This document shows, piece by piece, positions 1 through 64,000 of a stretch of DNA of 64,000 nt. Below the pieces are notes generated by a model. That model was given only the letters and a program-made list of their open reading frames with translations, was not told where the DNA came from and made no database searches. Made by a program: the position numbers and the translations under genes. This DNA comes from a virus (Duplodnaviria > Caudoviricetes). Numbering within the stretch: the first letter of the stretch is position 1; every line of letters starts with the position of its first letter. The stretch lies in IMG/VR virus record IMGVR_UViG_3300047160_018490, positions 1-64,000 of that record; one strand, given 5' to 3'.

Positions 1-44
1 AAAAAAAAGAGGGGATCGCCTATCTAACCCAAGGGAGGTGAACT

Positions 45-287
45 ATGGACGAGGTCATGACGAAGAGCGCGGGGTTGTACCGGCTGAGGTTCGCGGACAT
101 GCGTTTGCCCATGAAGGGCGTGTACGGGAGCCTGGAGGAGGCGAAGCGGGAGGCGCGCCATCTGTTCGGGAACACTCTCCGGAGCGTGAGGTGGTACGGG
201 GAAACTGGCGTGCATGGAGAGAGCGTCCCCGTGTACGTGCAGGACCTGGAAGGCCGAGTGGTGTACCGCGTGGACGCCAGCTTCTAA
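45..287 (+). CDS. hypothetical protein (80 aa)
   Basis: ATG preceded by GGAGG RBS at about 34-38; clean ORF. Confidence 0.7.
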   Translation: MDEVMTKSAGLYRLRFADMRLPMKGVYGSLEEAKREARHLFGNTLRSVRWYGETGVHGESVPVYVQDLEGRVVYRVDASF

Positions 288-312
288 ACTGGCCTTGCCC
301 TCAAGAGGGCGA

Positions 313-393
313 GTGATTATAACTGCCCTACTTGCGGGAGTTGTCTGCGGAGGCTTCGCGTATCCGCTCCCCATCAGGCCCGCCGGCGCCTGA
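313..393 (+). CDS. possible small hydrophobic peptide (VIITALLAGVVCGGFAYPLPIRPAGA)
   Basis: GTG start after AAGAGGG; read by eye, below ORF-track size cutoff. Confidence 0.3.
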   Translation: MIITALLAGVVCGGFAYPLPIRPAGA

Positions 394-452
394 GACAGCA
401 AGCCGGCAGTACATCCCCCATACCGGGTCCTCTATCCTTCTCCCTTCTCACA

Positions 453-515
453 CTCTCGGGGAGGAGGGTAGAGTGTGCTGCAAAGCTGGGAGGTTCGACT
501 CCTCCCTGGGGGCCT
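453..515 (+). other. degenerate tRNA-like element (intact T-arm, no complete cloverleaf)
   Basis: GGAGG-TTCGACT-CCTCC at 489-505; CTGCAAA anticodon-loop-like heptamer at 478-484; no valid D or anticodon stem. Confidence 0.3.
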
Positions 516-611
516 CGGGCAGGGGCTCAAGGATGATTGGGCACGTCCAAGGGCGTAATACCAGGTATTTCCGACACCTGGCCCTGCCCCCATATTCAGG
601 AGAGGGACCGG

Positions 612-857
612 GTGAAAAAGAAGAAGGCATGTCCCATCTCCAGGGAGCGGTTTGCGCGGGTGGCAAAACCCCTCGCCATCACCCTGGAGGGGAGGACGGT
701 CCTGGCCGAGGTGAAGGAGTTCTCCACCGGCTCCTATGGGTGGTACTTCGGCGGCAAGACAATGGAGGTCGTGGTGGATGGGGTCACATGCGATGTGGTT
801 CCCGTCATATCGCTTATCTTGGCCCACAGTAAACCAGACAGTTCAGGAGTAGGGTGA
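612..857 (+). CDS. small conserved protein with KEFSTGSxGW motif
   Basis: GTG start at 612 after AGAGGG; CPISRERF..AKPL...LAEVKEFSTGSYGWYFGGK, a pattern I recall from small planctomycete proteins. Confidence 0.7.
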   Translation: MKKKKACPISRERFARVAKPLAITLEGRTVLAEVKEFSTGSYGWYFGGKTMEVVVDGVTCDVVPVISLILAHSKPDSSGVG

Positions 858-1243
858 TGTCTTACCGTTGCGAGGTCTGTCTGGGGAGTGAGAAGCCTGG
901 TAGGACCAGAAAGGTGCATGTCATCTATCGCACGGTGGCCGCCAGGATTCACCACGTCCGGGTGAAGGAGGAGTTCCGCACCAGCTTCAGGACTGTCTGC
1001 GAGCCCAGGAGGACAGAAATCGCCAGGGAGGTCAGCCTCTGCCATGCCTGCTATGAGGCAATGGAGAAGAGGGGTCTGACCTTCGAGGACCTCCTCAAGG
1101 AGAGAGGGAGAGCAAAAGCCTCTCCTCTCCTCGTCCGCCTCCTTCAGATGGGGAGGCCGGTTCAAGGTGGCCAGAGGATGACTGTACATGACGGATCAAA
1201 GATATCCGTCTCCAACAACAAGGAGCACACATGCCAAAGGTGA
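854..1243 (+). CDS. hypothetical Zn-finger-like protein (two CxxC)
   Basis: CEVC and CHAC pairs; coupled to the upstream stop. Confidence 0.6.
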   Translation: MMSYRCEVCLGSEKPGRTRKVHVIYRTVAARIHHVRVKEEFRTSFRTVCEPRRTEIAREVSLCHACYEAMEKRGLTFEDLLKERGRAKASPLLVRLLQMGRPVQGGQRMTVHDGSKISVSNNKEHTCQR

Positions 1244-3063
1244 AAGCCGCGGAAGTCGTGTACCCCGAGATCATCGTTGAGAAGTATCTCGGCCCCGGGG
1301 CCATGAACCACACCCAAGCTCGTGAGTTCGTGGGCTGGCAGGAGCTGGAAGAGCCCGATGACGCCTGCATCCCGGAGCTGTACAAGCTCATCGGGAAGCA
1401 CATCCGCCTCAACAGGAACACCAACAACCGCCCCCTGGTAGAGAGCGGTATCAGGATGCTTCGCCAGGAGCACCTCAACAAGCGCTGGCGGTTCAACGCT
1501 GTCTCCATCGTGATTGGCGAGAATGGCAATGTCCAGGACGGACAGTACAGGCTGCTCTCCCTCATCTGCGCCTGGGAGGAATGGAATCTGGTGGCGCGGT
1601 GGAAGAAGAAGTGGCCCGGCGAGCAGGGTCCCACGATGGAGTGCATCGTGGTCAAGGGAGTCTCGGAGGATGATGAGACCTTCAAGACCCTCAACAGGAG
1701 CCGTCCTGGAAGCCTCACGGACGTGCTCTTCAGGAGCCACTTTCTGGCGGACGACTCTCCCGCAGATCGCAAGGTGCTCGGGAGGTTGGCAGACGCCTGC
1801 CTCAAGCTGCTCTGGCAGAGGACTGGCCTCAGCCAGGACACATGGACCCCTTACCTCACCCACGGCGAGGCGTTCGAGTGCCTGGAGAGGCACCCGAGGC
1901 TCTGGGACTGCATCCGCTTCATCAAGTCTGAGAACGTGGATGGCCTGAGCGGCATCATCAACCCCGGCTTCCTCGCCGCGATGATGTACCTCATGGGCTG
2001 CTCAGGAACCACCGATGCCGAGGAGTACAGGAGGGTGCGGAGGTTGGATGCACCCTACAACCTGGAGAAGCGGCTCTCCTTCGATACCCCCTGTGGGGTG
2101 AGGGGAAAGGACAGTCCCGACACCTGGACGAGGGCCCACGACTTCGTGAGGGAGTTCGTGAAGCTCCAGACTCCCTCTTCTCCCTTTTACATCCTTCGTG
2201 GCATCCTCTCCCCGCCCACCAAGGATGCCCCCGGGGGAAAATACTACTTCGGGGCTGATGGAGGGTCTCTGGCAGAGAGGCTCGCCCTCGTCTGCAAGGC
2301 GTGGCATCTCTACAGGAAGGGGCTGCCTCTCACCGCGGATGGCCTTTCCCTGGAGCACGCTGTGGAGAAGCTGGGCGATGGCAGGGAGGTGGCCGGCGCC
2401 ATGAACGACACGGTCACCCTCGGCGGCATCGACCTCGGCATGCCTAGGGCCAAGGAGGAGCCTGTGAAGGAGGAGGAGGAAGCCACCACTCCGCAGCCAG
2501 CCACCCAGGCAGGGGCAGCGGGAGCTACGCGCCAGCCTCCTGAGACCCCACCCGTGAAGAAGGGGCAGAAGGTTCCTGAAGGAGCCACCCCGCAGGAAGA
2601 GAGGGAGATCCGCGAGAGGGTGGAGAAGGATGCCCAGAAGAGGAAGGAGGCCCAGGAGAGGGAAGCGGGGGAGAGAAGGAGAGGAAGGGAGGAGCAGCGG
2701 GATGAGCTTCTCCGCCGCCGCCAGAAGGAGAAGGAGGAGGAAGAGAAGAAGCTGGACGAGCTGGTGACGGGGATGAGGAAGAAGCACCCCGGGAAGGTCC
2801 TCTTCTTCGATGGCGGCGCGGGAGTGATCTCCGCCTTCCAGGAGGACGCCAGGGATGTGGTCCGCTGCTGCCACCGCCCCGAGAAGCCCCTGATGGCTTC
2901 CGGCGTGGATGGCGAGATGCCCAGGGTGTCCTTCCCCAGGGAAGACCTGGAAGGGAACACGAGGAGGATTCAGGAGTCCGGCTTCCATGTCGTCAACCTC
3001 ACCCTCTCGGGGGATACCTGGGAGGCCACCATCCCCGCGGAGATGAGCGACGCGCCGCAGTAA
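1231..3063 (+). CDS. ParB/Srx-like N-terminal domain protein with C-terminal degenerate MutS domain I
   Basis: NTNNRPL...WRFNAVSIVIGENGNVQDGQYRL (ParB-like DGQHR motif); C-terminal KKHPGKVLFF...AFQEDA...MPRVSFP..DLE...RIQESGFHV resembles MutS_I; AGGAG RBS. Confidence 0.7.
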   Translation: MPKVKAAEVVYPEIIVEKYLGPGAMNHTQAREFVGWQELEEPDDACIPELYKLIGKHIRLNRNTNNRPLVESGIRMLRQEHLNKRWRFNAVSIVIGENGNVQDGQYRLLSLICAWEEWNLVARWKKKWPGEQGPTMECIVVKGVSEDDETFKTLNRSRPGSLTDVLFRSHFLADDSPADRKVLGRLADACLKLLWQRTGLSQDTWTPYLTHGEAFECLERHPRLWDCIRFIKSENVDGLSGIINPGFLAAMMYLMGCSGTTDAEEYRRVRRLDAPYNLEKRLSFDTPCGVRGKDSPDTWTRAHDFVREFVKLQTPSSPFYILRGILSPPTKDAPGGKYYFGADGGSLAERLALVCKAWHLYRKGLPLTADGLSLEHAVEKLGDGREVAGAMNDTVTLGGIDLGMPRAKEEPVKEEEEATTPQPATQAGAAGATRQPPETPPVKKGQKVPEGATPQEEREIRERVEKDAQKRKEAQEREAGERRRGREEQRDELLRRRQKEKEEEEKKLDELVTGMRKKHPGKVLFFDGGAGVISAFQEDARDVVRCCHRPEKPLMASGVDGEMPRVSFPREDLEGNTRRIQESGFHVVNLTLSGDTWEATIPAEMSDAPQ

Positions 3064-3074
3064 GACGGAAGAAG

Positions 3075-3110
3075 GAGAAGGGGGAGAAGAAAGCTCGTCT
3101 CCCCCTTCTC
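3075..3110. terminator. 13-bp perfect inverted-repeat hairpin (no clear U-tract)
   Basis: GAGAAGGGGGAGA (3075-3087) pairs with TCTCCCCCTTCTC (3098-3110), intergenic. Confidence 0.4.
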
Positions 3111-3135
3111 TCCCTACTCCTGAAAGGAGGCGACC

Positions 3136-3483
3136 ATGACGGAGAAGAAGAGAAAGAGAGGGTTCGCCGCAATGGACCCTGCCAGGCAGCGCCAGATCGC
3201 CAGCATGGGGGGCAAGGCGTGCCACGAGAAGGGCACCGGGCATGAGTTCACCACCGAGGAGGCGATAGAGGCGGGAAGGAAGGGGGGCCTGCGATCCCAC
3301 ATGAAGGGCACCGCGCATCGGTTTACTCAGGAGGAGGCGAAGGCGGCAGGGAAGAAGGGAGCAGCCGCCAAGGAGAGGAAGAGGTTGGAGACTCCTGTAC
3401 CCCTTCCTGAGGGCGTCCTCCCTCTGAAGAAGGCAACCACGGAGCCCATTCCCTACGATGCCTTCGAGGGGGAGGAAGAATGA
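3136..3483 (+). CDS. KGG-repeat general stress protein
   Basis: RGFAAMDPARQRQIASMGGKACHEKGTGHEFTTEEAIEAGRKGG plus a second repeat; AAAGGAGG RBS. Confidence 0.85.
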   Translation: MTEKKRKRGFAAMDPARQRQIASMGGKACHEKGTGHEFTTEEAIEAGRKGGLRSHMKGTAHRFTQEEAKAAGKKGAAAKERKRLETPVPLPEGVLPLKKATTEPIPYDAFEGEEE

Positions 3484-4205
3484 CGCGCTCTAACTCCATT
3501 GGCTTCCTCAATTACCCCCCTGTGCATCAGGTTGAGCAGGGGAAGAGCGTCTACGTGGACGCCGTCAACCACTGCCAGAACTACCAAACCTACCTGGTAG
3601 GAGGTAGTAAGGTCAGCTCCGTGCATGAGTGTACCCACGGTATCAACTCCCAGATCAGGAATGCCGGCCCCTCTGGGTGTAATGGCTTCTACTTCCTCAT
3701 GGACAGAGCTTTCCGAGTCCAGGAGCCGGAGATAAGAAAGAGCGCGTGCATCCCCTTCATCCCCTCCTCTCTGAGGTTCTCGCGCTACTCGCTCTATGTC
3801 GAGGGGCAGAGTGAGTGGGAAAATCAGCCTCTTTACATCTTCGATGAGTGGGTTGCCTACCAGAACGGCGCCGCCTGCGTCATCGACCTGGGCAAGGACT
3901 ACAACGAGGGAAGCACCGACTACATCTTCGGGCCCGTGGAGTTCATTGCTTACGGGACTGCCGTCGTGATGGCAGCCAACGCAAAGGAGCCTCTCTCCCC
4001 GGAGCTGAGGGAGCTTACCGCCTTCTGCCTGGAGCGGTCCTTCGAGCTGTACACCGTGGGGATGAAGATTTTACCCTGGGAGGAAGCACACAAGTGCATG
4101 GAGATTCTTCGCACCTCTCCTGAAGCCCAGAAGATGCGGGACTTCTGGCGTGACGTGCTCGCCATCGTGCCCTTCTCTACAACCACCTGCCAGAAAAGGG
4201 GATAG
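3480..4205 (+). CDS. hypothetical protein with HExxH and downstream Glu (putative zinc metallopeptidase)
   Basis: VHECTHGINS and YIFDEWVAY; ATGA overlap with upstream gene. Confidence 0.55.
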   Translation: MTRSNSIGFLNYPPVHQVEQGKSVYVDAVNHCQNYQTYLVGGSKVSSVHECTHGINSQIRNAGPSGCNGFYFLMDRAFRVQEPEIRKSACIPFIPSSLRFSRYSLYVEGQSEWENQPLYIFDEWVAYQNGAACVIDLGKDYNEGSTDYIFGPVEFIAYGTAVVMAANAKEPLSPELRELTAFCLERSFELYTVGMKILPWEEAHKCMEILRTSPEAQKMRDFWRDVLAIVPFSTTTCQKRG

Positions 4206-4234
4206 GACTCCTGAAAAGAAAAGAAGAAAGGGGC

Positions 4235-4262
4235 TTGCCTTCGCCTCCCTAGTGTATATAAT
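4235..4262 (+). promoter_or_regulatory. sigma70-type promoter
   Basis: TTGCCT-N16-TATAAT with A-rich UP-like tract at about 4214-4229, upstream of the 4299 gene. Confidence 0.65.
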
Positions 4263-4298
4263 GCCTGAAGGTCGCCCCACGCGAAAGGAGAGTGTACT

Positions 4299-5237
4299 AT
4301 GGAAAGAAACCGCCTGAAGGGGCCCATCAAGCGCCCCAGCGATCTCTTCGAGGAACTCCTGGTGGCCGAGTTGCGGAGGGTGGCTGCGCTACCTCATCCC
4401 TGGGCTATCTTGGAGAAGGAGGAGTACCCCAACTTCCGGGTGAAGTGGAGGACGGACACCTGGCTCTCGCACGCATGCACAACAGGAGCAGACGCTGCGG
4501 GTTTACTGGCCTTCTCTGCGTGGCTCAAGGATGGCCCCGTGATTGCCAGGGTCACCCCCAGCCAGTTCGAGGCCCTCGCAGAGGTCGAGGTGAACCTTGA
4601 GGTGTCCGAGATCCACCTGCCCTACCCCTGCGTGGCGGTGGATCTCACCCAGACCGACAGCCTCTTCCGGGTGGTCCTGGTGCATCAGTACGCCCCGGAT
4701 GTCCTGATCCTCCAGCAGCTCACAGAAAGCCACCAGGATGACATCTGCACCGTTATCAGGCATATCCCCGGCACCTACGCCGAGGAGAGCCTGCGGAGGT
4801 TCTACGGCGATCTGGGGGCCGTCCTGAGGCAATCCACCCGGGCCCAGAGGGTAGCCATCAACATGCTCCTCGCCCTCACCCACTTCGGGTCCTTCTCTGA
4901 GCTGCTCTTCCCCAAGGAGGCGGAGAGGGATGCGCGCCTCTCCCTGGAGCCCACTGAGAGGGGAGCGAAGGCCAGGATGAGGCTGAAGGAGGCGCCCAGG
5001 CTCATCTCCTTCGAGAGGGAGATCATCCTGGCGAAGCGGGTGGACTCCTCAGGGAAGGATCTCCCAGCAGGCACTGGGGGAGAGAAAGGGTTCCATAAGC
5101 GGAAAGGCCACTGGTGCTTGCAACCCTGCGGCCCTGGCCACTCCCTGAGGAAGAGGATCTTTCGCGCCCCTGTTTTCGTCCGCATCGACAAGCTGGTGGG
5201 CGCCCCCGCGGACACGACCACCATTTACCGGAGCTGA
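4299..5237 (+). CDS. phage hypothetical protein with C-terminal HxRxGHW motif
   Basis: HKRKGHWCLQPCGPGHSLRKRIFRAPVFV; AAAGGAG RBS. Confidence 0.75.
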   Translation: MERNRLKGPIKRPSDLFEELLVAELRRVAALPHPWAILEKEEYPNFRVKWRTDTWLSHACTTGADAAGLLAFSAWLKDGPVIARVTPSQFEALAEVEVNLEVSEIHLPYPCVAVDLTQTDSLFRVVLVHQYAPDVLILQQLTESHQDDICTVIRHIPGTYAEESLRRFYGDLGAVLRQSTRAQRVAINMLLALTHFGSFSELLFPKEAERDARLSLEPTERGAKARMRLKEAPRLISFEREIILAKRVDSSGKDLPAGTGGEKGFHKRKGHWCLQPCGPGHSLRKRIFRAPVFVRIDKLVGAPADTTTIYRS

Positions 5238-5239
5238 AG

Positions 5240-5476
5240 ATGACCAAAGAGGAGTTGGAGATAGTAGCCCTTCTGGGCGATGTGTGGAACCTGTTCCTGA
5301 AGCTGCCTCCTATAGGAAAGGTAGGAGCGTCTCCAACGGACAACGACGCCAGAGAGTTCATCGTGGCGATCCACACAGCGCAGAACATCGTCCTCTCCAG
5401 GGATGGATTGCGTTGGATCGAGAAGATGCTCGTGGAGACGGAGAAGAGGAAGAAGGAAAAGGAGAATGGAGGTTAA
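5240..5476 (+). CDS. hypothetical protein
   Basis: ATG at 5240 after GGAG; fills gap between neighbours. Confidence 0.6.
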   Translation: MTKEELEIVALLGDVWNLFLKLPPIGKVGASPTDNDAREFIVAIHTAQNIVLSRDGLRWIEKMLVETEKRKKEKENGG

Positions 5477-5478
5477 CT

Positions 5479-5721
5479 ATGGACCTGGACTTTCTGCTGG
5501 AAGTGTGCAGGCAGGATGATGGCTCGCAGAACCCCTGGGCGGACAAGGCCCTGCGAGCTTACTACCTCGCCACCAGAGGACCATTCACCAGCTATGTCCC
5601 ACCGGATCGCGTGGGACTTTACCGTGGCTCCAGGGTGATGGATGCACACGAGATCGCACGGGCTCTCCGCAAGAACTACAAGGAAGTGAACAGGACCCGC
5701 CCCATCATGTACCTGAGCTAG
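5479..5721 (+). CDS. hypothetical protein
   Basis: ATG at 5479 after GGAGG. Confidence 0.6.
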   Translation: MDLDFLLEVCRQDDGSQNPWADKALRAYYLATRGPFTSYVPPDRVGLYRGSRVMDAHEIARALRKNYKEVNRTRPIMYLS

Positions 5722-5735
5722 AAAGGAGGGAGAGC

Positions 5736-5894
5736 GTGGGAAAGAAGGCGAAGAAGATGAGGGTTACGAAGATCAACCAAACCAGCAAGAAGGTGAAGAA
5801 GGGTTTGGCCGGGAAGGCGTGGTTGGACATGCCTCACCGCCAGACCATCTACGGGCACCTGGTGCCCAAGTCCACGGGAGGAGGTAAAGGATGA
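5736..5894 (+). CDS. small basic Lys-rich protein (52 aa)
   Basis: GTG after AAAGGAGG; ends in ATGA overlap with next gene. Confidence 0.55.
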   Translation: MGKKAKKMRVTKINQTSKKVKKGLAGKAWLDMPHRQTIYGHLVPKSTGGGKG

Positions 5895-6145
5895 ACCAGA
5901 TGACCGTTTACGCCGCACAGGCCAGGGCACGCAAGGAAGCCTTCAGGAGCGCACTCCTGAATACGTGCGTCCGTGGCGCCAGGGAGAAGGTTCCCGGCCT
6001 TACGCTGGGGAACTGCCTCCTCAATCGGGAGTTTCGCCTGGCCGCCGCCATGCACCTGAGGGGGAGCTTCTTCCTGCCTCCGATTGAGTTCAGCATGCAG
6101 GAGGCGAGGATCGATCTCATCATCGAGCTGGAGGCGATGGGATAG
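5891..6145 (+). CDS. hypothetical protein
   Basis: GGAGG RBS, ATGA coupling. Confidence 0.6.
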   Translation: MNQMTVYAAQARARKEAFRSALLNTCVRGAREKVPGLTLGNCLLNREFRLAAAMHLRGSFFLPPIEFSMQEARIDLIIELEAMG

Positions 6146-6150
6146 AGGAG

Positions 6151-6233
6151 AAAGAAAAAGGGCCCCCTCCCGCCTGTCCGCCGCAGACAGGAGAGCGCAC
6201 CGTGGCCGACGCGCTCCGGAGCCGGGAGGGGGC
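6151..6233 (-). terminator. intrinsic terminator of the minus-strand operon with a branched stem
   Basis: outer stem 6162-6172/6223-6233, inner hairpins 6173-6191 and 6193-6216, followed on the minus strand by CTTTTTCTTT; lies between convergent genes. Confidence 0.65.
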
Positions 6234-6296
6234 ATATCCTTCAAAGAGTCACACCCCAACCCACTTCCCCTTTCACTTCCCCACACCTCTTCACTC

Positions 6297-9293
6297 TCAC
6301 AACTTGCTGAGGGTGAAGAGGCCCTTCGTTACCTCCGTGTTGTTCGCAGTGTCTGTGCGGGTGAGGTAGAACTCGTACTGGTTGGGGAAGAGCCCCAAGG
6401 TGTCCGCGTTCACGATGGGAATGGTGGCGATACCCACCGCGGGGTTGTTCAGGAGTATGGTGCCTGAAGGGGAGGCGCTCGTCTTCGAGAAGATCACGCT
6501 GGAAGGATCTCCGTAAGCGTGAACCACGAAGGTCACCACCCACCCCGTCATGTCCTGGGGGGTCTGCCCATCTTCAGCATAGACGAAGTCCTGGATCTGC
6601 TTGTCCTCCCCTACCTTCATCTTGATGTTCCAGATAGGAGGCACAGGAGGATTGGGAGGAGCGAAGGTGTTCACAGTCACTAGTTGCTGGGTGTTGTCCA
6701 CGTAGGCGATGTGCCCCGAGGGGGTAATCTGGAGAGAGGCGAAGTTCTGGGGGAACGTGGTCTGAGCCATCCGGGAGGAGATCTTGGCATCCAGGAAGTT
6801 GCCCAGGATGTAACCTGCCTGCCCAGCCGCGTAGCTTCCTGGTACGAAGGTGGCCCAGGGGTCACTACCACTTCCCCCGGGCGCATTGGCCAGGGACGCC
6901 ACCGTGTAGATGCTGCTGGAGGCGGTAGTGAAGGCGCCAGCCAGCTGGTGAGCAAGGATGTAGCCAATGCTTCCAGAGGTGCTGAGGTCTCCGGAGATGG
7001 TATCTGTGAGGACGGCAGTGGCAATCTGGGCTGTGGTAAGAGTGCCTGGAGGGGAATTATCCAGGTTCTTGATGGTGGTCCCGCTCAAATCCACTGTGGT
7101 GGTAGGAGCGTTGATGTGGGCCCAGTCGATACCCACATACCCTGCTGCCCCCGTGGAGAGAGTACCGCGGATGTCTTCCACATCGACCTTGGGGAGGTTG
7201 TTCACATCTGTCTGGGCGGTCTGGGCGTTGTACTGGACAACGTTCACTCCAAGCTGCGCAGTGGAGGTGCTCACTGCACTTCCTGAAATGTCCTGCACAT
7301 CCACCTCGGGGAGATTGTTGGCATCCAGGACCACAGCATGGCCCAGGAAGTCGCGGGTGTCGCTCTGCACGAGGGCGGAGCCTCCAGTGCCGGTGAAGTT
7401 CACCGGCTGGGTAGTGCCCTGGTTGGCGTTGATGGTAGTAACAGGGGAGGTAGAAACTCCGTTGATCTGGGTGGCGTTGACCTGAAGTGGTGGCGAGGTG
7501 GTGCAATTCAAATCCAGCCCCGTCCCTGCATGAGCGCCTGTGAGGCCATTGCCATTCCCTGTGCCGGTGAAGATGGCCCCATCATTCCCAGCCACAGTCA
7601 CCGTGCCACCAGCCTTGCTTGTAAGGCCAGCAGCAGAGCCATTGGTAGAGGCTGCTCCTGCGCCACCCACGCAAGACATCCCGGGGGAAGAAGTACCCCC
7701 TGAGGTTGTGGAAGCTGCTCCTCCAGTGAGGGTCAAGCCAGCAGTAGCAGGGGTGGCTCCTGAAGCTGCCAGTCCAGTGAAGCTGACTCCTGAACTCACG
7801 GAGAGGGGGCCCGTGTTTGCCCCCGAGATGAAGAGGCCACCAGCAGCTCCAGCCGCAGTGGCTACAGGAATGGAAGAGGCCACGATGAGGGTGCCTGCCC
7901 AGTACTTCGTGCTTACATTGGGGGCGTTGTTGCTGTCCAGGGTGACAGCCTGGGCGTGCCAGTCTTCTACATCCACCTTCAGGAGGTTGTTGCCATCCAG
8001 AGCAGCAGCCTGCCCAGCAATGTTGACCACGTTCACTCCCAGTTGCGCGGAGGAGGTAGAAACGGCGCTTCCCGAGATGTCCTGGATGTCCACTTCTGGG
8101 AGGTTGTTTGCGTCCAGCACCACCGCGTGACCGAGGAAATCCCGCGTGTCACTTTGCACCAGGGCGCCGGCTCCAGTCCCCGTGAAGTTGATAGGCTGCG
8201 TGGTGCCCTGGTTGGCGTTAATGGTGGTCACGGAGGAAGTAGACACTCCGTTAATCTGGGTGGCGTTCACCTGCAAGGGAGGGCTGGTGGTGCAGTTGAG
8301 GTCCAGGCCCGTTCCTGCATGGGCTCCTGTAAGGCCATTCCCGTTTCCCGTGCCAGTGAAGACCGCTCCATCATTACCAGAGACAGTAACCGTGCCGCCT
8401 GCAATGGCCTTCAATCCAGCCGCGGAACCGTTTGTGGAGGCTGCTCCTGCTCCTCCGGTGGCCAGGATTGCTGCTCCTGAGGTGCCTCCTGAGGATGTAG
8501 AAGCAGCTCCTCCGGTGGCGCTGATGCCATTACCGGCTGCATTGCCTCCAGATGCCGCAGCACCCGTGGCGTTGATTCCATGCTTGGCGGTGCCCGAGCC
8601 TGCGAAGGTGGCGCCATGACCACTAACGGTAGAGGTGAGGATGGCATCTCCCGAGGTGGCCCCACCCACCGTCTTCAGACCATTCCCCGTGGCGCCTCCC
8701 GTGGTGAGGATGCCTGCCCCAGTGCCGTTACCAGAGGCGTTAAGCCCGTTGCCATTGGACCCGGAGGAAGTGAGTGCCAGAGCATCCCCAGTGCTGTTGG
8801 AGAAGGTGACACCACCAGAGATACTCATGGGTCCTGTATTGGTGCCGCTGATGAGGAGGCCACCTGCTGCCCCTGCTGCCGTGGCCACGGGAATGGAGGC
8901 GGCGTTGATGGCGGTGCCGGCCCACTGGACGCAGTTCACTCCCAACTGGGCGGTGGAGGTGCTCACAGCGCTTCCGGAGATGTCCACCAGATTGATGCCA
9001 GGGTAGCCGTTTGCATCCACCACGTCTGTATGGAAATCAAGATTGACAGGGACTGCGCCTGTAGCTGTGAAGAGGAAGCCTACATCTGTGGCGTTGGTTT
9101 CAGACTGGGTAGGAGCATAGTTGTACTGGCCGTTACCCAGGTTTGTAACTGTACCTGCTCCTGAACCCTGGGCGCCATTGTCCTTGGTGACGAAGACGCT
9201 CACTGTAAGACCAGCTACGCCCAGCCCCGTGCTCGTGGAGATCATCAGGAAGGTCATGTTCTGAGAGGCCACGTTCTTCTGGAGAGATGCCAT
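6297..9293 (-). CDS. long Gly/Ala/Thr/Ser-rich fibre-like virion protein with internal duplications and C-terminal Ig/BppU-like domain
   Basis: start moved to ATG 9293 (AAGGAGG RBS); two copies of a block of about 140 aa GNDGA.FTGTGNGNGLTGAHAGTGLDLNCTTSPPLQVNATQING...AQLGVNVV. Confidence 0.7.
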   Translation of the reverse strand: MASLQKNVASQNMTFLMISTSTGLGVAGLTVSVFVTKDNGAQGSGAGTVTNLGNGQYNYAPTQSETNATDVGFLFTATGAVPVNLDFHTDVVDANGYPGINLVDISGSAVSTSTAQLGVNCVQWAGTAINAASIPVATAAGAAGGLLISGTNTGPMSISGGVTFSNSTGDALALTSSGSNGNGLNASGNGTGAGILTTGGATGNGLKTVGGATSGDAILTSTVSGHGATFAGSGTAKHGINATGAAASGGNAAGNGISATGGAASTSSGGTSGAAILATGGAGAASTNGSAAGLKAIAGGTVTVSGNDGAVFTGTGNGNGLTGAHAGTGLDLNCTTSPPLQVNATQINGVSTSSVTTINANQGTTQPINFTGTGAGALVQSDTRDFLGHAVVLDANNLPEVDIQDISGSAVSTSSAQLGVNVVNIAGQAAALDGNNLLKVDVEDWHAQAVTLDSNNAPNVSTKYWAGTLIVASSIPVATAAGAAGGLFISGANTGPLSVSSGVSFTGLAASGATPATAGLTLTGGAASTTSGGTSSPGMSCVGGAGAASTNGSAAGLTSKAGGTVTVAGNDGAIFTGTGNGNGLTGAHAGTGLDLNCTTSPPLQVNATQINGVSTSPVTTINANQGTTQPVNFTGTGGSALVQSDTRDFLGHAVVLDANNLPEVDVQDISGSAVSTSTAQLGVNVVQYNAQTAQTDVNNLPKVDVEDIRGTLSTGAAGYVGIDWAHINAPTTTVDLSGTTIKNLDNSPPGTLTTAQIATAVLTDTISGDLSTSGSIGYILAHQLAGAFTTASSSIYTVASLANAPGGSGSDPWATFVPGSYAAGQAGYILGNFLDAKISSRMAQTTFPQNFASLQITPSGHIAYVDNTQQLVTVNTFAPPNPPVPPIWNIKMKVGEDKQIQDFVYAEDGQTPQDMTGWVVTFVVHAYGDPSSVIFSKTSASPSGTILLNNPAVGIATIPIVNADTLGLFPNQYEFYLTRTDTANNTEVTKGLFTLSKL

Positions 9294-9294
9294 G

Positions 9295-11112
9295 TTACCT
9301 CCTTCCTGGGAAGTTGAAGCTGCGATTAGCCGCCCACCAGGGAGAAAAGGTAGGTGGTGGCGGAGGCGATGGGGCTGCGGCACCAGGAACGATTACCCGC
9401 GCTGGTGTACGGTTCAGGAGTCCGGGACATCCGATCTTGGAGTTCGTATAGAGGTCGAAGGCTTCCCCAGGAGTGATGATCCTCCGGTACAGCCTCACGT
9501 CATCCACCTGGCCGTTCAGGAAGCCGAAGCTGGACTGGTTACCACCTATTTGAAGTGGCTGGGCGGCATCAGTCGTCTGGGTGCCTGCGCCCGCTATCGT
9601 GGCGGCGTTGGCTACAGGATTCCCGTTCATGTACCAGGCTATGGACGCGGTGTCCTGTCTCGGCCCCGCATAGGTGACAGTGAAGTGATACCACCTCCCA
9701 ACCGCCAGGGCACCCGTAGACGCCTCTGCCACGAGATTGGTGGTCCCGAACTCAACTGTTAGACGTGGTTGCTTATTGACGCTGGCCTGGGCAACGCACC
9801 ACCCCTTGTCGCCTAGGGCGTTGTCGTTCCGCTGGATGACTGCCCCGTTCGTCGTGGCCAGGTTGATGCACAGCCAGAAGGACGCCGACATCGGGCCCAT
9901 CGCCAGGTCTCTGGTAGGAACCAAAGACCCTAGAGGGGAGAGACTAGCGAAACCAGTGCTACCATCAAACAAGAGGCTGCCCCATCCTCCAGGGCGAGGG
10001 CCGGCAAGAGAGTTCGACACTCTCCAGCCGTTTGTATTAGGAGTAGTAATGACCTGGGTGAAGGAGAGGGCCGCTCCGCGAGTATTGTTGATTAGGTTAT
10101 GAACCAGGAATCCCCGCATGAGCTGGGGGAGGGCCATCTGCCAGAAGACAAGGCTCTTCGCCAGCGGGTGCCCCCAGTTGACCGGGTTGGTGTAGTCCGG
10201 CTGCCTCTGGGGGTCCCAGGCAGGCTGGAAGATAACAGCCGCCTTCGGGACCGCGGCTGGTACACTGACCCACTTCGGGGTGCGGTTGAGCAACCCCGGA
10301 CAACCCAGGCGGGAGTTCGTGTAGAGGTCGAGTGCCTCCGCCGGGGTGATAAGGCGGCGGTAGAGGCGCACGTCATCTACATAGCCGTTGGCCGTGCTCC
10401 AGGCGTTCTGCCCGCCCAGCATGAAAAGGTTCTGGTTGGCGTCCGAGGTCGGGCTGCCCACCCCCGCGTTGGTGACGCTATCCGCCACCGGGTTGCCCAT
10501 GAAGTACCAGAGCACAGTGGACGCACTGCCCGCCTGGGGGCCGGCATAGGTGACAGTACAGTGATACCACTTCTTGGCTGCCAGTGTCCCCGTAACCGCG
10601 GTCACGGTCAGGTTCGTCGTCCGCTGGGAGGTGAAGCGAAATTGCTGCGATGAGTTCTGAAACCCTACTACCCAGCCCTGGGTCCCCGTGTTGTTGTCAT
10701 TCCGCTGGATGACCGGCGAGTCCGCGTTGATGACGTTCAGGAGCATCCAGAAGGAGATGCTCATGGGACCTAGAGCAAGATCCTTTGTGTAACTGTCCCG
10801 CTTGAAGGCCACGGCATTCGCTGAGGATGCGGCACCGCCACTGTTGAGGAGGGCCCCGAATCCGCCGGGACGTGGCCCGCCCCTGTCCGGACCCACCCGC
10901 CAGCCGCTCGAACTCGGGGCAGCGTTGGCAACGGCATAGAACCCGTTGTTGAGTCCGCACAGATCGAAGACCTGATCCCCCTGCATCCACTGAGGGAGGG
11001 CCATCTGCCAGAAGATGAGGCCATTGGCGAGAGGGTGGCCCCGGTTGAGCGGCCTGGAGTAATCCACCTGGCGGCCGGCATCGTAAGCAGGAGTGAAGAG
11101 GGTCGTGGCCAT
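9295..11112 (-). CDS. tandem LamG/concanavalin-A-like domain protein (candidate receptor-binding)
   Basis: two repeats of about 290 aa, each with MS.SFW, WYH.TVTY and G.VDDVRLYRR.IT. Confidence 0.85.
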   Translation of the reverse strand: MATTLFTPAYDAGRQVDYSRPLNRGHPLANGLIFWQMALPQWMQGDQVFDLCGLNNGFYAVANAAPSSSGWRVGPDRGGPRPGGFGALLNSGGAASSANAVAFKRDSYTKDLALGPMSISFWMLLNVINADSPVIQRNDNNTGTQGWVVGFQNSSQQFRFTSQRTTNLTVTAVTGTLAAKKWYHCTVTYAGPQAGSASTVLWYFMGNPVADSVTNAGVGSPTSDANQNLFMLGGQNAWSTANGYVDDVRLYRRLITPAEALDLYTNSRLGCPGLLNRTPKWVSVPAAVPKAAVIFQPAWDPQRQPDYTNPVNWGHPLAKSLVFWQMALPQLMRGFLVHNLINNTRGAALSFTQVITTPNTNGWRVSNSLAGPRPGGWGSLLFDGSTGFASLSPLGSLVPTRDLAMGPMSASFWLCINLATTNGAVIQRNDNALGDKGWCVAQASVNKQPRLTVEFGTTNLVAEASTGALAVGRWYHFTVTYAGPRQDTASIAWYMNGNPVANAATIAGAGTQTTDAAQPLQIGGNQSSFGFLNGQVDDVRLYRRIITPGEAFDLYTNSKIGCPGLLNRTPARVIVPGAAAPSPPPPPTFSPWWAANRSFNFPGRR

Positions 11113-11121
11113 GAAGCCCTA

Positions 11122-11508
11122 TCAGGCGTAGGCGGTGACGAGGTAAGCGGTCCCAAGCTGCACGGTGTAAGTCACGTTGGCGTTGCCGCCACCAGTGAGT
11201 ACAGCAACATAGAAGATCCCGTTCCCCACGTTGATATCCCTCCTCGCCACCTGGAGGGCCGCCGTGGGCAGCGGGAATGCAGTGGCGGCGTTCTGCACCG
11301 TCTCGTAGGTGGCGCCGTTATCGGTACTGCGGAATGTATAAACTTCTGCACCAGCAGATATCCCAGTAGTATTGGGATAGGCCACCATTACCGGCACCCA
11401 GCAATCAAACCCACTCGTATTGGCAAACGAGAAGGTGATGTACTGAGACTGGGTGGTCTCAGCGCTGGCGACATAGGTGGAGACTAAGGAGATGAACGGG
11501 TTGGCCAT
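11122..11508 (-). CDS. small beta-rich virion-associated hypothetical protein
   Basis: GGAG RBS, operon context. Confidence 0.65.
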   Translation of the reverse strand: MANPFISLVSTYVASAETTQSQYITFSFANTSGFDCWVPVMVAYPNTTGISAGAEVYTFRSTDNGATYETVQNAATAFPLPTAALQVARRDINVGNGIFYVAVLTGGGNANVTYTVQLGTAYLVTAYA

Positions 11509-11511
11509 TGT

Positions 11512-12204
11512 CTACTCCCTAAACCCCGGTACAGGGATGGGTGCTGAGGAGTCCAGAGTATCAGGGTCATAGTCGGTCTGGGTGATGGCTTTTATAGCCA
11601 GGTGATTGCACTCCACTCTGAAGTCACACCATGCGGGGATCTTGAGAAGGTGCAGCCTCCAGAAGAAGGAGTGATCCTCACTCAGGCCCTCTACTCTATT
11701 GAAGGGCTCCTCCTTTAGCTCCACGCGAATCCTGTCGAAGACCTTCCTTCGCACCAGCAAGCAACCGGCTCCTGCGGAATCTACCTTCAGGATCTCACTA
11801 CCATCAGGCCATTTGGCGATGGCATGGACGAACTTATTTTCCCCCTGCCGGAGGAAGAGGACGGGGGAGTAGGGGGGACTCTTGAACTGATAGAAGCCGG
11901 TCATGACATCGAGGCCATTAGCGTCCATGCGGTGCAGAAGGCGCACCAGCAAATCGGGCTCGAAGGCGTGGTCGGCATCCAGCATCAGGAGCCAATCTCC
12001 CAGGAAGCGAGCTGCCAACCCATTCCTGGCAGGCCCATGATCGGAGATAGCCGCTCTATCTGCGTGGATGAACTCATCAGGAGAGCACAATGTCTCCTGG
12101 GAGTGAACAAGAAGCTGCGCGAAGGACCAGCAGAACCTCTCCAGGACAGCAGGGAGGCCCCCCAGGTAGGTGATGGTGCCTATAGGTTTCCTACCGAGAA
12201 GCAT
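11512..12204 (-). CDS. GT-A fold glycosyltransferase (GT2-like)
   Basis: WLLMLDADH (DxD), AGAGCLLVRRKVF, SEDHSFFWRL; ATG 12204 after AGGAGG. Confidence 0.8.
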   Translation of the reverse strand: MLLGRKPIGTITYLGGLPAVLERFCWSFAQLLVHSQETLCSPDEFIHADRAAISDHGPARNGLAARFLGDWLLMLDADHAFEPDLLVRLLHRMDANGLDVMTGFYQFKSPPYSPVLFLRQGENKFVHAIAKWPDGSEILKVDSAGAGCLLVRRKVFDRIRVELKEEPFNRVEGLSEDHSFFWRLHLLKIPAWCDFRVECNHLAIKAITQTDYDPDTLDSSAPIPVPGFRE

Positions 12205-12469
12205 GCACCCTCCTGGGCAAGCCTGCCACGAAATCAGCATCCGCACCGCTCAAAGACAACCACACCTGCTGAATGGCCCTCTCCTTCGCACGGCGGCAGG
12301 TCTGGAACCCATCGCCATACACCACATCACTGGCGTATTGGACATAGGGCAAGTAGTGCAAACAGAGGCAACAGATCTTCCGCTCCTGCTTGCCGATGGC
12401 CTCGTGGACATACTTCTCCGTCCTGATGAAGACATCGGGGACTTCCGACTTGCAGCATTCACATTGCAC
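12191..12469 (-). CDS. small Cys-rich Zn-finger-like protein
   Basis: GTG at 12469 after GGAGG; CECC and CCLC. Confidence 0.5.
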   Translation of the reverse strand: MQCECCKSEVPDVFIRTEKYVHEAIGKQERKICCLCLHYLPYVQYASDVVYGDGFQTCRRAKERAIQQVWLSLSGADADFVAGLPRRVHASR

Positions 12470-12653
12470 AGCCGTCCTCCTTCTTCGCCACCCTCTTCGC
12501 GTTGGTGACCTCAGCGCCTCTACGAGCACCTCGAAGGATCTCCTCCCGGGTGAACTTGTGAGCCTTGCCGCGCTCGTGGACTACCTTCCCTCCCACATGG
12601 CATTGCCAGCGGTGCTGTTCCGGAGTCAGCAGGGCGAATCCCCTCTTCCTCAT
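12459..12653 (-). CDS. KGG-family stress protein (single unit)
   Basis: RGFALLTPEQHR..CHVGGKVVHERGKAHKFTREE. Confidence 0.75.
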   Translation of the reverse strand: MRKRGFALLTPEQHRWQCHVGGKVVHERGKAHKFTREEILRGARRGAEVTNAKRVAKKEDGCAM

Positions 12654-12656
12654 GGC

Positions 12657-13367
12657 CTACTCCTTGATGACGAGCTTCTCGTAGTCGTTCCAGAAGACCT
12701 TGTCATTCGTATGGATGACGCTGGTCTCGGGCACGTAGTCGTGGTAGCCGAACACCAGATCACAGCGATGCCCGAGCTTCTTGGGCCACCTGCCAGGGTC
12801 CGTTGTGGGCATGGTGAACTGGAGCAGGTGGTAGACTCCCTCCTCTCTCCATGCCGGCCAGATCTTGCTCCAGTGAGCACCCGCCTGGGCCTCGGGGCAC
12901 CAATCCACCTTCCGGTCTGCGGCGATGGGGAGCAGTTTGGTGTCCAGAAGGAAATTGAGGTTGAACGTGATCCCCTGGAAAGCGGGTGCCCAGTTGTGAG
13001 GGCCCCAGGAGATCGGGCCACCTATAGGAGCCGTGGCGATAGCCTTCCCGGATAGATAAAACCTCTTCAGGAAGGAGGAGAAGGTAGGCCAGGAGAGGGG
13101 CACAGAATCTGGATGCAGGAGTGTAACCACATCGCAGTCCGCCCTCCTGGCAGCACGTACCAGGGCGTTGAGGGAGTCCAGGATACCCAGGCACTTGTCT
13201 TCCTGAAACTTCTGGATCACGGTCTCGTGGGCACCCGGAAGGTCAGCCTGGTTTGTGCCATCCACACTGGCCAGGACCCGAGAGAAGGGGGAAAACTGGC
13301 GCAGGATGGCCACCAGCCTCTCGGCCTGCGCCCGGTCATTGTGGACATTAACTAGGAAGGCGTGCAT
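12657..13367 (-). CDS. putative glycosyltransferase (divergent GT-A)
   Basis: LVNVHND, VLASVDG, VTLLHPD; located among GT genes. Confidence 0.5.
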   Translation of the reverse strand: MHAFLVNVHNDRAQAERLVAILRQFSPFSRVLASVDGTNQADLPGAHETVIQKFQEDKCLGILDSLNALVRAARRADCDVVTLLHPDSVPLSWPTFSSFLKRFYLSGKAIATAPIGGPISWGPHNWAPAFQGITFNLNFLLDTKLLPIAADRKVDWCPEAQAGAHWSKIWPAWREEGVYHLLQFTMPTTDPGRWPKKLGHRCDLVFGYHDYVPETSVIHTNDKVFWNDYEKLVIKE

Positions 13368-13591
13368 GGGGTTCCTTTCAGCTCATGCTTCTCGACCCAG
13401 TAGCCCAGTGGTCCAACACGCAGCCAGCAGGCCACGCAGCGATCCTGGTAAGGCCAGCGCCAATCTTTGGCCTCAATCCGCACAGGCCCAGGTGGAACCG
13501 CTCTGGCGGCATCCTCCAGGGAGGCAAACACACCCTCCACCTCGAAGCCCTCGGCGCCGTCGTGTGACAGCAGGACGAAGACCTCACTCAC
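13352..13591 (-). CDS. hypothetical protein
   Basis: GTG at 13591 in GTGA overlap, AGGAGG RBS. Confidence 0.55.
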   Translation of the reverse strand: MSEVFVLLSHDGAEGFEVEGVFASLEDAARAVPPGPVRIEAKDWRWPYQDRCVACWLRVGPLGYWVEKHELKGTPCTPS

Positions 13592-13797
13592 GCAGCCACC
13601 TCCTTGAGGGCCTCCTTGACGCACTCCCAGTGACCCCAGAATATGGGACCTCCTGTAGGGGCTATCACCTTTATTTTCTCACTTCTCTGGCAGACCACGC
13701 AGACTGCGTTGGAGCGATAGAGCCACCCGGGAAGGGCTTCCAGAAGGTTCAATTCCTCAACCGTCAACATGCGGCACGGCCGCACCAGGTCATCCAC
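13588..13797 (-). CDS. small CxxC protein
   Basis: CVVC...HWEC; coupled to neighbours. Confidence 0.5.
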   Translation of the reverse strand: MDDLVRPCRMLTVEELNLLEALPGWLYRSNAVCVVCQRSEKIKVIAPTGGPIFWGHWECVKEALKEVAA

Positions 13798-14977
13798 AGG
13801 TCACCTCCTTGGGCTGCAACGCCCACTCCTCAAGCTGGCTCGCAATCACTTCCCAGTCAAACTTCTTCCGGGCCCAGGGCACCATCTCCCTCCTTATATT
13901 CTCCTGACCCACGGGGTTGGCGGCTACCCTTCTTACCGCATCACTGAAGCGAGCCAGGGTAAGGGGGTCTCCAGGGTCACCTGGGATGATCCAGCCATGC
14001 TTCACGTTGTCTGCAAGGGCCCAGACGGGAGAGCAGATGGGCATGCACCCACACGCCTGGGCCTCCATGCACTGGATGCAGGAGGTCTCAGTGAAGCCAG
14101 TACAGTAGACCCACATTCCCGCGGAGAGCATCTCCCTCCAGAGGTCCGGTTGCCCGAGGCGCCCCCTCCAGGTGATCCCAGGCTGCTCCAGGAGGGGGAT
14201 GGCCCTTCTCTTGAAGTCTGCCCAGGAGGACTTCGGGTGGTCGCGGACGATCTTGTCGATGTTGTCCCAGCCGTAGCAGACGGAGAGCTTCAGAGAAGGT
14301 TCATACTCCCTGGCCCTCTTGAAGATGTTCAGGAGTGGTAGTAGTCCTCTATCTGGAGAGGAAGCATAGACGATCTTCTTTGGATCACGCTCCAGCCTGC
14401 CGCATGGGTCTTTCGTGTTCCCAGGGCAATTGCAGGACGGCCAATTGCAACCAGGAGTCATTGCCCGTGCCAGGTTCTCCACAGCTTCGATCCCGTCCGT
14501 GCAGATGCCGTTGCTGGAGACGCACACCTTCTCCGCCACGTCCGGGTAGCGGTAACGCAGGTGGCCGGCGTGCGTCTGGCACAGGGCGATGATACGGTCG
14601 AGCTTCTTTCGTCTCGCCTCATTCAGCCCGGCTAGTGGCCCGCTGTCGGGATAGTCTACGTCCTGGCAGATTAACCACAATTGCTGTCCTGGATGTTCCT
14701 CAGGGAAGTGATCCAGAGCATCCGGGCAGCGATAGAGAAGCCATACACCTGGCCTGGTGAAGGTGACATCATGGCGGTGCAGCCAGTCTACACCACCAGG
14801 ACCTGGAGAAAGGCAATCCTCGGGGATGGGGGCATAGGAGAGTACGTCATGACCGCGATCAGCCAGGCGGCGAGAAAGCTCTACATGGGAGGTTTCACTT
14901 CCCCCAATACCATTCAGAGTGGGGTTTCTCCAATCCCAGTCCTCGAAAGATACTGGACTATAAAGGGTGAACCTCAT
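13790..14977 (-). CDS. GT-B fold glycosyltransferase (GT4-like)
   Basis: IGGSETSHV, VYASSPDRGL, ETSCIQCMEAQACG (ExxxxxxxE); ATG 14977 in ATGA overlap. Confidence 0.85.
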   Translation of the reverse strand: MRFTLYSPVSFEDWDWRNPTLNGIGGSETSHVELSRRLADRGHDVLSYAPIPEDCLSPGPGGVDWLHRHDVTFTRPGVWLLYRCPDALDHFPEEHPGQQLWLICQDVDYPDSGPLAGLNEARRKKLDRIIALCQTHAGHLRYRYPDVAEKVCVSSNGICTDGIEAVENLARAMTPGCNWPSCNCPGNTKDPCGRLERDPKKIVYASSPDRGLLPLLNIFKRAREYEPSLKLSVCYGWDNIDKIVRDHPKSSWADFKRRAIPLLEQPGITWRGRLGQPDLWREMLSAGMWVYCTGFTETSCIQCMEAQACGCMPICSPVWALADNVKHGWIIPGDPGDPLTLARFSDAVRRVAANPVGQENIRREMVPWARKKFDWEVIASQLEEWALQPKEVTCG

Positions 14978-15534
14978 GGCTCCTCCCCCCGGGAGAGGAT
15001 GGTAAGCCCACAGCAGTTCCGGTAGTGCCTCATCACTTTCCACTCGGGATGTGTCTGCAGGAACCTTCCCAGGGCCAGCAAGAGGCCCTCCCTCTTGTCC
15101 TCGCCAATTACCCCCCACTCCTGAGTGTCATGCAGCAAGATCCACTTACTTACCTTCTCGGCATGCAGCTCCAACTCCCTGTGCAGAATGGTTCCTGCAT
15201 GGAAGGTGTCGATGAGGAGGAGATCCGTTGGCTCGATCTCTACCTCCCTGGTGTCCCCCTGGATAAAGAGCCAGCAATCCCATGCCAGAGGTCCCAGGGC
15301 GGCCACCGTCTGCGTGCAAGGGTCGCGGTCATAGGAGATGAGGCGCCCGTGTCCCTCCTTGCAGCCCATCAGCAGCGCCACCGTGGAAACCCCATGACGG
15401 ACGCCGAATTCCGTGACGTGGGTACAGCGGGAGGCCAGCTTGCGCAGGAGAGGGCAGTGATCCCGCATGTCCGAAGATGCGACGCACACCTCGGCATAGG
15501 CCGCCTCAAGGTTTGGAGAGGTCAGGTGTGTCAT
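14974..15534 (-). CDS. class I SAM-dependent methyltransferase (Methyltransf_24-like)
   Basis: VTEFGVRHGVST, DLLLIDTFH, ILLHDT. Confidence 0.85.
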   Translation of the reverse strand: MTHLTSPNLEAAYAEVCVASSDMRDHCPLLRKLASRCTHVTEFGVRHGVSTVALLMGCKEGHGRLISYDRDPCTQTVAALGPLAWDCWLFIQGDTREVEIEPTDLLLIDTFHAGTILHRELELHAEKVSKWILLHDTQEWGVIGEDKREGLLLALGRFLQTHPEWKVMRHYRNCCGLTILSRGEEP

Positions 15535-16169
15535 CAGTTGAAGTCGTTGAAGATGGCGGAGACCGCGTTGTTGATGTCCGTGTCTGCTTGCGAGGCAGCG
15601 ACATTGAGCTGGTAGTGGTTGCTGGCTGGGTAGTCCGTCTGGGTTGTACTCAACACCGCCACCGGCAGCAAGTAAAGCTGGGCATAGTTTGACTGGTTCA
15701 GGAGGATCTGCTTGGCCTGAGCCGCTCTTGCTGTGTGATTGACCACAGACACCCCTGCTGTGGTGCGAGACACCGATGGGGTAGGGGTGGAGCCTCCTGT
15801 CAGGCTGTTCGTGCCAATCGTGATGAGATTGAGAGGCAGGTTCCCCAGCGTACCAGCGAAGGTGATCGTGATTGGCGTTCCAGGCAGGGGACCACCTGTG
15901 CAGATCACGTTTCCACTACCAATGGAAGTAAGGTTCTGGAGAGCCGTCTGTACTGTGGCGGCGTTGGCGTTGAAGGCGATGGTGACAGTAGTTTGCCCTG
16001 CGTAGGTGAGGGTGAACGTACCCCCTGTAGGACCACCAGAGATGGAGAGGGTCTGGACCTCATTGGCCACCTCTGTCCCAACGTTCACGGCCGCCTGCAC
16101 CACCGCGGCAGCAACCCTCTGCTGAAAGTCACCTACGGAGGTGATCTGGACTGCATCGGACAGGCTCAT
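15534..16169 (-). CDS. virion structural protein with EVQ..GGTFTL..TT..IAFNA domain
   Basis: EVQTLSISGGPTGGTFTLTYAGQTTVTIAFNANAATVQTAL, typical of phage tail/surface add-on domains. Confidence 0.7.
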   Translation of the reverse strand: MSLSDAVQITSVGDFQQRVAAAVVQAAVNVGTEVANEVQTLSISGGPTGGTFTLTYAGQTTVTIAFNANAATVQTALQNLTSIGSGNVICTGGPLPGTPITITFAGTLGNLPLNLITIGTNSLTGGSTPTPSVSRTTAGVSVVNHTARAAQAKQILLNQSNYAQLYLLPVAVLSTTQTDYPASNHYQLNVAASQADTDINNAVSAIFNDFN

Positions 16170-16173
16170 GGTA

Positions 16174-17622
16174 TTACCCTCCCGAGATGCCCGTGATTGA
16201 AACCGTCTTCGTGTAGATGCAGGAAATTTTGGTGGGCGGGCCGGTAAACTGAGGCACGAAGGTAACCCATTCCTCTGTGTCTTGGAAGGCCACTGGGTAG
16301 GAGTAGGTTGTCTGTACCTGCATCACCCAGGGGGCCTCATCATCACTCCAGGGCCCCAGGAGCTGCACCCCCTCGCTTTCGTCCTTGGAGAGAAAGGGCG
16401 CCCAGGGAACCCGTTGGATGGGCGTAAAGGGGCCCTGCTCGTCCTCCAGGGGCATGTTTGCGAGAAGGGTAGAGATCTCCTCGAAGGCGGCTACTGGAGC
16501 ATTCCAGTACCCCTGCGTGGTCCCGGGGGAAAGATACTCCTCCTGCTCCAGGGCAAAGTTCATGAGGAAGGCAGAAGCTCCTACCTCATCGTCTGCAGAA
16601 AGGAGAGGGGTCCAGGGCACCTGCTGCTGGAGGGGAAGGAAACCCTCTTCCTGCTCATAGGGGAAGTTCAGGAGTGGGGAGGTTACTTCCTCAGGAGCGG
16701 GAAGGAAAACACCCCAGGGTACTCGCTGCTGAGGAAGAGATGGCTGGTCCTCCTGATCCACCCCCAAAGTAAACCACATCTCGTCTTCCTTCCCTGGTGA
16801 GGTGTGGACTTCCCCCGGGGGAAGAGGGATAACCTGGATGCCTGGAGGGAAGTAATCCTCGCTCTCCACGTTGATGGGGGTGATGCCCTCGCTTTCATCT
16901 CCTGCGGCAGGAGGAGGAGGAAGGAATGGCCTTTGCATTCCTGGGGGGAAGTAGTCCTCCTGCTCTGGGGTGTAAATCAGGACCTCATCTCCCTGCACTG
17001 CGGTGAGAGGTGGGTAAGGAGTTTGCTGAGTAAGAGGGGGGGAGGGGTTTTCTTCCTGCTCCAAACCGAAGTTCAGGAGGCTGACCCCTTCTTCCTCGCT
17101 CAGAGACGCCATCAGAGGAGGGGTAGGGATGCTCTGTGCAGAGGGAAGAGCAAAGAGGTCATCTTCCCAGCGCAACTGCCCCAGGGTGCCAGACTCCTCG
17201 GTATCGGGGGGGAGGAAGACCCGGGTGAGGACCTTCTGAACAGGGAAGAGGACCAGCTCGTCTGCATCGATTCCAGGACCTACCAGAGGGATGAGGTCTT
17301 CGTCTACCGGGCTTCCATTGATAGCTGGCAGGGAAGGGGGCAAGGCATAGAGGCTGGAGGGAAGAGGCGGTGGTTCTTCCTGATCCAGACCCAGGAAGTG
17401 CAAGGCGATGCCGGCATCTTCATCAAGGGCTACCGAGGTATTTGTGGGATAAAGAACTGGCGGCTGCGCAGGGGGGAGCCCCTGGCTTGCGTAGAATGCC
17501 TCCTCCTGCTCTATACCAAACTGGATGCCTGCAATACCCTGGGCCTCATCGTCCTGCGCGGCGGCGAGCAGGGAGAGAGTATTCAGGATACGAGGGTTCT
17601 GGATGGGATAGAGGAGTTGCAA
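16174..17622 (-). CDS. very acidic Pro/Glu-rich protein with imperfect repeats of about 35 aa
   Basis: about 11 units such as LNFGLEQEE, YTPEQEDYFPPG, LNFPYEQEEGFLP; almost no Lys. Confidence 0.7.
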   Translation of the reverse strand: MQLLYPIQNPRILNTLSLLAAAQDDEAQGIAGIQFGIEQEEAFYASQGLPPAQPPVLYPTNTSVALDEDAGIALHFLGLDQEEPPPLPSSLYALPPSLPAINGSPVDEDLIPLVGPGIDADELVLFPVQKVLTRVFLPPDTEESGTLGQLRWEDDLFALPSAQSIPTPPLMASLSEEEGVSLLNFGLEQEENPSPPLTQQTPYPPLTAVQGDEVLIYTPEQEDYFPPGMQRPFLPPPPAAGDESEGITPINVESEDYFPPGIQVIPLPPGEVHTSPGKEDEMWFTLGVDQEDQPSLPQQRVPWGVFLPAPEEVTSPLLNFPYEQEEGFLPLQQQVPWTPLLSADDEVGASAFLMNFALEQEEYLSPGTTQGYWNAPVAAFEEISTLLANMPLEDEQGPFTPIQRVPWAPFLSKDESEGVQLLGPWSDDEAPWVMQVQTTYSYPVAFQDTEEWVTFVPQFTGPPTKISCIYTKTVSITGISGG

Positions 17623-17623
17623 T

Positions 17624-18409
17624 CTAGGCTGCCTCCTTACCTTTCAGCAGCATCTCGGGGAAGCAGTAAAGAATCTTTCCTGTACCTGGCCTGCGCTCAG
17701 GCTTCCTTCCCGGTCTGCGAAACCAGGTGTAGGAGGGCTGGATTATCAGCCCTTCATCCTCATCCACCATTGGGGCTGCGAGGGCTGCTGAAAACTGTGA
17801 GGCAGACCAGGACACACTCGATCCAGCGGTGTACGCCGCACCCTGAGGCGAGGTGGCACTGAGGAGGTAGGCACCATCAAAGAAGGAAAACGTCTCCTTC
17901 ACCGCACCACCACCTGCTGCTGTGTAACCTCCTGGAGCTGTCATGCTCACGAGCTGGGAGGAAACGGCACAACTGAAGACCGGCTCCCCGCTGGTGAAGG
18001 ACATGCTCGCAGGGGCGGGGGCCGTACTCGTCCCTGTGAGGCTGGAGGCATTGTCCGTGGAGACAATCCCGTTTACCTCCAGCGTGTCAATGAAAAGGTC
18101 CCCGGTTGTCTCATTGGCTACTGTTACCGTGGCATGAACGCTGCTGCCCACAGTGATGCTGTAGGTGACGAAACAGCAACTCCACGGACCAGACCCAATA
18201 CCGTTGTAGCCCAGGCGGGAGTATGAGCTGCTAAGAGTATCTGTGCAGGTAATATCCGTATTTACCCTATGGGAGGATGAGTTGTACCCCCCGCACAGAA
18301 CCACGATGGCATTACCGGAAGTGGTAGTAAGGGAGAAATTGAGGGAGTTCAGAGTGGTAACGGTGGTATTACCCTGAGTAACTGTACTCTGGACAATCGA
18401 GGCAGACAC
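17624..18409 (-). CDS. Ser/Thr-rich beta-structured virion protein
   Basis: GTG after GGAGG; SIVQS...SGNAIVV...SWSASQF pattern. Confidence 0.65.
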   Translation of the reverse strand: MSASIVQSTVTQGNTTVTTLNSLNFSLTTTSGNAIVVLCGGYNSSSHRVNTDITCTDTLSSSYSRLGYNGIGSGPWSCCFVTYSITVGSSVHATVTVANETTGDLFIDTLEVNGIVSTDNASSLTGTSTAPAPASMSFTSGEPVFSCAVSSQLVSMTAPGGYTAAGGGAVKETFSFFDGAYLLSATSPQGAAYTAGSSVSWSASQFSAALAAPMVDEDEGLIIQPSYTWFRRPGRKPERRPGTGKILYCFPEMLLKGKEAA

Positions 18410-18438
18410 AGTTACCTCCCCTCACTCCCGAACCCTCT

Positions 18439-18771
18439 TCAGGCGACGGCGTTGACCTCGTCCGAATTGGCCCCCGCAGGATGATCGCTTGCTGCCTTCG
18501 GGAGGGAGGAGAGGATCTCCTTCAGGTCCTCCACATTGACCTGAGGGGAGGTGAAGTGGAGCGTCCAGTGCTCCGCCTCCATCGGCTGGTATACAACACC
18601 ACCCTTCTTGTGAAAGTGCTCTGCCTCCTCGTTCGTGAGGGGCTTGTCGGTCTTGCCGCCCAGGTTGTGCTGGTTGGTGGTCAGGATCCCCAGGAGGAAA
18701 CCCTGGAAGGTGGAGGTCCGGCCCTTGTAGACCCGGTAGCCCTCAGGAATCTTGTAGAAGGTGACACTCAT
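18439..18771 (-). CDS. hypothetical protein
   Basis: AGGAG RBS. Confidence 0.6.
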   Translation of the reverse strand: MSVTFYKIPEGYRVYKGRTSTFQGFLLGILTTNQHNLGGKTDKPLTNEEAEHFHKKGGVVYQPMEAEHWTLHFTSPQVNVEDLKEILSSLPKAASDHPAGANSDEVNAVA

Positions 18772-18908
18772 GATCTTCTATCTCCTGCGCCTGCGGAGGC
18801 GTCTTCGATACCTGCAAGGGAGGATGACTCGCCTCCGGATGATCTGAAGGCGAGGAGGACGGGGGTACTTGTGATGCACCTCATTCGAGGGATCTTTGTA
18901 CCCCCCAT
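18768..18908 (-). CDS. possible small ORF (46 aa)
   Basis: fills intergenic gap and ends in ATGA overlap with the 18771 gene. Confidence 0.25.
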   Translation of the reverse strand: MGGTKIPRMRCITSTPVLLAFRSSGGESSSLAGIEDASAGAGDRRS

Positions 18909-18939
18909 TTCTACTGCGAGAACCCAAGCGAGAGGGGTC

Positions 18940-19446
18940 TTACCCTTCCTGATTGTCCCACTCGGCCTCGAAGTTCAGGGAGGCAGTGGGGGAAGCGCTG
19001 AACAGGTCCATGCTCTTGTTGGCATTGCCATCCAGGAGTGGCACGTCATCGGGGTTGATTGCCACCCAGCCGCCAGGACCGCTCGCACCCATGCTGCCCA
19101 GACCAACGACGACGGGACCACCCGTACCACTCGTGACCACGGCTGTACCACCACCCGAACCCATCCCTGCGGTGGCCACGCAGGCAGGGGCCAGGTTGTT
19201 CTTCGGCTGAGGCGTCGTTGCCTGTCCTCCTGAGGAGGTGCCAGATGTCCACTGCTTCAGACGGATGACGATACCCGAGAGTGCCGTCAAGCCGCCACCT
19301 TTACCCTGGACGCGCAGGGCGATCACCGTGGCTGGCCGGGACGCACCTGGCTTGAGGAAGGCGAAGTCAAGCTCCGTATTGGCGCTGCCCGAGGTGGTGT
19401 AGTTCTCGAACACCTGCTTCGTGGCATTTGCGTAGATGAAAGGCAT
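18940..19446 (-). CDS. virion-associated hypothetical protein
   Basis: AGGAG RBS; Gly/Thr-rich. Confidence 0.65.
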   Translation of the reverse strand: MPFIYANATKQVFENYTTSGSANTELDFAFLKPGASRPATVIALRVQGKGGGLTALSGIVIRLKQWTSGTSSGGQATTPQPKNNLAPACVATAGMGSGGGTAVVTSGTGGPVVVGLGSMGASGPGGWVAINPDDVPLLDGNANKSMDLFSASPTASLNFEAEWDNQEG

Positions 19447-19544
19447 GGATTATCTCCTGTTGCCTGGACACTGCTTCTGCTTGGGTTCCGGCCTCCTGCC
19501 AAGTCCTACCATCCTAACGCATCACTCTTTCCCCTGGGAAGGGT

Positions 19545-19949
19545 CTAGGAGGGGACGGGGAAGGGGCTCTCTTTCTCCAGAAGCTCCAGGGCCTTCCCAA
19601 GTTTACCACACTCCTGAAGGGCGAGGAGTTCCTCCCCTGTGAGGTCCCGCCCGAACTTCTTCCTCATCTCCTCCTGCACACTCTTACAGAACTCATCATC
19701 CGGCTGGGCATAGGTGCCTGCAATGGCTCCGTGGGTCTCGAAGCACTTCGCACAGAGCCAGAAAGCGAAGGAGGTGTTGTCCTTGGGGACGTAGCCGAAC
19801 TCCTTGCCGCAATTCGCACAGTAGACCATCACACATTCACACCTCACCGTGGTGCCGTCGGGCATGGGCCAGTCCACCATCTGACTCCCGAAGGTGGGGT
19901 GATGCGTGAGGCGCGAGTCAGGGAGGATGTGGGCATTTCCTGGGTTCAT
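19545..19949 (-). CDS. Zn-finger-like protein
   Basis: ATG 19949 in ATGA overlap; CANC and CAKC. Confidence 0.6.
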   Translation of the reverse strand: MNPGNAHILPDSRLTHHPTFGSQMVDWPMPDGTTVRCECVMVYCANCGKEFGYVPKDNTSFAFWLCAKCFETHGAIAGTYAQPDDEFCKSVQEEMRKKFGRDLTGEELLALQECGKLGKALELLEKESPFPVPS

Positions 19950-20353
19950 GAGTGCCCCTCGAACGAGGTTACTGTCACGTCTGGGGGAGAATAGTCCGGG
20001 CAGGTCTGGCAGCAGTAAACCCCCTCCAGGGCCCTCTGTGGGGTGCATTTCTCATGGAGGGCACAGGCGAAGAGCTTCAGGAGTACCTTCCCTTCGCATG
20101 ATGGGCACTCCTGTACTTCTCCAGTGGCGTCCCCCAGATGCCTGCAATATCTTCCCCGGGGGAAAGGAGGAGAAGGGAGAGGAGGAGTGGAAGAAGGCAT
20201 CTTGCTCTCCAAGGGGAGGAGAGGCCCTACCTCGTCCGGCCAGTTCATGAGCTTCCGCCAACATAGCAGACACTGATCGTAGGTGTAGAAGCCCCTTCTG
20301 GCCTCTCTGCCTGGGTGCTTACCGTCACAGATATTGTGGAGGTTATAGCTCAT
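19946..20353 (-). CDS. Cys-rich small protein
   Basis: CRHLG...CPSC...CALHEKC...CCQTC; ATG follows the upstream stop directly. Confidence 0.6.
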   Translation of the reverse strand: MSYNLHNICDGKHPGREARRGFYTYDQCLLCWRKLMNWPDEVGPLLPLESKMPSSTPPLPSPPFPRGRYCRHLGDATGEVQECPSCEGKVLLKLFACALHEKCTPQRALEGVYCCQTCPDYSPPDVTVTSFEGHS

Positions 20354-20354
20354 C

Positions 20355-21383
20355 TTATAGGGTGATAGTGACCGTGAATGGACTAGGGGGGCAGCCTCCA
20401 TGAGGGCAGCAGGTTATCGGGTCCGTACAGGGAATAGTAGCTCCTGAGCATCCTGCGGAAACTCCACTGGGTCCATTGAAGACTCCTGTGAACTGGAGGA
20501 AGGGTGGGTAACAGGTTCCCGTTACGCTGGTGGTAAAGAGCAGGGTAAAGGATGGCACAGTAGGGTAAGGAGGGATAGAAATCGCCTGAAACTGGAAGAA
20601 GTTAGGGAATCCCTCTACGTGTAAGCACTGGAGGAGGAAGGTAGTTGGGTATCCTGTGCAAGGGTCTCTGGTTCCAGGAGGAGAGGCCCAGGAGAATGAA
20701 CTCATGTTCAAGAGCAAGGGAACCGTGAAGCCGTTCCAGCAGCCGCAAGGAGAGGTTGTGACAGTAAAGGTAGCATGGAGGATGGTGGGAAGCCCAATCA
20801 ATCCCCCAGCGGCGTCTCCAATAGCTGCACAGGCTCCCTGAATGCAGGAGTTCGTAAATGGGGGAGAGGGGCAGCACCCGGTGGGGTTATTAACACACAC
20901 TGGAGAGGCAAAGGTAGGTGGTGCCTCCAGGCCCACGACTGCTGTAATGTATTCGGCACTGATGCCAGTCACCACCTGGATGGTGTGACCTGCGAGATCA
21001 GATAGTGCTACTCCGAAGGTTGGGCAAACGTTGTCCAGGTACTTCAGGGTCGCATAGAAAGGGGTGTCAGGAGTGGTGGGTGCTGAGAGATCCACCAGGT
21101 AGGTCCAATCCACCACGGGATCGAAGTAAGCTCTGGTGGCTCGGTGGACGCTGTTGATGGTAATGGTCTGACTATTAGCCTCATAGATAGGGTTGTTCCC
21201 TACACTCCCGAACCTGCCTCCTGGGCGATCCCGGAAGGAAGCTGGCCCCACAGGGTCTTGCTCGCGCCAGGAGTAGAACTTTCCACTCTGGGAGAGGATC
21301 TTGGCCCAGAAGGGCTTGTTGAGTTGCGCCCAACTCTTCTCCTCCCCCACGAAGGTTCCGCCATGTACTTCCTGCTCGTACAT
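20355..21383 (-). CDS. putative tail-tip protein with Cys/Pro-rich C-terminal half
   Basis: position two genes after the TMP; CVNNPTGCCP, PCGCW, CTDPITCCPHGGCP. Confidence 0.55.
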   Translation of the reverse strand: MYEQEVHGGTFVGEEKSWAQLNKPFWAKILSQSGKFYSWREQDPVGPASFRDRPGGRFGSVGNNPIYEANSQTITINSVHRATRAYFDPVVDWTYLVDLSAPTTPDTPFYATLKYLDNVCPTFGVALSDLAGHTIQVVTGISAEYITAVVGLEAPPTFASPVCVNNPTGCCPSPPFTNSCIQGACAAIGDAAGGLIGLPTILHATFTVTTSPCGCWNGFTVPLLLNMSSFSWASPPGTRDPCTGYPTTFLLQCLHVEGFPNFFQFQAISIPPYPTVPSFTLLFTTSVTGTCYPPFLQFTGVFNGPSGVSAGCSGATIPCTDPITCCPHGGCPPSPFTVTITL

Positions 21384-22661
21384 CTAAATGACTCTGAAGA
21401 GATCAGTGAAGTCCGCGAACTGGTAGGGGGTGGTGAATGGGCCGGTGTCTCCGCCATTCTCATCCTTCTGGGCTCGCACAGGCGCCCACAGACCGTTGCC
21501 TGATTGCGGCATGAGGTTGTGCCCACCAGCCCAGAAGGGGATGTTTGGATCTCCTGGTGGGTCGAAAAGATCCCAGTGGAAGGTTACATCATACTGAACC
21601 TGGGAGAGGGCCTCGGCACCCTTGAAGAAGGGAATGCCCATGAGCACCGCTGGCATCTGGAGAGGTTTGGGAGTGAACTCCACGCCTTCCAGGAGGAGGG
21701 TGCCTACAAGCATGTTAAGAAACATCTTGGCAGGATCTTCCTTGTCAGCGATCACTATAGCCAGGTTGTCACCACCAATCTCTGAATTAACACATCCCAG
21801 AATAGCCTCCCCAGCCTCGTAGATGAAAGGCTCCGTGCTCCCAGCAGCCCCAAAAGTAAGAGGGTTGCTGGTGGGGGTTTGCGTGTAGAGCTGGTTGACT
21901 GGGGGGCCCTGGGGGGAGCCATCCTGGAGCAGGGAGAACAAGCACTGCTCTGGGACCTCATACCAGGTTCTCTTGAGCTTGACGTGGGTGACCTTCTGCC
22001 CAACGGCGCCAGGGAATCCCCCCAGTCCACCCTGGGTCCATACGAAGGTCTGGCCCTCGCGGGTGAGCATCTGCACGTCTGGCACCCAGGCTCTATCGAA
22101 GAACCTAAGGTATTCCGCCTGGTAGGTAAGACCTGGAACGGGCTTGCCCGTTTTTGGGTCCGGCATTAAGTCCGGCATGATTACGCTTTGGTCCGAGCGG
22201 ACATAATAGGGTGGCCGCCAGAACTGGAGAGTAAGTTGAGCGATAGAGTATGCACTCATGGGCCCCAGGTTGTTTAGGGTTCCTCCTGGGGGGAGCTTGA
22301 GAGGGATACCGGAGAAGGTCTTCCCCTCGAAGCGGATACCTTTGACCTCTGTGATGGCTTTCACGAAGAGCTGGTTGGCATAGGGATGCTGCCAGGGGAG
22401 ACTCCTGGAGAGGCGGGGTACTTTGGCTCTCCCTTTTTGCCAGCTAATCGTGTCGCGGAACGAGAAACCTAGAAGCTGCTGTAAGGCAAGGGCCAGGTCT
22501 GACCAGAAGATATAGATACTCATTCCCAGTCCAACCCCGTCTGGCCCGGCGTGCATGGAGAAAGTACCACCACCGGGTTCCTGGACCTCGGCCCACGGGA
22601 AGGAGAGGCCGGAGAGTAACTGGATATGCAGGTTGGGGAAAGGATGTGAGGGATTGGCCAT
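21384..22661 (-). CDS. putative distal tail/hub protein
   Basis: immediately downstream of the tape measure; synteny only. Confidence 0.5.
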   Translation of the reverse strand: MANPSHPFPNLHIQLLSGLSFPWAEVQEPGGGTFSMHAGPDGVGLGMSIYIFWSDLALALQQLLGFSFRDTISWQKGRAKVPRLSRSLPWQHPYANQLFVKAITEVKGIRFEGKTFSGIPLKLPPGGTLNNLGPMSAYSIAQLTLQFWRPPYYVRSDQSVIMPDLMPDPKTGKPVPGLTYQAEYLRFFDRAWVPDVQMLTREGQTFVWTQGGLGGFPGAVGQKVTHVKLKRTWYEVPEQCLFSLLQDGSPQGPPVNQLYTQTPTSNPLTFGAAGSTEPFIYEAGEAILGCVNSEIGGDNLAIVIADKEDPAKMFLNMLVGTLLLEGVEFTPKPLQMPAVLMGIPFFKGAEALSQVQYDVTFHWDLFDPPGDPNIPFWAGGHNLMPQSGNGLWAPVRAQKDENGGDTGPFTTPYQFADFTDLFRVI

Positions 22662-22668
22662 GTTTTAG

Positions 22669-24537
22669 TCAAGGGTGCGGTACTGACGCCGCTATTGCCA
22701 CTCCTCTTCCTGTGGCCAGTATCTTCGCCTTGTTCTCCGCGATGTATGCCTGCTTTTGCTGTTCCAGCTTCTTGTGCTCCCCAGCCCACCACTTCCCGAA
22801 GTTGTACATGCTCGTCCAGGGGAGCAGACCGCCCGATTTCGCCACAGACGCAGCCGCTTCCTTCGTGCCGATTCCTACACCGCTGGCAACCGCCCAGATC
22901 TGCCTGGCCCAGAGGAAGATTTCATCCAGCTTGGGAATGATACCCTTCACGGAGTGCCAGTTGTTCTTCAGGAAGTTACCAGTGTCCTCCCAGAACTTCG
23001 CCATCGTGTTGTACAGCTTGAGGGCGTCCTCATCGATCTTCTTCATGTCCAGGGCGATCCTCTTCATCTCACCCTGCCAGGTCATCCTTCCTGGCTCCCG
23101 GAAGGCGGCGAGCTGAAGTTGCTTCCCGTACTCGGAGAGGGAGGTCATGGCAGCAGGTTGAGCCCCAGCGCCCTCCTGGCTGCGAAGATCCCCCCTCCTG
23201 TTGAGCCATGACCATATGCCTGATGCCCTACCACCAAAGACCCCACGCAGGGCAGACACCCACATCATCGTTGCTCGCGCTGCCACCGCCAGCCAGTGAG
23301 AGAGCTGCCGGATAGCATCGATGAGGACCTCACGAATCATGGGTCCCACTTCTCGGAGCATCTCCCGCCACTCCTTACCCATCTGGGCGAAGGCTTGACG
23401 GAACTCGCTCATGGCCCCTCTTACCTCCTCGGAATCGGGGAGGATGTTGGCCATCGTGTCACCGAGTAGCCGAACCCCTTCCCTCATCATCTCCAGCACG
23501 GGAAGGAAGGTTCTACCGATGACACCCTGGAAGTTGGTGAGGGCCACCTCCCACATATGGAATTGCCCTGGAGAGGCAACCTTCGAGAGGGAGACCATCG
23601 TGGTAGTGATGTCCTCCAGAATCCTGGGCAGGCCAACGATGGAATCGAGCAGGGGGCTGAGGACGGTGCCAATGATGGGAATGGACTCGATGATCTTGGC
23701 AGTGGTTCCCAGCGTCACGTTGAGAGCAGCAAAGCCGATCCCCAGAGGACCCAGGGGGCCCTGTATTGCGTGCAAACTGGTGCTGATGAACTCCAGACCG
23801 GAGCCAACAACCTGGAGGGGAATAGAAGCCAGGCCGGTAAGAGAGGTGGCCAGGTTGCTTACCCAGCCGATGACGACGTTGATCTGCATGGGGGAAATGT
23901 GTGGGAGGACCTTCTTGGCTGCTCCTCCAGCCATTGCGCCTACATCTCCCATCGTCTCCATGAACATCCCTAACCAGCTCTGGGGTTTCTTGCCGCCTTT
24001 ACCTCCTGTAGGCGGGCCACCTCCACCTCCTCCTGCTCCTCCTCCAAAGGGACTTACCAGACCAGCCGCCAGGTAGGCACCCTCTACTTTCAGTCGCTCC
24101 TTGGCAAGGGTCTTCTCCTGGGCAACACGCAGGGCCAGAACATCCGGGTCACGGGCCAGCTTCATGGCGAGAAGCTTCTGCTCCTGCTCGACGGCCATGC
24201 CCATCATGGCGCCATGCTTGGCCTCCTTGAGGACATCCCCATAGCTCGTCGGCATCGTCCGGGCCTTGGTGGCCTCGGCGGTCTGCTTGGTCTGGAAGAT
24301 GCTTCCTAGAGTGGCCTCCTGACGAACCGCAGCCCCCAGAGTGGGATTGAGGACACTGGCGAGGGCGTTGGCTGCCTTCAGTTCGGCCTCCAACTGCTCC
24401 CGGTTACGCCTCTGCTGCTCCCCCTGCTGCCTCTGGAGGGCGAGCGTCTGCTCGTTGACCTTGTAGACCTCCTGAAACTTCTTCAGGAGCTGGTCAACGT
24501 CAGAGTCTATCTTCAGCTTGAGGGGATCGTCTGCCAT
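22669..24537 (-). CDS. tape measure protein (622 aa)
   Basis: follows G/GT chaperones; N-terminal coiled coil, amphipathic/hydrophobic repeats. Confidence 0.8.
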   Translation of the reverse strand: MADDPLKLKIDSDVDQLLKKFQEVYKVNEQTLALQRQQGEQQRRNREQLEAELKAANALASVLNPTLGAAVRQEATLGSIFQTKQTAEATKARTMPTSYGDVLKEAKHGAMMGMAVEQEQKLLAMKLARDPDVLALRVAQEKTLAKERLKVEGAYLAAGLVSPFGGGAGGGGGGPPTGGKGGKKPQSWLGMFMETMGDVGAMAGGAAKKVLPHISPMQINVVIGWVSNLATSLTGLASIPLQVVGSGLEFISTSLHAIQGPLGPLGIGFAALNVTLGTTAKIIESIPIIGTVLSPLLDSIVGLPRILEDITTTMVSLSKVASPGQFHMWEVALTNFQGVIGRTFLPVLEMMREGVRLLGDTMANILPDSEEVRGAMSEFRQAFAQMGKEWREMLREVGPMIREVLIDAIRQLSHWLAVAARATMMWVSALRGVFGGRASGIWSWLNRRGDLRSQEGAGAQPAAMTSLSEYGKQLQLAAFREPGRMTWQGEMKRIALDMKKIDEDALKLYNTMAKFWEDTGNFLKNNWHSVKGIIPKLDEIFLWARQIWAVASGVGIGTKEAAASVAKSGGLLPWTSMYNFGKWWAGEHKKLEQQKQAYIAENKAKILATGRGVAIAASVPHP

Positions 24538-24557
24538 TTACTGTTCAGGAGTGGAGG

Positions 24558-25025
24558 CTAGTCTTCCTCGTTCAGGACCTTGCCGAACTTGGGGTTTGCC
24601 TCCAGGAACATTTGCCAGGCTTCGTCTGCCTGCTCGAAGGGGGCTTTCTGGTGCCTCTTGGTCTGGTAGAACATTCTCTGGTAGGAGACAGGGTGGGAGA
24701 CCACGCGCATTCCCTCCTCATCCACTTCCACCCCAGGAGGAAGTCCCCTGGGTATGCGGATGAGTGCTCCGTATCTGTTTCGAGGGCGCATGAGGACGTA
24801 GCAGGTGATAAGGGGGTCGAAGCCAGCAACCTGCTCCAGGGTTTTACCGGCATGGAGAAGCTCGGCCACGATCTCCGCTGGCCGGAGGGGAGGCATCTCC
24901 TCATCCTCTTCCTCCTCGAACTCCTCTTCTAGTCGTCCATACTCATCGGCTTCCTCGTCTTCGCATCCCTCTTCTGAGTCGTCCTCCCGTTGCCCCCCGA
25001 AGCCTCCTCCTCCGGGGACACCTCG
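24558..25025 (-). CDS. tail assembly chaperone T part (reached by -1 frameshift; GT fusion about 337 aa)
   Basis: the frame of the 24558-24896 ORF stays open up to the slippery site at 25025. Confidence 0.8.
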   Translation of the reverse strand, partial: RGVPGGGGFGGQREDDSEEGCEDEEADEYGRLEEEFEEEEDEEMPPLRPAEIVAELLHAGKTLEQVAGFDPLITCYVLMRPRNRYGALIRIPRGLPPGVEVDEEGMRVVSHPVSYQRMFYQTKRHQKAPFEQADEAWQMFLEANPKFGKVLNEED

Positions 25026-25570
25026 TTTCCCTCCGCCCAGTGAATGGCGAAGGTGCAGGCGCTGGCATTCTCCTTCCAGATTGCACGCACCTGGGAGAGG
25101 GTTACCTTGCGGTCACATCTCCTCAGAAGAAGGTAGACGTAGTAGTGAAGGCCAGGAACATCCGTGCGGGCGCTGCGGCAGTGTTTTCCATCCCAGTTGT
25201 AGTGCCCTGCCCCGCAGTCTCCAATGTAGGTGGAGCGCATCTGGTGCGCCTGCTCAGGGTAGCCTTGAAGGTAGACCTCCTCGATCACTTTCAGGGCGCC
25301 AGCGCGGACCCACTCCTCGAACTGAGCCCGGATGCGGTACTCCAGAGGAGCTACCTTCCACTCCCTGCCCAGGGCGAAGAGAGTGTCTCCGGATTGCCTG
25401 TCCTGAGGAGGGTTTCCTGCATGTTCCCCCAGGACATCAGACCATCCGAGGTTAGGCTCTCCTTCCCCCGGGGGAAGAGATTCCTCCTCTTCCTTCTCAT
25501 CCACAACATCCTGGGCCTCCTTTTCGGCCTCTCGGAGTTGCCTCCTGAGTTCTTCAGTCTCCGCGCTCAT
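24929..25570 (-). CDS. tail assembly chaperone G
   Basis: between tail tube region and TMP; contains in-frame G GGA AAC. Confidence 0.8.
   Translation of the reverse strand: MSAETEELRRQLREAEKEAQDVVDEKEEEESLPPGEGEPNLGWSDVLGEHAGNPPQDRQSGDTLFALGREWKVAPLEYRIRAQFEEWVRAGALKVIEEVYLQGYPEQAHQMRSTYIGDCGAGHYNWDGKHCRSARTDVPGLHYYVYLLLRRCDRKVTLSQVRAIWKENASACTFAIHWAEGNEVSPEEEASGGNGRTTQKRDAKTRKPMSMDD
25025..25031 (-). other. programmed -1 ribosomal frameshift heptamer GGGAAAC
   Basis: X XXY YYZ (G GGA AAC) in the G frame; the -1 frame continues without stop to 24558. Confidence 0.85.
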
Positions 25571-26232
25571 GCGCTGCTCCTTTCTTCTGTGCTCGGCTTC
25601 GGGAGTCTCCTCCCATCAGGTCTTGCATCCGTATCCAGGTCCTGGATGACTTCTCCTCTGGGGTCCAGAAGGCGTGGAGGGGTGTAGCAGGAGGCACAGT
25701 AGTACCTTCTTCCAACCATTGCCCCCCTCAGGTAGAGGACCTTTCCCTTTCTGTCTCCCCATACTCCTGATGGTTTACTTCCAAGTTCAGGAGTCACGTC
25801 TACTTCATCGCTTACCGCCCAGGTGGCCAGGCGGGAGCACTTGCAGCACTTCCGATCCAGGAGAGGGTTCTGAATCCTCTCTACCTTCATTCGGTTACGC
25901 TGACCTCTCTCCTTGGCTCTGCAAGCTACACAGAGGTCATCTCCAGGCAGGGTGAGGGGCGAGGGGCAAAGGGCACACCTCGGGGCACCCATCGTGATCT
26001 TCAGGTGTCCTTTTCTTCCTTTATCTTCTCGCGGGATGAAGCGAAACCTCCCCTTCGCTCGATAGGTGAGGAAGTTGCCGTTGAGGTCTGGGATTTCTTC
26101 TCCCAGGGCGTTCACCTGGTAGGCTTCCAGTTCCCCTGTGTCTGTGTTGAGCCAGATGACCTTCGGCACTTTCTTGCCGGTGTCCAGGTCGATCACGGTG
26201 CCACGGAATCCAGACTGAACGTGCAGGAGCAT
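25567..26232 (-). CDS. hypothetical protein with multiple CxxC pairs
   Basis: CALC, CVAC, CCKC, CASC. Confidence 0.65.
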   Translation of the reverse strand: MLLHVQSGFRGTVIDLDTGKKVPKVIWLNTDTGELEAYQVNALGEEIPDLNGNFLTYRAKGRFRFIPREDKGRKGHLKITMGAPRCALCPSPLTLPGDDLCVACRAKERGQRNRMKVERIQNPLLDRKCCKCSRLATWAVSDEVDVTPELGSKPSGVWGDRKGKVLYLRGAMVGRRYYCASCYTPPRLLDPRGEVIQDLDTDARPDGRRLPKPSTEERSSA

Positions 26233-26240
26233 CGCCCCAC

Positions 26241-26678
26241 CTAGACAGAGCCCGTGGGGACGGTGAAGGGACCCTGGCTCATGCCACCACAGTCAAAGGC
26301 CACCTTGCCCTTCACTTCTGCACCGTTGCTGGCCGAACGCAGGCGGACGAAGGGGAAGGCCCAGAACACGTTATCGAGTCTGGAGGTGTAATGGGTGACT
26401 CCGGCCAGGTCATCACGGGGGAAGAGGCCGGGTGGGGCGTTGAGTGGGTTGAGGCCGGCGTCCCAGTCGCCACCAAAGTGCGTATCACACCCAAGGGCGC
26501 CCAGGATGCCTTCATCATAGGACTGCCCGGAGATGACGTTGTAGCTCTCGAAGTTGAGGGTGGGCTGTTCGTCCCCCTTCAGATCGTTCTTCCATGAGGC
26601 GTAGGTCAGAACCTGTGCCCCCACGAGAATGCGGGCGGTCTTACCGCTGCGCTGCTTCCCAGTTCCGATTAACTGCAT
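26241..26678 (-). CDS. putative major tail tube protein
   Basis: size, position between terminator and chaperones; SGKTARILVG..., NGAEVKGKVAFD pattern; GAGGTG RBS. Confidence 0.65.
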   Translation of the reverse strand: MQLIGTGKQRSGKTARILVGAQVLTYASWKNDLKGDEQPTLNFESYNVISGQSYDEGILGALGCDTHFGGDWDAGLNPLNAPPGLFPRDDLAGVTHYTSRLDNVFWAFPFVRLRSASNGAEVKGKVAFDCGGMSQGPFTVPTGSV

Positions 26679-26690
26679 TTTACACCTCTC

Positions 26691-27503
26691 TTATGTAGTT
26701 GCCGCCACCAGGTCTATTTCCACCGTGGCTGCATTGAGGGGGTCATTGTTTACAATGAGGATCTGCCTGGAGACTGGAGTAATGGGGCAATACCCGGTGC
26801 CCTGCGGGTCTGCATCCAGGCACATATGCACCCCACCCATCTGAAGAAGGAACTGCCCAATCACCACACTGGGCACGGTGGCACCCGAGTATGCCTTCCC
26901 CCCCGCAAGAAGGGTAGCCGTGGTAGGGACTCCTGAAGCATTGGTGGTAATGGCAACCACGCACCCGGAGCCGTACTGCTGGCAGGGTGCCACCAAGAAG
27001 GTACTGGAAGGAGAGTAGCCGCTGCCCGCTACCCCGATGGCCACCCCGGTAACCGCACCTGCGCCCACTGTGAGGACGAGGGTGAGGCCAGTGCCTCCGT
27101 TCCCAAAATCGAGCTGGGCTGGCATGGACGCCAGATTGTTTGTGATGGCTACCGTGGTGCCAGGGTCAGGAGCTGGTACGATGTTGGGATTGTTCGTGGC
27201 GGAGAGGAGGCGGAACAGGAAGCTCTTGAGGCGAGCAACTACGACTCCTATTTGTCCTAGAAGATCACCCATCGAGTATAGATCCACTGTGGCTTGACCA
27301 CCAGATGCAATGCTGACCTGGAAGGAAAAGACCTCGTCGGCGCCAAGGGTTGTTGTGTTCGCCTTCTGGGTTCCGAAGACATACTGTGTCTGAAGAGTAG
27401 TAGCCTCTACAGTAGGCTGGAGGAGTCCACCCGGTTGGGCAAGTTGCACCTGCCAACCGATGGTGGCTGTAACCGTTGCATTAACGCTGGTGGCACCGGG
27501 CAT
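26691..27503 (-). CDS. tail-associated structural protein
   Basis: Thr/Gly-rich beta protein with VTGVAIGVAGSGYS unit. Confidence 0.6.
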   Translation of the reverse strand: MPGATSVNATVTATIGWQVQLAQPGGLLQPTVEATTLQTQYVFGTQKANTTTLGADEVFSFQVSIASGGQATVDLYSMGDLLGQIGVVVARLKSFLFRLLSATNNPNIVPAPDPGTTVAITNNLASMPAQLDFGNGGTGLTLVLTVGAGAVTGVAIGVAGSGYSPSSTFLVAPCQQYGSGCVVAITTNASGVPTTATLLAGGKAYSGATVPSVVIGQFLLQMGGVHMCLDADPQGTGYCPITPVSRQILIVNNDPLNAATVEIDLVAATT

Positions 27504-27505
27504 GG

Positions 27506-27952
27506 TTACCCCTGGGTGGCTTCCTTGGGGTGGTTGAGAGTGAAGCTGTGTGGGGTCTGCCCATCCGGGTCGAAGGAAAGACCCCGATAGAGGAGCGTAA
27601 CCCCTGGTACATTCGAGCGGACCTTCAGGTCACAGGTTCCATCTGGGTTCACCTCATCGATTACGGCCTCCAGGAGCCGCTGCGGCCTCAGGTAGGAGAT
27701 CTTCTTGAGTTCCTCGCCTGGGATAGGGCTTTTACGGATGGCTTCCAGGTAACGTTCCAGGTCCAGGCCCTCCAGCTCATGAACACTTTCGAGGATATGG
27801 ACCTTTCCCTTCGTAACCTTGGTGTGAGTAACCGTGACACCTATTGCCCAGGGCCTGACCCCTCTCGCGTCCTTCTCGTGAGCATGGCAGAGGTGCGGCA
27901 CGTAGAAGACCTTGTCTCCCTCTTTCAGGGCCACTTTAAGTTCTTCAGGCAT
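27506..27952 (-). CDS. hypothetical protein (SH3-like N-terminus possible)
   Basis: LKEGDKVFYVP; operon context. Confidence 0.6.
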   Translation of the reverse strand: MPEELKVALKEGDKVFYVPHLCHAHEKDARGVRPWAIGVTVTHTKVTKGKVHILESVHELEGLDLERYLEAIRKSPIPGEELKKISYLRPQRLLEAVIDEVNPDGTCDLKVRSNVPGVTLLYRGLSFDPDGQTPHSFTLNHPKEATQG

Positions 27953-27955
27953 CTT

Positions 27956-28456
27956 TTATAGGCTCACCAGGGCGCCGTGGAGGTCCACCTTGTAGTCCAG
28001 GTCGGCTCGGTAGAGGAACTCCCCCTGGGCGGTACGTACCCCCTCCTCCTGAATAGAGCACCAGCGCTGGAGGTACATGGAGATCACGTAGTTCGGGTTG
28101 GAGGAGTCTCCTCCCATGAATTTAGAGATGGCTACCCAGTTGCTTGCCTGCTTCAGGAGTGCCCGTATACTCAGACCCAGTGATTCTACCTGGGAGCGGG
28201 AAGAGCCGTAAACCTGGATGAGGATGGTCCCATCATCATCAAAGGGGTCTTCCGTAGTGTCATTGGAGGTGAAGCCACCCTCCGGCATCTTCACGACGAT
28301 AACGGGCCAGGTAGCAGGGAACTTCCCTCCCGATGTAGAGAGGGGATTGATGGGGTTGCCTTGCATGTCATACCTTGGCACCTCCCCATCCCAGCAGGAG
28401 GCTTTGAGCTGCGGCCCAATGAACTTGACCAGGGCCCCGATGATGGGGAGGCACAT
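27956..28456 (-). CDS. tail terminator/completion protein
   Basis: WPVIVV..., ILIQVYGSSRSQVESL..., YRADLDY; canonical position. Confidence 0.7.
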   Translation of the reverse strand: MCLPIIGALVKFIGPQLKASCWDGEVPRYDMQGNPINPLSTSGGKFPATWPVIVVKMPEGGFTSNDTTEDPFDDDGTILIQVYGSSRSQVESLGLSIRALLKQASNWVAISKFMGGDSSNPNYVISMYLQRWCSIQEEGVRTAQGEFLYRADLDYKVDLHGALVSL

Positions 28457-28458
28457 CC

Positions 28459-28911
28459 TTACTTTGCCTCCAGGACCGCATGGACCTTCCTGCCCAGAAT
28501 CCTTTTTATCTCCCCAGCGTACTCCTTGAAGACTGGTCCCACAAAGGGGTGCTGCCCACTCCCGGGTTGCCCGTGGTTCACGCTTTCATGATATACAGGA
28601 TAGGCAAAGCCCTGAGGGTACTTCCTCGTGGGGGCGCTTCTGGCATCGCTCATGACGAGGATATGGTCTCCCACCACGCGGTAACGTACTCCTGCGCGGG
28701 CGGCTCCTGTAACCCTTCTGAGGGGGGCGCCAGGGATGGCGGTAGAGAGGGCCCCCCTGTTGAGAGGGGCAGGTGTGCTCATCTTCTGCTTCACCTTCTC
28801 GACCAGAAAGCGGCCCACTTCATCCAGAGCGATGGCCTTGCCGAAGCCCAGTCTCCTCTGGACCTTGGAAACGAAGCGCCAGGCCCAATCTCCGAGTCCA
28901 TAAGTGTTCAT
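28459..28911 (-). CDS. HK97 gp10-like neck/tail-completion protein
   Basis: PGAPLRRVTG, YPVYHE, HPFVGP; ATG 28911 in ATGA overlap. Confidence 0.7.
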   Translation of the reverse strand: MNTYGLGDWAWRFVSKVQRRLGFGKAIALDEVGRFLVEKVKQKMSTPAPLNRGALSTAIPGAPLRRVTGAARAGVRYRVVGDHILVMSDARSAPTRKYPQGFAYPVYHESVNHGQPGSGQHPFVGPVFKEYAGEIKRILGRKVHAVLEAK

Positions 28912-29285
28912 TGAGAACCTGGCTCCTGGATCACCTCGCAATCCAGCGTCCAGGCCACCGCCCTCCCCAGAGGCTGATGCACTCCACGCACCAGGTAGGT
29001 CCTCTGAATGCCCGAGCGGTCGGTGGCCTTGAAGATGTCATTCACTTCAGCGCGAGGGTTTCTATCGAAGGCTATCCTGGTGTTTACGATCACGTTCCGC
29101 TGGGCGTATAGCTCCTGGACTCTCACCCCTGCTTGGGAGATGGAGCAGGGGATGTTTTGTACCATCACCGCCAGTTGAGGAGGAATGGGCACGAAGGGGT
29201 CCTGGGTGGTGCCTCCCGAGGAGTCCTGCCCGATGGTGGCTCTGTAGAGAGTTCCGAAACTCTCCATCATGGTGGCAAAGGACAT
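28908..29285 (-). CDS. head-closure (stopper) protein
   Basis: size, position, NIPCSISQ motif. Confidence 0.65.
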   Translation of the reverse strand: MSFATMMESFGTLYRATIGQDSSGGTTQDPFVPIPPQLAVMVQNIPCSISQAGVRVQELYAQRNVIVNTRIAFDRNPRAEVNDIFKATDRSGIQRTYLVRGVHQPLGRAVAWTLDCEVIQEPGSQ

Positions 29286-29321
29286 GCTACCTCAGCATGG
29301 ATGCTTGTAGGGCAGGAAGCC

Positions 29322-30269
29322 CTACCAGCTCGGCTCCCTGTAGCGGGCCAAGATTCTACAGATGCTTCCTATCTCCGGGATGGCCTCTCCTTGCCCAAGG
29401 ACGCTGTAGGAGTACCCTCCCAGGCTCTCAGAGGCCAGAGGGGCTCCCGCGGGGTTGTTGCGAGCCATCCAGGCCACCAGTTGCTTGCAGGCGTTCTGGA
29501 GGGGCAGGGGGATCTTCCCCAGTTGATGCCCAGCGGAATAGAGAACTTTGAGGTTGCCATCCCCTCTAGGCCACATGGGAAGCCTGTAGGCACCCAGCTT
29601 CCCACTGTAGAAGTTTTCAGGATAGAAACCGACGAAGCCGGCTCCGCTCCCTCCAATGCGCCTCAGGAGTCCCCTTTCAGAGATTTTCCCTTGCGAGTCA
29701 TCGGTGTCTACTACCACCTGCACTCCCAGTACCAGGAGGGTTCCCGGAGCGAAGGCAGAGGGCGCCTGTCCCCAGTAGCCGCCTGGGTCGAAGAACACAC
29801 ACGGAGAGAAGCAGTTATTCAGCCCTGTGGCACTGCTCAGGGTGCCTGTGCCTCCAGAGCAGCCAGTAAAAGAGGTAGCGGTAGTGCCCGTGTAGGTGAT
29901 GACCGAGTAGGTGCTCACCCCTGTCTGGAGGGCCACCGAGGGCAATGCCTGAGAGGGATCACTCCCAGTGCCCTGGTGGAAGCCGGAGGTGCTTACCACG
30001 TTCACCGTGGCTTGGGGAAGCACAGCTCCATTGCTTCCTGCGGCTACCTGAGTATTCCCCACCAGGCAAGGCCACTGGCGGAGGATAATATCCCGGGTCT
30101 GATCCCCTGAGTGAAACTCCGTGTAGGCGGAAAGCTCCAGGGCGCGTTTGCACCATAGCTTGATGCCTGCGTCTGCCTCGCCAAGGAGGTCATTCAACCA
30201 GGCAAGGGGAATGGCAGCCTGGTTCTGGAGACCAGGCATGTTCAGGACTTGCTCGATGGTGCAGAGCAC
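29322..30269 (-). CDS. head-tail connector (gp6/gp15-like adaptor) with inserted beta domain
   Basis: LLGEADAGIKLWCKR, VLYSAGH, PLQNACKQLVAWM, SESLGGYSYS. Confidence 0.8.
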   Translation of the reverse strand: MLCTIEQVLNMPGLQNQAAIPLAWLNDLLGEADAGIKLWCKRALELSAYTEFHSGDQTRDIILRQWPCLVGNTQVAAGSNGAVLPQATVNVVSTSGFHQGTGSDPSQALPSVALQTGVSTYSVITYTGTTATSFTGCSGGTGTLSSATGLNNCFSPCVFFDPGGYWGQAPSAFAPGTLLVLGVQVVVDTDDSQGKISERGLLRRIGGSGAGFVGFYPENFYSGKLGAYRLPMWPRGDGNLKVLYSAGHQLGKIPLPLQNACKQLVAWMARNNPAGAPLASESLGGYSYSVLGQGEAIPEIGSICRILARYREPSW

Positions 30270-30272
30270 GCC

Positions 30273-30839
30273 TTAGGCTGCCTCCTCTTCCCCTTCCATC
30301 CCTGGAAGCCTACATGCCGCCAGAGCGTCTGCCAGGCGTGCCTGAATCCACCTCGCGTTCTCAGGCCGGTCAGAGAGAGGCTTCTGGGCCAGGTTCCTCA
30401 CGACCTCGCACAACTGGGAGTGCGTGAGGTGGAGGACATCATACTTCTTCCCCAGGGTGGCGAGCTGCTCCAGGGGAGTGGGGTCTCTCTGCCCCTCCTC
30501 CAGATCGCGCTGCCTCTGCACCAGGACCGCCTCCTCCATTGAGAGGTCCCATGATACAGGCGGTGCATGGAACTGATGCACCACCTCCTTGCCGCCTCCT
30601 ACAGTAGGAAGCTCCACCGCAGGGCGCATCTCCGCCCGCACAGAACCCTTCCCCCTTGGGTCAGCCCAGCGAGAACCTCCCGTCCCGTTGAAGGAAACCA
30701 TCTCCCAGCCGTGGGCTGTGAGGTAGCTCTTCCCCTCCTCGAACCAGTTCGGAGCCAGAAGGGGTGGTCCCACAGGGGGAGCAGGAGCCACCACAGGGGG
30801 CGCTTCAGATGTGTCTACGGTCTCGATTGTCTTTGGCAT
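30273..30839 (-). CDS. hypothetical protein
   Basis: ATG 30839 after GGAGAAG. Confidence 0.6.
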   Translation of the reverse strand: MPKTIETVDTSEAPPVVAPAPPVGPPLLAPNWFEEGKSYLTAHGWEMVSFNGTGGSRWADPRGKGSVRAEMRPAVELPTVGGGKEVVHQFHAPPVSWDLSMEEAVLVQRQRDLEEGQRDPTPLEQLATLGKKYDVLHLTHSQLCEVVRNLAQKPLSDRPENARWIQARLADALAACRLPGMEGEEEAA

Positions 30840-31005
30840 CTCTTCTCCAACCTTCACACATGAGGTCTGTATCAGCGTCACCCCTGAGGCAGGCACTCTC
30901 GTAGCAGAGCATGGTGCAGGGGTCACCAGGCTCCAGGGCTTCCTTGGGAACCCCATCCTTGAAGGGGCAATCCTTACACGCTTCCGGCCGCGAGAACACG
31001 GTCAT
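30805..31005 (-). CDS. small Cys-rich protein
   Basis: CKDCPF...CTMLC...C...C; AGGAG RBS. Confidence 0.45.
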   Translation of the reverse strand: MTVFSRPEACKDCPFKDGVPKEALEPGDPCTMLCYESACLRGDADTDLMCEGWRRDAKDNRDRRHI

Positions 31006-32635
31006 AGCGCCCGTTCTCCTCTACAGAATACCCGATAGCAGCGAGGGTGCCCACCTGCCTGAGGAGGCGGAAACCACCCTTATCAAGGAACTCCCCCACT
31101 GCCTCGGTGACGCCCCTGTTTTCCTGAGAGGTGGAGAGGTAGTCATGCACCACGATGATGCCTCCTGCACCCAGCCGGCGGGCGCTCTGCTCCAGGTCAT
31201 GCATGACATCTGCTCTCTCATGGGAGCCATCAATGAAGATGACATCGAACTCATCACCGAGGTTTTCCTCCTCCATCTCCCTGAAGAAGTCCTGGGAGGT
31301 GCCCCGGTAGATCCTCACTTTCACCTCGTGGCGGTTGAGATTGCTGCAAAACTCCTCGAAGGTATCTCGGGGGGAAGAAGTACCCCTACCATCAAAGGGG
31401 TCCACGCAAGTGACCCTCTTCGCCACTCGCCCTATCCACACAGTGGAGAGGCCCAGGTAGGAGCCGATCTCCAATACCTCCTTTCCCTCCGCAAGGGTGG
31501 TGAGGAAGCGTCCCTCGGTGTCTGTAAGCCACCCGAAGACGTTGTCTGGGGGCGTGTAGGAGTCCCTCCTCAGGGGGCGCTGTACGGTGCCACCAAAGCG
31601 TGGGCCATCCGCACTCCCGATGGGATGAGGCTGCGTGGGGATGGGGCTTTGAGAGGGTGGAGGCGGGAGGACGACACTGCGGGCGAGGAGAGCACTCTGG
31701 GGTTCAGGAGTCGTTACACTCCTCTGGCCTTCAGGAGTCACCACAGTTTCCTTCTTCACCTCTCCAGGGATGATGGGCTCGTCCGGAGGAGGTGCAGCAG
31801 AGAGGATGTTCTTCCCCTTGTGCTTCACTACCAGGTTGCCATCCTGCTTCATGTCCCCCCAGGGGTGGTTGTTGGGATAGGGGAGAATACCCACATGAGA
31901 GACCACTACTCTCCTGGAAGCGGCCACCACAGCCCCAGCCCTCTGGATCTGCCTGGAGAAGTTCCAGTCCTCGGGGTCTACCTCCGAGGACCACTCCCCA
32001 GGAGGGAGAAGGTCTCTCTCAGCCAGCCTGGCAGCCTCTTCCTGGAGGAGCCTTCTCCCATCAGGGAGGCGGTAAACGATCCTGTCGTTGATCTCGAAGT
32101 GCCCTCTGAAACGCCAGGGGCGAGTGAAGTGGCATACCCAGCAGCCTGTGTTCACTAGCAGCATCCTGTCCGGATAGGAAGTATCCTTGGCCATGAAGAC
32201 AGAAGGAAGATAGAAAACCTCCTCCATTGTGAGCCTTCTCTCCACGCAGAAGGGGTCGCTGGGGTCGTCAATGGCGGTACTTACCAGACCTCTCTGGTCC
32301 TTGATGGGGATGCAGGCACTCACGAGATCTGCTCCGGAATCTCTCAGGTCTTCCAGGAGGGTAGCCAGCCACCCATCGAGAGGCACCACGTCATCATGCA
32401 ACATCGCAAAGTGAGTGATGTCCCTCCCGTGCTTCTGGTAGTTGAGGGCACCGCACCACGCCTGGTTGAAGGTGTTGGCAAGGAGGCTCCCACCAAAGGA
32501 GGACATATCCAGTCTTCCCGAGATGGCATGACCAGGAGGGAGAGGGGAATAGAGGAACGCTCTGTGGCTCTCCGGGCGCCCATTCCCGTAAGTGGGCTGG
32601 AAGCAGAAGACCCTTCCTACCTGCATCGTTGCCAT
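30974..32635 (-). CDS. fused GT-A glycosyltransferase and class I SAM methyltransferase
   Basis: N-terminal FAMLHDDVVP, NTGCWV, PEDWNFSR; C-terminal VLEIGSYLGLST, FIDGSH, VVHDY; Pro-rich linker. Confidence 0.85.
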   Translation of the reverse strand: MATMQVGRVFCFQPTYGNGRPESHRAFLYSPLPPGHAISGRLDMSSFGGSLLANTFNQAWCGALNYQKHGRDITHFAMLHDDVVPLDGWLATLLEDLRDSGADLVSACIPIKDQRGLVSTAIDDPSDPFCVERRLTMEEVFYLPSVFMAKDTSYPDRMLLVNTGCWVCHFTRPWRFRGHFEINDRIVYRLPDGRRLLQEEAARLAERDLLPPGEWSSEVDPEDWNFSRQIQRAGAVVAASRRVVVSHVGILPYPNNHPWGDMKQDGNLVVKHKGKNILSAAPPPDEPIIPGEVKKETVVTPEGQRSVTTPEPQSALLARSVVLPPPPSQSPIPTQPHPIGSADGPRFGGTVQRPLRRDSYTPPDNVFGWLTDTEGRFLTTLAEGKEVLEIGSYLGLSTVWIGRVAKRVTCVDPFDGRGTSSPRDTFEEFCSNLNRHEVKVRIYRGTSQDFFREMEEENLGDEFDVIFIDGSHERADVMHDLEQSARRLGAGGIIVVHDYLSTSQENRGVTEAVGEFLDKGGFRLLRQVGTLAAIGYSVEENGRYDRVLAAGSV

Positions 32636-33336
32636 TAGACTCCTACCCTTTCAGCGTGGGGCGCCTCATTGGCATGGTAGAGGACGCAGTGCTCACCCAT
32701 GAGAGGAGACCATGCTCTCTCACAGTAGTGCGCTTCCTCAGGATGAGGGTGGTCCGCGAGGTCCTCCAGCAGCCCTTCATAGAGGGAGCGGGGGCGCCTC
32801 TTAATCATCTCTCTGGAGGCAGCGAAGCAGGCGCCTGGGGCGTAGCGGATCTCCCAGGCGTCTCTCAGCTCAATGCCCAACTTCTCCCGGAACCATGCCA
32901 GGAAGGACAGCCCTGCCGGCCGCATGTCCTTGGGATAGCTATAGACTCTATTGATGTTGGGCCAATTAAGATACCCAGAGGGGAGCCACTCTCTGCAATG
33001 CGTGAACCCAGGAAAGAAGGGGATGCAGGAGGGCTGGAGGAGTCCCTTCACGATGGAGAGGCCGAGCATGTGCGGGAAGGGGTCACCCTGCAAGAAACCA
33101 GTCCAGTCTGCGAGGGTGTCCCACCTGGAGAGGAGGTGGATGAGATAGGTGTGAGCTTCTCTACCCACGTTAGGGAGGGTGATGACCCGTGCGCGAGTGT
33201 CCACAGCGAGAGGAGAGGGCCCCTTGTTGTAGACTGTGACCTCAAACATCCTTCCGAAGCGGATGCTATCTTCGTAGACATCCGTAACCCACGAGAGGTC
33301 CTCTTCATACCTGGCCACTACCAGCTCGATGCTCAC
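32635..33336 (-). CDS. DUF3431-family protein
   Basis: ELVVARYEEDLSW, LPNVGREAHTYLIH, FLQGDPFPH, FAASRE.I..RP; GTG at 33336 in GTGA overlap. Confidence 0.85.
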   Translation of the reverse strand: MSIELVVARYEEDLSWVTDVYEDSIRFGRMFEVTVYNKGPSPLAVDTRARVITLPNVGREAHTYLIHLLSRWDTLADWTGFLQGDPFPHMLGLSIVKGLLQPSCIPFFPGFTHCREWLPSGYLNWPNINRVYSYPKDMRPAGLSFLAWFREKLGIELRDAWEIRYAPGACFAASREMIKRRPRSLYEGLLEDLADHPHPEEAHYCERAWSPLMGEHCVLYHANEAPHAERVGV

Positions 33337-34334
33337 TTTCCCACTCCTCTGAAAAGGGCGCTCCAGGCACGCAGGCACTCGCCGTAGTGCTTCAAGTAAG
33401 GGTCCTGGGTCCAATGGAGCTTCGTGCCGATCTCGAACAACATCCCCTGTGCCGTATCGCAGAAGAGGTTGATACCGTCTACCTTCTCCCAGAAGGTCTC
33501 GTTGAATTTCATTCCTGGAGCTTCCAGGGCCAGGTTCTTCCTGGCATCAGAAGCCCTATCATGCCGAATGAAGGGCTCGCCAATGGAGATTTGCCACCCT
33601 AGCCTGTCACAGATTTTTTTGGCTATAATGCCCATCCAGATATCATCGAAGCGGTGGTAGGGCACCCCGTCCCCTGAGGGGGCGAAGTACAGGAGTGGGA
33701 TAGCTTCCCTCTTCACACAGAGGTTCATCCCGCAGATGGGGGCATACTCTCCCCTGGCGAGGAGTCTCCCCCCGGGGGGAGGTATATAGGGGCAGCTTTT
33801 GCCCTCTGTTTCTTCATCCCTTTCTAGCTCCGTGCGGGCATCGAAGTCGGGGTTCTTGCTCCACAGGCCCATCGACATCATGACATCTTCTCTCACCCCA
33901 ATGCTCTCGTAGGGGAGGCCCCTCACCCGCATGCCAGGCCAGGTGGTGTTCCACTTCGGGGTGCGAGCGAGGACCTCATGGTGCCTCTGCATGAGGGTGC
34001 TCTGGTCGTGAGGGTAGTGAGGGTAGCAGTCATCGTCCAGGGTGAGGACGAAGTCATACCCCTCCTTCCACGCGATGTAGAGCCCGAAGGAGCGGCATGC
34101 ACTGCTCCCCTTGGAGATGGTGAAGGCACTCTCCCCGAGAATGCGGCGGTAGTCTGCCTGGGAGAAGTGGAGGAGGCGCTTCCCGAGAGTAATAGAGCAA
34201 GGGGTGAAAGTAGGCTGTGGACTGTCCTCAACGAGGATGATAGTGTCCCAACCTCCTTTCCCCTCCCACTCCTGAAGGAAGCGGAGGAAGGAGTCTGGGC
34301 GGTTAGATGGGACTACCAGGGCGGCAGAGGCCAC
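33333..34334 (-). CDS. reversibly glycosylated polypeptide (RGP)/UDP-arabinopyranose mutase-like, GT75
   Basis: TLDDDCYP, GLWSKNPDFDA, PICGMNL, RFDDIWMG...KKICDRLGWQISIGEPFIRHDRAS..NL..E, matching the plant RGP pattern. Confidence 0.8.
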   Translation of the reverse strand: MASAALVVPSNRPDSFLRFLQEWEGKGGWDTIILVEDSPQPTFTPCSITLGKRLLHFSQADYRRILGESAFTISKGSSACRSFGLYIAWKEGYDFVLTLDDDCYPHYPHDQSTLMQRHHEVLARTPKWNTTWPGMRVRGLPYESIGVREDVMMSMGLWSKNPDFDARTELERDEETEGKSCPYIPPPGGRLLARGEYAPICGMNLCVKREAIPLLYFAPSGDGVPYHRFDDIWMGIIAKKICDRLGWQISIGEPFIRHDRASDARKNLALEAPGMKFNETFWEKVDGINLFCDTAQGMLFEIGTKLHWTQDPYLKHYGECLRAWSALFRGVGK

Positions 34335-34401
34335 GATTCTGCCCTCCAGGTGAAGGAAGTGTTGGGGGAGTACCTCGCGGCAGAGGACTCCCCCAGTTAT
34401 G

Positions 34402-34878
34402 CTACATCACCTGCCGGTTGAGCAGCGAGGTGTTGGTGCTGAAGTCGAACTGGTTGCAGGGCTCGTAGCTTCCATGACCACCAAACAGGCTGCCGGCGAT
34501 GTTGACGTTGTTGCCGGCGTTGGTGTTGGTGGTGGTCTGAATGAGCATCTGCACCCAGGTGTTGTTCGCCGGGATCTGGTCCGCCCGCATTTCGATGGTG
34601 CCCTCGGAGTTGCTCGTGTTGAGGGTCACCGTAGCCCCTGAAGGCACATTCGAGAAGGTGCCGTTGTTGGCGTTCGAGGACTGAAACTGGGCTGTGATGT
34701 TGGTCACGTTCGCGCCAATCGTCTGGGCCATGACGTGGCCCATGATGCGGCGGAACTTGGCCATGCTCACCGGCCCCACCAGCGTGTTGACCGTGTTGTT
34801 GTTGCTGTTGGGCGCCGCAGGGTAGCTGGACGCAGCCGGAATGGTGATCGCCTGCGTCATCTGCTCGACAAACTTCAT
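34402..34878 (-). CDS. putative capsid decoration/cement protein, Asn/Thr-rich
   Basis: directly after the capsid genes; strong AGGAG RBS; strongly C/G-ending codons. Confidence 0.6.
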   Translation of the reverse strand: MKFVEQMTQAITIPAASSYPAAPNSNNNTVNTLVGPVSMAKFRRIMGHVMAQTIGANVTNITAQFQSSNANNGTFSNVPSGATVTLNTSNSEGTIEMRADQIPANNTWVQMLIQTTTNTNAGNNVNIAGSLFGGHGSYEPCNQFDFSTNTSLLNRQVM

Positions 34879-34917
34879 GGTAATCTCCTGTAGGGAGAGG
34901 AAAAGGGAGCAATCTCC

Positions 34918-36072
34918 CTACTTGAGGATGATGTAGGGACTCACCATAGTGGTTCCATCCTGTAAGGTTATGGCAGATTGAACCTGGGGCTTGCCATCTG
35001 CCCGCAACCAGACCCTGAAGTCGGTCTGGTTTGTCTTGAAGGCTGGTCCCAGAGTGTCTGCATCAATGAGGACTTCCTGCCTCATACCGACTACGTAAAG
35101 CCAGGGATCGAAGAAGATCAGGTCACCAAGAGAGCCCAGGGTGGACAACTTCTCTGTGATGAAGACCGGCCTGGTGAGGAGGCTCCCCACCTGGCCGCCC
35201 TCATCGTTGGCCTCCACGTTCAGGAAGAAGTTGGCCACCTGGATGAGCTGGGCAACACACGCAGGGGAAGAGGCCCAGATGGCGTTCTTCCAGGAGAAAG
35301 GCAACATCGCCGCTGCCATGTTGGCGATATCTACCTGGAGGATCTGGCTTGGTGTGTGCCTGGATACTGTCTTGGCTGCGGGGGCGTTGATGATCCCCAG
35401 AGGCATCTGGTTGGAGGTGCCTGTGCCCTGGAGGAAGGCATATTCCAGATACCACGCTGCCGCCATCCCGAAGAGCTTCAGGAGGTGATCCTCGCCCTCC
35501 GTGTTAGCGTCCTCCAACCAGTCATTAGAGACCGTGGCGTAGCCCAGAAGGTCCCACGCTGTGAGGGGGTCACTCCTGAACTTGGGCTCTGTTTCGGAGG
35601 GGGCTTGCGAGGTGCCCCACTTGAAGATGAGCCCACCGAAGAAGGGAGAGGTGGCTGCCGACTGGGCCGTCTCGGCATCCACCTTTGGACACTCAGTGGT
35701 GAGGGAGCGCATGGGGATCACATGCGCTCGCGGGTAAATGAAGCTGTTCTCGCTGATGGCCTGGAGGAGCTGGTTGGTAAAGTCCGTAGGCACCAGGTAG
35801 CCACCAACGGCACCCGAGGTCTCTCCCATCGCCGCCTTCTGCACCTGGCCGGGAAGGACACGGAAGGGGCTCCGATAGTGCTTCTGGAGGATGTCTTCTC
35901 CAGCCATTCGGGTGGGTTCAGAGAAGGGGTCCCTGGCAGCCCTTACAGCCTTCAGGAAGCCTGTGAAGGACCTCCGGTGGGGAACCTCCAGAGGGGGAGC
36001 GCCAACCGGGCCACCCCCACGAACCAGGGGGGGACGCATGTTTGGCTTCATTGGCAGTGTCGATACGGCCAT
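34918..36072 (-). CDS. HK97-fold major capsid protein, paralog 2
   Basis: KAAMGETSGAVGGYLVPTDF, AFLQGTG..MPLGIINAPA, RVWLRADGKP. Confidence 0.9.
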   Translation of the reverse strand: MAVSTLPMKPNMRPPLVRGGGPVGAPPLEVPHRRSFTGFLKAVRAARDPFSEPTRMAGEDILQKHYRSPFRVLPGQVQKAAMGETSGAVGGYLVPTDFTNQLLQAISENSFIYPRAHVIPMRSLTTECPKVDAETAQSAATSPFFGGLIFKWGTSQAPSETEPKFRSDPLTAWDLLGYATVSNDWLEDANTEGEDHLLKLFGMAAAWYLEYAFLQGTGTSNQMPLGIINAPAAKTVSRHTPSQILQVDIANMAAAMLPFSWKNAIWASSPACVAQLIQVANFFLNVEANDEGGQVGSLLTRPVFITEKLSTLGSLGDLIFFDPWLYVVGMRQEVLIDADTLGPAFKTNQTDFRVWLRADGKPQVQSAITLQDGTTMVSPYIILK

Positions 36073-36254
36073 CAGTCCTTTTTCTTCTCCCTGCGAGCCT
36101 TCAGTTCCTCCTCTAACTCCTTTTCAGAGAGCTGGGAGAGGAGATGCTGTCTGAGATCGTGGGCCCTATCGAGGAACCTCCGTGCCTCCTCTTCAGAGGG
36201 GAGGGAGTCCTTCGGGGAGTTATCCCTGTCGATGCCAAACTTCGCGTGAGCCAA
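36072..36254 (-). CDS. small helical hypothetical protein
   Basis: TGATG-type coupling to capsid paralog 2. Confidence 0.45.
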   Translation of the reverse strand: MAHAKFGIDRDNSPKDSLPSEEEARRFLDRAHDLRQHLLSQLSEKELEEELKARREKKKD

Positions 36255-36277
36255 GGAAACCTCTATCAGAAAGGGAG

Positions 36278-36345
36278 GCTGCTGGGGGGCCTGACACCCA
36301 CCCTCTCCGTGGGGAATGGCCGGACACCACTCTCCCCCCAGCAGC
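36278..36345. other. perfect 12-bp inverted repeat between the two capsid genes
   Basis: GCTGCTGGGGGG (36278-36289) and CCCCCCAGCAGC (36334-36345). Confidence 0.6.
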
Positions 36346-36377
36346 GGAGTCCCTTGAATGTACCCCTTGAGAGGTTC

Positions 36378-37931
36378 TCAGTTTAGCACAACAAACGGCG
36401 AGATCGTCCATCCCGCCTGGTCCGTGATGGCGTTGTTCAGCCAGGGCTTGCCATCGCACCGGGCGATGACCCGCCACGCCAACTGGTTGTTGCGGAAGAG
36501 GTAATGCGGGCTGACATCAATCTGCATGTCCAACCGCATGCCGATGACGTAGCGGCTCCAATCCACCAGCATCACGTCGCCCTTGGTTCCAAGCTGCGGC
36601 AGCTTCTCGGTGAAGAAGACTGGCAAGCCGTTCAAGAAGGCGTTGGGGAGCTTGGAGGCAGCGGGGCCCCTGTCCGTGGTCATCGTGGGATTGACCCACA
36701 CGAGGCGGTTGCCGGCCGGGAAGGACGAGGATGGAGAGGCGGCGTTGCCCCAACCTCCATCGACCATCATCAGGAGCTGAGGCAGCACGCTCTGATGCAT
36801 GATCCAGGCGGCGTCATCCCAGGAGCGCACCTGGAGGTGGGCCAGCATGGTGGCCGCGTCCTGGTAGAGGAAGCGCGAGGACTGGAGGCGGCCCTGGGAG
36901 ATGGTGGCCGGGGCGTTGAGGATGCCCAGAGGCATCGAGGAGCCGGCTCCCTTCCCTTGCAGATAGGCAAACTCCTTGTACCAGGTAATCGCCTGGCCAA
37001 ACAACTGCGTCAAAAGGGCGTCCAGCCCGATGCCGTTGTCTGCCAGGAGCTGGTTGCTGGAGACGCTGTAGAGGACCAGGTCCCACGCGGTCCAGACACT
37101 CTGCTTGAAGGCTGGCTCCGTCTCGTTGATGGTGGCCGCTTCAGGCTGCCACTGGGCCAGGATGCCGCCGAAGTACGGAGAGGTGCCGCTGGCCTGGACA
37201 GTGGTGATGTCCAGCATCGGCCACTCAGCCGTGCGGGAATTCATTGGCACCACCTTGGCGCGGGGCTCGATGAAGCCATCCTCGGCCGCGATGGTAAGCA
37301 GCTCCTGCATGAACTGCGGGGGGATCAGGTATCCACCCGTCTGGCCGGAGCCTTCTGCGAGGGCTGTCTTGCGCCTCTCATTCAGGAGTACCTGCCCATT
37401 GCGATAGGTGGGCACCCCCACAGTGGCAGCCTTGGCAACGGTGACGAAGCCGTGCTGCCTCTCAAACTGCTCCATGCCGTAGTTTTCGCCAAACAGTCCC
37501 TGCGACTTGGCGATGGCCTGGGCATCCTTGTTGCCTGAGAGGGCTGCCATCGAGACCAGGGCCGGGCCGATGCCGGAGATGCGAGGTCTGCCACTCTTCC
37601 GCATCCCGAACAGGTCCACTGCGGCAGGTGAGGTATAGGCCCCACCCAGGGCCTTCAACTGCTCCACCGGCCAATCGCGGTAGGAGGACTGCCGCCACCT
37701 CTCATAGGAGCGGTCGATGTCCCCGATGATGGCACCCGGAGATGGGCCAGCAGGGGTGCGAGCCATCTTCTCAACGGCTTTCTCGATCTGGTCGAGCCGC
37801 TGGAGGGCGAGAAGGTTGATGTCCGCAGGGGGACGAGGGGGCTGCTGGGGCTGGTAGCCAGGACCACCAGGAGGAGCGCCCGCAGGACGGCGCTGGGGCG
37901 GAGGAGGGGTACGAGTTGGGACGGTCGCCAT
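36378..37931 (-). CDS. HK97-fold major capsid protein, paralog 1, with long N-terminal delta/scaffold region
   Basis: KTALAEGSGQTGGYLIPPQF, AYLQGKG..MPLGILNAPA, RVIARCDGKP; strongly GC3-biased codons. Confidence 0.92.
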   Translation of the reverse strand: MATVPTRTPPPPQRRPAGAPPGGPGYQPQQPPRPPADINLLALQRLDQIEKAVEKMARTPAGPSPGAIIGDIDRSYERWRQSSYRDWPVEQLKALGGAYTSPAAVDLFGMRKSGRPRISGIGPALVSMAALSGNKDAQAIAKSQGLFGENYGMEQFERQHGFVTVAKAATVGVPTYRNGQVLLNERRKTALAEGSGQTGGYLIPPQFMQELLTIAAEDGFIEPRAKVVPMNSRTAEWPMLDITTVQASGTSPYFGGILAQWQPEAATINETEPAFKQSVWTAWDLVLYSVSSNQLLADNGIGLDALLTQLFGQAITWYKEFAYLQGKGAGSSMPLGILNAPATISQGRLQSSRFLYQDAATMLAHLQVRSWDDAAWIMHQSVLPQLLMMVDGGWGNAASPSSSFPAGNRLVWVNPTMTTDRGPAASKLPNAFLNGLPVFFTEKLPQLGTKGDVMLVDWSRYVIGMRLDMQIDVSPHYLFRNNQLAWRVIARCDGKPWLNNAITDQAGWTISPFVVLN

Positions 37932-37942
37932 GTTCGGTTCTC

Positions 37943-38123
37943 CGGCAGGATGCCTCCCCGAAGGGTCGGCAGGATGCCCCTAAGAGAGGGGCCAAAAAGA
38001 GAACCCGCGGGCCTGGCAGGGTTGAGGGAACTCTTCGGGAGAAGAAGAGCTTGCCAGGGACCGCGGGTTCATGCCAACTCCTGAGAGCCTTCTCTCAGGT
38101 TGAACCGAACACCCGCTTGCGGG
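37943..38123 (-). promoter_or_regulatory. structured 5' leader/attenuator-like region of the main capsid gene
   Basis: long stem 38001-38020/38050-38070 followed on the minus strand by TCTTTTT; extra hairpins; direct repeat CGGCAGGATGCC x2. Confidence 0.5.
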
Positions 38124-38134
38124 ATAAAGTTAGA

Positions 38135-38320
38135 CTACTTCTCCTTAGCTTTCAGTGTCACCCACTTTGCCGTCACGCTACCATCCTGGAGGTCCAGTTC
38201 CAGGGTCATCCGGCCTGTCACTTTCCTCTCCCTGGCGCCCATGAGGTGCCGGAGGAGGAGGTTGAGGAGGTCCCGGTCTGCCTGGGTCAGTTCTTCCCTG
38301 AGCGCTGGTGTACTCGCCAT
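38135..38320 (-). CDS. small hypothetical protein
   Basis: ATG 38320; helix plus beta-hairpin pattern. Confidence 0.5.
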   Translation of the reverse strand: MASTPALREELTQADRDLLNLLLRHLMGARERKVTGRMTLELDLQDGSVTAKWVTLKAKEK

Positions 38321-38348
38321 ACAGGTTACGGGAGGGAGAGAGCCCTGT

Positions 38349-38795
38349 CTAGACCTCCGAGGGAATGCCAGGACCATCTCCTGAGTGAGCGTCCTCCCGA
38401 AGAGGAGGCTTCTTCACTGCGGCCTTCTCCAGATTGTGAGGATGCCTGGGGTGATCCAGGAAGCGGTTACTGGCGAAGGTGCCTTTCACCAGGTCCTCGA
38501 TGCCCTGGGCGCTCATCTCTCCTTCCCTCCTGGCCACCGGCCTGCCATCAACGAAGACCATGATGGTGGGAAGGGCGTGGACGTTGTACTGCGAGGCCAC
38601 GCTCTCCTGCGCGTCGGTATCCAGCCTGGCAAAGTGCGCCCTCTCCTTCATGGACTCGGCCGCCTCCTTGAAGGCAGGCTCCAGGTTCTTGCAATGAGGA
38701 CACCATTCCGCGAAAAAGTCCACCACGCAGCAGGGGGGCTCCTTGACTGCTTGCTGGAAGCTGGCGGAGTCCAGTTCTTTGACCAGGTCACTCAT
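38349..38795 (-). CDS. thioredoxin-fold protein with WCPHC active site
   Basis: VVDFFAEWCPHC, ARLDTD, ALPTIMVF; AGGAGG RBS. Confidence 0.9.
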   Translation of the reverse strand: MSDLVKELDSASFQQAVKEPPCCVVDFFAEWCPHCKNLEPAFKEAAESMKERAHFARLDTDAQESVASQYNVHALPTIMVFVDGRPVARREGEMSAQGIEDLVKGTFASNRFLDHPRHPHNLEKAAVKKPPLREDAHSGDGPGIPSEV

Positions 38796-38857
38796 GTCTT
38801 CCTCCTACAATTTCCTGATGCCATCGAAGAAGATACCCGGGAGTATCTTGCTCTCGA

Positions 38858-39286
38858 TCATCTCGGCTCCATTCTGCGAAACATCCATACGGGGGTGGAG
38901 TTGGGCATGACTCCCTCCCAGTAGGCTTTGGCACCCAGGTCCATTCGCAGCATGTTCAGGTCGTTCAGGACAGCCTTCATGTTTCCTGCCTTCATTGCGC
39001 TTTGTGCAGCCTGAAGGTGAAGCCAGGGATACCACCTCTCATACATCTCCAGATACCACTCCTGATAGGAACACCCTTCCCAGACCTCCAGCTCCGGCTT
39101 CCAGTGATTCTCCTTGCAGATCCCATACTCCCAATGTTGGTAGTGAAAGCGAAGTTGCAGGATTACGACCTCAGGGGGTGGAAACCTTCCGAGGTCTTCA
39201 ACCTCTACAGGAGGGAGAGAGGATCCCTCCTCACTCCCGGGGGAAGGGAAGAAACTGAGGGCAAGGATGAGGGCAGTGGAGTTCAT
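38858..39286 (-). CDS. hypothetical protein with signal-like N-terminus
   Basis: MNSTALILALSFFP; ATGA coupling. Confidence 0.6.
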   Translation of the reverse strand: MNSTALILALSFFPSPGSEEGSSLPPVEVEDLGRFPPPEVVILQLRFHYQHWEYGICKENHWKPELEVWEGCSYQEWYLEMYERWYPWLHLQAAQSAMKAGNMKAVLNDLNMLRMDLGAKAYWEGVMPNSTPVWMFRRMEPR

Positions 39287-39507
39287 TCCTCTTTCTTCTC
39301 TGCCTCCCCTTGTGTGGGCCTCGATTGCATGCGCGAGAGGATGCCGGCCACCACAGCGTCATCGAGGTTGATTGCCCTTTGGAGGTCGTGGAGGAGCTGC
39401 ATCTGAGAGGCTGTGAAGATGCTTGCACAGGCCACCGGGCGCCCGAAGAGGGTGTCGAAGAGGGCCACGAGCTGCGTCCTCAGTTCAGCCACGGAAAGGG
39501 TTGGCAC
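39283..39507 (-). CDS. hypothetical protein
   Basis: GTG after AGGAG. Confidence 0.55.
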   Translation of the reverse strand: MPTLSVAELRTQLVALFDTLFGRPVACASIFTASQMQLLHDLQRAINLDDAVVAGILSRMQSRPTQGEAEKKEE

Positions 39508-39516
39508 GAGAGGCTC

Positions 39517-39726
39517 CTATTTCACAGGGAAGAAGGCATGTCCGATCAAGACGCCAAGCAAGAGGACGAAGTACAGGAGTAGGAGGGGGTATTTCGCTCC
39601 CAGACTGTGTACGTATCTTGAGAGGGTAGGTGCTCTCTTGGTGGCGTAGGCCCAGCTATCAAAGACCACCAGGAGGGTAATGGCTATCAGGATAATCCAA
39701 CCAGTAAGGACCATCCCTATTACCAC
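39517..39726 (-). CDS. small two-TM membrane protein (holin-like)
   Basis: two hydrophobic helices, 69 aa. Confidence 0.55.
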   Translation of the reverse strand: MVIGMVLTGWIILIAITLLVVFDSWAYATKRAPTLSRYVHSLGAKYPLLLLYFVLLLGVLIGHAFFPVK

Positions 39727-39987
39727 TCAAGCACGCGCCCGGAAGCTCGCTGCTGGTGGCGTGCCAGCCGTAGCCAACCATGTTTGCACATCAGTCTGGA
39801 GCTGGGAGGCAGCAGCCTGGGTGGCGGTGGCGGCCGTAGTCAGGGCCGCCTGGTCAGCAGCCAGTTGCTGCTGGGCGGCGGTCAGGGCCGCCTGGGCCTG
39901 GTTGACCTGGGCGGCGGCCTGCTGCTGGGCGGTAATCGCTGCGTCGAGTGCAGACAGATCGGTCTGCACGTTAGAGGGTACAGACAT
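39727..39987 (-). CDS. Ala/Gln-rich coiled-coil protein
   Basis: AGGAG RBS; heptad pattern. Confidence 0.65.
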   Translation of the reverse strand: MSVPSNVQTDLSALDAAITAQQQAAAQVNQAQAALTAAQQQLAADQAALTTAATATQAAASQLQTDVQTWLATAGTPPAASFRARA

Positions 39988-40192
39988 GGTAATCTCTCCT
40001 GTTGAAGGACCAGTAACTACCTCAGCAGAGGGAAGAGAGGAGAGGTTTCTTGTACCCGGAAGGTTCCCGCACGGTATCCACCTTGCAACCGGGCCCTGAG
40101 TCCTCTCCCTCCCCCAAAAGAGCCAGTACCTCAGATCACGGAACGGAGGATGCCCCCAGGCACTACTCCAACCGAGGTCTGGCCCCTTCTTC

Positions 40193-40591
40193 TCAGCAGC
40201 ACAGGTGTGCCGTGCAGCACTCCACTGCCTTCAGGAGGTGCCCCAGGGTTTCCTGGCAGCACTTCTTGCAGTCGCACTCCTTCTCGCTGCAATGGCACTC
40301 GCAGCACAGGGCGGCGAGAAGGATCTGCCGCTGACAGCAGTGACAGCAGGCATGGCCGTCCTTGCCATCCGGACAGGGGCAGTCGTCCACCATCCCCTGG
40401 AGGTCGGCCTTCGGCGCCGGCTTCAGGTCCCCAATGAGGGCGATGACGAGGTTGACGAAGAGGCTGCCGTACTTGCCAACGAGGGCGAGGACGGCCTGCC
40501 AGTCGATGGCGCCAGTCGGGGTGAGGACTCCGGACTTCAGAAGGTGCTTCTTCTGCGCCTCAGTCAGAGTCAGGGGGACGGCATCAGGCAT
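40193..40591 (-). CDS. protein with Cys/His-rich metal-binding-like C-terminus
   Basis: CPCPDG..HACCHCC...CCECHC..CDCKKCC. Confidence 0.65.
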   Translation of the reverse strand: MPDAVPLTLTEAQKKHLLKSGVLTPTGAIDWQAVLALVGKYGSLFVNLVIALIGDLKPAPKADLQGMVDDCPCPDGKDGHACCHCCQRQILLAALCCECHCSEKECDCKKCCQETLGHLLKAVECCTAHLCC

Positions 40592-40967
40592 GATTCGGCT
40601 CCTTTTCATTGCTGGGAAACATCTGGTTGAAGAGGGAACACACCTCTTGCAAGTGGGCGATGCACACAGGCGAGGCTTGTTGCATGGAGGCTTCTGAGGC
40701 CAGAACCTCCCTCTGCTCCTGAAGGGTCATGTGCCCCCACAGGAGCCAGGTATTCTTGAGGCGGGTGAAGTTGGATAGGCTATGCGCCCTCAGGGTATCC
40801 GGATCGAGGGGGCCAGCACCTTCCAGGCCCAGGTTGGCTGAGGCGATGGCGCGGATCTGCTCCAGGGCCAGGATACGGACTTCCCCCTCCTGCGCGGCAA
40901 CGGTGGCGAGACGCAGGATTGCTGTCATTGCCTCTCTCAGATGGTCGAAGTCTACCTCTTCCATCAT
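40584..40967 (-). CDS. hypothetical protein
   Basis: GGAGG RBS. Confidence 0.5.
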   Translation of the reverse strand: MMEEVDFDHLREAMTAILRLATVAAQEGEVRILALEQIRAIASANLGLEGAGPLDPDTLRAHSLSNFTRLKNTWLLWGHMTLQEQREVLASEASMQQASPVCIAHLQEVCSLFNQMFPSNEKEPNHA

Positions 40968-41119
40968 TCCTCCGTTACCTTCACACACACCTCGGCAGCC
41001 CCTTCGTCCCTGAACTCCTGGGCCACCTCCTCTGCTACCTCCCTGGTAAGGAGCTTCATGAGGAGGCGGGGCTCCTCGTCATCAGGCTCCTGCCCCCAGA
41101 CCTCGTACCAGGTGCTCAT
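40964..41119 (-). CDS. small acidic hypothetical protein
   Basis: ATG 41119 in ATGA overlap. Confidence 0.5.
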   Translation of the reverse strand: MSTWYEVWGQEPDDEEPRLLMKLLTREVAEEVAQEFRDEGAAEVCVKVTEE

Positions 41120-41274
41120 GGATTTCCCTCGATCAAGGGGAGGACACCCTTCCAGAACATCCAGGAGAACAGGAGGAACATGACGAGGAAGAGGAGAGAG
41201 ATCACGAGCACCCTCAGGCAACCGTTCCCCCTCCTGATCGTCTCGTGCATGGGGAACTTTGGCTTCTGTCTCAT
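41116..41274 (-). CDS. small single-TM membrane protein (52 aa)
   Basis: read by eye: MRQKPKF...LRVLVISLLFLVMFLLFSWMFWKG. Confidence 0.55.
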   Translation of the reverse strand: MRQKPKFPMHETIRRGNGCLRVLVISLLFLVMFLLFSWMFWKGVLPLIEGNP

Positions 41275-41302
41275 GGAGGTAACTACCCCCTAAGGCTCAG
41301 TG

Positions 41303-42007
41303 TCAGCCCCCGCATCCACCGCCACCGCAGGAACCACCCGAGCATCCCCCTCCGAAGCTCCCACATCCCCCGAAGGAAGGAGCGCAGCCACCATAGCCAC
41401 AGCCTCCAAACGAGGGGGTGAAGGAGGGGTAGAAGGCTGGCGTAAAGGTGGGGACGTAGTAGGTGGGGGTGCAGCTAGAGCAGGAAGGGCAGGAAGGAGC
41501 TTCCAGGGCCTTCTTGATCTCAGGTCCCTGAGGGGCGCCTGGGAGGTCCGCTGCCCTCACAAGGCCACCATTACCATCCGAGACTCCAAGCACCACCCCA
41601 GGGGCGTAGGCACCAGGGTACGCCTTCACATGGACGTGCTCGTACTCCGGCATGCTCCTCTCCAGGGCGGCCTGACGCTTGTTGACCCAGATCACCAGGG
41701 GGACGTGCCTCTCGACCGCACAGGCCATCGCGTCCTTGAAGTTCCGGTCGCGCGTGAGGGAAGGGCAGTTGGGATCTCCGCACTCCCCCGCCGTGCAGGT
41801 GCAGGAAGGACCACAGCGGCAGGAGAATGCCTTCGGGAAGGTCTTCAAGACCTCGGCAGGAAGAGTAGGTGCCTGTGGGGGCTTCATGGCTTGCGGGGGC
41901 AGCGTGACCTGCGGCAGCGTTCCCGCGGTGAGAGGAAAGGGCTCCACGGCGAGGACAAAGAGGCCAACGAGGAAGAGACAAAAGAAGGTCTTCAATGCTG
42001 TCTTCAT
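41303..42007 (-). CDS. secreted Cys-rich protein with Gly/Cys C-terminal tail
   Basis: signal peptide MKTALKTFFCLFLVGLFVLA; CRCGPSCTCTAGEC; GGCGSFGGGCSGGSCGGGGCGG. Confidence 0.75.
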   Translation of the reverse strand: MKTALKTFFCLFLVGLFVLAVEPFPLTAGTLPQVTLPPQAMKPPQAPTLPAEVLKTFPKAFSCRCGPSCTCTAGECGDPNCPSLTRDRNFKDAMACAVERHVPLVIWVNKRQAALERSMPEYEHVHVKAYPGAYAPGVVLGVSDGNGGLVRAADLPGAPQGPEIKKALEAPSCPSCSSCTPTYYVPTFTPAFYPSFTPSFGGCGYGGCAPSFGGCGSFGGGCSGGSCGGGGCGG

Positions 42008-42008
42008 G

Positions 42009-42185
42009 TTACCTCCCAACGAAGCTGGTAAGGGCAGGACGAGAGGGGTGTGGTGGGTAGTCAGCCCTTTCGCGCACTTTGAAGAGTTGTTCCCACATTC
42101 GGTAAGCGTGACGTACCCGCGACAGGGGGCTCACTCCCTCTGGGGGACGTACTGCTTTCAGGATCTCGCGGCAGTGGCTACTCAT
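42009..42185 (-). CDS. possible small ORF (58 aa)
   Basis: ATGA overlap with the peptidase stop; stop lies 1 nt before the next ATG. Confidence 0.4.
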   Translation of the reverse strand: MSSHCREILKAVRPPEGVSPLSRVRHAYRMWEQLFKVRERADYPPHPSRPALTSFVGR

Positions 42186-42985
42186 GCAGCACTCGCAGTC
42201 ACAGAGATGCAGGCCCAGGCGTCATCCGCGATGAACTTTCTCCACTCCAGGGATCCCATGCCATTTGCACTCCATTTATCTCCCCAGGAGTTCCAGATGC
42301 GCCCCGTCTTCCCAATCTCGACCACATCGACCGCGCATACGGAGTGTGACCACCAGTTATAGTCTACCACAAGGGGCCAGCCCAGGAGCAGGCAGGAGAC
42401 CATCTGCTCTTCCATCTGGGAGGAATCGAGCTGGACCCAGGAAACGTACTTGTGCTTCGCAGCGTTGGCCCAGGTCTGCGGGTTGTCGTTGCTGCGCGAG
42501 GCGCTCTGCTGAGGCCAGAACTGGCTGGTGGGGCATCCCCTCTCCTGCTGGAACTGGATGCCGTCGATGCCGTTCCCACCCTCATCTCTGTAATCTTTGA
42601 TGATGCAGGCCACCGCGTAGGCAGAGAGGTCAGCGTAAGGATCTCCGTCTACAGCCCTGCGGACCAGATGTGCAGACACTCCTGAATGCGCCCAGCAGTA
42701 CCCTCTACCATTCTGGTCACGGCTGGGGATGGGCTGGCCGAACATGCCCCTGTTGCGGACATCGGAGAGCAGGCTCTTGCTGGCCACCAGAGCATCCAGA
42801 CGAGCCTGCCACTCTCCCTTGGGGATGATGGGGAGGGCCAGCTCCCTATAAGTGCGCATCCCTGTGGGAATGCTTCTGTCCCTGGGAATGAGGCCATGAC
42901 GCTGCCTTACACCATCCACTACGGGATTGAAGTGGTCCCGGAAATTGGCGCTGGTGATGAGGACTTCATTGGGCAGGAGCGGCAT
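42182..42985 (-). CDS. papain-like cysteine peptidase (C1-like)
   Basis: RDQNGRGYCWAHS (Gln/Cys), WWSHSV (His), IWNSWG (Asn). Confidence 0.85.
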   Translation of the reverse strand: MPLLPNEVLITSANFRDHFNPVVDGVRQRHGLIPRDRSIPTGMRTYRELALPIIPKGEWQARLDALVASKSLLSDVRNRGMFGQPIPSRDQNGRGYCWAHSGVSAHLVRRAVDGDPYADLSAYAVACIIKDYRDEGGNGIDGIQFQQERGCPTSQFWPQQSASRSNDNPQTWANAAKHKYVSWVQLDSSQMEEQMVSCLLLGWPLVVDYNWWSHSVCAVDVVEIGKTGRIWNSWGDKWSANGMGSLEWRKFIADDAWACISVTASAA

Positions 42986-43175
42986 CGTGGACCTCCATCA
43001 CTTCGATCTTGTAGACCTTGCCAATCTCGAAACGCCGCACCGTCACGTCCGGACCTCGTATGGAAACCCAGCCCAGGATTCCATCTGTCCTCTCCAGTTG
43101 CACCGTAGGACCGTAGTCCTCTGGCCGCCTGGAGATGGCCACACAGAGGTAGGTGGTGAGCAGGGCGCCGTCCAT
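42966..43175 (-). CDS. small hypothetical protein
   Basis: AAGGAG RBS. Confidence 0.5.
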   Translation of the reverse strand: MDGALLTTYLCVAISRRPEDYGPTVQLERTDGILGWVSIRGPDVTVRRFEIGKVYKIEVMEVHDAAPAQ

Positions 43176-43179
43176 ACTC

Positions 43180-43428
43180 TCAGCCTACAGGCTCCTTCCT
43201 CTCCTCTGTAGGGGCGCACCTCTCACTTGTCTCAGGAGGGGGCTTTTCCCCGGGGGGAGGAGAGTAGGGAGTAGGAGGGAGCATAAGCTGGGCTGCAGCC
43301 TCTGCTGCCATGTCGGCAACAATACGCAGCTTCGGGTGGGGTGTAGGCTGAGGCTCGGCTGCGATGGCCTCGATCTGACCAAACACTCTACGGGCATACT
43401 CAACCTGCTGGTAGACGTTCACGATCAA
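43180..43428 (-). CDS. small hypothetical protein
   Basis: GTGA overlap with upstream gene. Confidence 0.5.
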   Translation of the reverse strand: MIVNVYQQVEYARRVFGQIEAIAAEPQPTPHPKLRIVADMAAEAAAQLMLPPTPYSPPPGEKPPPETSERCAPTEERKEPVG

Positions 43429-44210
43429 CCCCCCGTGTACTTGGCCAGGAGCGTGAGGGTGTCCTGAGTGTTTGCAGGCAGGACTCCTGAATAGGCCACC
43501 TTGCCATCCTTGGTGGCCAGGACAATCCAGGGCAGAGAGGTGTGGGGCGTCTTGACCAGGGCTTTCCAGAAATCGGTTTCAGCAGAGACATCTACCCCCG
43601 CGTCCCAGATCCTCCAGAGGTGCGTCTTCCCATCGGCATCCAGGGTGGTGTGCCCATCCAGGAAGGTGCGCACGCTCTGGGCATAGAGGATGTCATGCTG
43701 AGGCTGGGGGAGAATTCCCAGGGTGGCGCTATCAAAGAGGATGAGGGCGCCATCGGCCTTCGTGGGAGTAGGCGGCGTGGGGGGTACAGGAGGCACCGGA
43801 GGAGTGGGTGGTGCAGGGGGAGGAGGCGTCCCTACCACCACGTTCGTGACTGCCCGGAGGACGACATCTCCCTGGGCGGCGAAGGCTTCCAGGCGGTACT
43901 TCCCCTCTGTATCAGAGGTGATGAGGACGCTGTTGGGCTTCTTGAGGACCACGTCATCGATGATCTGGAGGTTGTCATCGAGGCTGACCCACTGCACGTT
44001 CTTCGCTGTGGTGGTGGCCGTGACGACGACGTACTTCCCTGCCTTGCACTTCACCTCCGCGGGCAAGGTTAGAGAGGGTGCAGGAGGTGGAGGTGGGGTA
44101 GGGTCCTTGTCCGCGAAGGCAGAGGCGGGTGGCAGCGTCATGAGTCCCAGACCCACCCCTGTGAAGAGGGACAGGAATACCAGGGTCAGGGTGGTGACGA
44201 GCTTTCTCAT
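43425..44210 (-). CDS. exported protein: signal peptide, Ig-like domain, Pro-rich linker, C-terminal alpha/beta domain
   Basis: MRKLVTTLTLVFLSLFTGVGLG; poly-Pro linkers; AAAGGAG RBS. Confidence 0.75.
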   Translation of the reverse strand: MRKLVTTLTLVFLSLFTGVGLGLMTLPPASAFADKDPTPPPPPAPSLTLPAEVKCKAGKYVVVTATTTAKNVQWVSLDDNLQIIDDVVLKKPNSVLITSDTEGKYRLEAFAAQGDVVLRAVTNVVVGTPPPPAPPTPPVPPVPPTPPTPTKADGALILFDSATLGILPQPQHDILYAQSVRTFLDGHTTLDADGKTHLWRIWDAGVDVSAETDFWKALVKTPHTSLPWIVLATKDGKVAYSGVLPANTQDTLTLLAKYTGG

Positions 44211-44650
44211 GTTGCTCCTTTCATATTTGGAGAGGGAGACGGCGGCGAGGGGGGAGGAGGTGTTTTGCCCTCGATGAGACGAGATAGCCTATCCAGCTCT
44301 CCATCACAGTGCCTGCTAATCTCTACCGTCACGGCCCGAAACTCGGCGGCGAGGCCCTTGACGGCTTCACGATGATCTGAAGAGAGCTGAGAGATGGCTG
44401 CCCATTTATGTTCAAGGAGAATGGCGAGCTGCTTATCCTTGTCAGCGAGGATTTTGTCCTTGTCCGCGATGAGGGCTTGCAACATCCTGTCATTGGCTGG
44501 CAGCCTCACATAACAGAGCCAGGCGAGCACCGCTCCGAGGAGGCCAGTGCCGACCCAACCAGCACCCCCTGCCAAACTCTCCGCAACGTCCGCGGCGAGG
44601 ACAAGGGGCATGGCGACCAATATAGCTACAGGGATGGTAGCTTGCAACAT
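44207..44650 (-). CDS. membrane protein with coiled-coil C-terminus (holin-like)
   Basis: hydrophobic N-terminus plus GWVGTGLLGAVLAWL. Confidence 0.55.
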   Translation of the reverse strand: MLQATIPVAILVAMPLVLAADVAESLAGGAGWVGTGLLGAVLAWLCYVRLPANDRMLQALIADKDKILADKDKQLAILLEHKWAAISQLSSDHREAVKGLAAEFRAVTVEISRHCDGELDRLSRLIEGKTPPPPSPPSPSPNMKGAT

Positions 44651-44653
44651 CTA

Positions 44654-44995
44654 TCAGGGTTTGGATGGCCACCGCGTATCAAGCATCAACTGAATGTCCT
44701 TGCAGACCCCCTCGATGCGAGTTTGCAGACCCCAGTGCTTCTCCCTCGCCTCCTTGAAATCTAGCCCCAGGGCCTCCAGCTTGTCAGTGATATCCGTGTG
44801 GACTAACCTACCCTCCAGCAGCTCGCTGTTCATTCGCTGCTGGTTTGTTTCGATCTGCCTGAGCTGGCAGGCTATAGTAATGAAACCACCTGATGCTGTG
44901 AGGAGGCAGCAGAAGATTCCTCCCACCACGAAGTACGCAAGGGGAGTATCCTTCGGTTCCAGGACCGCTACGGCGAGGACCGCCATGCAGGTCAA
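44654..44995 (-). CDS. membrane protein with coiled coil
   Basis: YFVVGGIFCCLLTASGGFITIA; start uncertain. Confidence 0.5.
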   Translation of the reverse strand: MTCMAVLAVAVLEPKDTPLAYFVVGGIFCCLLTASGGFITIACQLRQIETNQQRMNSELLEGRLVHTDITDKLEALGLDFKEAREKHWGLQTRIEGVCKDIQLMLDTRWPSKP

Positions 44996-45036
44996 AAACC
45001 CAGAAACGATCAGCCCAAAGCCTGCAAGGTTGTAGT

Positions 45037-46962
45037 TCAGGCTCTTCCCCCTGTGACTTGCATGATCTTCCTCCCCAGGGCCTGGATACGGGCGAGGACT
45101 TCAGGGGCGATCCTTCCCTTCACGGGGCGCCTCCGAGGAAGTGCTCTCCTTCCTGTACCCTTGCAGATGCGGCAGCCAGCTCCCTTGCAGGTGGCGCACT
45201 TGTCCATCTCGCCATCCCCTTCTTCCATGTCCTTCACCTCCTCAGCGAGGTTGGCAGGAGAGGGGCGCCTCTCCCTGGGGTTCATGAGGCCACCAGAGGG
45301 CCACCCAGGGATGACATCCTTCAGCTCCTCGGGGTTGCCCTCATCTTGCAAGTTTACCCCCGCGCCCATCCCCTGGCGGAGAGCAGCCTCTCCTGGGTCT
45401 TCCAGGTTCTCGCCAGCGCCCATGCCTTGCCTCAGGAGGGCCTCTCCCGGGTTCTGGAGGTGCTCTACCTCCTTCAGCTCATCCGGGTTGCCTTCGTCCT
45501 CCAGGTGGGCTCCTGCACCCATTCCCTGCCTCAGGGCGGCCTCTCCTGGATCGGGGAGGTTCACGCCTGCCCCCTCTCCCTGGCGAAGGGCGGCCTCACC
45601 AGGGTCTTGCAGATGGGCATCCTGCCGGTCTTCGAGGTCCTTGGGGCGCCCTCTGGCTGGAGCGCCACGAGGGGGGGTCTGCCGCATGGGGACTCCTGGG
45701 CCCTTCTGCCTGATGAGGTAGGGCCGCCCATCCTTTCCCCAGCGAATCCTGTGCTTGAGGATGAACCATTGCAGCGTCTTGGGGTTCTGGTAGCGCTCCA
45801 GGATCTCGTCATCGTCCTCGCTGCCAGGGGCTTCTCCAGCTCCACCTCCTGCGCCACCACCAGGAGGCTGATGCCCTTCCAGAGCTTCCTCTTCAGGAGT
45901 CTCCTCCCCTGCGAAAGGCTGGGCGTCACCGTGACCTCCCTCTCCCTGGTTGGTATCGAGGTCGCTGCTTCCAGGGGGCGCTGCACTTCCCTGTCCTTCA
46001 GGAGTATCTCTTCCTCTCTCCAGCTCCTCGATGGCTGCTCTCTCGATGGCCTCCAGCTCGGCCATCTGCTGCGGGTCCAGGTTACCTGCACCTGCCGCTC
46101 CCTGATCTTCTCCGCCCTGCACCACGCCATCCTGCTCACCAGGAGGAATTTCTGGCTGCCTCCCCGAGATGCCGAGGTCACCAGGAGGGATCTCTCCCTC
46201 CTCCACGCTGCCTTCTTCCCCTGGGTGGGCCTCATGGCCACCCTTCTCAGGATCGACCTCCAGGGCCTTGGAATACTTGCGCGTGTACCCCTTCTTGGCC
46301 TCTCCTCCAGGGGCGCCGATGCCGTGATGTTCAGAGAGGAGATTGCGCAGATGCTGCATGATGCCAGGGAGCTTGTCTACCCCCAGCTTCTGAAGCTCCT
46401 GAGCGATCTTGGGGTGATCCATCATCGGCAGGATATCCCGGATGTAGTCCACTCCTGTACCCAGGTGGTCGTGCAGGTCTCTGAGGACTCGCGCACTCTG
46501 CTTTACAGGAGTGGAGTCCCCTTTTCCTCCCTGAGAGGGGGTTCCTCCCCGGGGGGAAGGAGGGGTAGAAGGAGCAGGGCCCTTGATCTCATCTGGGGAG
46601 CCTACAGCCTTACCGCGGGTTCTGGTGGTCATCTGCTTGCCCTCTCTTACATTCCGGCCGAAGTGCATCAGTTCATGAGGCTCTGCGGTTGTCTCGTCAC
46701 CCCACTCATCCCAGGAGCTGCGACGGCGGTTGTAGTGCGTCCTTATCTTGATACCACCTTCATGGGGCGGAACGCTATAGACTTCTCCGTACTCACCCCT
46801 GTAAGGGTGGTTTGTACCATAGCGGATATAGACTACATCTTCAGGGTTAAATTCTTGCCCCCCTGCTTCCTCTTCCTCCGGCTGCTTCTCCTGCTCGGGA
46901 GGCCACCTCTCCTCAGGGACCAGGTAACCTCCTGCGGCTCCTGAACTTTCATTGAGGGCCAT
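45037..46962 (-). CDS. scaffold-like head protein with capsid-like N-terminal peptide, KOW/SH3-like domain, tandem repeats and CxxCxGxG finger
   Basis: ATG 46962 after GGAG gives MALNESSGAAGGYLVPEE; 4x (D/N)PGEA(A/L)LRQGxGAG; CATCKGAGCRICKGTG. Confidence 0.75.
   Translation of the reverse strand: MALNESSGAAGGYLVPEERWPPEQEKQPEEEEAGGQEFNPEDVVYIRYGTNHPYRGEYGEVYSVPPHEGGIKIRTHYNRRRSSWDEWGDETTAEPHELMHFGRNVREGKQMTTRTRGKAVGSPDEIKGPAPSTPPSPRGGTPSQGGKGDSTPVKQSARVLRDLHDHLGTGVDYIRDILPMMDHPKIAQELQKLGVDKLPGIMQHLRNLLSEHHGIGAPGGEAKKGYTRKYSKALEVDPEKGGHEAHPGEEGSVEEGEIPPGDLGISGRQPEIPPGEQDGVVQGGEDQGAAGAGNLDPQQMAELEAIERAAIEELERGRDTPEGQGSAAPPGSSDLDTNQGEGGHGDAQPFAGEETPEEEALEGHQPPGGGAGGGAGEAPGSEDDDEILERYQNPKTLQWFILKHRIRWGKDGRPYLIRQKGPGVPMRQTPPRGAPARGRPKDLEDRQDAHLQDPGEAALRQGEGAGVNLPDPGEAALRQGMGAGAHLEDEGNPDELKEVEHLQNPGEALLRQGMGAGENLEDPGEAALRQGMGAGVNLQDEGNPEELKDVIPGWPSGGLMNPRERRPSPANLAEEVKDMEEGDGEMDKCATCKGAGCRICKGTGRRALPRRRPVKGRIAPEVLARIQALGRKIMQVTGGRA
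45317..45620 (-). repeat. intragenic tandem peptide repeats
   Basis: DPGEAALRQG(E/M)GAG-like x4 and DEGNP(D/E)ELK x2. Confidence 0.8.
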
Positions 46963-46963
46963 C

Positions 46964-49900
46964 TTATTCTTCTCCATAAAGATACCCATGAGGCAGGTGC
47001 TCATAGAATGCAGCAATACTAGTCCTTGCCTCCTGGGTCAACTCATGCCAGGGGCGAGGGTAATTAGGATGGTTGGGGTCCTGAATGGGGTGGGCAGCCC
47101 TCGCGTTCTCCCAGCGAGTCATGGGATCTGGCTCGGCGTCGTTATGATATTCCTCTTCTGGCTGCTTCTCTACATCCCCTTCTAGAGCGTTCTCCTCCTC
47201 CTCTCCTCCCTCACCGAAAAGGGCGCCATGAGGTAGATGAGAGTAGAGGTCTGCTATGTGCCCTCTCTCACCTTGAGGCATCCTGTCCCAGGCAGCTCCG
47301 GGACCAATCTCTGGGTAATGCTCGGCCAGGTACTCACTGGCTCTTCCATACCTCTCCGAGGGGTCGTTGTAGGGAGTCTCCGCGGGGAGGTGTTCTTCCT
47401 CCTCTTCTCCCTCTGCCTTCTCCCACTCCTCCCAGTAGGGATCTACCTTCTCCCCGGGGGAAGAGGAAGGAGGATGTTCCCACTCCTCCCAGTAGGGCTC
47501 GGAAGTAGGAGGCTTGGGGTTTCTGGCGTCATGCTCCCACGCCTCGTAGTAGGGATCGTGGGCGGCCTTCTCCTCCTCTTCTGGCTCTACCGTATGTTCA
47601 GAAGGATGAGGCCCTGGGTCGCCTACCATCTGGAAATACTGGCGGTTGGATTGTCTCTCTCCCTGAGACAAACCTTCCCAGGGAGTAAGAGGATGTTGAG
47701 GATGCTGCTCTTCCCAGTAGCGCCTGTGAGACTCCCACCTCTCTTCAGGAGACCTGGGAGGGGGGTTAGAAGACTGCTTCTCCTCGTCTTCCACTCCCTC
47801 GTAGTATTCCTCACGCTCAAACGGCCCTGGGGTATGCTCCTCCCATTCGGGGTATTCCTCGTCCTCTGAGGCTTCAGAATGGTGCCTGGGGGTTGGTAGA
47901 GGGTGTCTGCAGCCTTCATGGTATCCCTGAGACATCTCGCTCCAGGTGGGGCGCACATGGACCCCTGGATTCAGCGCCTCCCGGTCTATGTCATGACGCC
48001 TGTGAGTTTCCCATACCTCATCCGGGGTGATACTGGCTTTTCCCTCCTCCAGAAATCTCTCATGCTCGCCTGGTTGATATTCCTCCCACTCAGGATACTC
48101 CAGGTGAGAGGGGTGTTCGGAGTGGTGGGCGGGTTCTGGATGAAAACCAGTCTCCGGGCTAACCCCTTGCAGGACATCTCTACCAGTTTGGGAAATTTCC
48201 TCCCAGGGCTCGCGGGGGCCGAAGTAGCCTATAGGATGGCGTCTTCGGAAGGATTCATACCAGTCATCGAGAGAACGGGGTGCCTTCTCCTCCTCAAAGT
48301 CCGAGACTACAGTAGCCTCCGCCCTGTGAGGACCCTCGTCCTCCTCGTGCGCGTACCTTGTAGCCTGACGGTCGCGGGTAGACTGCGAGAGTCCTTCCCA
48401 GGGCCTACCCTCTGACCCAGTCCTTCCATACCTCTCCTGGCTCTGATGGCGGGAGGTCTGGTAGCGCTCATCAGGAGTGCGGGGAGCTTTCTCTTCCTCT
48501 TCAGGGTATGCCCACTCAGGAGGCTCATTCTCTCCCAGAGGGCTTCCCCTCTCCCCTTCTCCTTCTTCCTCTTCTGGGGGGGTGTCCTCATCGTAGGGGT
48601 CCACGTAGCCAGTATGCTGTCTCAGTCCAGCGTAATAGTCCCGCAAGTTTTGGTTGAGGTCACGCCAGTGGAGGCCGGTGGTTCCCCTTCTCCTGGCAGA
48701 TTCCCACGCCTCGTCATGGGATCGGGGAGCTTTCTCTTCCTCAAGTGGCTCCCACTCAGGGTACTCCTGAATTTCGCTTTGCTCTGAGGGGTGGAAGCCA
48801 GGGTCCCTTACCATACCAGGCACGAGATCCCTCTGACCCTGGGTGAGATTCTCCCATTTTCTACCGCTGCCACTGCCTCTATCCTCTCTATATCTCCTCT
48901 CAGACTCCCACACCTCATCAGGAGCACGGCGGAAGGGCTGGCCTTCTTCCTTCCTCCTCTCCAGCCTCGCCTTCAGCCTCCTGTATTGCGGAGCTACCTT
49001 CTCCCCGATACCAGGTATCTGCTCGTTGATGCCAGGGCGAATATGAGCGGGAGGGCGAAGAGGAGCATCCTCTGCCTCGTTGATGGTCCTACCACGATTA
49101 AGCTCATCAGCATGTGCCTGAGCCTCCGCAAGAGTGTCGTGGTCCCCAGCGGAGCCAAAGAAGTAGGGGTGTTCCGGGTCAAATGTCCCCTCGGGGCCGA
49201 AGTGGGGGTGGAACTCGGTGGGGTAGACTCCATATCTCCCTGGCTGCTCGTGGTGTGGGCGAGCTTCATAGTAGGGGGCGCCTGGGTTGGCTGTAATGGC
49301 AGGATTCCCCTCTGGCTGCTTCTGTACCCCCTTCTCTGCGTCCAGCCTCCTGTAGCCAGCAGAGTGGGCCAGTTGGTAGTGCATGTCCCCAATCCAGTCA
49401 TTGGCCTCATCAATGTTTTGGGCAACGAAGACGGGATCATGGGTCATCCCTGCTGGGTGCTGGGGAGAGCGGTGGACATCAAAGGTGCCTGGCTCATCCT
49501 CTCTCTCTACCATGTGATACCAGGTCGCCGGCCTGCCTGTGCGGAGGTCGTGGATGGCCTTCCCCTCGATGCCAGGGAGCTGCTCATTCCTCGCCGGTCT
49601 GTTCTGGACCCCTCTTCCACGCCTGGCCCTCGCAGTCCCTGTCATCGTGGCCCACATTCCCTCCTGGAGCCTCCGGGCATGGGCATGGGCCTCCTCGGCA
49701 GTCTGATGCGGTGGGAGCGGGTTCTGCGGGTTTTCTATGTTACGGCGAAGAGGATGGTGCTCGGAGGGGGTGACAGCATGAGCCCCTTCCTCAGTGGGCT
49801 CAACATCCCAGTAAGGGTGCCCAGGGTTGGCCGTTACTACCGCGCCCTGCTCCTCCTCTCCTTCCACCTTGGGGGCCTTTTCCACCCCTTCTTCCAGAGC

Positions 49901-52900
49901 GTTTTCCTCTTCTTCAGGGGGTAAATGGAGATCGGGGTCCTCGTACATGCTTTCGTAATTACGCGCAATACCACCAGCATACTCTTCCGTCATGGGGCCA
50001 GTAACTGGGCCTTCTCCGTGGGAATGAAACGCTGGGTGTTCCCGCGTTCGATAGACGCTGTAGCGCCCTGGGCGAACTGGTGATAGCCTGGTCTCGTAGA
50101 ACCTGAGTTCTCCTGTCTTGGGGTCCGCCTTCTCTTCCACCCCCTCCAGACCCTTGTTGGGCTTCTCCCCTGCCTCCTCCAGCGAGGAGTAGCACACGCG
50201 ATGGGCTTTCCCCGCGTCTGCACCCTCTGCTTCCAGATCAGCGATGCAGCGCTCCATCCTCTCCGTGTGGTAGTGGTGGGGGTGCTCCACGTTGGGCTTC
50301 CGGATCTCTTCCCCTTCGAGGTCTTTCTCTTCCTCTGCTGGGTTGAGAGGAGTGCAGTTAGGAGAGAGGTGCGCCATCCGGTTGATGGACTCCTGGGCCC
50401 GCTGGTTCTGCCTCTCTGCCTCCTCTTCTGCCTCTGCCTGCGTGCAGTGGAGAGACCACCCCACTCCTGTACGGCGGGATGCTACCTGGTAAAGCTCCGG
50501 CTGCTCCTCGCTGGGGCGGACGTAGAAGTGTCCTGGGCTCTCTTCTCCTCCTTCTGCCTTCTCCCGGGGAATAGGAGATACCCTGTTCTCGTAGGGGTGG
50601 TTGAGGTCAGGGTTGTGACCCACCAGGAAGCGGTACGCAACACCTTGGACGCGCTTCCCTGTCTTGGGATCTACTGCTTTCTCCTCCTTACCCTGATCCC
50701 ACGCCTGGAAATACTGCTCGCCAGTCCAATGCCCTCTACCAGGATTGTCTGTATAGCGGTCAGCATGGGCATTCAACTCATCCGCTCGCTGCTGGGCTTC
50801 TTCGAGTTCATATCGGCCCACGTCGCGGTTTCCATCTGGATCGACAAGGGAGTGCGTGCCATCCTCATTGGGCACAACCCTCCAGTGGAGTGATTGCTTC
50901 CTTCTCTGCAAGCGGTCCCACAGCCTCTTGCACTTCTTCTCCGCGATGGTGCCACTCTCATCCTCTGGCACCTCCGTCTGATCTCCCCACTTCTCGAACT
51001 CCCTGACCTTCTCTGCTTCTGCCTCCGCCTCCGCCTGCGTCTGGTGAGAAGAGGTAAACCACACCTCCCCGTTGGCCCGTGTGTGCCGCACCAGGTAGGG
51101 ATACACCGTCCTCCCTGGGCGGTAGATGACATCTACCTTCTTCTCCACTTCCAGTTCAGGAGTGTCCCCAGTTTCGATGTCCGAGCCCTCTCCAGGGTTA
51201 GTCTCGGGAGGGATGCCTGTTCTATCAATCTCTCCAGGAGTGCCCCTTCCTGCTTCCATGTCGGCCTGGTTGGCGTCCTTCTCAGAGGGGTGAGGTGTCT
51301 CGTCTACTACTCCCATACTCCCGTGCCGCCAATTCAATTGGCTTGTGCAGTACCTTACCTCCTCTGGGGTGGCAGCGTAGTAGACATGCCTACCAGTGCG
51401 GGCATGAACGATCTCATAAGGGAGGTGCTCTATACCCGTTCTCCTGGCCTCGTAGAGGGGCTCGTCCTGGCCTGTAAGGGGGTCTTCTGTACTGTCCTTC
51501 TCTTCAGGAGCAGGGAGGTTGACTCTCGGGTTATCGGGCCCTTGCAGCTCGCCACTCATGATCCTCTGGTGGGCAGCCTCCTGGTAATCGCGGGCCATAT
51601 CCTCCGCTTCCCAGTGGGGGTGGAGGTGAGATGCCAGGCGCCCTCTACCGCCCTCTGGATGAGATCCAGTCCTATATAGAGCGTCGAAGTCCTCAATGCT
51701 GGGATGCTCCCGCAGTTCATAGAAGGGCTCCATCTTCTCCCCCGTCTTGGGGTCCAGGGCCTTCTCCTCCCTCTCCGGCTCCATCTGGTACCGCGGTGGC
51801 GTGCCTTCGGTATCCCGGACCCACTGGCGGTTTTCCTCTGCATGCCTGTCCTGCATTGCCAGCTCGTCCAGGGAGTTCTCGGCAAACTGCTCTACCTGCC
51901 TGTGGGCCTCTTCAGGAGTACGGAACCCCCCTGTGCGCAATCCAGCCTGTCCTAGAGGGTGCTGCTCCGTGCGGACGATCTGGTAGGCGCCAGGGATGTG
52001 TGGGTCCTCCTCCACGCGCCACCAGGGATGATTCTGCTTCTTCATCTCCTTGTTAGGCGCCCAGATCGTCTCCAGCAGGTTCTCCTCCGCAATGTGAGCA
52101 ATCGTCTCCGCCTCGTGCTGCGTCCTGTAGCCAGTCAGGCTTCTCGCATCCCTGCCCTCGGGGTGGAACATGGTAGGGATGACATCGAAGGTCCCTGGGT
52201 TCTCCTCGCTCTCCTGGACGTGGTAGAAGGACTTTTCCACTGCTCCTGAGAGAGCATTCTCCTCCTCTGCAGGGATGTTGGCCGCCTCCGTCCTCTGCTG
52301 GCTTACCAGATTGGCGTAGTGCCTCCTGGTGGCTTCCTGCTGCCTGGCGTGCTGAGTGGCCCATCTCGCTCCGGCGGCGGCCTCCTCATGAGATGTGTAG
52401 CCACCAAAGCCTGAGTAGCGCCCTGCCCTGCCATGAGGATGGTGCTCCGAGTAGTGAAGGTCATACCTCTCAGGGTCGTCCTCGTTCTGCTGCACCGTGA
52501 ACCAGGGAGGAGAGGTGTCTTTACTCACACTACCTCCTGCAACCTTCTGGCTCTCTTCCCAGGTAGCCTGATCCATACGGGACTGGACGGTGTCCTCGTG
52601 CATATCTCTGGCAAGTTCCCTGGCCTCTTCCGGAGTGAGGTGTCTGTGCGGTACTCGGTCTGAGGGATATTGGTGGATATTGGGGTGGTCAGGGGTCCGA
52701 AAGATCCGTGGGCGCCCGTTTTCGTCCCTGACTCCGTAGTAGGGCTTATCGTGGAAGCCCTTCTCCTCCTCATTCCTTCTGTGGATGTCCTCTGTCCTCA
52801 GAGAGACATTCTCTGCGAGCTGTGCCTGGATGCGGTCTATGACTTCCTGGGCCTCCTGAGTGGAGGTGTAAGGGCCACCACCCCAGATGGGCTTGCCCTG

Positions 52901-55900
52901 ATGGTCTCTGCCACCCAAGGGGTGCTCGTCCGTCCTCCAGATGTCATGGGTGCCTGGTACGTTGGGGCGCTCCACAATCTTGTACCAGGGCGGGCGGTCT
53001 TTTCTCACTCCTGAAGAGAGGGCATCCTCGTGGTGCTGTGGGGCATCCCACTGCTCGGGGTCTTCATTTCTAGACCATTCCAGTTGCCGTAACCCGGCTT
53101 CGGCACTGGCTTCCTCCCTGGAGTCACGGGTTGTGAGGGGGTAAGACATCAGTCCAGGAGTGGCGTAGGGATGGTGCTCACTCCTGTAGACTCCCCATCT
53201 CCCTTCAGGGGTCTGGCGGACGTGGAAGTAGCGGTATCCTTTCTCCACTCCTTCGGAGAGGGCATGTGTAACAGGAAGACCATGTCCATGACCGAGGTCA
53301 TCCGTTCTTACCTTCTCCAGGTCCTGTGCGCCATCCAGGGCGTCTTCCTCGGTGTCATAGCGGGTGGGTCCCACGGGAATGGTTTGATCCCCAGACTGGA
53401 AGAAGGGATGAGACTCAGTGCGGAAGATTCCATAACCCTCCTGATAGGGCTTGACCTCGAAGAAACCCTTCTCCACTCCTGAAGAGAGAGCAGCCTGCAA
53501 GTATTGAGGTGGGGGATGGTGTAGCGCCCTATCTTTGATACTCTCCGTTGTATCTTCCACCAGAGACTGAGCCTCTTCCCTGCTTCCCAGGAGGTAAGTG
53601 TTTACCCGCATTCCAGGTCTTCCCCAGGGATGGTGTGCAGTACGGTAAACACTCCAAAAAGTCGGGTGGTCCTCGTCTTCCCGTGCCTCGTACCACGGGC
53701 CTTGCTTCTCCACCCTCTCCTCTAACCCCCTTGCTATCCTTTCCCCCGGGGGAAGCATGGAGAATGGATGCTCTCTGGGGTTGCCTGTGCCTCTGGGGGC
53801 GTCATCATACTCCGGGCCCAAAGACTCCATGTGCCTGGCCCAGTCTCTGGCCTCTCCGTGATCCAGGAAGGAGAGATGAGAGTGCCTCACTCCTGAAGGG
53901 GAGACAACCTGGAAGTGACCCATATCCGGGTCATGCTCCACGCTCCACTTACCGGATGGTTTGTCTTCTATTGGAGGGACGTAGGGGGCGGTGGCGCCTG
54001 TGCTCTCTTCTTCCTTTCCTTTCTCCACACCTCCAGAGAGGGAGTTCTCCTCGACCTGGAGAGGGATGTCACTGATCCCTGGTTCTTCTTCACCGCGCCA
54101 CAGGTCGTACTGTCTCTGCCCAGCAGCGATCCAGGCATCCTCGTGGCTGGCATGGGTGGAGAGAGGCGCCTCATCAGGCCCATGAGGGCCGTATGGGTGG
54201 CGCCCACTTCGGTAGACTCCATACCCTCCTTCTGGGGTTGGGAGGACCAGGTAGTGGCTGTAGTTCTTCTCCACCTCTTCTCCCTGATAGACGATGGAGC
54301 CGTATGTGCCCTCAGAAGGCTCCGTCTGGCCGCCGAGGGAGTTCTCCTCGATGTCCGGAACATTCACGCCCCTGTTTTTTCCCTCCTTGTACCAACCATC
54401 TACTGCGTCCTGGAGTCTGTCTGCTCTCTCCTGCTGCTCTTCCAGAGTGTTGGGACGGAAGGGGGTTATTCCCTCTCCCATAGGATGGTGCTCAGTACGA
54501 TATAGCAGGTACAGCTTACCACCTGGGTTCTGTACAATCCGGTAGTAGGGCCTCTGGAGGGCTTTCTCCACTCCCTCCAGGGCGTCCTCCAGATCCATCC
54601 TCTCCATGAGGGTCCTGTGTGTCTGATCGTGCAGCCTCTGGGCTTCTTCCTCGGCAAGACCCTGGGTGGTATGGTCTGGAGACTCGGGAGAGGAGAGTCT
54701 TCCCTTGGGGTGGTAGGAAGACCTCCATACGTCGTAGTTCCCAGCCGGGCGCTGGTGGACCTCGTAGAAGTAGTGTGGGGATAGGTCCTTCTCCACACTG
54801 CCTTCCAGGGCATTCTCCTCATAGGCTGGAAGGCCCTGCCCCATGCCCAATCTCTCTGTCTGCATCCTCACCTCGCTAGCCGTTAGCTCGCGTGCCATGT
54901 CGTGGGCAGAACCCTCCTCAAGGCCTCCGATGATAACCATTCCTGCGTCACCACCTGGGTGGGTGGCAGAGCGGCGGACCTCGAACTGACCCTGGCGCCG
55001 GCCTTCGTGGACCTCATAGTAAGAAGGTGGTTCAGGAGTACCCTCATCTTTCTGCACACCTCCCTCCAGAGCGTGCTGCACAGGAGGGGTGTAGGGGAGG
55101 CCCTGACTCTGGCCTGCCCAGTCTGTCTCTATGCTACGAGAGCGTGCAAACCTTCTCGTCCTCTCCTGTGCGTCTGCCTCTGCCTGCTCTGGATCCTGGA
55201 AGTGGGTGATCCTGGCCTCTCCATAAGGGTGCTGGGAGGTACGCCACACCTCATGCCTCTCCCCTCTGGAGCGGACCTCGTAAAGGGGAGGAACTCCGGT
55301 GTCTTTCTCCACCCACCCAGAGAGGGAGTGCTGCACAAGGGGTGTAGGTGGTAGACCCTGCTCTCTTCCCAGTCTGGACGTGTCCATGTTCTGGTAGCGA
55401 GTGGCCCCCAGACGGTAAATATCACTTATAGTCCTGGCACGTTCGCCTGCCTCTTCCTGGGTTGAGTAAGGACCCATACCAAGGTCCTCCCCACGAGAGG
55501 GAGCGTAGGGGTGCTCCTGAGAGCGGCGAACACGCCATCCTTCTCCCTCCACCTCGTAGGGCTCATAGAACTGGGGGAGCTTCTCCAGGGCGGTGGCTAC
55601 CTCCTCAGGAGTGGCACCAGCTTTCTCTATACTTCCTTCCAGGGAGTATTGCTGTATGTGAGGGGGTTGGTTGACTGGTAGACCCTGGTTTTGCCCCAGT
55701 TCGTCTGTCAGTCTCCGCTCCCACCTTCCTGCGTAGTGCCTGGCATCCTCTTCCAGGTGAAACCTGGCCAGGGGGGAGTCTCCGTGTTCGCCAACCATCG
55801 AGGTTGCATTCCAGGGGTGGTTTGCTGTCCGGAAGACGCCATAGCCGCCCGCATGCGGGCGGACCTCGTAGAAGGACTTTTCCACGCTGCCTTCCAGGGC

Positions 55901-56131
55901 GTTCTCCTCTGGAGCTGGTGTCCTCCGGTGGCCGCCTTGGTTCACGTTTGCCTTGTCCTCATCCTCGTAGCTCTCATCGAGCTGCCTGGCTGCTTCCCTT
56001 GCAGCATCCTGCCCCCAGCGTGCAGGAAAGACCATGCTCTCCCCCATATAATGCAGGGCCGTCCTCCAGACCTCCCAGCGCCCTGCTTCCTGGTTGTAAC
56101 GAGGCTCATAGGTAGGAGATGCTTCACTCAT
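46964..56131 (-). CDS. giant acidic tandem-module protein (3055 aa), putative processed internal head polyprotein
   Basis: about 26 family-A modules (YEV...Y.V.R[ST]..HP...T.EEA..A) and about 8 family-B modules, separated by ALEGxVEK/EEEK linkers; ATGA coupling to the protease gene. Confidence 0.85.
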   Translation of the reverse strand: MSEASPTYEPRYNQEAGRWEVWRTALHYMGESMVFPARWGQDAAREAARQLDESYEDEDKANVNQGGHRRTPAPEENALEGSVEKSFYEVRPHAGGYGVFRTANHPWNATSMVGEHGDSPLARFHLEEDARHYAGRWERRLTDELGQNQGLPVNQPPHIQQYSLEGSIEKAGATPEEVATALEKLPQFYEPYEVEGEGWRVRRSQEHPYAPSRGEDLGMGPYSTQEEAGERARTISDIYRLGATRYQNMDTSRLGREQGLPPTPLVQHSLSGWVEKDTGVPPLYEVRSRGERHEVWRTSQHPYGEARITHFQDPEQAEADAQERTRRFARSRSIETDWAGQSQGLPYTPPVQHALEGGVQKDEGTPEPPSYYEVHEGRRQGQFEVRRSATHPGGDAGMVIIGGLEEGSAHDMARELTASEVRMQTERLGMGQGLPAYEENALEGSVEKDLSPHYFYEVHQRPAGNYDVWRSSYHPKGRLSSPESPDHTTQGLAEEEAQRLHDQTHRTLMERMDLEDALEGVEKALQRPYYRIVQNPGGKLYLLYRTEHHPMGEGITPFRPNTLEEQQERADRLQDAVDGWYKEGKNRGVNVPDIEENSLGGQTEPSEGTYGSIVYQGEEVEKNYSHYLVLPTPEGGYGVYRSGRHPYGPHGPDEAPLSTHASHEDAWIAAGQRQYDLWRGEEEPGISDIPLQVEENSLSGGVEKGKEEESTGATAPYVPPIEDKPSGKWSVEHDPDMGHFQVVSPSGVRHSHLSFLDHGEARDWARHMESLGPEYDDAPRGTGNPREHPFSMLPPGERIARGLEERVEKQGPWYEAREDEDHPTFWSVYRTAHHPWGRPGMRVNTYLLGSREEAQSLVEDTTESIKDRALHHPPPQYLQAALSSGVEKGFFEVKPYQEGYGIFRTESHPFFQSGDQTIPVGPTRYDTEEDALDGAQDLEKVRTDDLGHGHGLPVTHALSEGVEKGYRYFHVRQTPEGRWGVYRSEHHPYATPGLMSYPLTTRDSREEASAEAGLRQLEWSRNEDPEQWDAPQHHEDALSSGVRKDRPPWYKIVERPNVPGTHDIWRTDEHPLGGRDHQGKPIWGGGPYTSTQEAQEVIDRIQAQLAENVSLRTEDIHRRNEEEKGFHDKPYYGVRDENGRPRIFRTPDHPNIHQYPSDRVPHRHLTPEEARELARDMHEDTVQSRMDQATWEESQKVAGGSVSKDTSPPWFTVQQNEDDPERYDLHYSEHHPHGRAGRYSGFGGYTSHEEAAAGARWATQHARQQEATRRHYANLVSQQRTEAANIPAEEENALSGAVEKSFYHVQESEENPGTFDVIPTMFHPEGRDARSLTGYRTQHEAETIAHIAEENLLETIWAPNKEMKKQNHPWWRVEEDPHIPGAYQIVRTEQHPLGQAGLRTGGFRTPEEAHRQVEQFAENSLDELAMQDRHAEENRQWVRDTEGTPPRYQMEPEREEKALDPKTGEKMEPFYELREHPSIEDFDALYRTGSHPEGGRGRLASHLHPHWEAEDMARDYQEAAHQRIMSGELQGPDNPRVNLPAPEEKDSTEDPLTGQDEPLYEARRTGIEHLPYEIVHARTGRHVYYAATPEEVRYCTSQLNWRHGSMGVVDETPHPSEKDANQADMEAGRGTPGEIDRTGIPPETNPGEGSDIETGDTPELEVEKKVDVIYRPGRTVYPYLVRHTRANGEVWFTSSHQTQAEAEAEAEKVREFEKWGDQTEVPEDESGTIAEKKCKRLWDRLQRRKQSLHWRVVPNEDGTHSLVDPDGNRDVGRYELEEAQQRADELNAHADRYTDNPGRGHWTGEQYFQAWDQGKEEKAVDPKTGKRVQGVAYRFLVGHNPDLNHPYENRVSPIPREKAEGGEESPGHFYVRPSEEQPELYQVASRRTGVGWSLHCTQAEAEEEAERQNQRAQESINRMAHLSPNCTPLNPAEEEKDLEGEEIRKPNVEHPHHYHTERMERCIADLEAEGADAGKAHRVCYSSLEEAGEKPNKGLEGVEEKADPKTGELRFYETRLSPVRPGRYSVYRTREHPAFHSHGEGPVTGPMTEEYAGGIARNYESMYEDPDLHLPPEEEENALEEGVEKAPKVEGEEEQGAVVTANPGHPYWDVEPTEEGAHAVTPSEHHPLRRNIENPQNPLPPHQTAEEAHAHARRLQEGMWATMTGTARARRGRGVQNRPARNEQLPGIEGKAIHDLRTGRPATWYHMVEREDEPGTFDVHRSPQHPAGMTHDPVFVAQNIDEANDWIGDMHYQLAHSAGYRRLDAEKGVQKQPEGNPAITANPGAPYYEARPHHEQPGRYGVYPTEFHPHFGPEGTFDPEHPYFFGSAGDHDTLAEAQAHADELNRGRTINEAEDAPLRPPAHIRPGINEQIPGIGEKVAPQYRRLKARLERRKEEGQPFRRAPDEVWESERRYREDRGSGSGRKWENLTQGQRDLVPGMVRDPGFHPSEQSEIQEYPEWEPLEEEKAPRSHDEAWESARRRGTTGLHWRDLNQNLRDYYAGLRQHTGYVDPYDEDTPPEEEEGEGERGSPLGENEPPEWAYPEEEEKAPRTPDERYQTSRHQSQERYGRTGSEGRPWEGLSQSTRDRQATRYAHEEDEGPHRAEATVVSDFEEEKAPRSLDDWYESFRRRHPIGYFGPREPWEEISQTGRDVLQGVSPETGFHPEPAHHSEHPSHLEYPEWEEYQPGEHERFLEEGKASITPDEVWETHRRHDIDREALNPGVHVRPTWSEMSQGYHEGCRHPLPTPRHHSEASEDEEYPEWEEHTPGPFEREEYYEGVEDEEKQSSNPPPRSPEERWESHRRYWEEQHPQHPLTPWEGLSQGERQSNRQYFQMVGDPGPHPSEHTVEPEEEEKAAHDPYYEAWEHDARNPKPPTSEPYWEEWEHPPSSSPGEKVDPYWEEWEKAEGEEEEEHLPAETPYNDPSERYGRASEYLAEHYPEIGPGAAWDRMPQGERGHIADLYSHLPHGALFGEGGEEEENALEGDVEKQPEEEYHNDAEPDPMTRWENARAAHPIQDPNHPNYPRPWHELTQEARTSIAAFYEHLPHGYLYGEE

Positions 56132-59100
56132 ACCCCTATCCTCCTTGCGAGGGCCTCGATGCGATGGAGGAGTTCAGGAGAGAAGGCTTTATCAGATGGC
56201 TTTGGGGTTTCTCTGTACTGCCGGTTGTGACGCTCCACCCAGTCCAGGAGCCCACCCAGGTGACTCGACTGTGACCACAAGGCTTCACCACTGGGCCTGT
56301 GGATGATCTGGTAGAGGCCACTCAGGTGAGACTCCTCATGGGGACGCACCTCGTAAATGTCCTCTGGGTCCTCTACCCAGGTAATATCTTTGGGGTCCAC
56401 CTTCTCTATGCTCTTCTCCTCCTCCACCTCTCTCTGAAGGCTCCTGATGGTTGCGCCTGGGCCCTGGGGGATTTCCTCTGCCCGCAGAGGTCTCCTTCTT
56501 GGGGCGCCTCCTCCTGCTTGCGGTAGAGGAGGAGGAAGAGAAGCAGGAGAAGGAGGTGGAGTCTTCTCTGGGGCGCGCCTATTCGTGTGCAGGAGGAGGT
56601 TACTCGCTGCCTGGTTGTGCAAGTGGCTTACGTAGGAGTTGGCCCTATCCAGGGTGTCAGTCCTTACAGCCGGCTCATCACTGGCGCCCATAGGGTGATG
56701 TTCACTCCGGTGAATCCCGTACCCACCTTCTGGGTGGTCCCTTACCTCGTAGTAGGGCATCTCCGGTGGCCCTGGCTTCGATGCTGTGGACGGTTGTGGA
56801 GGCTCTTCTCCCTGACCCGCGCCCACGTCAAAGGGCGCGTCCTCAGGGTTCTGATGCACGAGCGCTGTGGGCTTGGCTGGACGGCGGGGTAGTGGTGGCG
56901 GTCCCTTCTGCAAGCTCTTCATGGTCTCTGCCTCTGTAGTGAGCTTGTTTGCCAGGGCCCTCTGGAGGCGGTCCCTGTTCTCTTCTGCTCTGTACCAGTC
57001 CGTCCACGCTCCTACGGGTGGGCCACCAGTAGGGGGTGCTCCTGAAGGGTGATTGGAGGTCCTGAAGACCCCGAAGCGGTCGTTCTCCGTGGGATGGGGG
57101 AGGACCTCATAGAGGGCGGGGAAGTCCTTCTGGATGGCCTTGTGGTACTCGGCGGTATCGGCTGTCTCATCAACGTAATTGGCATGGAGTCCCCTGGCAA
57201 ATCGGTGAGCCTCCTCTTCCGTTCCCGTATCTAGGATCGGATACCCCTCTCCAACACCGTAGGGGTGGCTTTCCGTGCGGTAGACACCAAACTTACCATT
57301 CTTCATAGGGCGGACCTCATAGTAGAGGGCCTTCCTGGCTGCCTTATGCTCTTCCTCCCGGACAGTGCGCAGGTTCATGTAACGGGCGTGCATTGCGCGG
57401 GCATACTCTGCAGCCTGTGCCTCATGATCCGTCTGATAGACCGGCGCCTCTTCAGGACCCCAAGGGTGAGTGTCTGTACGATAAACTCCATACAGGGGAG
57501 GGTCATCATTGGTAGAGCGGACCTCGTAGATGAGTTTCTTCCTCACTCCCTTTTCAGGAGTAGACTCTCCTCCCTCCCATGCCCGCAGAGTGCCTGGGGC
57601 GTCCCAGTAGGCACAGCAATTCCTCTTGTTGACTGGCTGACCCTTGATGCGCTTCTCCTGGCAGATGCCGCCCTGGTTGTACTGGCAGTTACCGCAGTTG
57701 CTGCCCTCCACTCCTTCCCCGTAGGTGATGAAGTCCGCCGCCTGTAGAGCTTCAGAGGAGACCTGGGGAAGCTCGCCACCCTGGGTATCGAGGGCCTTCC
57801 TCGTTTCACTTGGAGAGCCTTCGGCGGACTTCCCGATCTCGTCAAGGATAGCGTGTGTATCTAGATAGCGAGCATGAAGACGCCTGGCTTCTGCGTAGGC
57901 TTCCTCCTCCGAGTGTGTTTCATAGATGGCATAAGGGTACTGCTGCTGCTGCGGGTGGCTTGGCGAGCGGTGGACTCTGTAAAGGGTAGAGCCCTCATCA
58001 GGAGGCCGCACCTCGTAGATGAGGGCCTTCTCCACCACATCCTTCTTGCAAGGGCATGCCTTCCCCCTGGAGCAATTCTTGCAGCCGCAGGAGCCCTTGA
58101 AATGTTTTGGAATGCGGTGGAGGAACCCTGGATTGTTCTCTGAGTGCTCTCCTACAGGGTCCTCGCTCTCTTCAGGATGGGGAATAAGATCCTCTGGAGG
58201 GTCTATACCCTGAAGTGCTTCCCCAAACGTGGGAGACCTTGTGTCACCTTCCAGCCTGGCCAGTTCCCGAGAACGCCGAGCTATCCTAGCCTCCTCGGAT
58301 GCAGAGGTATACTGAGGATCATATACCCAGTCTCTTGGGTGTCCGGACCCGAAAGCCCATTCCCTTTCATCTGTGGCAAAACCTTCTGGGGTGTATTCGT
58401 TATGATGAGGTCCCACCCCTTCTGGCCTGTCTGCCTTTCTTAAACCTTTCTTGTCCTCTCCAGAAGTAGGAGGGTCCACATCACCTTCCAGCACCTCTCT
58501 CGCTTGCATCTCCCGAGAACGCTGATTGATGCGAGCCCTTTCACTAGCCATGCTGATTGGGGGAATATCGTGGCGCCATTCCTCTGGATTGGGGCCATAG
58601 GGAGGGTGCCAGTCCCAATCTTCCTCATGCTCACCAACAGTGCCCCATTCCGGGTCGTGCTCTGGCCTCCCTATCTCGTTGGGGTCTGGCTCAGGCTCAG
58701 AGGCCGCCTTCTCCTCGGGACCCTCTATCTTGTCCAGGTCCTCGGCCCTTCGGTTGATCCTCTCCATCTCCTCTTCAGGAGTACCCTTGGGATCACGCTG
58801 CCACTGGTGAGAAGAGGACTCTCCGTAATCCCTGCTGGCCCGATCTGCGGTTGCCTGTGCCTGCTCCAGAGTAGTGCCAGGTGGCTGAGGTATGTCGTGT
58901 CCATACTCAGTGTGTCTGATGTAGGTCCCGCCATTTGGGTACTGCCCCGCAGCCCAGCGCCCCTTCTGGAGGTCCTTCTCCTCCTCCTCGATGGGTCTCC
59001 CCTGCTCGTCTGTATCTTCCACAGCCCTCAGTGTCCCTGAGAGACGGTTTATCCTCTCCGTCTCTGCTTCATGAGTGGTGGGTGGTGCATTCCCCCCAAT

Positions 59101-62100
59101 GAACTCGAATGCTCCAGCCATGTGCCTCTGGTTCCCGCGATCTGCCTGCTGTTCTGCGGCTTCCTGGTTGGCAATGCCCTCATGGACTCGATTGCCAGTG
59201 TAGGTGTCCTGTATGTACCACTGGCCGGTGCCATCGTTGTAGGGTTGAGCCCTGTAGCGAGGAGCCTTTCTCACAGCCTTCTCCTCGGGCTCACTTTCAT
59301 CCAGCTCCTCTGAGTGGCGTGCAACCCTCTCTGCCTCCTCCTGGGGACTACTCAATGGCTCTCCCTGCCAGGAGGAGGCCGGGTGAGATTCCATCTCGTG
59401 GAGCTTGTTAGCCCTGTCTGCACTGGCCTGGGCTGCCTCTCTCCCTCCTGGGTGAGGGTGGTTCCAACCTGTGTGTGAGTCATGGATGACAGTCCCGTGC
59501 CGCGGGTGGTCCTGAACTATGTAACGCTGCTTCTCTACCACCCCTCTCTCAAAAGGGGAGGGGCCCTCTCTTCTCCCTCTCTTCAGGCCCTTCGCCATCA
59601 CCCCAGGGTAGCCCAGCCTTCCTCTCTCCCCGCGAGAGCGAAGGGGGTTGTAGTTGCTGCCCTCCAGTTGCAGCCTCGTGATGAGTTCCTTCTGCTCCTC
59701 CACCTTCTTGAGGGCCTCCATGAGGGCCTTCTCAGGAGGTAGCCCATCGTGCTCTGAGAGGGACTCAGCAAACTTGGCAAGCTCGTAGCAGTGTGCTCCG
59801 GAATAGCCTTCCGTCTTCGCCACCGCATGAGAGAGATGTTTAGGTGTGACCTTGGGCAGCCACTTCCTCAGCATCTCACTCCTGGCCTTCACCGTGGGGA
59901 GCCCAAACTCCAGCACGTCATGGAACCTCCCAGGGCGGTCAATGAGGGCATCTGGAAGGGACTCAGGGAAGTTGGTCGTTAGTACGGTAAGGACACCCTT
60001 GCTCCTTGCAATACCGTCCATCTCCGTCTTGAGGAGGTCGATGGTGGTGGGGTGAAGCCAGTTGTCAACGTCCTCCATGCAGATGATGGCCGGTGCCAGT
60101 TCCTTCGCCATCTCGAAGGCACTACCAATACCACCTACACTCCCAGCGGCGTGGAAGTCCCTGCTAGAGATCCAGATGAACGTGCCCTTGCTCTTGTTGC
60201 GCAGCACCCGCGAGGACATCGTCTTGCCAGTGCCTGGAGGGCCGGTAAGGATCACGCCTCTGTTGGCAAAGAGGATGCCCTTCTCATTGAAGAGATCCAA
60301 TGTCCTTCTAAGGGAGGTCTTGTTGTGCTCCTCCAGGAAGACATCGTCCCAACCCTCCTCCGTGCGGGGGAGAAACTCCCCTGAAAGAGAGAAGGCTTCT
60401 CCTTTGAGGAAGTTATTCTCCCTCGCCCAGGTCCATGCTTTATCAATCACCTCCTGAGAGATGGGAGCTTCCTGAAGTCTGGTAAAGGCAGTCACCTTCA
60501 GCCCGTTCCAGGTGGGCTCGAACTTCAGGACGAACTTCTCTCCACTACCTCGAAAGGCGTTGTGAGGCCCTCTACCTTTCTCCTGGTAGAGAGGGCTTCT
60601 TCCCAGGATGCCCTTCCTGATCTGCAATGGCATGCCCCTCTTGATAGGAAGCATCCCCTCGAAGAAGGCTGTCCCCTGCACGAGGAAGGTATCTCTTTGG
60701 GTGGAGTTGAGCTGGATGGTCTCGTAGACAGGGGGCGCCTCCATGCCCTTGCTCTGGTAGCCCTCCTGGAAGTTCCTCACCTCTACCAGCTTGTACCCAG
60801 AGACTGCGTGCTTGAGGCCAGTGAGGAAGGAGCCCAGTCTGGGAGAGGGAATGAGGGCGGTGTTCTGGACGAGGTCCTTTATCTCACATCCCAGGTACTT
60901 GGCCGCCACCCGGTAGATGACAGAAGCACCCACAGGAGGGGCATCCTCCATCTCCACTCCTGTATCGAAGGAGTCGAAGATAGAAGGGAGGGCCTTGTTC
61001 CAGCGCTCCCTTTTCCTTACCTCTCTCCCGGGGGAAATAGCATGCTCATGGTGTGGCTCATCACCCCAGTTGTACTCCTCTTCCTCCTCGGGGTCGAAGT
61101 GAGACATCCCCCCTTCCATTGCATCACTGGCACAGTCGTCACAGAAGTGCGCCTGGTCACTGGGCTCATCGTACTGGGGGTTGTACATGCGGGTGGTAGC
61201 AGGCCGGGTGCAGGCTCCTGAATGGTGGGGGCAGCCTGGGTCGTCACACTCGCAGGTTCCGAGGTTCTCATGTTCAGGAGTGTGTTGACCTCTGGAGCGC
61301 AGGAGTTGCTCCTCACCCTCGATGGGGATGGCGCCCTTCTCTACCTGCTTCTGAATGCAGGAAGAGGGGGAAGACTCCTGACCTTTCGTAACGATGGTGC
61401 TGCAAGGGACGCAGACGCCGCTGGGAGTCTCGCACCATCCATTCCAGCAACCAGATGCCTTTGCACAGTAGGGGAGCCACGCCTTCTGAAGCCTGGGAGA
61501 CATCCAGACCTTCTCCTGGTCATAAGCGTCCCTGATGGCTCCCTGGTTGCTTCCTACCCCTACCACAGACCATTCTGTAACGTCATACCTCTTGAAGAGC
61601 CACCCAGGCGGCATGAGAGGAGGATGCTGCGGGTGGGCCTTCCCGCTATCGAAGTCCTTCAGACCATAGTGCTCTCCTCGCTCCCTCCTGTAGGCTTCGA
61701 TGGGCACGAAGGCGATGCTGGCAGCGGAGAGTATCCTTCTCTTCACCTTGCCATAGATGAAGTCCGCATCCGGATCAGCGCGATCAAAGTAGCCTACTGC
61801 ACGTATCCGGTTCTCTTCAGGATAGACAGTGATGCGCCCATCGGGGGAGCGAGATACTCCAATAGGGATCTCCCACCCCTGCTGCTGGTGGCCGAAGAAG
61901 ATGACCGGGTTGCGTGCGTAGTTCTCCAGTTGGGCGCCCAGAGGCACCACCACGTCACCATCCCTATCCTCATCCAGGTTGGTGATGACGAAGGGGATGC
62001 TGCCTTCGTCATCGTTTGCTTCCCCTGGGAGAGCAGCTCCTGGAGTAACGAGGCCGAGGGTGTTTTCCTTCCCAAGCTGGACCCAGGAGTAGGCGGAGAG

Positions 62101-62235
62101 GGCCTTGGGAAGGGAAATGACCCCCCTCCGCGTCATCTCCTGGAGGGAGGTGTAGCGGTCCTGAACCTTGTCAATGACTGGGTGGAGGATAATAGGAGAG
62201 CCCTCAAGGAGAAAAGTGGGCAAAGAGGCTCGCAC
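56128..62235 (-). CDS. HK97-type prohead protease fused to AAA+ ATPase and repeated cargo-like modules (2035 aa)
   Basis: VITNLDEDRDGD, NPVIFFGH, AASIAF, EWSVV...N (protease His/Ser); GPPGTGKT, ICMEDVD, TTNFPESLPDALIDRPGRF (AAA); start codon uncertain. Confidence 0.9.
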   Translation of the reverse strand: MRASLPTFLLEGSPIILHPVIDKVQDRYTSLQEMTRRGVISLPKALSAYSWVQLGKENTLGLVTPGAALPGEANDDEGSIPFVITNLDEDRDGDVVVPLGAQLENYARNPVIFFGHQQQGWEIPIGVSRSPDGRITVYPEENRIRAVGYFDRADPDADFIYGKVKRRILSAASIAFVPIEAYRRERGEHYGLKDFDSGKAHPQHPPLMPPGWLFKRYDVTEWSVVGVGSNQGAIRDAYDQEKVWMSPRLQKAWLPYCAKASGCWNGWCETPSGVCVPCSTIVTKGQESSPSSCIQKQVEKGAIPIEGEEQLLRSRGQHTPEHENLGTCECDDPGCPHHSGACTRPATTRMYNPQYDEPSDQAHFCDDCASDAMEGGMSHFDPEEEEEYNWGDEPHHEHAISPGREVRKRERWNKALPSIFDSFDTGVEMEDAPPVGASVIYRVAAKYLGCEIKDLVQNTALIPSPRLGSFLTGLKHAVSGYKLVEVRNFQEGYQSKGMEAPPVYETIQLNSTQRDTFLVQGTAFFEGMLPIKRGMPLQIRKGILGRSPLYQEKGRGPHNAFRGSGEKFVLKFEPTWNGLKVTAFTRLQEAPISQEVIDKAWTWARENNFLKGEAFSLSGEFLPRTEEGWDDVFLEEHNKTSLRRTLDLFNEKGILFANRGVILTGPPGTGKTMSSRVLRNKSKGTFIWISSRDFHAAGSVGGIGSAFEMAKELAPAIICMEDVDNWLHPTTIDLLKTEMDGIARSKGVLTVLTTNFPESLPDALIDRPGRFHDVLEFGLPTVKARSEMLRKWLPKVTPKHLSHAVAKTEGYSGAHCYELAKFAESLSEHDGLPPEKALMEALKKVEEQKELITRLQLEGSNYNPLRSRGERGRLGYPGVMAKGLKRGRREGPSPFERGVVEKQRYIVQDHPRHGTVIHDSHTGWNHPHPGGREAAQASADRANKLHEMESHPASSWQGEPLSSPQEEAERVARHSEELDESEPEEKAVRKAPRYRAQPYNDGTGQWYIQDTYTGNRVHEGIANQEAAEQQADRGNQRHMAGAFEFIGGNAPPTTHEAETERINRLSGTLRAVEDTDEQGRPIEEEEKDLQKGRWAAGQYPNGGTYIRHTEYGHDIPQPPGTTLEQAQATADRASRDYGESSSHQWQRDPKGTPEEEMERINRRAEDLDKIEGPEEKAASEPEPDPNEIGRPEHDPEWGTVGEHEEDWDWHPPYGPNPEEWRHDIPPISMASERARINQRSREMQAREVLEGDVDPPTSGEDKKGLRKADRPEGVGPHHNEYTPEGFATDEREWAFGSGHPRDWVYDPQYTSASEEARIARRSRELARLEGDTRSPTFGEALQGIDPPEDLIPHPEESEDPVGEHSENNPGFLHRIPKHFKGSCGCKNCSRGKACPCKKDVVEKALIYEVRPPDEGSTLYRVHRSPSHPQQQQYPYAIYETHSEEEAYAEARRLHARYLDTHAILDEIGKSAEGSPSETRKALDTQGGELPQVSSEALQAADFITYGEGVEGSNCGNCQYNQGGICQEKRIKGQPVNKRNCCAYWDAPGTLRAWEGGESTPEKGVRKKLIYEVRSTNDDPPLYGVYRTDTHPWGPEEAPVYQTDHEAQAAEYARAMHARYMNLRTVREEEHKAARKALYYEVRPMKNGKFGVYRTESHPYGVGEGYPILDTGTEEEAHRFARGLHANYVDETADTAEYHKAIQKDFPALYEVLPHPTENDRFGVFRTSNHPSGAPPTGGPPVGAWTDWYRAEENRDRLQRALANKLTTEAETMKSLQKGPPPLPRRPAKPTALVHQNPEDAPFDVGAGQGEEPPQPSTASKPGPPEMPYYEVRDHPEGGYGIHRSEHHPMGASDEPAVRTDTLDRANSYVSHLHNQAASNLLLHTNRRAPEKTPPPSPASLPPPLPQAGGGAPRRRPLRAEEIPQGPGATIRSLQREVEEEKSIEKVDPKDITWVEDPEDIYEVRPHEESHLSGLYQIIHRPSGEALWSQSSHLGGLLDWVERHNRQYRETPKPSDKAFSPELLHRIEALARRIGV

Positions 62236-62292
62236 GGACGCAGGCGAGCGCAGCGAGGCTCTATCACTCTACGGGCTGAAGATGGGTGGCGT

Positions 62293-62532
62293 CTACGCTT
62301 TCTTCCTCATCACCACCTTGGGCCCACTCTTGCTGGGAGATCTCTCTTTGCAAGAAGGGCACTCAGCGTAGGGGCATCCCTCCCAGAAGGGCATATCTTT
62401 TCCTTGCTGAGGAGTGGGCGCAGGAGTCACCTCCCTCCTGGGGAGGAAGAAGGTTTGCTTGCAGACGTGGCAGACCCCGAAGAGGATCTCCTCAGGGTCT
62501 GCATCTTCAGGAGGTTTGCGTGGGAGGAGCAA
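62293..62532 (-). CDS. small CxxC Zn-ribbon protein
   Basis: CHVC and CPSC. Confidence 0.5.
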   Translation of the reverse strand: MLLPRKPPEDADPEEILFGVCHVCKQTFFLPRREVTPAPTPQQGKDMPFWEGCPYAECPSCKERSPSKSGPKVVMRKKA

Positions 62533-62707
62533 AGATGTGATCCTTGAAGTGCTCGTCCAGATAGGTAGAAGCCTGCTCCTTTACACGCACTCTCTCTGTC
62601 TCCGTCAGGATTCTCCCACACTCTCCACAGGAGAAGTGGTCAATGAGAATGACACTCCTGGCGGCCTGGAAACACTTGCAGTAAGGACAGTAGAAGTAGG
62701 TGGTCAT
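62507..62707 (-). CDS. small CxxC Zn-ribbon protein
   Basis: CPYC and CGEC; ATG 62707 in ATGA overlap after GGAGG. Confidence 0.55.
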   Translation of the reverse strand: MTTYFYCPYCKCFQAARSVILIDHFSCGECGRILTETERVRVKEQASTYLDEHFKDHIFAPPTQTS

Positions 62708-62985
62708 AACGCCTCCCCACAAGGGTCTGCGAGAGGGTATGCCTTCAGGAAGCGTAGGGCGTCATTCACACTCTCGAAGTATCGCAGCTTGGGACCATCG
62801 AATACCAGCCCATTCTCCATGCCCAGGGAGACGAACCAGCGGGGCTTCTCACCTTCTTCCATCTTCTTCTTCCTGCGGCCTACCTTGCTCTGGAAGATAA
62901 CCGGACCCTGGAGCCTGTAGGGCCCAGGACAGAGCCAGTAGGTGCCATAGGCGTCTGGTTCAGGAGTGGCGTTAGGTAGAAGCAC
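62704..62985 (-). CDS. hypothetical protein
   Basis: GTG start; operon context. Confidence 0.5.
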   Translation of the reverse strand: MLLPNATPEPDAYGTYWLCPGPYRLQGPVIFQSKVGRRKKKMEEGEKPRWFVSLGMENGLVFDGPKLRYFESVNDALRFLKAYPLADPCGEAL

Positions 62986-63622
62986 TGGTGCCCCCTGACA
63001 GCGTCTTGAACTGGATGGCGATGTGAGCCCACTTGCTCATAGTGGCCTTTGCTGGGGTGAAGAGGTAGCGGCAATCCTTCAGGAAGGCGAGGGCCTTCAG
63101 ACAAATCTCCTCCTTCTTCTTGCAATCCTCCAGGATGGCCTCGCTCTCTCTTTTCCCCTGGGCCAGCATATCCTCCAGCACGTTCTGTGCCTCGCCCTTC
63201 ACCAGGAAGCGGTTCTGGGCTCTCATGATGGCGTCGATGGAAGCCTTGCAGGAGCCTTTATTTTCCCTGATGGCATCGAGGGAGGCTTGTACTTTCCTCC
63301 TCATCCAGTCTACGAGGTCAATCTCCTCCGGCTTGCCATATCCCTTGGCACACTCCTGAATGCACGCCCCCAAGGTGTTGTTCAGGATGACCACCACCTG
63401 TAAGAAGGAGTTGTCAGCCTGGGCGCCGAGGTCCCCTGTGCGGTCATAGTTCGCCCTTCTCTCCTCATCTGAAAGGACATCGTAGGCGAGCTGCACCTCC
63501 TGGAAGACCTTCACATCCCCTCCCCTATCGGGATGGGACTTCATGGCCTTCTTGCGATAGGCTTTCTTCACCTGCTCAGGGGTAGCCTCTTTGGGGATAC
63601 CCAGTACCACATACGGGTTCAC
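62972..63622 (-). CDS. J-domain (DnaJ-like) co-chaperone
   Basis: NPYVVLG..VKKAYRKKAMKSHPDRGG..FQEVQLAYDVLSD..R..YD. Confidence 0.92.
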   Translation of the reverse strand: MNPYVVLGIPKEATPEQVKKAYRKKAMKSHPDRGGDVKVFQEVQLAYDVLSDEERRANYDRTGDLGAQADNSFLQVVVILNNTLGACIQECAKGYGKPEEIDLVDWMRRKVQASLDAIRENKGSCKASIDAIMRAQNRFLVKGEAQNVLEDMLAQGKRESEAILEDCKKKEEICLKALAFLKDCRYLFTPAKATMSKWAHIAIQFKTLSGGTSAST

Positions 63623-63624
63623 GG

Positions 63625-63999
63625 TTACCGCTTTCTGTAAAGGGGAGACTTACGGAGGATGCTCTTGCTTTCCTCAGGAGGGGGAGGAAAAGCGGGCTCT
63701 TCCTTCCCGGGACGCAGCCTAATGCGAGACATACCCGCCGCTGTCCTTCCCTGGTCAGAGTCCGGGTTGTTTGACCCTCTGGACCCTTCTGTACCTGCTG
63801 GAGACCGAGCCCTTTCACCTTCCAGGAGCATGTCCTCTTCGATCTGGGTAAGCGGGTCAGGAGTATGCTCTGGTTGCTTCTCCACTTCTTCCTCTGGAGG
63901 GGCTTCCTCTTCCAGATCCCTTTGCATACGCTGACCCTCTGGGGAATTCCAGAACCGTAACCTCTCCTGCTCTATACTCCCCTCCGAGCGTCCCGCTGA
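63625..63999 (-). CDS. partial CDS (C-terminal acidic tail; possibly portal or head protein)
   Basis: frame open to the window edge; contains EEEVEK|Q; identity is inferred from synteny only. Confidence 0.5.
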   Translation of the reverse strand, partial: SAGRSEGSIEQERLRFWNSPEGQRMQRDLEEEAPPEEEVEKQPEHTPDPLTQIEEDMLLEGERARSPAGTEGSRGSNNPDSDQGRTAAGMSRIRLRPGKEEPAFPPPPEESKSILRKSPLYRKR

Positions 64000-64000
64000 G

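Follow-up and report, generated by a model that had tools for sequence, protein, structure and literature searches.

We found that W641, a 641-amino-acid protein encoded in the window (the whole 64,000-nucleotide stretch analyzed here, positions 1 to 64,000 of IMG/VR record IMGVR_UViG_3300047160_018490), begins with a short box that copies the N-arm of the phage's two capsid proteins. Its sequence relationships place W641 in a family of protease(-AAA)-scaffold polyproteins known from metagenomes only, of which it represents the scaffold half. The explanation that we prefer, with modest confidence, is that an ancestral protease-scaffold protein underwent fission, that the box is a maturation-cleavage site shared with the capsids, and that an amphipathic helix at the C-terminus is the capsid anchor.

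Across the six-frame translation, all 84,325 windows were scored with BLOSUM62 for similarity to the N-terminal 17-mer of W641. The best matches were the arms of capsid protein 2 (score 61) and capsid protein 1 (score 54), with the next match at 31. An HMM built from capsid N-arms only (14 unique sequences, 18 columns) was then searched against 287,660 residues from the window and the loci; the W641 N-terminus was its best non-capsid match (22.1 bits, iE 2e-5), and unrelated noise stayed at or below 10 bits. In the reverse test, 66 scaffold boxes of other phages were built into an HMM, which matched the W641 N-terminus at 30.6 bits, capsid protein 2 at 25.5 bits and capsid protein 1 at 19.4 bits, with noise no higher than 3.8 bits. 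Together, the reciprocal HMMs pick out each other's sites and nothing else, and these data bear out the original prediction that W641 begins like the arms of both capsids. Both capsids match Pfam PF05065 (1e-31 and 8e-27), and the Pfam model begins at their GGY.

At the DNA level, the boxes of W641 and capsid protein 2 are identical at 32 of 51 nt (63%), and the same codon is used at 4 of the 11 positions that carry the same residue. Because the synonymous sites are scrambled, the amino acid sequence of the box itself is under selection. The DNA identity and the scrambled codon choice also rule out a recent gene conversion from the capsid gene. The W641 and capsid protein 1 genes are separated by approximately 7 kb of other genes. 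Nor can W641 be a remnant capsid gene, as its orthologs place the box in a scaffold family. The prediction had further held that no capsid fold follows the box, and we found none: W641 itself has no Pfam or PHROG match, its AlphaFold model (helices and one small two-strand element, mostly helical or disordered) lacks the HK97 fold, and a Foldseek search against the PDB returned nothing at E<=1e-3, only generic helical hairpins. The features discussed here are collected in Table 1.

Table 1. Features of W641 and of related genes in the window, with positions in the 64,000-nucleotide stretch.
Feature	Position	Strand	Basis or remark
N-arm/maturation box, W641 residues 1-18 (Met, then ALNESSG..GGYLVP)	46909..46962	minus	scans, HMMs; pLDDT 44-52, no secondary structure
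Capsid protein 1 N-arm box (K188 to Q206)	37314..37370	minus	
Capsid protein 2 N-arm box (K79 to D97)	35782..35838	minus	
W641 gene, 641-aa scaffold-like protein	45037..46962	minus	ORF and translation; ATG 46962, stop 45037
Helical hairpin, W641 residues 155-213	46324..46500	minus	AlphaFold pLDDT 89-97; best conserved core in alignment A2
GEEG..V..G.IPP motif, W641 residues 248-260	46183..46221	minus	invariant columns in alignments A2 and A3
Helix and two-strand module with invariant EILERY, W641 residues 382-418	45709..45819	minus	A2; pLDDT 76-81
Gly/Ala-rich repeats, W641 residues 451-550	45313..45612	minus	align with the 'G.VQR.GG.G..L' repeats of relatives
Two CxxCxGxG zinc-ribbon motifs, W641 residues 589-604	45151..45198	minus	
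C-terminal amphipathic helix, W641 residues 618-638	45049..45111	minus	pLDDT 91-95
GGAG Shine-Dalgarno-like site (46975-46972) and stop of 3055-aa ORF (46966-46964)	46964..46975	minus	sequence
Alternative nine-codon leader ending in Lys	46963..46989	minus	database gene call P0002, if the start is ATG 46989
3055-aa modular ORF (no C-terminal helix)	46964..56131	minus	between the two halves of the split fusion
W2035, 2035-aa protease-AAA protein, other half of the ancestral fusion	56128..62235	minus	PHROG, Pfam, blastp
Second copy of the C-terminal helix, end of W2035	56131..56184	minus	score 46 vs next 27
Possible degenerate box in W2035 (RK, AL, then GGELP)	57766..57801	minus	lead only

The relatives of W641 place it in a head-assembly context. 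A phmmer search with W641 matched P0003, a 914-aa protease-scaffold fusion whose gene lies directly upstream of two capsid genes (E 4.8e-11), blastp aligned W641 with six relatives at 2e-13 to 1e-3, and a profile search, counted among representatives of clusters at 50% identity, gave 438 matches at E<=1e-3, 92 of them at E<=1e-10. Relatives carry a single gene upstream of the capsid genes that encodes, in order, a protease(-AAA) part, the box, zinc ribbons, a helical core and the C-terminal helix; a Mu F-like gene is also present in their head module. By blastp, W2035 aligns with the protease and AAA parts (56% and 69% identity, respectively), and W641 with the scaffold part, of a single 1386-aa protein (L011). 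W2035 also matches a PHROG head maturation protease at residues 89-233 and Pfam AAA at 661-778. In the phage studied here, the family gene is thus split into ORFs of 2035, 3055 and 641 amino acids, with the break at the box. Orthology to the scaffold half of fusions encoded directly upstream of capsid genes, together with a mostly helical or disordered model that ends in a confidently predicted helix, upholds the view of W641 as a scaffold-like protein.

W641 differs from its relatives in the arrangement of its parts. Theirs have four CxxCxGxG ribbons directly after the box, and zinc ribbons (DUF7895/DnaJ_CXXCXGXG) account for the only Pfam matches among them; W641 has only two such ribbons, near its C-terminus, and a low-confidence region after the box instead. 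No relative is more than about 30% identical to it. Among the cultured phages of INPHARED, the first 41 residues of W641 had no match and a fused relative matched three records by its protease domain only, and two scans of GTDB species genomes yielded no relative and hence no host assignment.

The box itself is widespread in this family. It occurs, nearly always internally, in no fewer than 60 cluster representatives, which stand for about 60 lineages of related phages, and 63 proteins carry it with a score of at least 5 bits, in almost all cases at positions 280-1390. The pattern in the relatives is a Lys followed by AL.ESSG.AGGY.VP: across 72 collected boxes, Lys stands at position -10 in 57, Leu at -8 in 63, Gly at -3 in 70 and the Tyr of GGY is present in 68. 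The N-terminal motif is therefore kept in homologs, as the capsid-arm HMM, the box HMM and the 72 boxes all attest. In nearly all relatives the box is preceded by Lys and sits at the boundary between protease and scaffold, which is the layout of a cleavage site. The possible degenerate box in W2035 was detected by neither box HMM.

To place the box on a characterized capsid, we turned to HK97. The small box HMMs fail to detect HK97's own diverged arm, and the register was therefore taken from a full-length alignment, in which the box corresponds to residues 103-118 of HK97 gp5. HK97 G113 and P118 fall in invariant columns, and so K103 falls at box position -10, that is, at Met1 of W641. The HK97 capsid is cut between K103 and S104, within a flexible stretch of Prohead I (PMC10275583). 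By this alignment, the box would be cut at its preceding Lys, a position taken in W641 by the start Met, or by Lys if an upstream start is used.

Our data suggest that the box is more likely a cutting mark for the protease than a tether to the capsid, since it lies inside a protease-scaffold fusion in about 60 lineages. We propose that W641 represents the head-core (scaffold) half of an ancestral polyprotein, now encoded by a separate gene, and that its first 16-17 residues form a linear maturation box composed of the capsid cut site and the first ~15 retained residues. In the relatives, where the box is internal, Lys-preceded and between the enzyme and scaffold parts, it would mark the point at which the head protease cuts itself free of the scaffold. 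If the protease reads the scaffold box as it does the capsid site, this would account for the copy of the capsid cut site in the scaffold. The gene break would then have fallen at the scissile bond, with the start Met in the position of the P1 Lys, and removal of Met before Ala would leave the same N-terminus that cleavage yields in the relatives. Were translation to start nine codons earlier, cleavage would instead remove a short leader that ends in Lys, and the N-terminus would again be the same.

Several observations do not fit this proposal easily. In the capsids of this phage, the Lys stands at -11, whereas most scaffold boxes and HK97 have it one residue closer to GGY, at -10. A subgroup of scaffolds carries a variant box (..SDGRI-GGY..) without a counterpart in the capsids of these genomes, and we saw no signal of covariation between scaffold and capsid boxes within the same genome in 12 genomes; a common reader of the two kinds of box is thus unsupported by covariation.

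The start codon of W641 is not certain, and this bears on whether the box is truly N-terminal. Two bases separate the stop of the 3055-aa ORF from ATG 46962, and ATG 46962 has the GGAG-type site that lies 4-9 nt upstream of the start in most genes of this phage; the upstream ATGs at 46989 and 46977 lack a Shine-Dalgarno site in the sequence. The database gene call P0002, however, starts nine codons earlier, at ATG 46989; with this start, the box is immediately preceded by a Lys, at the Lys-box spacing of the phage's capsids. Similarly, the three other split relatives are divided just upstream of the box, with the Lys kept at the end of a leader of 48 aa (L012), at most 20 aa (L023) or 6 aa (P0066). 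These arrangements fit a reading in which the N-terminal position is an artefact of start choice or of a +1 shift, the box being internal; alternatively, the W641 box could be a functionless leftover of a recent split. We judge this pair of possibilities decidedly unlikely. Stop-start coupling and the GGAG site favor ATG 46962, and the reading frame is closed 26 codons upstream of it. A +1 frameshift joining the 3055-aa ORF to W641 is improbable, because the frames overlap by only ~24 codons and the last sense codon, GAA, should be unable to re-pair in the +1 frame. As for decay, the W641 box has the highest capsid-HMM score of all scaffolds despite the low identity of W641 to its relatives, which argues against a leftover.

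The second element of our proposal is the C-terminal helix. The original prediction had noted that the C-termini of W641 and W2035 resemble each other, and this resemblance was confirmed: a 16-mer from the W641 helix scored 46 against the last residues of W2035 in a six-frame scan, with the next best match at 27 (mean -15.5, sd 8.4), and the helix DNA of the two genes is identical at 34 of 48 nt. Such a helix is a hallmark of the family, whose C-termini follow the pattern (S/A)P.(V/L), helix, then (T)G, and W641 fits both the pattern and the position. It is also confidently modelled by AlphaFold in the fused relative P0005. Against our explanation, an HMM of the relatives' C-termini gives the W641 helix only 5.4 bits; this HMM is too weak to prove homology, and the case for homology of the W641 helix therefore rests on position and pattern. 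We propose that the helix anchors W641 under the capsid shell, like the scaffold and protease C-termini of other phages, and that after the split the protease protein W2035 came to bear its own copy. L012, considered as a second case of a split-off protease that gained its own helix, was rejected because its protease (377 aa) lacks one. In many family members, a Lys stands 2-5 residues ahead of the helix and could, by analogy with herpesviruses, mark an M-site-like cut.

The prediction had gone further, however, and taken the arm copy for a docking signal. On this account, the free N-terminal box would bind the site or partner of the capsid arm and, with the helix, tether the protein inside the prohead or head. 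Some of our findings lean this way. The putative scissile bond is followed, on the retained side, by ~15 conserved residues, a longer stretch than usual protease subsites. In addition, W641 translated from ATG 46962 seems to need no cut and yet keeps its box at full strength, a hint of a role beyond directing cleavage. Both observations count against the box being purely a cleavage site, and the selection on its amino acid sequence, as read from the scrambled synonymous sites, would also suit docking. Nevertheless, the box is internal and Lys-preceded in the relatives, and every capsid subunit already bears its own arm. AlphaFold predicts the box to be disordered, with pLDDT 44-52 in W641 and 26-35 in P0005. 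The equivalent stretch of HK97 is likewise not ordered in Prohead I: residues 105-130 are invisible there and thus flexible (PMC10275583). Moreover, the similarity between W641 and the capsid arms ends at VP, before the part of the arm that becomes ordered in Prohead II (PMC10275583). From these results, we conclude that the arm copy is not supported as a docking signal in the form first stated, and we regard docking as unlikely; if the box were a docking tag, HK97-fold shells would have a cargo-loading signal of a new kind.

The box might instead serve twice, directing a cut and then, as a new N-terminus, binding a partner inside the prohead. This partner could be a surface of the protease outside the active site, keeping enzyme and scaffold together, or it could be the C-terminal helix of another scaffold, giving head-to-tail chains or self-inhibition; this second option is suggested by the binding of scaffold C-termini to capsid N-arms in other phages. 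Consistent with such a double role, the 'helix-and-hook' of the 80alpha scaffold contacts the capsid N-arm (PMC5744158), a single chain in the polyprotein family combines the arm-like box with the C-terminal helix, and the box is kept after gene fission. We consider it very unlikely all the same: the reading is wholly inferential, no covariation was seen, and in the AlphaFold models of W641 and P0005 the box contacts nothing in its own chain, neither the protease cleft nor the C-terminal helix, as judged from pLDDT and secondary structure. The absence of the box from the protease cleft of P0005 also speaks against cleavage, although weakly, since that model is a monomer built from 50 sequences. 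More broadly, the box may be a portable tag of HK97-type head maturation, such that any protein bearing it together with the Lys would be handled as capsid subunits are: cut at the corresponding bond and afterwards kept or put in place by means of the retained residues. This we think conceivable, if doubtful. If true, the extreme conservation at the start of PF05065 would be imposed by the assembly machinery (the protease or a scaffold helix) rather than by the mature lattice, and phages would employ the box again for loading and processing head proteins other than the capsid subunits.

Both protease-scaffold fusions and capsid-binding tails at the C-terminus are textbook knowledge. We came across no account, however, of a scaffold that reproduces the cut site of the capsid together with the start of the retained arm. 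If, as our preferred explanation holds, the box is read by the HK97-type protease, it would provide a concrete specificity determinant for a family whose substrate recognition is poorly defined, and would help to explain the strong conservation of the start of the capsid N-arm. The family is large, and those of its members whose gene has been divided at the box or immediately ahead of it amount to natural experiments.

Known systems share parts of this arrangement. The present capsids share the Pfam family PF05065 with that of HK97, the protease, too, is of HK97 type, and HK97 gp4 is reportedly loaded into proheads via its C-terminal tail (work attributed to Duda et al. in 2013). HK97, however, lacks a separate scaffold, and the capsid site is not copied on its protease, whereas here a non-capsid family carries that site. 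In lambda (C/Nu3), Mu (I/Z) and P2 (gpO), the protease gene encodes the scaffold in its C-terminal portion, and the two products therefore have one common C-terminus. That common end arises by in-frame nesting, in contrast to the two separate, diverged helix copies of W641 and W2035. We detected no sequence relation of W641 or its relatives to these three systems in Pfam, PHROG or INPHARED, and we know of no capsid-arm copy in their protease/scaffold genes.

With the scaffolds of P22, phi29 and SPP1, which have coat-binding helices at their C-termini, this family shares a short C-terminal helical element, an elongated helical or disordered build and a gene beside that of the capsid. W641 shows neither sequence similarity nor a Foldseek match to them, and coat binding by its helix is putative; in addition, the capsids here keep N-terminal delta-like extensions of their own, which span 188 and ~78 residues ahead of the box. 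The cargo-loading peptides of encapsulins and the capsid targeting sequences of T4 are short terminal peptides that load proteins into an HK97-fold shell. They resemble the docking idea, and the comparison is relevant only if that idea is right.

Herpesvirus UL26/UL26.5, with its R and M sites, offers a parallel in layout: a protease is fused to a scaffold with a release site between them, a C-terminal tail binds the major capsid protein, and a separate product consists of the scaffold alone. W2035 and W641 mirror this assemblin-scaffold arrangement. The herpesvirus sites, however, resemble each other and not the capsid protein, which is uncut, whereas here the capsid cut site and arm start are copied; and the herpesvirus scaffold-only product comes from a nested start, whereas here it comes from gene fission with an inserted 3055-aa ORF. 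Finally, the capsid and scaffold proteins of 80alpha have one common processing motif, and the scaffold C-terminus contacts the capsid N-arm (PMC5744158). Similarly, capsid and scaffold in the present family both bear the same short conserved motif at a processing site, here a putative one. In 80alpha, the common part is the removed leader, which is cut at F|A by the host protease Prp; here, by contrast, most of the common part belongs to the retained side, and cutting would presumably be done by the HK97-type protease of the phage itself.

We found that W641, the 641-aa scaffold-like protein, is enriched in Gly, Glu and Pro, matches no Pfam or PHROG family, and is encoded between a 3055-aa ORF and two PF05065 capsid genes (517 and 384 aa). 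Upstream of the 3055-aa ORF lies that of the 2035-aa protein W2035, with an HK97-type head maturation protease at residues 89-233 and an AAA module at 661-778. ATGA and TAAGATG junctions link the three giant ORFs, an arrangement suggestive of translational coupling among the 2035-, 3055- and 641-aa products. GGAG stands nine bases upstream of ATG 46962, and most genes of this phage carry a GGAG-type site 4-9 nt ahead of their start. ATG 46962 has both such a site and stop-start coupling; a start-site check found neither at ATG 46989 or ATG 46977. W641 thus probably starts at ATG 46962, contrary to the database gene call at ATG 46989; an upstream ATG is a distinctly weaker candidate, and a frameshift fusion of the 3055-aa ORF with W641 is very improbable. 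As a general rule, the initiator Met is removed when Ala comes next. With either simple start, mature W641 would begin at the box, the Lys-preceded motif (AL.ESSG.AGGY.VP) shared with the putative capsid cut site and N-arm start, either through loss of the initiator Met or through cleavage behind Lys.

The original prediction held that the W641 N-terminus matches both capsid N-arms and that its C-terminus resembles that of W2035, and both likenesses were borne out when we scored the terminal peptides against 84,325 windows of the six-frame translation. The two best matches of the N-terminal 17-mer were the capsid N-arms (scores 61 and 54; third, 31), and the best match of the C-terminal 16-mer was the extreme C-terminus of W2035 (46 versus 27 for the runner-up; mean -15.5, sd 8.4). 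Similarly, an HMM of capsid N-arms only gave the W641 N-terminus 22.1 bits, the top non-capsid match in 287,660 residues, and the reciprocal HMM, from other phages' scaffold boxes, gave W641 30.6 bits and the capsids 25.5 and 19.4, with noise no higher than 3.8 bits. The W641-capsid and W641-W2035 matches therefore exceed chance on three tests (17-mer, 16-mer and reciprocal HMMs). A recent DNA copy of the box from capsid 2 is ruled out, as the two box sequences are identical at only 32/51 nucleotides and share the codon at 4 of 11 same-residue positions; the likeness is maintained at the protein level.

A phmmer search with W641 identified P0003, a 914-aa metagenomic protein encoded directly upstream of two capsid genes, which combines a protease domain of HK97 type with an internal box preceded by Lys, a W641-homologous region and a similar C-terminal helix. 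Nine viral and several metagenome loci found via capsid 1 follow the same plan: a single gene specifies a protease, joined in some cases by AAA, together with the box, four CxxCxGxG ribbons, a core of helices, repeats rich in Gly and the C-terminal helix. No member of this protease-scaffold family was found in GTDB genomes or, protease domain matches excepted, in cultured phages. By blastp against a single 1386-aa protein of locus L011, W2035 matched the protease and AAA parts and W641 the scaffold part; from this mapping, the phage carries the ancestral fusion in pieces, with the break ahead of W641 coinciding with the box. Three other split relatives (P0066, L023 and L012) keep a short Lys-ended leader ahead of the box (Table), which, like the database gene call, speaks for an upstream start in W641. 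The gene between the L012 protease and scaffold genes appears to interrupt a small domain and resembles a mobile element whose insertion disrupted the fusion. In L023 the fusion is distributed over three genes or more: one for an 841-aa protease-AAA protein, one for a 272-aa protein bearing the box, the Zn ribbons and the hairpin, and one for a 201-aa protein bearing the EILERY module and the C-terminal helix; ahead of the box gene lie about 160 nt in which every frame contains stops. Two small proteins, P0095 (146 aa) and P0080 (201 aa), have only a small N-terminal part, Lys-preceded box, CxxCxGxG ribbons and C-terminal helix, suggesting that the last three may form a minimal functional unit. 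In W641, two CxxCxGxG motifs lie just ahead of the C-terminal helix, whereas relatives have four straight after the box, so domain order has been rearranged in this phage. A box-like site in W2035 could be the point at which the protease is released, or could have arisen by chance.

Features of W641, its relatives and the box (box position 0, first Gly of GGY)
Feature	Location	Strand	Observation
W641 ORF, 641 aa	ATG 46962 to stop 45037	minus	
Stop codon of upstream 3055-aa ORF	46966-46964	minus	two bases ahead of ATG 46962
ORF junctions	56128-56131; 46960-46966	minus	ATGA; TAAGATG
W641 CxxCxGxG motifs	45151-45198	minus	two
W2035 box-like site, residues 1479-1490	57766-57801	minus	middle missing (RK, AL, then GGELP); no HMM support; precedes module region resembling 3055-aa protein
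Capsid gene pair	34918-37931	minus	
W641 helical hairpin	residues 155-213		AlphaFold, pLDDT 89-97
W641 helix	residues 297-318		AlphaFold, confident
W641 small helix-strand module	residues 382-418		AlphaFold, confident
W641 C-terminal helix	residues 620-637		AlphaFold, pLDDT 91-95
P0066 leader	before box		6 residues, Lys-ended
L023 leader	before box		<=20 residues, Lys-ended
L012 leader	before box		48 residues, Lys-ended; preceded by gene inserted on opposite strand
L012 region of the inserted gene	L012:6196-9635	opposite	inserted gene: 225 aa, Cys-rich, no Pfam match
L023 split fusion	L023:3314-7473		
Lys	box -10		57/72
Leu	box -8		63/72
Ser	box -4		60/72
Gly	box -3		70/72
Tyr (of GGY)	box +2		68/72
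Val	box +4		52/72
Pro	box +5		37/72
NUDIX-domain genes	L024:1098-3140; L025:2790-4451		in head modules

When 1.84 billion cluster representatives were searched with a profile of seven scaffold parts, there were 438 matches at E<=1e-3, 92 of them at E<=1e-10; the box scored at least 5 bits in 63 proteins, nearly always deep within proteins of 800-1700 aa. Among 72 collected boxes, Lys and Arg are enriched at residues -14 to -11. Wherever a contig reaches far enough, paired diverged PF05065 capsid genes are retained, each with its own Lys-preceded box (this phage, L001, L003, L005-L009, L014, L020, L023 and L025); capsid 2 almost always reads GGYLVP, and in capsid 1 the residue that follows Tyr is variable. 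The head modules of L024 and L025 also hold NUDIX-domain genes, among them a fusion with an ADP-ribosyl-exotoxin-type domain (PF03496), and a dual-specificity phosphatase-like gene adjoining a Mu F-like gene; these could encode virion-borne enzymes.

We aligned HK97 gene 5 at full length with nine capsids of this family. HK97 G113 and P118 form invariant columns, G113 matching the first G of GGY..P and P118 its P, and K103 therefore falls at box position -10, the conserved Lys of most scaffolds and Met1 of W641. The HK97 maturation cut is established at K103/S104, and residues 105-130 are invisible in Prohead I, placing the site in a flexible stretch (PMC10275583). The invariant Lys of the family capsids is at -11, one residue further out than in most scaffolds; Lys at -11 also occurs in a minority of scaffolds and is encoded in frame immediately upstream of Met1 in W641.

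AlphaFold, given a 55-sequence alignment, modelled W641 as mostly disordered (mean pLDDT 56), with the box at pLDDT 44-52 and free of secondary structure. The model of P0005, a fused relative, was confident for the protease, the zinc ribbons, the hairpin and the C-terminal helix, and gave the box a pLDDT of 26-35. Foldseek found no significant match in the PDB. The low box scores in both models indicate that the box behaves as a linear motif within a flexible linker.

Being Lys-preceded, in a disordered linker between enzyme and scaffold, and in register with HK97 K103|S104, the box is likely a copy of the site at which the capsids are cut in maturation. A single activity of the protease would then both trim the capsids and release the enzyme from the scaffold, and the gene fission of this phage, exactly at the box bond, is in keeping with a natural boundary of domains and of processing. 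The original prediction was instead that the box docks W641 to the capsid. Three observations speak for this less likely reading: the conserved stretch reaches about 15 residues into the retained side of the bond, the box sequence is under protein-level selection, and W641 has the top-scoring box among all scaffolds, though it may need no cut. Scaffold and capsid boxes showed no covariation across 12 genomes, and the variant box of one scaffold subgroup is not mirrored in its own capsids. The original observation is thus confirmed and extended to a family, and its interpretation is partly supported, the N-arm copy being more probably a cut site than a docking signal.

Members of the protease-scaffold family end in the conserved C-terminal helix, and after the split a second copy stands on W2035 (34/48 nt identical); the 3055-aa ORF has none. 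If the helix is an address tag that every separately made protein would need, this duplicate is as expected. Many family members also have a Lys 2-5 residues ahead of the helix, which, by analogy with the herpesvirus M site, could be a release cut.

Of the systems already known, the nearest are HK97 gp4/gp5, the UL26/UL26.5 protease-scaffold pair of herpesviruses, the nested protease/scaffold genes of lambda, Mu and P2, and 80alpha. Capsid and scaffold of 80alpha have one processing motif in common, and the C-terminus of its scaffold touches the N-arm of its capsid (PMC5744158). The W641 family adds something new: the capsid cut site is copied, together with the start of the retained arm, in a family of non-capsid proteins.

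Follow-up and report, generated by a model that had tools for sequence, protein, structure and literature searches.

A protease-led array of small modules among the head genes of an uncultured soil phage, a candidate head-assembly polyprotein system

Introduction

What is made by three giant open reading frames that take up about one fifth of a phage genome and lie, on the minus strand, between the portal gene and two HK97-type capsid genes? The window analysed here is a stretch of 64,000 nucleotides (positions 1 to 64,000 of IMG/VR record IMGVR_UViG_3300047160_018490) from the 77.9-kb contig of an uncultured soil phage, and the three ORFs encode proteins of 2035, 3055 and 641 aa. A sequence-only reading of this DNA had taken them for a protease-processed capsid cargo. 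We consider below what the ORFs encode, where their products might be cut, and whether the pieces could travel with the phage DNA.

Results

The giant ORFs lie in the head morphogenesis module

The gene order is terminase, portal, a 423-aa protein, a J-domain protein, ORF1-3 and the two capsid genes, such that ORF1-3 occupy the portal-to-capsid interval of the head morphogenesis module; relatives have the same synteny (Table 1). ORF1 and ORF2 overlap at ATGA, with AGGAGG 8 nt upstream. The longest ORF3 frame spans 45037-47016 (-), with an ATG start at 46962, 1 nt past the ORF2 stop and with GGAG upstream. Homology to relatives continues beyond the database's Met34 on the upstream side, and we therefore placed the start of ORF1 before that residue. 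The ORF coordinates, these couplings and the protease matches described below confirm the earlier description of three coupled or adjacent giant ORFs that open with a prohead protease. Fragments identical to the locus are present in four soil metagenome runs, indicating that the sequence is real, and we found no DNA-level tandem repeat across the array, which argues that the array is not an assembly artefact.

Table 1. Positions of features of the locus within the window
Feature	Positions	Strand	Evidence
ORF1 (P1), 2035 aa: protease, Cys-rich spacers, N-domain and AAA, five ~90-aa units, five module A copies, one degenerate copy, docking-like tail	56128..62235	-	
HK97-type (S78) prohead protease domain, aa ~76-235	61531..62010	-	phrog_80; hhalign vs HK97 gp4; PF04586 on homologues
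His116 in FFGH	61888-61899	-	
Ser173 in SIAF	61708-61719	-	
Classical-clade AAA module, aa ~620-870	59626..60378	-	PF00004, E 4.8e-16
AAA Walker A	60220-60243	-	
AAA swapped Walker B (EDVD)	60064-60075	-	
AAA Arg-finger motif	59923-59937	-	
Five ~90-aa units, ORF1 aa 903-1380: hairpin-plus-helix part and conserved Arg-rich helix, Lys linker at end of each	58096..59529	-	By eye and regex
ORF1 run of module A, aa 1406-1896: five strong copies with an intervening Cys-rich mini-module	56548..58020	-	E-values 8e-17 to 3e-21
ORF1 C-terminal tail, truncated copy of family's conserved C-terminal motif; presumed capsid-docking	56131..56208	-	
ORF2 (P2), 3055 aa, modules and linkers only	46964..56131	-	
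Module A array in ORF2, aa 8-2363: 22 strong and 4-5 degenerate copies	49043..56110	-	
Module B array: two-helix unit and acidic tail, 8 copies, 6 ending E-E/G-K	46967..48997	-	AF2 pLDDT 67, two helices
ORF3 (P3), 641 aa, counterpart of C-terminal part of relatives' single polyprotein	45037..46962	-	
ORF3 N-terminus, copy of mature capsid protein N-arm	46912..46962	-	Alignment
Two adjacent CxxCxGxG (DnaJ-type) zinc-finger motifs in ORF3	45151..45198	-	
ORF3 C-terminal motif, common to C-termini of many relatives' polyproteins; presumed docking tail	45040..45120	-	
Long HK97-fold capsid protein, 517 aa; predicted maturation cut between K187 and T188	36378..37931	-	PF05065, E 1e-31; alignment with HK97 gp5
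Short HK97-fold capsid protein, 384 aa; predicted maturation cut between K79 and A80	34918..36072	-	PF05065, E 8e-27
J-domain protein directly upstream of ORF1	62972..63622	-	PF00226, E 3e-20
423-aa gene between portal and J-domain gene, 3' part in window, extends to 64896 in genome; two V-E-K|Q-P sites	63625..64000	-	

ORF1 opens with a predicted head protease fused to an unusual AAA module

The N-terminus of ORF1 matches phrog_80, 'head maturation protease' (E 1.2e-8), and the family profile aligns with HK97 gp4 over 113 columns (hhalign probability 67.5%, E 5e-5). Pfam's own S78 model (PF04586) is below threshold on the ORF1 protein itself and is recorded on nine homologues. HK97 gp4 H65 and S114, which we take to be its catalytic residues, align with His116 and Ser173 of ORF1, both of which are invariant in four family members. 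By homology, the protease of ORF1 is an HK97-type serine protease whose catalytic dyad is in place, and cleavage activity is predicted.

The best PDB matches of the AAA module are Afg2/Cdc48/p97 (E 2e-37). Its similarities place it in the Cdc48/FtsH clade, yet as judged from its motifs it is without two that are needed for threading: the Walker B is E-D as against D-E in Afg2, and a shorter segment with no aromatic residue stands in place of the pore-loop K-Y/F-V/L-G. We therefore rejected a classical AAA+ unfoldase as a description of this module, which keeps Walker A and the Arg-finger motif and deviates in the other two.

Most of the array consists of diverged copies of an orphan fold

Module A, a unit of 50-75 aa, was found in 27 copies by iterated HMM searching (independent E-values 1e-14 to 1e-22), five of them in ORF1 and 22 in ORF2, and about nine more degenerate copies were recognised by eye only; the figure of about 35 given previously is thus fair as a total, with 27 copies statistically solid. 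AF2 predicts three strands and one helix (pLDDT 87, core 97), with a low-confidence linker (52-58). The copies are ~24% identical, and neighbours are no closer to each other than distant copies are. The sequence-only reading had suggested an HMM search for the module in other phages; run on 1.84 billion proteins, the module A HMM returned no homologue and one spurious hit, leaving module A an orphan. Structural comparisons gave weak matches: 3bid by Foldseek against the PDB (E 0.9; a YegP/DUF1508-like comparison), a best E of 0.09 in BFVD, a best VIA-align Z of 4.5 with 3bid at Z 3.5, and Atlas scores <0.8. No module matched a known anti-defence family, or any other family, in sequence, profile and structure searches. 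As a domain of 50 residues that is confidently predicted to fold and has a variable face, module A may interest protein engineers.

The second module reported earlier, module B, is indeed present in eight copies, at ORF2 aa 2379-3055. The five ~90-aa units of ORF1 gave one weak match to the module A HMM only. Modules total ~45 across ORF1-3, on Lys-bearing linkers. Searches against Pfam and PHROG gave no match for ORF2 and, for ORF1-3 as a whole, nothing beyond the protease and AAA, with no effector-like domain. The ~90-aa units, the Cys-rich mini-modules and four short repeats in ORF3 had not appeared in the earlier description of the locus.

Lysine is purged from module cores and kept in linkers

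Module cores contain 7 K and 132 R, as compared with 83 K and 114 R in the rest of the array (Fisher p = 8e-16), and K makes up 0.5% of the cores versus 1.5-3.3% of the mature capsid proteins. Short linkers carry Lys in 20/20 cases, preceded by E or Q ([EQ]K) in 16/20, and many module A linkers of ORF2 have the motif A/S-L-E/S-G...V-E-K. [VI]EK occurs 14 times in ORF2, where 0.73 are expected (~19-fold), and it is also found in ORF1, in the long capsid propeptide and in the 423-aa protein. Simulated cuts at the linker Lys give fragments that cluster at 70-105 aa. The linkers had been described as xEK followed by a small residue; the Lys and, mostly, the [EQ]K stand, but the next residue is A, D, G, P, V or Q and so is not always small. 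Lys-free cores with Lys-bearing linkers amount to a directly testable "written" cleavage code. The depletion of Lys in module cores could have another cause. The A-L-E-G part of the linker is similar to the primed side of the capsid site, and the cut could alternatively fall ahead of this part. The polyproteins of relatives are Lys-rich (6-7.6% K), and the protease must therefore need context beyond Lys.

The same pattern bears on whether the giant proteins are cut at all. Large intact internal proteins exist in other phages, and the products of ORF1-3 might likewise stay whole, as an internal core, a conduit for ejection of the kind formed by T7 gp14-16 or a fibrous protein of the head, with the Lys pattern reflecting rules of folding or charge; that the beads of relatives are not Lys-poor agrees with this. 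We nonetheless regard uncleaved proteins as highly unlikely, since the protease with its intact dyad sits in the same chain, the linker Lys has been kept though the modules have drifted to 24% identity, ORF3 starts exactly at the homologous Lys-X site, and the linkers are predicted to be flexible.

The predicted capsid cleavage register recurs at the start of ORF3

A Lys lies 11 residues ahead of GGY in all eight capsid proteins examined, here and in relatives, and also inside the polyproteins of five relatives. Alignment with HK97 gp5 places the capsid Lys no more than one residue from the 103/104 boundary, at which the HK97 capsid protein is cut between K103 and S104 (PMC10275583). Met1 of ORF3 aligns with the P1' residue that follows the predicted cleavage Lys of both capsid proteins, and we conclude that the gene is split at the predicted cut site. 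In relatives, the N-arm motif of ORF3 is found inside the polyprotein, after a Lys, within a single fused protein; relatives also have longer CxxCxGxG runs, and PF00684 is recorded on one of them, P0037. In HK97, the C-terminal tail of the protease is what brings it into the prohead, as Duda et al. are said to have reported in 2013.

In ORF2 we found no C-terminal motif and no N-arm mimic, and there is no recognisable capsid-docking signal in this protein. The absence of both signals, and the presence of a ribosome-binding site of its own, would suit an ORF2 product that is no head component, but rather an abundant late protein that happens to be encoded beside the protease gene, whether cytoplasmic or surface-displayed (a decoy or sponge in the infected cell, or an external decoration). 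This strikes us as extremely doubtful: translation of ORF2 is coupled, at either end, to that of head-targeted proteins, its modules are paralogous to those that lie between the protease and the docking tail in ORF1, and it uses the same linker code as ORF1.

The array is specific to one lineage

About 50 metagenomic phages encode a single protease(-AAA)-beads protein of 1100-2000 aa, and none of them has the 3055-aa array. Relatives whose capsid proteins are 58-71% identical to those studied here have a few unrelated beads at the same place. As far as sequence comparison can tell, the array is a lineage-specific expansion. In some relatives the AAA, the protease and the capsid protein form one chain, which means that the N-terminal parts there are clearly assembly-stage parts. 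The conserved fusion of protease and AAA in ~50 uncultured phages suggests that HK97-type heads assemble with a nucleotide-dependent step that has yet to be described.

These comparisons also raise the question of whether the array is a sacrificial internal scaffold or space-filler, cut at its linkers in the prohead, with acidic pieces that are expelled as the DNA is packaged and do not enter the host; the array would then tune the internal core or the kinetics of assembly. Much about the locus is consistent with this: the ORFs are at the usual protease-scaffold gene position between portal and capsid, ORF2 is extremely acidic, effector-like domains are absent, the module copies are equidistant and seemingly constrained in their fold framework only, ORF3 and relatives have docking signals of scaffold type, and AAA, protease and capsid protein are fused in some relatives. 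However, the long capsid protein already has a 187-aa propeptide able to serve as scaffold, as in HK97; removal calls for digestibility, yet the cores are purged of Lys; folded domains of 8-11 kDa are, by our own estimate, big relative to capsid pores; and the close relatives with similar capsids (58-71% identity) build them without such an array. On balance, we consider a scaffold possible but somewhat unlikely.

Discussion

We lean slightly towards the view that ORF1-3 form one head-assembly polyprotein system of a tailed phage, which is cut in the prohead and whose modules are retained and ejected. Docking signals would build the ORF1-3 proteins into the prohead, where the protease would then cut both the linkers and the capsid maturation sites, each time after Lys. 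Cutting would free the AAA part, ~35 three-strand-plus-helix modules of 8-11 kDa and ~13 other small units. Lys is far more purged from the module cores than from mature capsid proteins, and we suggest for this reason that the modules are designed to come through proteolysis as discrete folded mini-proteins and not to be digested. The most speculative step is the last, in which the modules would remain in the head and exit with the DNA, by analogy with the internal proteins of T4 and the ejection proteins of phiKZ/SPN3US. Processing inside the head, as predicted from sequence features, is well supported. The idea of a protease-processed capsid cargo is accordingly upheld in part: the protease-led head polyprotein, the linker Lys, the Lys-purged cores, the capsid Lys register and the start of ORF3 at a Lys-X site all speak for it at the level of sequence.

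Some observations count against the mechanism. ORF2 holds most of the modules and is without the C-terminal motif and N-arm mimic, and its pI of 5.0 and net charge of about -240 are values typical for scaffolds displaced by DNA. The internal proteins of T4 are basic. A charge this acidic suits cargo and a scaffold that exits the head equally well.

A bolder reading, which we think quite unlikely, is that a single translation unit encodes a self-processing library of ~35 diversified Lys-free mini-proteins, each with a conserved R-[ST]-x-x-H-P turn framework and a hypervariable third strand. The capsid protease would cut these out, and hundreds to thousands of copies would accompany the DNA on delivery, to counter host factors as binders, decoys or sponges, while the Walker-B-swapped, pore-loop-less AAA hexamer fused to the protease would be an assembly platform under the capsomers. 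If this were so, it would be a new viral way to pack a combinatorial protein payload. Should the modules be cut out and delivered, as in the polyprotein mechanism that we favour, one message would provide compact genetic loading of a capsid with dozens of different small proteins, and the concept of internal or ejection proteins, so far tied to jumbo and T4-like phages, would also cover a mid-sized HK97-like phage.

In the literature searched we found no published description of a comparable protease-led array at this scale, in line with the earlier statement that no described system of such scale and organisation was known to its author. The polyvalent proteins are also giant multi-domain proteins encoded among head genes, and it has been proposed that they are packaged, undergo processing by their own peptidase and are sent into the host along with the DNA (Iyer et al. 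2017; PMC5512222). They combine 2-15 different, mostly enzymatic effector domains with zincin-type (MPTase) peptidases (PMC5512222), whereas here an effector domain is absent, one module occurs ~35 times, and the peptidase is a prohead protease fused to AAA. We did not assign ORF1-3 to this class: only protease and AAA are recognised in Pfam/PHROG, the modules fall into two or three sets of orphan paralogues, and the peptidase is of S78 type.

HK97 gp4/gp5 share with this locus the protease fold, the catalytic His/Ser, removal of a propeptide at a Lys in the same register (here predicted) and the order portal-protease-capsid (PMC10275583). By contrast, HK97 gp4 has 225 aa and no AAA or cargo, and it digests itself and the propeptide so that nothing remains inside. 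In phiKZ/SPN3US, the head interior holds a large protein mass, made up in part of paralogous families, that the prohead protease cleaves and that enters the host on ejection (PMC7411985, PMC10052503, PMC5694885). Both are jumbo phages, their proteases are of T4 type, and the proteins are far larger and encoded by separate genes, whereas here a 78 kb genome encodes a polyprotein with units of 8-11 kDa.

T4 pairs small internal proteins with a head protease, as we propose for the present phage. T4 IPI* is a compact ~8.5-kDa anti-restriction protein. T4 IPI-III and Alt are loaded into the prohead, released by gp21 at a short consensus site, retained, and injected with the DNA (PMC9026906). They differ in having separate genes and an N-terminal targeting peptide, and the residue before the gp21 cut is Glu. 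The present phage has ~45 modules strung over three ORFs that follow an S78-type protease; these modules are presumably cut after Lys and are acidic paralogues of one orphan fold. Lastly, in the protease-scaffold fusions lambda C/Nu3 and P2 gpO, an N-terminal protease is followed by a C-terminal part that binds the capsid protein. ORF1-3 share the N-terminal protease and, if the presumed docking signals act as such, the C-terminal capsid-binding part, but where the scaffolds of lambda and P2 are short and helical, this phage has dozens of folded beads.

Genomic setting and gene layout

The sequence comes from a single 77.9 kb contig without a terminal repeat, the first 64 kb of which make up the window; the contig belongs to a tailed phage whose gene set is very diverged. 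A sequencing-run search listed no RNA run holding the region and turned up, in four soil metagenome runs, short contigs that match it identically, none of them spanning the whole array. The three giant ORFs lie where the sequence-only reading had placed them, ORF1 having 2035 aa, ORF2 3055 aa, and ORF3 641 aa when counted from the ATG at 46962. ORF1 and ORF2 overlap in an ATGA preceded by an AGGAGG site, and the ORF3 ATG lies one base past the ORF2 stop, with GGAG before it. A programmed -1 frameshift at the ORF1/ORF2 overlap was rejected as unsupported, given a strong ORF2 ribosome-binding site and no slippery heptamer.

Features of the contig (positions 1-64,000 correspond to the window)
Feature	Position	Strand
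Large terminase	71080-72480	minus
Portal	64883-67219	minus
423-aa protein, between portal and J-domain genes	63625-64000 in window, to 64896 in genome	minus
J-domain (DnaJ) protein, directly upstream of ORF1	62972-63622	minus
ORF1-3, between J-domain gene and several small genes		minus
ORF1	56128-62235	minus
AAA module of ORF1	59626-60378	minus
ORF2	46964-56131	minus
ORF3	45037-46962	minus
Short repeats of ORF3 (13 residues)	45358-45603	minus
267-aa protein	42182-42985	minus
HK97-fold capsid paralogues, pair	34918-37931	minus
HK97-fold capsid gene, long, 517 aa	36378-37931	minus
HK97-fold capsid gene, short, 384 aa	34918-36072	minus
Reversibly glycosylated polypeptide homologue	33333-34334	minus
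Glycosyltransferase-like gene	13790-15118	

The 423-aa protein has two V-E-K|Q-P sites and a duplicated Gly/Arg/Asn-rich unit, and relatives carry a MuF-like gene in that region. A chaperone theme recurs near the head genes: the J-domain gene lies 5' of ORF1, ORF3 and relatives contain DnaJ-type CxxCxGxG zinc fingers, and in one relative Cpn10 is encoded close to the head genes. Two HK97-fold capsid paralogues are kept across the phage family (here and in the relatives' loci L002, L004 and L006), with propeptides of 145-187 aa in the long protein and 61-79 aa in the short one. Adjoining the capsid genes is a homologue of plant reversibly glycosylated polypeptide/GT75 (PF03214, E 1e-31), and a second glycosyltransferase-like gene lies elsewhere in the window. 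The 267-aa protein contains a G-Y-C-W-A-H-S motif that recalls papain-like cysteine peptidases, and has no Pfam or PHROG match.

A protease and an AAA module lead the chain

The prohead protease proposed to open the chain is indeed there: residues ~76-235 of ORF1 match head maturation proteases. A four-member family profile aligned with HK97 gp4 at E 5e-5, pairing gp4 H65 and S114 with His116 and Ser173 of ORF1, both of which are invariant in the family members compared. The protease is followed by Cys-rich spacers and a conserved N-domain, and these by an AAA module belonging to the Cdc48/Afg2 clade (E 2e-37). The AAA module departs from the clade norm in its Walker B, which reads E-D rather than D-E, a swap that we also read by eye in four relatives, and in the absence of the aromatic pore loop. 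Judged from sequence, these two departures point away from an unfoldase and suggest an assembly platform that depends on nucleotide.

An old or fast-evolving array of small modules

An HMM iterated from four copies recovered 27 copies of module A, the 50-75-aa main bead of the array, at independent E-values between 1e-14 and 1e-22; ORF1 holds five of them (aa 1406-1896) and ORF2 the other 22 (aa 8-2363). About nine further hairpin-plus-helix units were seen by eye only, such that the ~35 copies of the sequence-only reading stand as 27 found by HMM, with the remainder resting on inspection. Its ~8 copies of a second module correspond to eight copies of module B, a helical bead, at ORF2 aa 2379-3055. 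Beyond these, we found five ~90-aa units (ORF1 aa 903-1380), Cys-rich mini-modules, and four short repeats in ORF3, where a 13-residue sequence, P-G-E-A-x-L-R-Q-G-x-G-A-G, occurs in four copies. Copies of module A share ~24% mutual identity, neighbours are no closer to each other than to distant copies, and there is no repetition in the array at the DNA level; we therefore rejected recent tandem duplication and assembly artefact, and regard the array as old or fast-evolving.

Modelled by AlphaFold with the 27 paralogues as alignment, module A reaches a pLDDT of 87, rising to 97 in its core; the predicted fold has three strands and one helix of 25 residues, and the linker after it is modelled with low confidence. 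Conserved positions are the strand 1 aromatic, the strand 2 Val and Arg, an R-[ST]-x-x-H-P turn whose His and Pro are kept in 26 of the 27 copies, and the helix Ala; sequence around strand 3 is hypervariable. Module B is predicted, with moderate confidence, to consist of two helices and an acidic tail. Comparison of the module A model with the PDB (Foldseek), BFVD and VIA-align wide gave weak, generic beta-alpha matches and no assignable family, the weak matches including DUF1508 (3bid), YaiA and AcrIF4 (Z 3.5-4.5), and scores in the ESM Atlas were below 0.8. The module A profile had one match among 1.84 billion cluster representatives, a low-complexity repeat protein with no relation to phages; the alignment is too diverged for a pattern scan. 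ORF2 had no match among 5.8 billion proteins of 1680-5347 aa, not even to itself, and close relatives of the array were absent from IMG/VR and JGI metagenome contigs.

Lysine marks the linkers and the predicted capsid cleavage register

Lysine is nearly excluded from the module cores (7 Lys and 132 Arg), as compared with the sequence between cores (83 Lys and 114 Arg; p = 8e-16). All 20 short linkers contain Lys, 16 of them as [EQ]K, and predicted cuts at linker Lys would give fragments of 70-105 aa. [VI]EK occurs 14 times in ORF2, with 0.7 expected; the long capsid propeptide and the 423-aa protein contain it too, as do domain borders within ORF1. The scaffold domain of HK97 gp5 ends at residue 103 (PMC10275583). 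In a cleavage register set by alignment with HK97 gp5 from NC_002167, each of the two capsid proteins carries a Lys at most one residue away from that boundary and 11 residues ahead of the GGY motif; a capsid protein search against PDB sequences gave no match. Three relatives show this Lys-11-GGY spacing in all six of their capsid proteins, and five relatives have it mid-chain in their polyproteins. Residue 1 of ORF3 aligns with the position after the cleavage-register Lys of the capsid, so by this alignment the new gene begins where the relatives' polyprotein would be cut.

Relatives encode a single polyprotein

The protease, N-domain and AAA parts recur together in around 50 metagenomic proteins of 1100-2000 aa; a search for ORF1 homologues of 3563-5000 aa found none, which is weak evidence. 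Three relative loci have the order MuF-like gene, polyprotein, long capsid gene, short capsid gene, methyltransferase, and none of the three has an ORF2-like gene. Past the AAA module, the relatives' polyproteins have a few heterogeneous small beads, an N-arm mimic (a segment resembling the mature capsid N-arm), DnaJ-type zinc fingers, a run of acidic sequence and a conserved domain, and finish in a C-terminal motif. The counterpart of this C-terminal half is ORF3, and at the end of ORF1 stands an additional, truncated copy of the C-terminal tail motif, presumed to dock on the capsid; such a copy is expected if each chain, once separate, has to bring a docking signal of its own. Since the long capsid proteins of these phages are 58-71% identical and the relatives lack an ORF2-like gene, we take the module A array to be a lineage-specific expansion. 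An hhalign comparison of module A with the relatives' hairpin-helix beads gave a probability of 3%, and no homology can be claimed.

A single chain unites AAA, protease and capsid protein in some distant family members, and inteins occur in some. P0036, P0038 and P0039 have AAA and HK97 capsid Pfam domains in a single ~1130-aa chain, with an S78 protease in two of the three; by eye, the order in P0036 is N-domain plus AAA, protease, capsid protein. In such chains, the AAA part would be a removable portion of every capsid subunit. The protease-AAA proteins of several relatives (P0019, P0045, P0046 and P0048) are annotated with intein domains (PF14890).

Processing and fate of the modules

The best-supported reading, which we consider likely, is that ORF1-3 would enter the prohead and be cut apart at their linkers by the protease. 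Lys makes up 1.5-3.3% of mature capsid proteins, and the purge of Lys from module cores exceeds that of the capsid shell, which speaks for modules intended to persist as folded proteins of 8-11 kDa. Survival would in turn favour retention and ejection, by analogy with T4 IPI* (PMC9026906) and the phiKZ/SPN3US ejection proteins (PMC7411985). Entry, cutting, survival and, provisionally, retention are together somewhat more probable than the contrary. The modules might instead be scaffold or filler rather than retained cargo, a reading favoured by the strong negative charge and by the lack of a docking signal on ORF2, which otherwise leaves its route into the head unexplained. Anti-defence activity is pure conjecture, since no module resembles any known inhibitor.

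Comparison with known systems

We found no description of a comparable system in the literature searched, and the protease-AAA fusion is absent from GenBank phage records. The sequence-only reading, which knew of no such system, is upheld to that extent. Prohead-protease release of head proteins is already known, and giant packaged multi-domain proteins have been described (PMC5512222). What is new here is the polyprotein form, with the S78 protease itself leading the chain and fused to an AAA module, together with the ~35-fold amplification of one orphan fold and the Lys-exclusion pattern.

Follow-up and report, generated by a model that had tools for sequence, protein, structure and literature searches.

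Does the lysine distribution of a giant phage protein record where a protease cuts it? The question is raised by P0001, the 3055-aa product of an ORF at 46964..56131 (minus strand, as are all features below) in an uncultured tailed phage from IMG/VR, of which the 64,000-nt stretch analysed here is called the window. The host is probably a member of the Planctomycetota. An earlier note, made by eye, had read a cleavage code in this chain, with lysine almost confined to the linkers between modules. We found that the Lys pattern is far beyond chance, and the cleavage-code reading is well supported but indirect: the avoidance of Lys inside modules and the Lys-ending linkers both stood, and the cutting itself is supported indirectly, from sequence. 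Read in this way, lysine is probably the residue after which the capsid-maturation protease of the phage cuts, and the modules would stay intact.

P0001 lies in the head morphogenesis block (terminase, portal, a 423-aa gene, DnaJ, P0002, P0001, P0003 and two capsid genes), beside the protease gene (P0002) and the scaffold gene (P0003). These three are late genes that overlap or abut; the ATG of P0001 overlaps the stop codon of the gene upstream (ATGA), with AGGAGG 9 nt upstream. The scaffold-like protein P0003 (45037..47016) has a normal Lys content, as do the folded head proteins of this phage, and its start mimics the N-arm of a mature capsid protein (K|M-A-L-N-E-S-S-G ... G-G-Y-L-V-P, where the bar follows the candidate P1 residue). 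P0002 and P0003 have a C-terminal helix in common; none was recognised in P0001, a point against the proposed packaging of this chain.

The composition of P0001 is 2.55% K (78 residues), 8.41% R (257 residues) and 14.2% E, and the protein matched no Pfam or PHROG family. With a self-built HMM, we found 21 type-A modules in residues 1-2378 (48998..56131) and 5 more type-A cores in the upstream 2035-aa P0002. A type-A module comprises a beta-hairpin, a strand and a helix, then a disordered tail that ends Q-G-L-P ... A-L-E-G-x-V-E-K; at residues 76-85, for example (E-N-A-L-E-G-S-V-E-K; 55877..55906), the next module begins 2 residues past the Lys. In the AlphaFold model of a module, the core has a pLDDT of 85-97 and the tail 55-64, and the Lys is placed at the end of this low-confidence tail. 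Residues 2379-3055 (46967..48997) hold 8 type-B repeats, which are unrelated to the type-A modules and have borders that are mostly E-E-E-K|A. For the fold of the module, Foldseek returned nothing from the PDB at an E of 0.001 or better, and the best Z of a wide VIA-align search (5.2) was under its noise level. Since neither gave a significant match, a nucleic-acid-binding fold is unsupported.

By Fisher's test (p = 1e-10), Lys is scarcer in the type-A cores (5 K and 104 R in 1042 aa) than in the remainder of residues 1-2340 of P0001 (59 K beside 88 R in 1298 aa). Against a K/(K+R) of 0.405 across 33 further ORFs from the window, the type-A cores reach 0.046 (binomial p = 6e-18), so Lys inside the modules is below background, as the earlier note had predicted. 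Among all 20 residues, Lys is the most depleted in the cores (OR 0.10) and the only one strongly excluded; Glu is not depleted (OR 0.87), and F, Y, H and R are enriched. Likewise, the type-B cores (8 copies) contain 1 K and 45 R, and the 5 type-A cores of P0002 contain 2 Lys and 24 Arg. Almost half of the Arg codons in the P0001 type-A cores (47 of 104) are AGR, one transition from Lys. Hence, the Lys shortage is selected rather than mutational. Near-confinement of Lys to linkers therefore holds for both repeat families; it does not hold for residues 1546-2005, a mixed stretch of other module types with 4.6% Lys, many of them outside the linker motif.

The positions of Lys along the chain are also non-random. 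Gaps of 60-110 aa from one Lys to the next occur 27 times in P0001, versus 12.5 ± 2.9 in shuffled sequences, and none of 20,000 shuffles reached 27; long Lys-free stretches thus exceed the expectation from composition, the mark of a lysine desert. Every type-A core has a Lys 2-19 residues upstream. Glu precedes 38 of the 78 Lys and 27 of the 257 Arg (p = 4e-12), and the residue after Lys (the candidate P1') is mostly A or D. The pattern [VILE][EQRSTG]K is found 35 times (9.3 ± 2.8 in shuffles), and the stricter [VIL][EQRST]K 21 times. The five tripeptides that had been noticed at the boundaries (VEK, EEK, VQK, VRK and EGK) occur 30 times, followed by A, G, S, D or Q in 27 cases, and each of the 14 A/S-L-E/S-G-type motifs, described before as (E)NAL(E/S)G, lies within 10 aa upstream of a Lys. 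Cutting in silico after each Lys without a following Pro yields 36 pieces of at least 40 aa that make up 86% of P0001. The predicted pieces are all acidic, with net charges of -1 to -18, which is unusual for proteins kept beside DNA.

The candidate enzyme is encoded next to P0001. P0002 (2035 aa; 56128..62235) is a fusion of a prohead protease, an AAA+ ATPase and further modules. Its protease domain (about residues 60-260; 61456..62058) matches phrog_80 (head maturation protease) at E = 1.2e-8, and HK97 gp4 both by BLASTP (E = 7e-7, around the catalytic His) and by hhalign (77%, E = 2e-5, 113 columns). The hhalign alignment places F-F-G-H of P0002 against F-F-N-H65, and S-I-A-F against S114-V-G-F, of HK97 gp4, whose His65 and Ser114 we take to be the catalytic residues. 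The corresponding His and Ser of P0002 are invariant in 4 relatives. A Pfam search with this domain gave no match even at E = 10, a PDB sequence search was empty, and for the Assemblin-like fold expected of this family, an AlphaFold model built from an alignment of just 4 sequences had a pLDDT of 34. Judged by these alignments, the N-terminal domain of P0002 belongs to the HK97-type prohead serine proteases (MEROPS S78 / phrog_80). We saw no other protease gene within the window among the part of its ORFs that was scanned.

Both capsid proteins have a Lys where HK97 gp5 is cut. Mature HK97 capsid chains begin at residue 104, after K103 (PMC10275583), and the corresponding junctions are R-R-K188|T-A-L in capsid protein 1 (36378-37931; junction at 37362..37376) and V-Q-K79|A-A-M in capsid protein 2 (34918-36072; junction at 35830..35844), so the V-Q-K|A and R-K|T reported previously are both present. 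The Lys of this delta/body junction is invariant in relatives, in 14 capsid proteins altogether (7 from phages and 7 from Planctomycetota prophages). The junction is in the HK97 register and has its V/R-x-K shape in common with many P0001 linkers, and the A-L-x-E-G-S of the capsid N-arm resembles the linker motif. A profile search with the capsid gave only marginal matches to actinophage capsids, and a PDB sequence search with capsid protein 2 was empty. No Mx1-type record stood among the listed best matches of the capsid or protease to cultured phages, which sets this phage apart from the Mx1-like lineage. The junction Lys lies inside the conserved N-arm motif, and its conservation could be structural.

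The rest of P0002 and the edge of the window carry the same signature. E-V-R-K|R (K408; 61009..61023) directly precedes the AAA+ part (59611..61008; Pfam PF00004 at residues 661-778), and in one relative (L006) a separate gene begins exactly at the matching point; the AAA+ part and the N-terminal half of that relative's AAA-scaffold protein share 65% identity. Residues 901-2035 of P0002 (56131..59535) hold more Lys-poor modules separated by single or paired K-x-x-x-K sites, in line with the paired sites first seen by eye. In relatives, protease-scaffold or AAA-scaffold fusions have 5-8% Lys and are without modules; hence, the modules have been inserted into a unit whose normal fate is packaging and digestion. 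The 423-aa gene, which adjoins the portal gene, has its 3' part at 63625..64000 and runs on to 64896 of the record; it encodes a disordered tail with G-E-V-E-K|Q and E-E-V-E-K|Q, both containing the E-V-E-K|Q noticed earlier in this partial gene.

From the sequences we infer cutting, Lys as the P1 residue and packaging of the chains. Three independent arguments favour Lys as P1. The protease belongs to the type of HK97, whose own cut follows K103; 14 capsid proteins have an invariant junction Lys within a linker-like V/R-x-K; and V-R-K falls precisely where two domains meet and where, in a relative, a separate gene begins. We consider it fairly likely that the phage has a head protease-scaffold unit in which Lys-directed cutting acts on capsid, scaffold and linkers, and Lys-free modules survive. 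P0002, P0001 and P0003 would together make up this unit in an enlarged version, and inside the procapsid the N-terminal serine protease of P0002 would cut after Lys, with a preference for V, I, L or E at P3 and E, Q or R at P2. Both capsid proteins would be cut at the invariant junction Lys, Lys-rich scaffold parts would be reduced to small peptides, and P0001 and the C-terminal half of P0002 would be cut in linkers only. The predicted survivors are mini-proteins of 40-110 residues, acidic and rich in His and Arg, about 36 from P0001 and a further dozen or so from P0002; with Lys purged from them, the modules would persist. A bolder version, which we put forward tentatively, is a true polyprotein strategy: two giant genes would give about 50 mini-proteins, and a Lys-specific head protease, joined to an AAA+ unfoldase in one Lon-like fusion, would digest all that has accessible Lys and spare modules evolved to lack it, so that the absence of one residue would sort disposable scaffold from retained cargo.

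Lys as P1 is known for one HK97 junction only; among other prohead proteases of the same fold, those of T4 and the phiKZ group cut after Glu (PMC10052503, PMC9026906), and others after different residues. The linkers might be cut elsewhere, most plausibly after the Glu of A-L-E, with another role for Lys, for example in secondary trimming or as a P' determinant. All 14 A/S-L-E/S-G-type motifs are in linkers, where they recall the capsid N-arm, and proteases of the T4 and phiKZ types have L/I-x-E or S/A/G-x-E as their cutting motif (PMC9026906, PMC10052503). However, A-L-E is found at just about a third of the boundaries, and type-B and other boundaries have only E-E-K. Neither Glu nor S/A/G-x-E (86 copies) is avoided in the cores, whereas Lys is, and the protease is of the HK97 rather than the T4 type. 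Moreover, Lys is upstream of A-L-x-E in the capsid proteins but downstream of it in the linkers, so no single Glu rule uses the Lys. Cutting after Glu in A-L-E is therefore disfavoured, and we regard cutting at a residue other than Lys as quite improbable.

Another possibility is that no head-protease processing takes place and that the linker Lys is incidental: Lys deserts may evade Lys-directed tagging, for instance pupylation by the host, or give an Arg/Tyr/His-rich 'sticker' self-association of a scaffold core. For actinobacterial phages, protection from pupylation has been discussed as a role of lysine deserts (PMC13696103, PMC10665810), and the enrichment of F, Y, H and R in the cores suits stickers. 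Pup ligase genes were found in 1 of 5 Planctomycetota genomes with related prophages but were absent from the other 4 candidate hosts, though some of these genomes may be incomplete. Lys content is normal in the remaining proteins of the phage. The absence of processing also leaves unexplained the recurrence of Lys at the conserved motif that ends each disordered tail, the match of the linker motif to the capsid junction, and V-R-K at the equivalent of a gene border; we consider it unlikely. The Lys pattern by itself is silent on the acting enzyme, and a trypsin-like protease of the host or of other origin could also cut after Lys once the chain has been ejected into the cell. This is highly improbable, given that the gene lies between the protease and scaffold genes, that modules are fused to the protease itself, that linkers and the capsid maturation junction have a common motif, and that the scanned ORFs yielded no second protease gene.

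Among the relatives found, none carries the polyprotein. Searching 5.8 billion proteins for near-length homologues of P0001 returned none, scanning IMG/VR with P0001 itself or with its linker pattern in back-translation was likewise empty, and neither the type-A nor the type-B HMM matched anywhere in 8 prophage loci of Planctomycetota. The type-A profile gave only 6 weak matches (E of 5e-6 or worse) among 1.84 billion representatives; these were rejected as polyproteins, being small 22-residue hairpin-repeat proteins. A metagenome scan gave 5 matches by chance, in wrong frames.

The closest known system is HK97, where gp4 cuts gp5 at K103|S104: the protease is of the same type with catalytic His and Ser aligned, the cut follows a Lys that precedes the G-x-L/Y-x-x-P motif of the N-arm by about 10-15 residues, and the scaffold part is Lys-rich and digested. 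Unlike the present phage, HK97 is without a cargo polyprotein or AAA+ fusion and has one capsid protein; here the same rule apparently extends to about 50 linkers between modules purged of Lys. The internal proteins of T4 and the inner-body or ejection proteins of phiKZ and SPN3US are likewise located in the head and bear short motifs for the protease, which trims or fragments them within the procapsid (PMC9026906, PMC10052503, PMC7411985). Their proteases, however, cut after Glu, and each such substrate has a gene of its own and one to a few sites, whereas P0001 strings about 36 paralogous modules together over 3055 aa. We know of no report of P1-residue depletion in the head substrates of T4, phiKZ or SPN3US.

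Polyvalent proteins are also giant multi-module late proteins (Iyer et al. 2017, PMC5512222); those of phages and conjugative elements are thought to be delivered with DNA and freed by proteolysis (PMC5512222). They join different enzymes, usually with their own zincin-like peptidase, whereas the modules of P0001 are small non-enzymatic paralogues with no Pfam match and the peptidase is a prohead protease. In place of the several enzymatic or effector domains of a polyvalent protein, P0001 has mostly two small-repeat families, plus the other modules at 1546-2005.

Lysine deserts (PMC13696103, PMC10665810, PMC10169902) similarly have long Lys-free stretches, maintained by selection as an escape from a Lys-directed process, but known ones are tied to ubiquitin or Pup tagging, and a 2026 review states that depletion of Lys is no recognised route for evading other proteolytic systems. 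In P0001, the pressure behind the desert is likely a Lys-specific viral endoprotease. Should this reading hold, sequence alone would tell what a viral protease is specific for and which products it makes; this would be the first lysine desert known to us that shields from an endoprotease rather than from ubiquitin-like tagging, and tailed phages would obtain dozens of small head proteins per gene, like RNA-virus polyproteins. Other HK97-type phages could be screened for such cargo by P1-residue depletion between recurrent linkers. As a practical trap, these cuts would be invisible to tryptic proteomics.

Lysine is nearly absent from the small repeated modules of P0001, a 3055-aa putative head polyprotein (46964-56131; this and all other window features below are on the minus strand), which contains 78 Lys (2.55%), 257 Arg (8.41%) and 14.2% Glu. 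Modules were defined blind to Lys using an HMM iterated from a single repeat, and we found 21 type-A cores (modules without linkers) in P0001 and five in P0002, the protease fusion. Within P0001 residues 1-2340, the type-A cores (1042 aa) have 5 Lys and 104 Arg vs. 59 Lys and 88 Arg in the remainder (1298 aa; Fisher p = 1e-10). Corroborating the below-background Lys frequency implied by the earlier note, K/(K+R) is 0.046 in these cores vs. 0.405 in the 33 other ORFs of the window (binomial p = 6e-18), whose Lys content is 3.48%. When all 20 residues were compared, Lys was by far the most depleted from the cores (odds ratio 0.10); Glu was not depleted (0.87). Moreover, AGA and AGG, each a single transition away from a Lys codon, account for 47 of the 104 Arg codons in the cores; hence, Lys is readily supplied by mutation and must be removed by selection. 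The eight copies of the unrelated type-B repeat, at residues 2403-3048, together contain 1 Lys against 45 Arg; hence, Lys avoidance is not merely inherited from one ancestral module.

The positions of the remaining Lys are patterned. A permutation check gave 27 Lys-Lys gaps of 60-110 residues vs. 12.5 ± 2.9 in shuffled sequences (0 of 20,000 shuffles reach 27), and Lys is found 2-19 residues ahead of each type-A core. Glu precedes Lys at 38 of 78 positions vs. 27 of 257 for Arg, mostly Ala or Asp follows Lys, and [VILE][EQRSTG]K occurs 35 times vs. 9.3 ± 2.8 expected. The boundary tripeptides proposed earlier (V-E-K, E-E-K, V-Q-K, V-R-K and E-G-K) occur 30 times in P0001, with A, G, S, D or Q next in 27. 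Also present as described were the paired K-x-x-x-K sites of P0002, the capsid junctions V-Q-K|A and R-K|T, and E-V-E-K|Q in the partial edge gene; this neighbor of the portal gene encodes 423 aa, with two E-V-E-K|Q sites in the tail. The claim that Lys is almost confined to linkers holds for both core types and fails at residues 1546-2005, where Lys reaches 4.6%, much of it outside the linker motif (e.g. three D-P-K-T-G turns). A further pair, I-E-K|A-V-E-K|M, lies in the delta region of capsid protein 1 (37770-37800) in the K-x-x-x-K form of P0002.

By sequence comparison, the P0002 protease is of the HK97 type: its BLASTP match to HK97 gp4 spans the catalytic His region (E = 7e-7), hhalign matches His65 and Ser114 over 113 columns (77%, E = 2e-5), and the catalytic His and Ser are invariant in four relatives. 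The HK97 capsid protein is cleaved at K103/S104 (PMC10275583), and solved mature chains comprise residues 104-385, with Lys as the preceding residue. We found that a Lys 11 residues before the N-arm motif G-G-Y-x-V-P is kept in both capsid proteins here (R-R-K188|T, 36378-37931; V-Q-K79|A, 34918-36072), in five encoded on three related phage contigs and in seven from Planctomycetota prophages, where the variable N-terminal region meets the conserved body. The phage capsid junctions read V-Q-K, V-R-K, V-T-K or R-R-K at P3-P1, and many P0001 linkers (V-E-K, V-Q-K, V-R-K) share this shape. In P0002, E-V-R-K|R lies directly ahead of the AAA+ part; in the related contig L006, where the AAA-scaffold protein is a gene separate from the protease, the 65%-identical alignment to P0002 begins at its residue 2, one residue past the E-V-R-K Lys. 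The linker pattern is best read as placing Lys at P1 of the phage protease.

An AlphaFold model of P0001 residues 86-170, using the alignment of the 21 paralogues, had a mean pLDDT of 78.5. In the modelled module, residues 3-63 fold into a beta-hairpin followed by a third strand and a helix of 22 residues (core mostly pLDDT 85-97, with one lower-confidence loop), and the tail (pLDDT 55-64) carries the conserved Q-G-L-P and A-L-E-G-x-V-E-K. Since the linker Lys ends this low-confidence tail, it is predicted to be protease-accessible. Structure comparison gave no convincing match to solved folds. A predicted digest after all Lys except before Pro yields 36 pieces of at least 40 aa, all acidic, comprising 86% of P0001. 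Folded head proteins have normal Lys contents (capsid bodies 2.4-3.3%, portal 4.4%); stable folds can tolerate Lys itself. Full protection may be needed for the modules because of their small size and, we infer, possible unfolding for ejection.

The earlier note read the pattern as a cleavage code. The observation stands, and the mechanism is partly supported: on balance we favor, with some reserve, cutting by the phage protease after linker Lys and survival of the Lys-free modules. Cutting after the Glu of A-L-E, in the manner of T4 or phiKZ-type systems, is possible where A-L-E is present, in a third of linkers; however, this leaves the Lys avoidance, the boundaries with only E-E-K and the capsid junction unexplained, and S/A/G-x-E is common within cores too. 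An uncleaved, self-associating, Arg/Tyr-rich scaffold core is also possible but does not account for the linker motif. The same gap weakens the case for a lysine desert as an anti-pupylation trait (PMC13696103, PMC10665810); in addition, a Pup ligase is found in one of five candidate host genomes and the remaining phage proteins are not Lys-poor.

Processing after Lys would extend HK97 maturation to cargo. It would resemble head-protease processing of T4 internal proteins and phiKZ/SPN3US inner-body proteins, except that P1 would be Lys rather than Glu and that P0001 is a single giant chain whereas those substrates are separate genes. P0001 is not a polyvalent protein (Iyer et al., PMC5512222), as it lacks enzyme domains and its modules include no peptidase; its peptidase would be the prohead protease rather than an embedded one. 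The pieces could be ejected cargo kept in the head or could exit like scaffold fragments; their acidity somewhat disfavors storage beside DNA. According to a 2026 lysine-desert review, Lys depletion is not recognized as evasion of proteolytic systems beyond Pup/ubiquitin tagging, so depletion against a protease would be a new aspect.

The linker core A-L-E-G-S (55877-55906 and other type-A linkers) resembles A-L-x-E-G-S after the junction Lys in the capsid N-arms (37330-37368, 35800-35836), which could be chance or a common docking/recognition element. The P0003 start (46900-46977) copies the mature N-arm (Lys, ten residues, then G-G-Y-L-V-P), and related contigs L004 (~6900-6960) and L005 (~1500-1580) have this mimic within the protease-scaffold fusion, immediately after Lys.

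The window is bases 1-64,000 of a linear 77.9-kb IMG/VR record (estimated completeness 77%), and its head-gene block runs from terminase and portal (778 aa) through the adjoining 423-aa gene, a J-domain gene (62972-63622; PF00226, E = 3e-20), P0002 (56128-62235; 2035 aa), P0001, the scaffold-like P0003 (45037-47016; 659 aa) and some small genes to two HK97-fold capsid genes (34918-37931; 517 and 384 aa; phrog_10, E = 4e-32 and 2e-25). P0002 starts with a head-maturation protease domain (phrog_80), followed by an AAA+ ATPase (PF00004, E = 5e-16), and its last ~1100 residues are small modules. Its stop overlaps the P0001 start as ATGA, with AGGAGG ahead, and P0003 starts 1 nt past the P0001 stop or at an alternative in-frame start 15 nt earlier. 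P0002 and P0003 end in similar amphipathic helices of 15-20 residues (56131-56190, 45037-45110) that may be capsid-targeting signals; P0001 has no recognizable end of this kind. Paired DnaJ-type zinc-finger motifs (C-x-x-C-x-G-x-G) occur in P0003 (45100-45240) and in the relatives' scaffolds.

The protease-AAA-modules order (59611-62235) differs from that of relatives: L004 (5298-8375) and L005 (440-3502) have a protease-scaffold fusion without AAA, and L006 (2260-7418) has a protease plus AAA-scaffold. These protease/scaffold proteins have 5-8% Lys and no modules. Hence, the ~4000 module residues are a lineage-specific insertion into a normally co-assembled, digested unit, in which only the inserted modules are Lys-free. 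The fusion of head protease and AAA+ module recalls Lon-/FtsH-type unfoldase-proteases.

P0001 matched nothing in Pfam or PHROG, and none of the collections searched contained homologues of it or its linker; the in-phage paralogues are the sole replicates. The only outside matches of the type-A profile (P0004-P0009) are small proteins of 22-residue tandem repeats that share the type-A hairpin motif (x-Y-R-T-x-x-H-P-x-G), and these are not Lys-poor.

Eight Planctomycetota/Gemmataceae genome assemblies encode capsid relatives with 39-47% identity, which suggests a Planctomycetota host; the closest cultured match among those listed is Streptomyces phage Dagobah (34%). The prophage loci (L015-L022) are small and HK97-like, and the L022 capsid gene looks frameshifted. 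The paralogous capsid pair (34918-37931), with delta regions of ~190 and ~80 aa, is also conserved in L004 and L005; the related prophages apparently have a single capsid gene.
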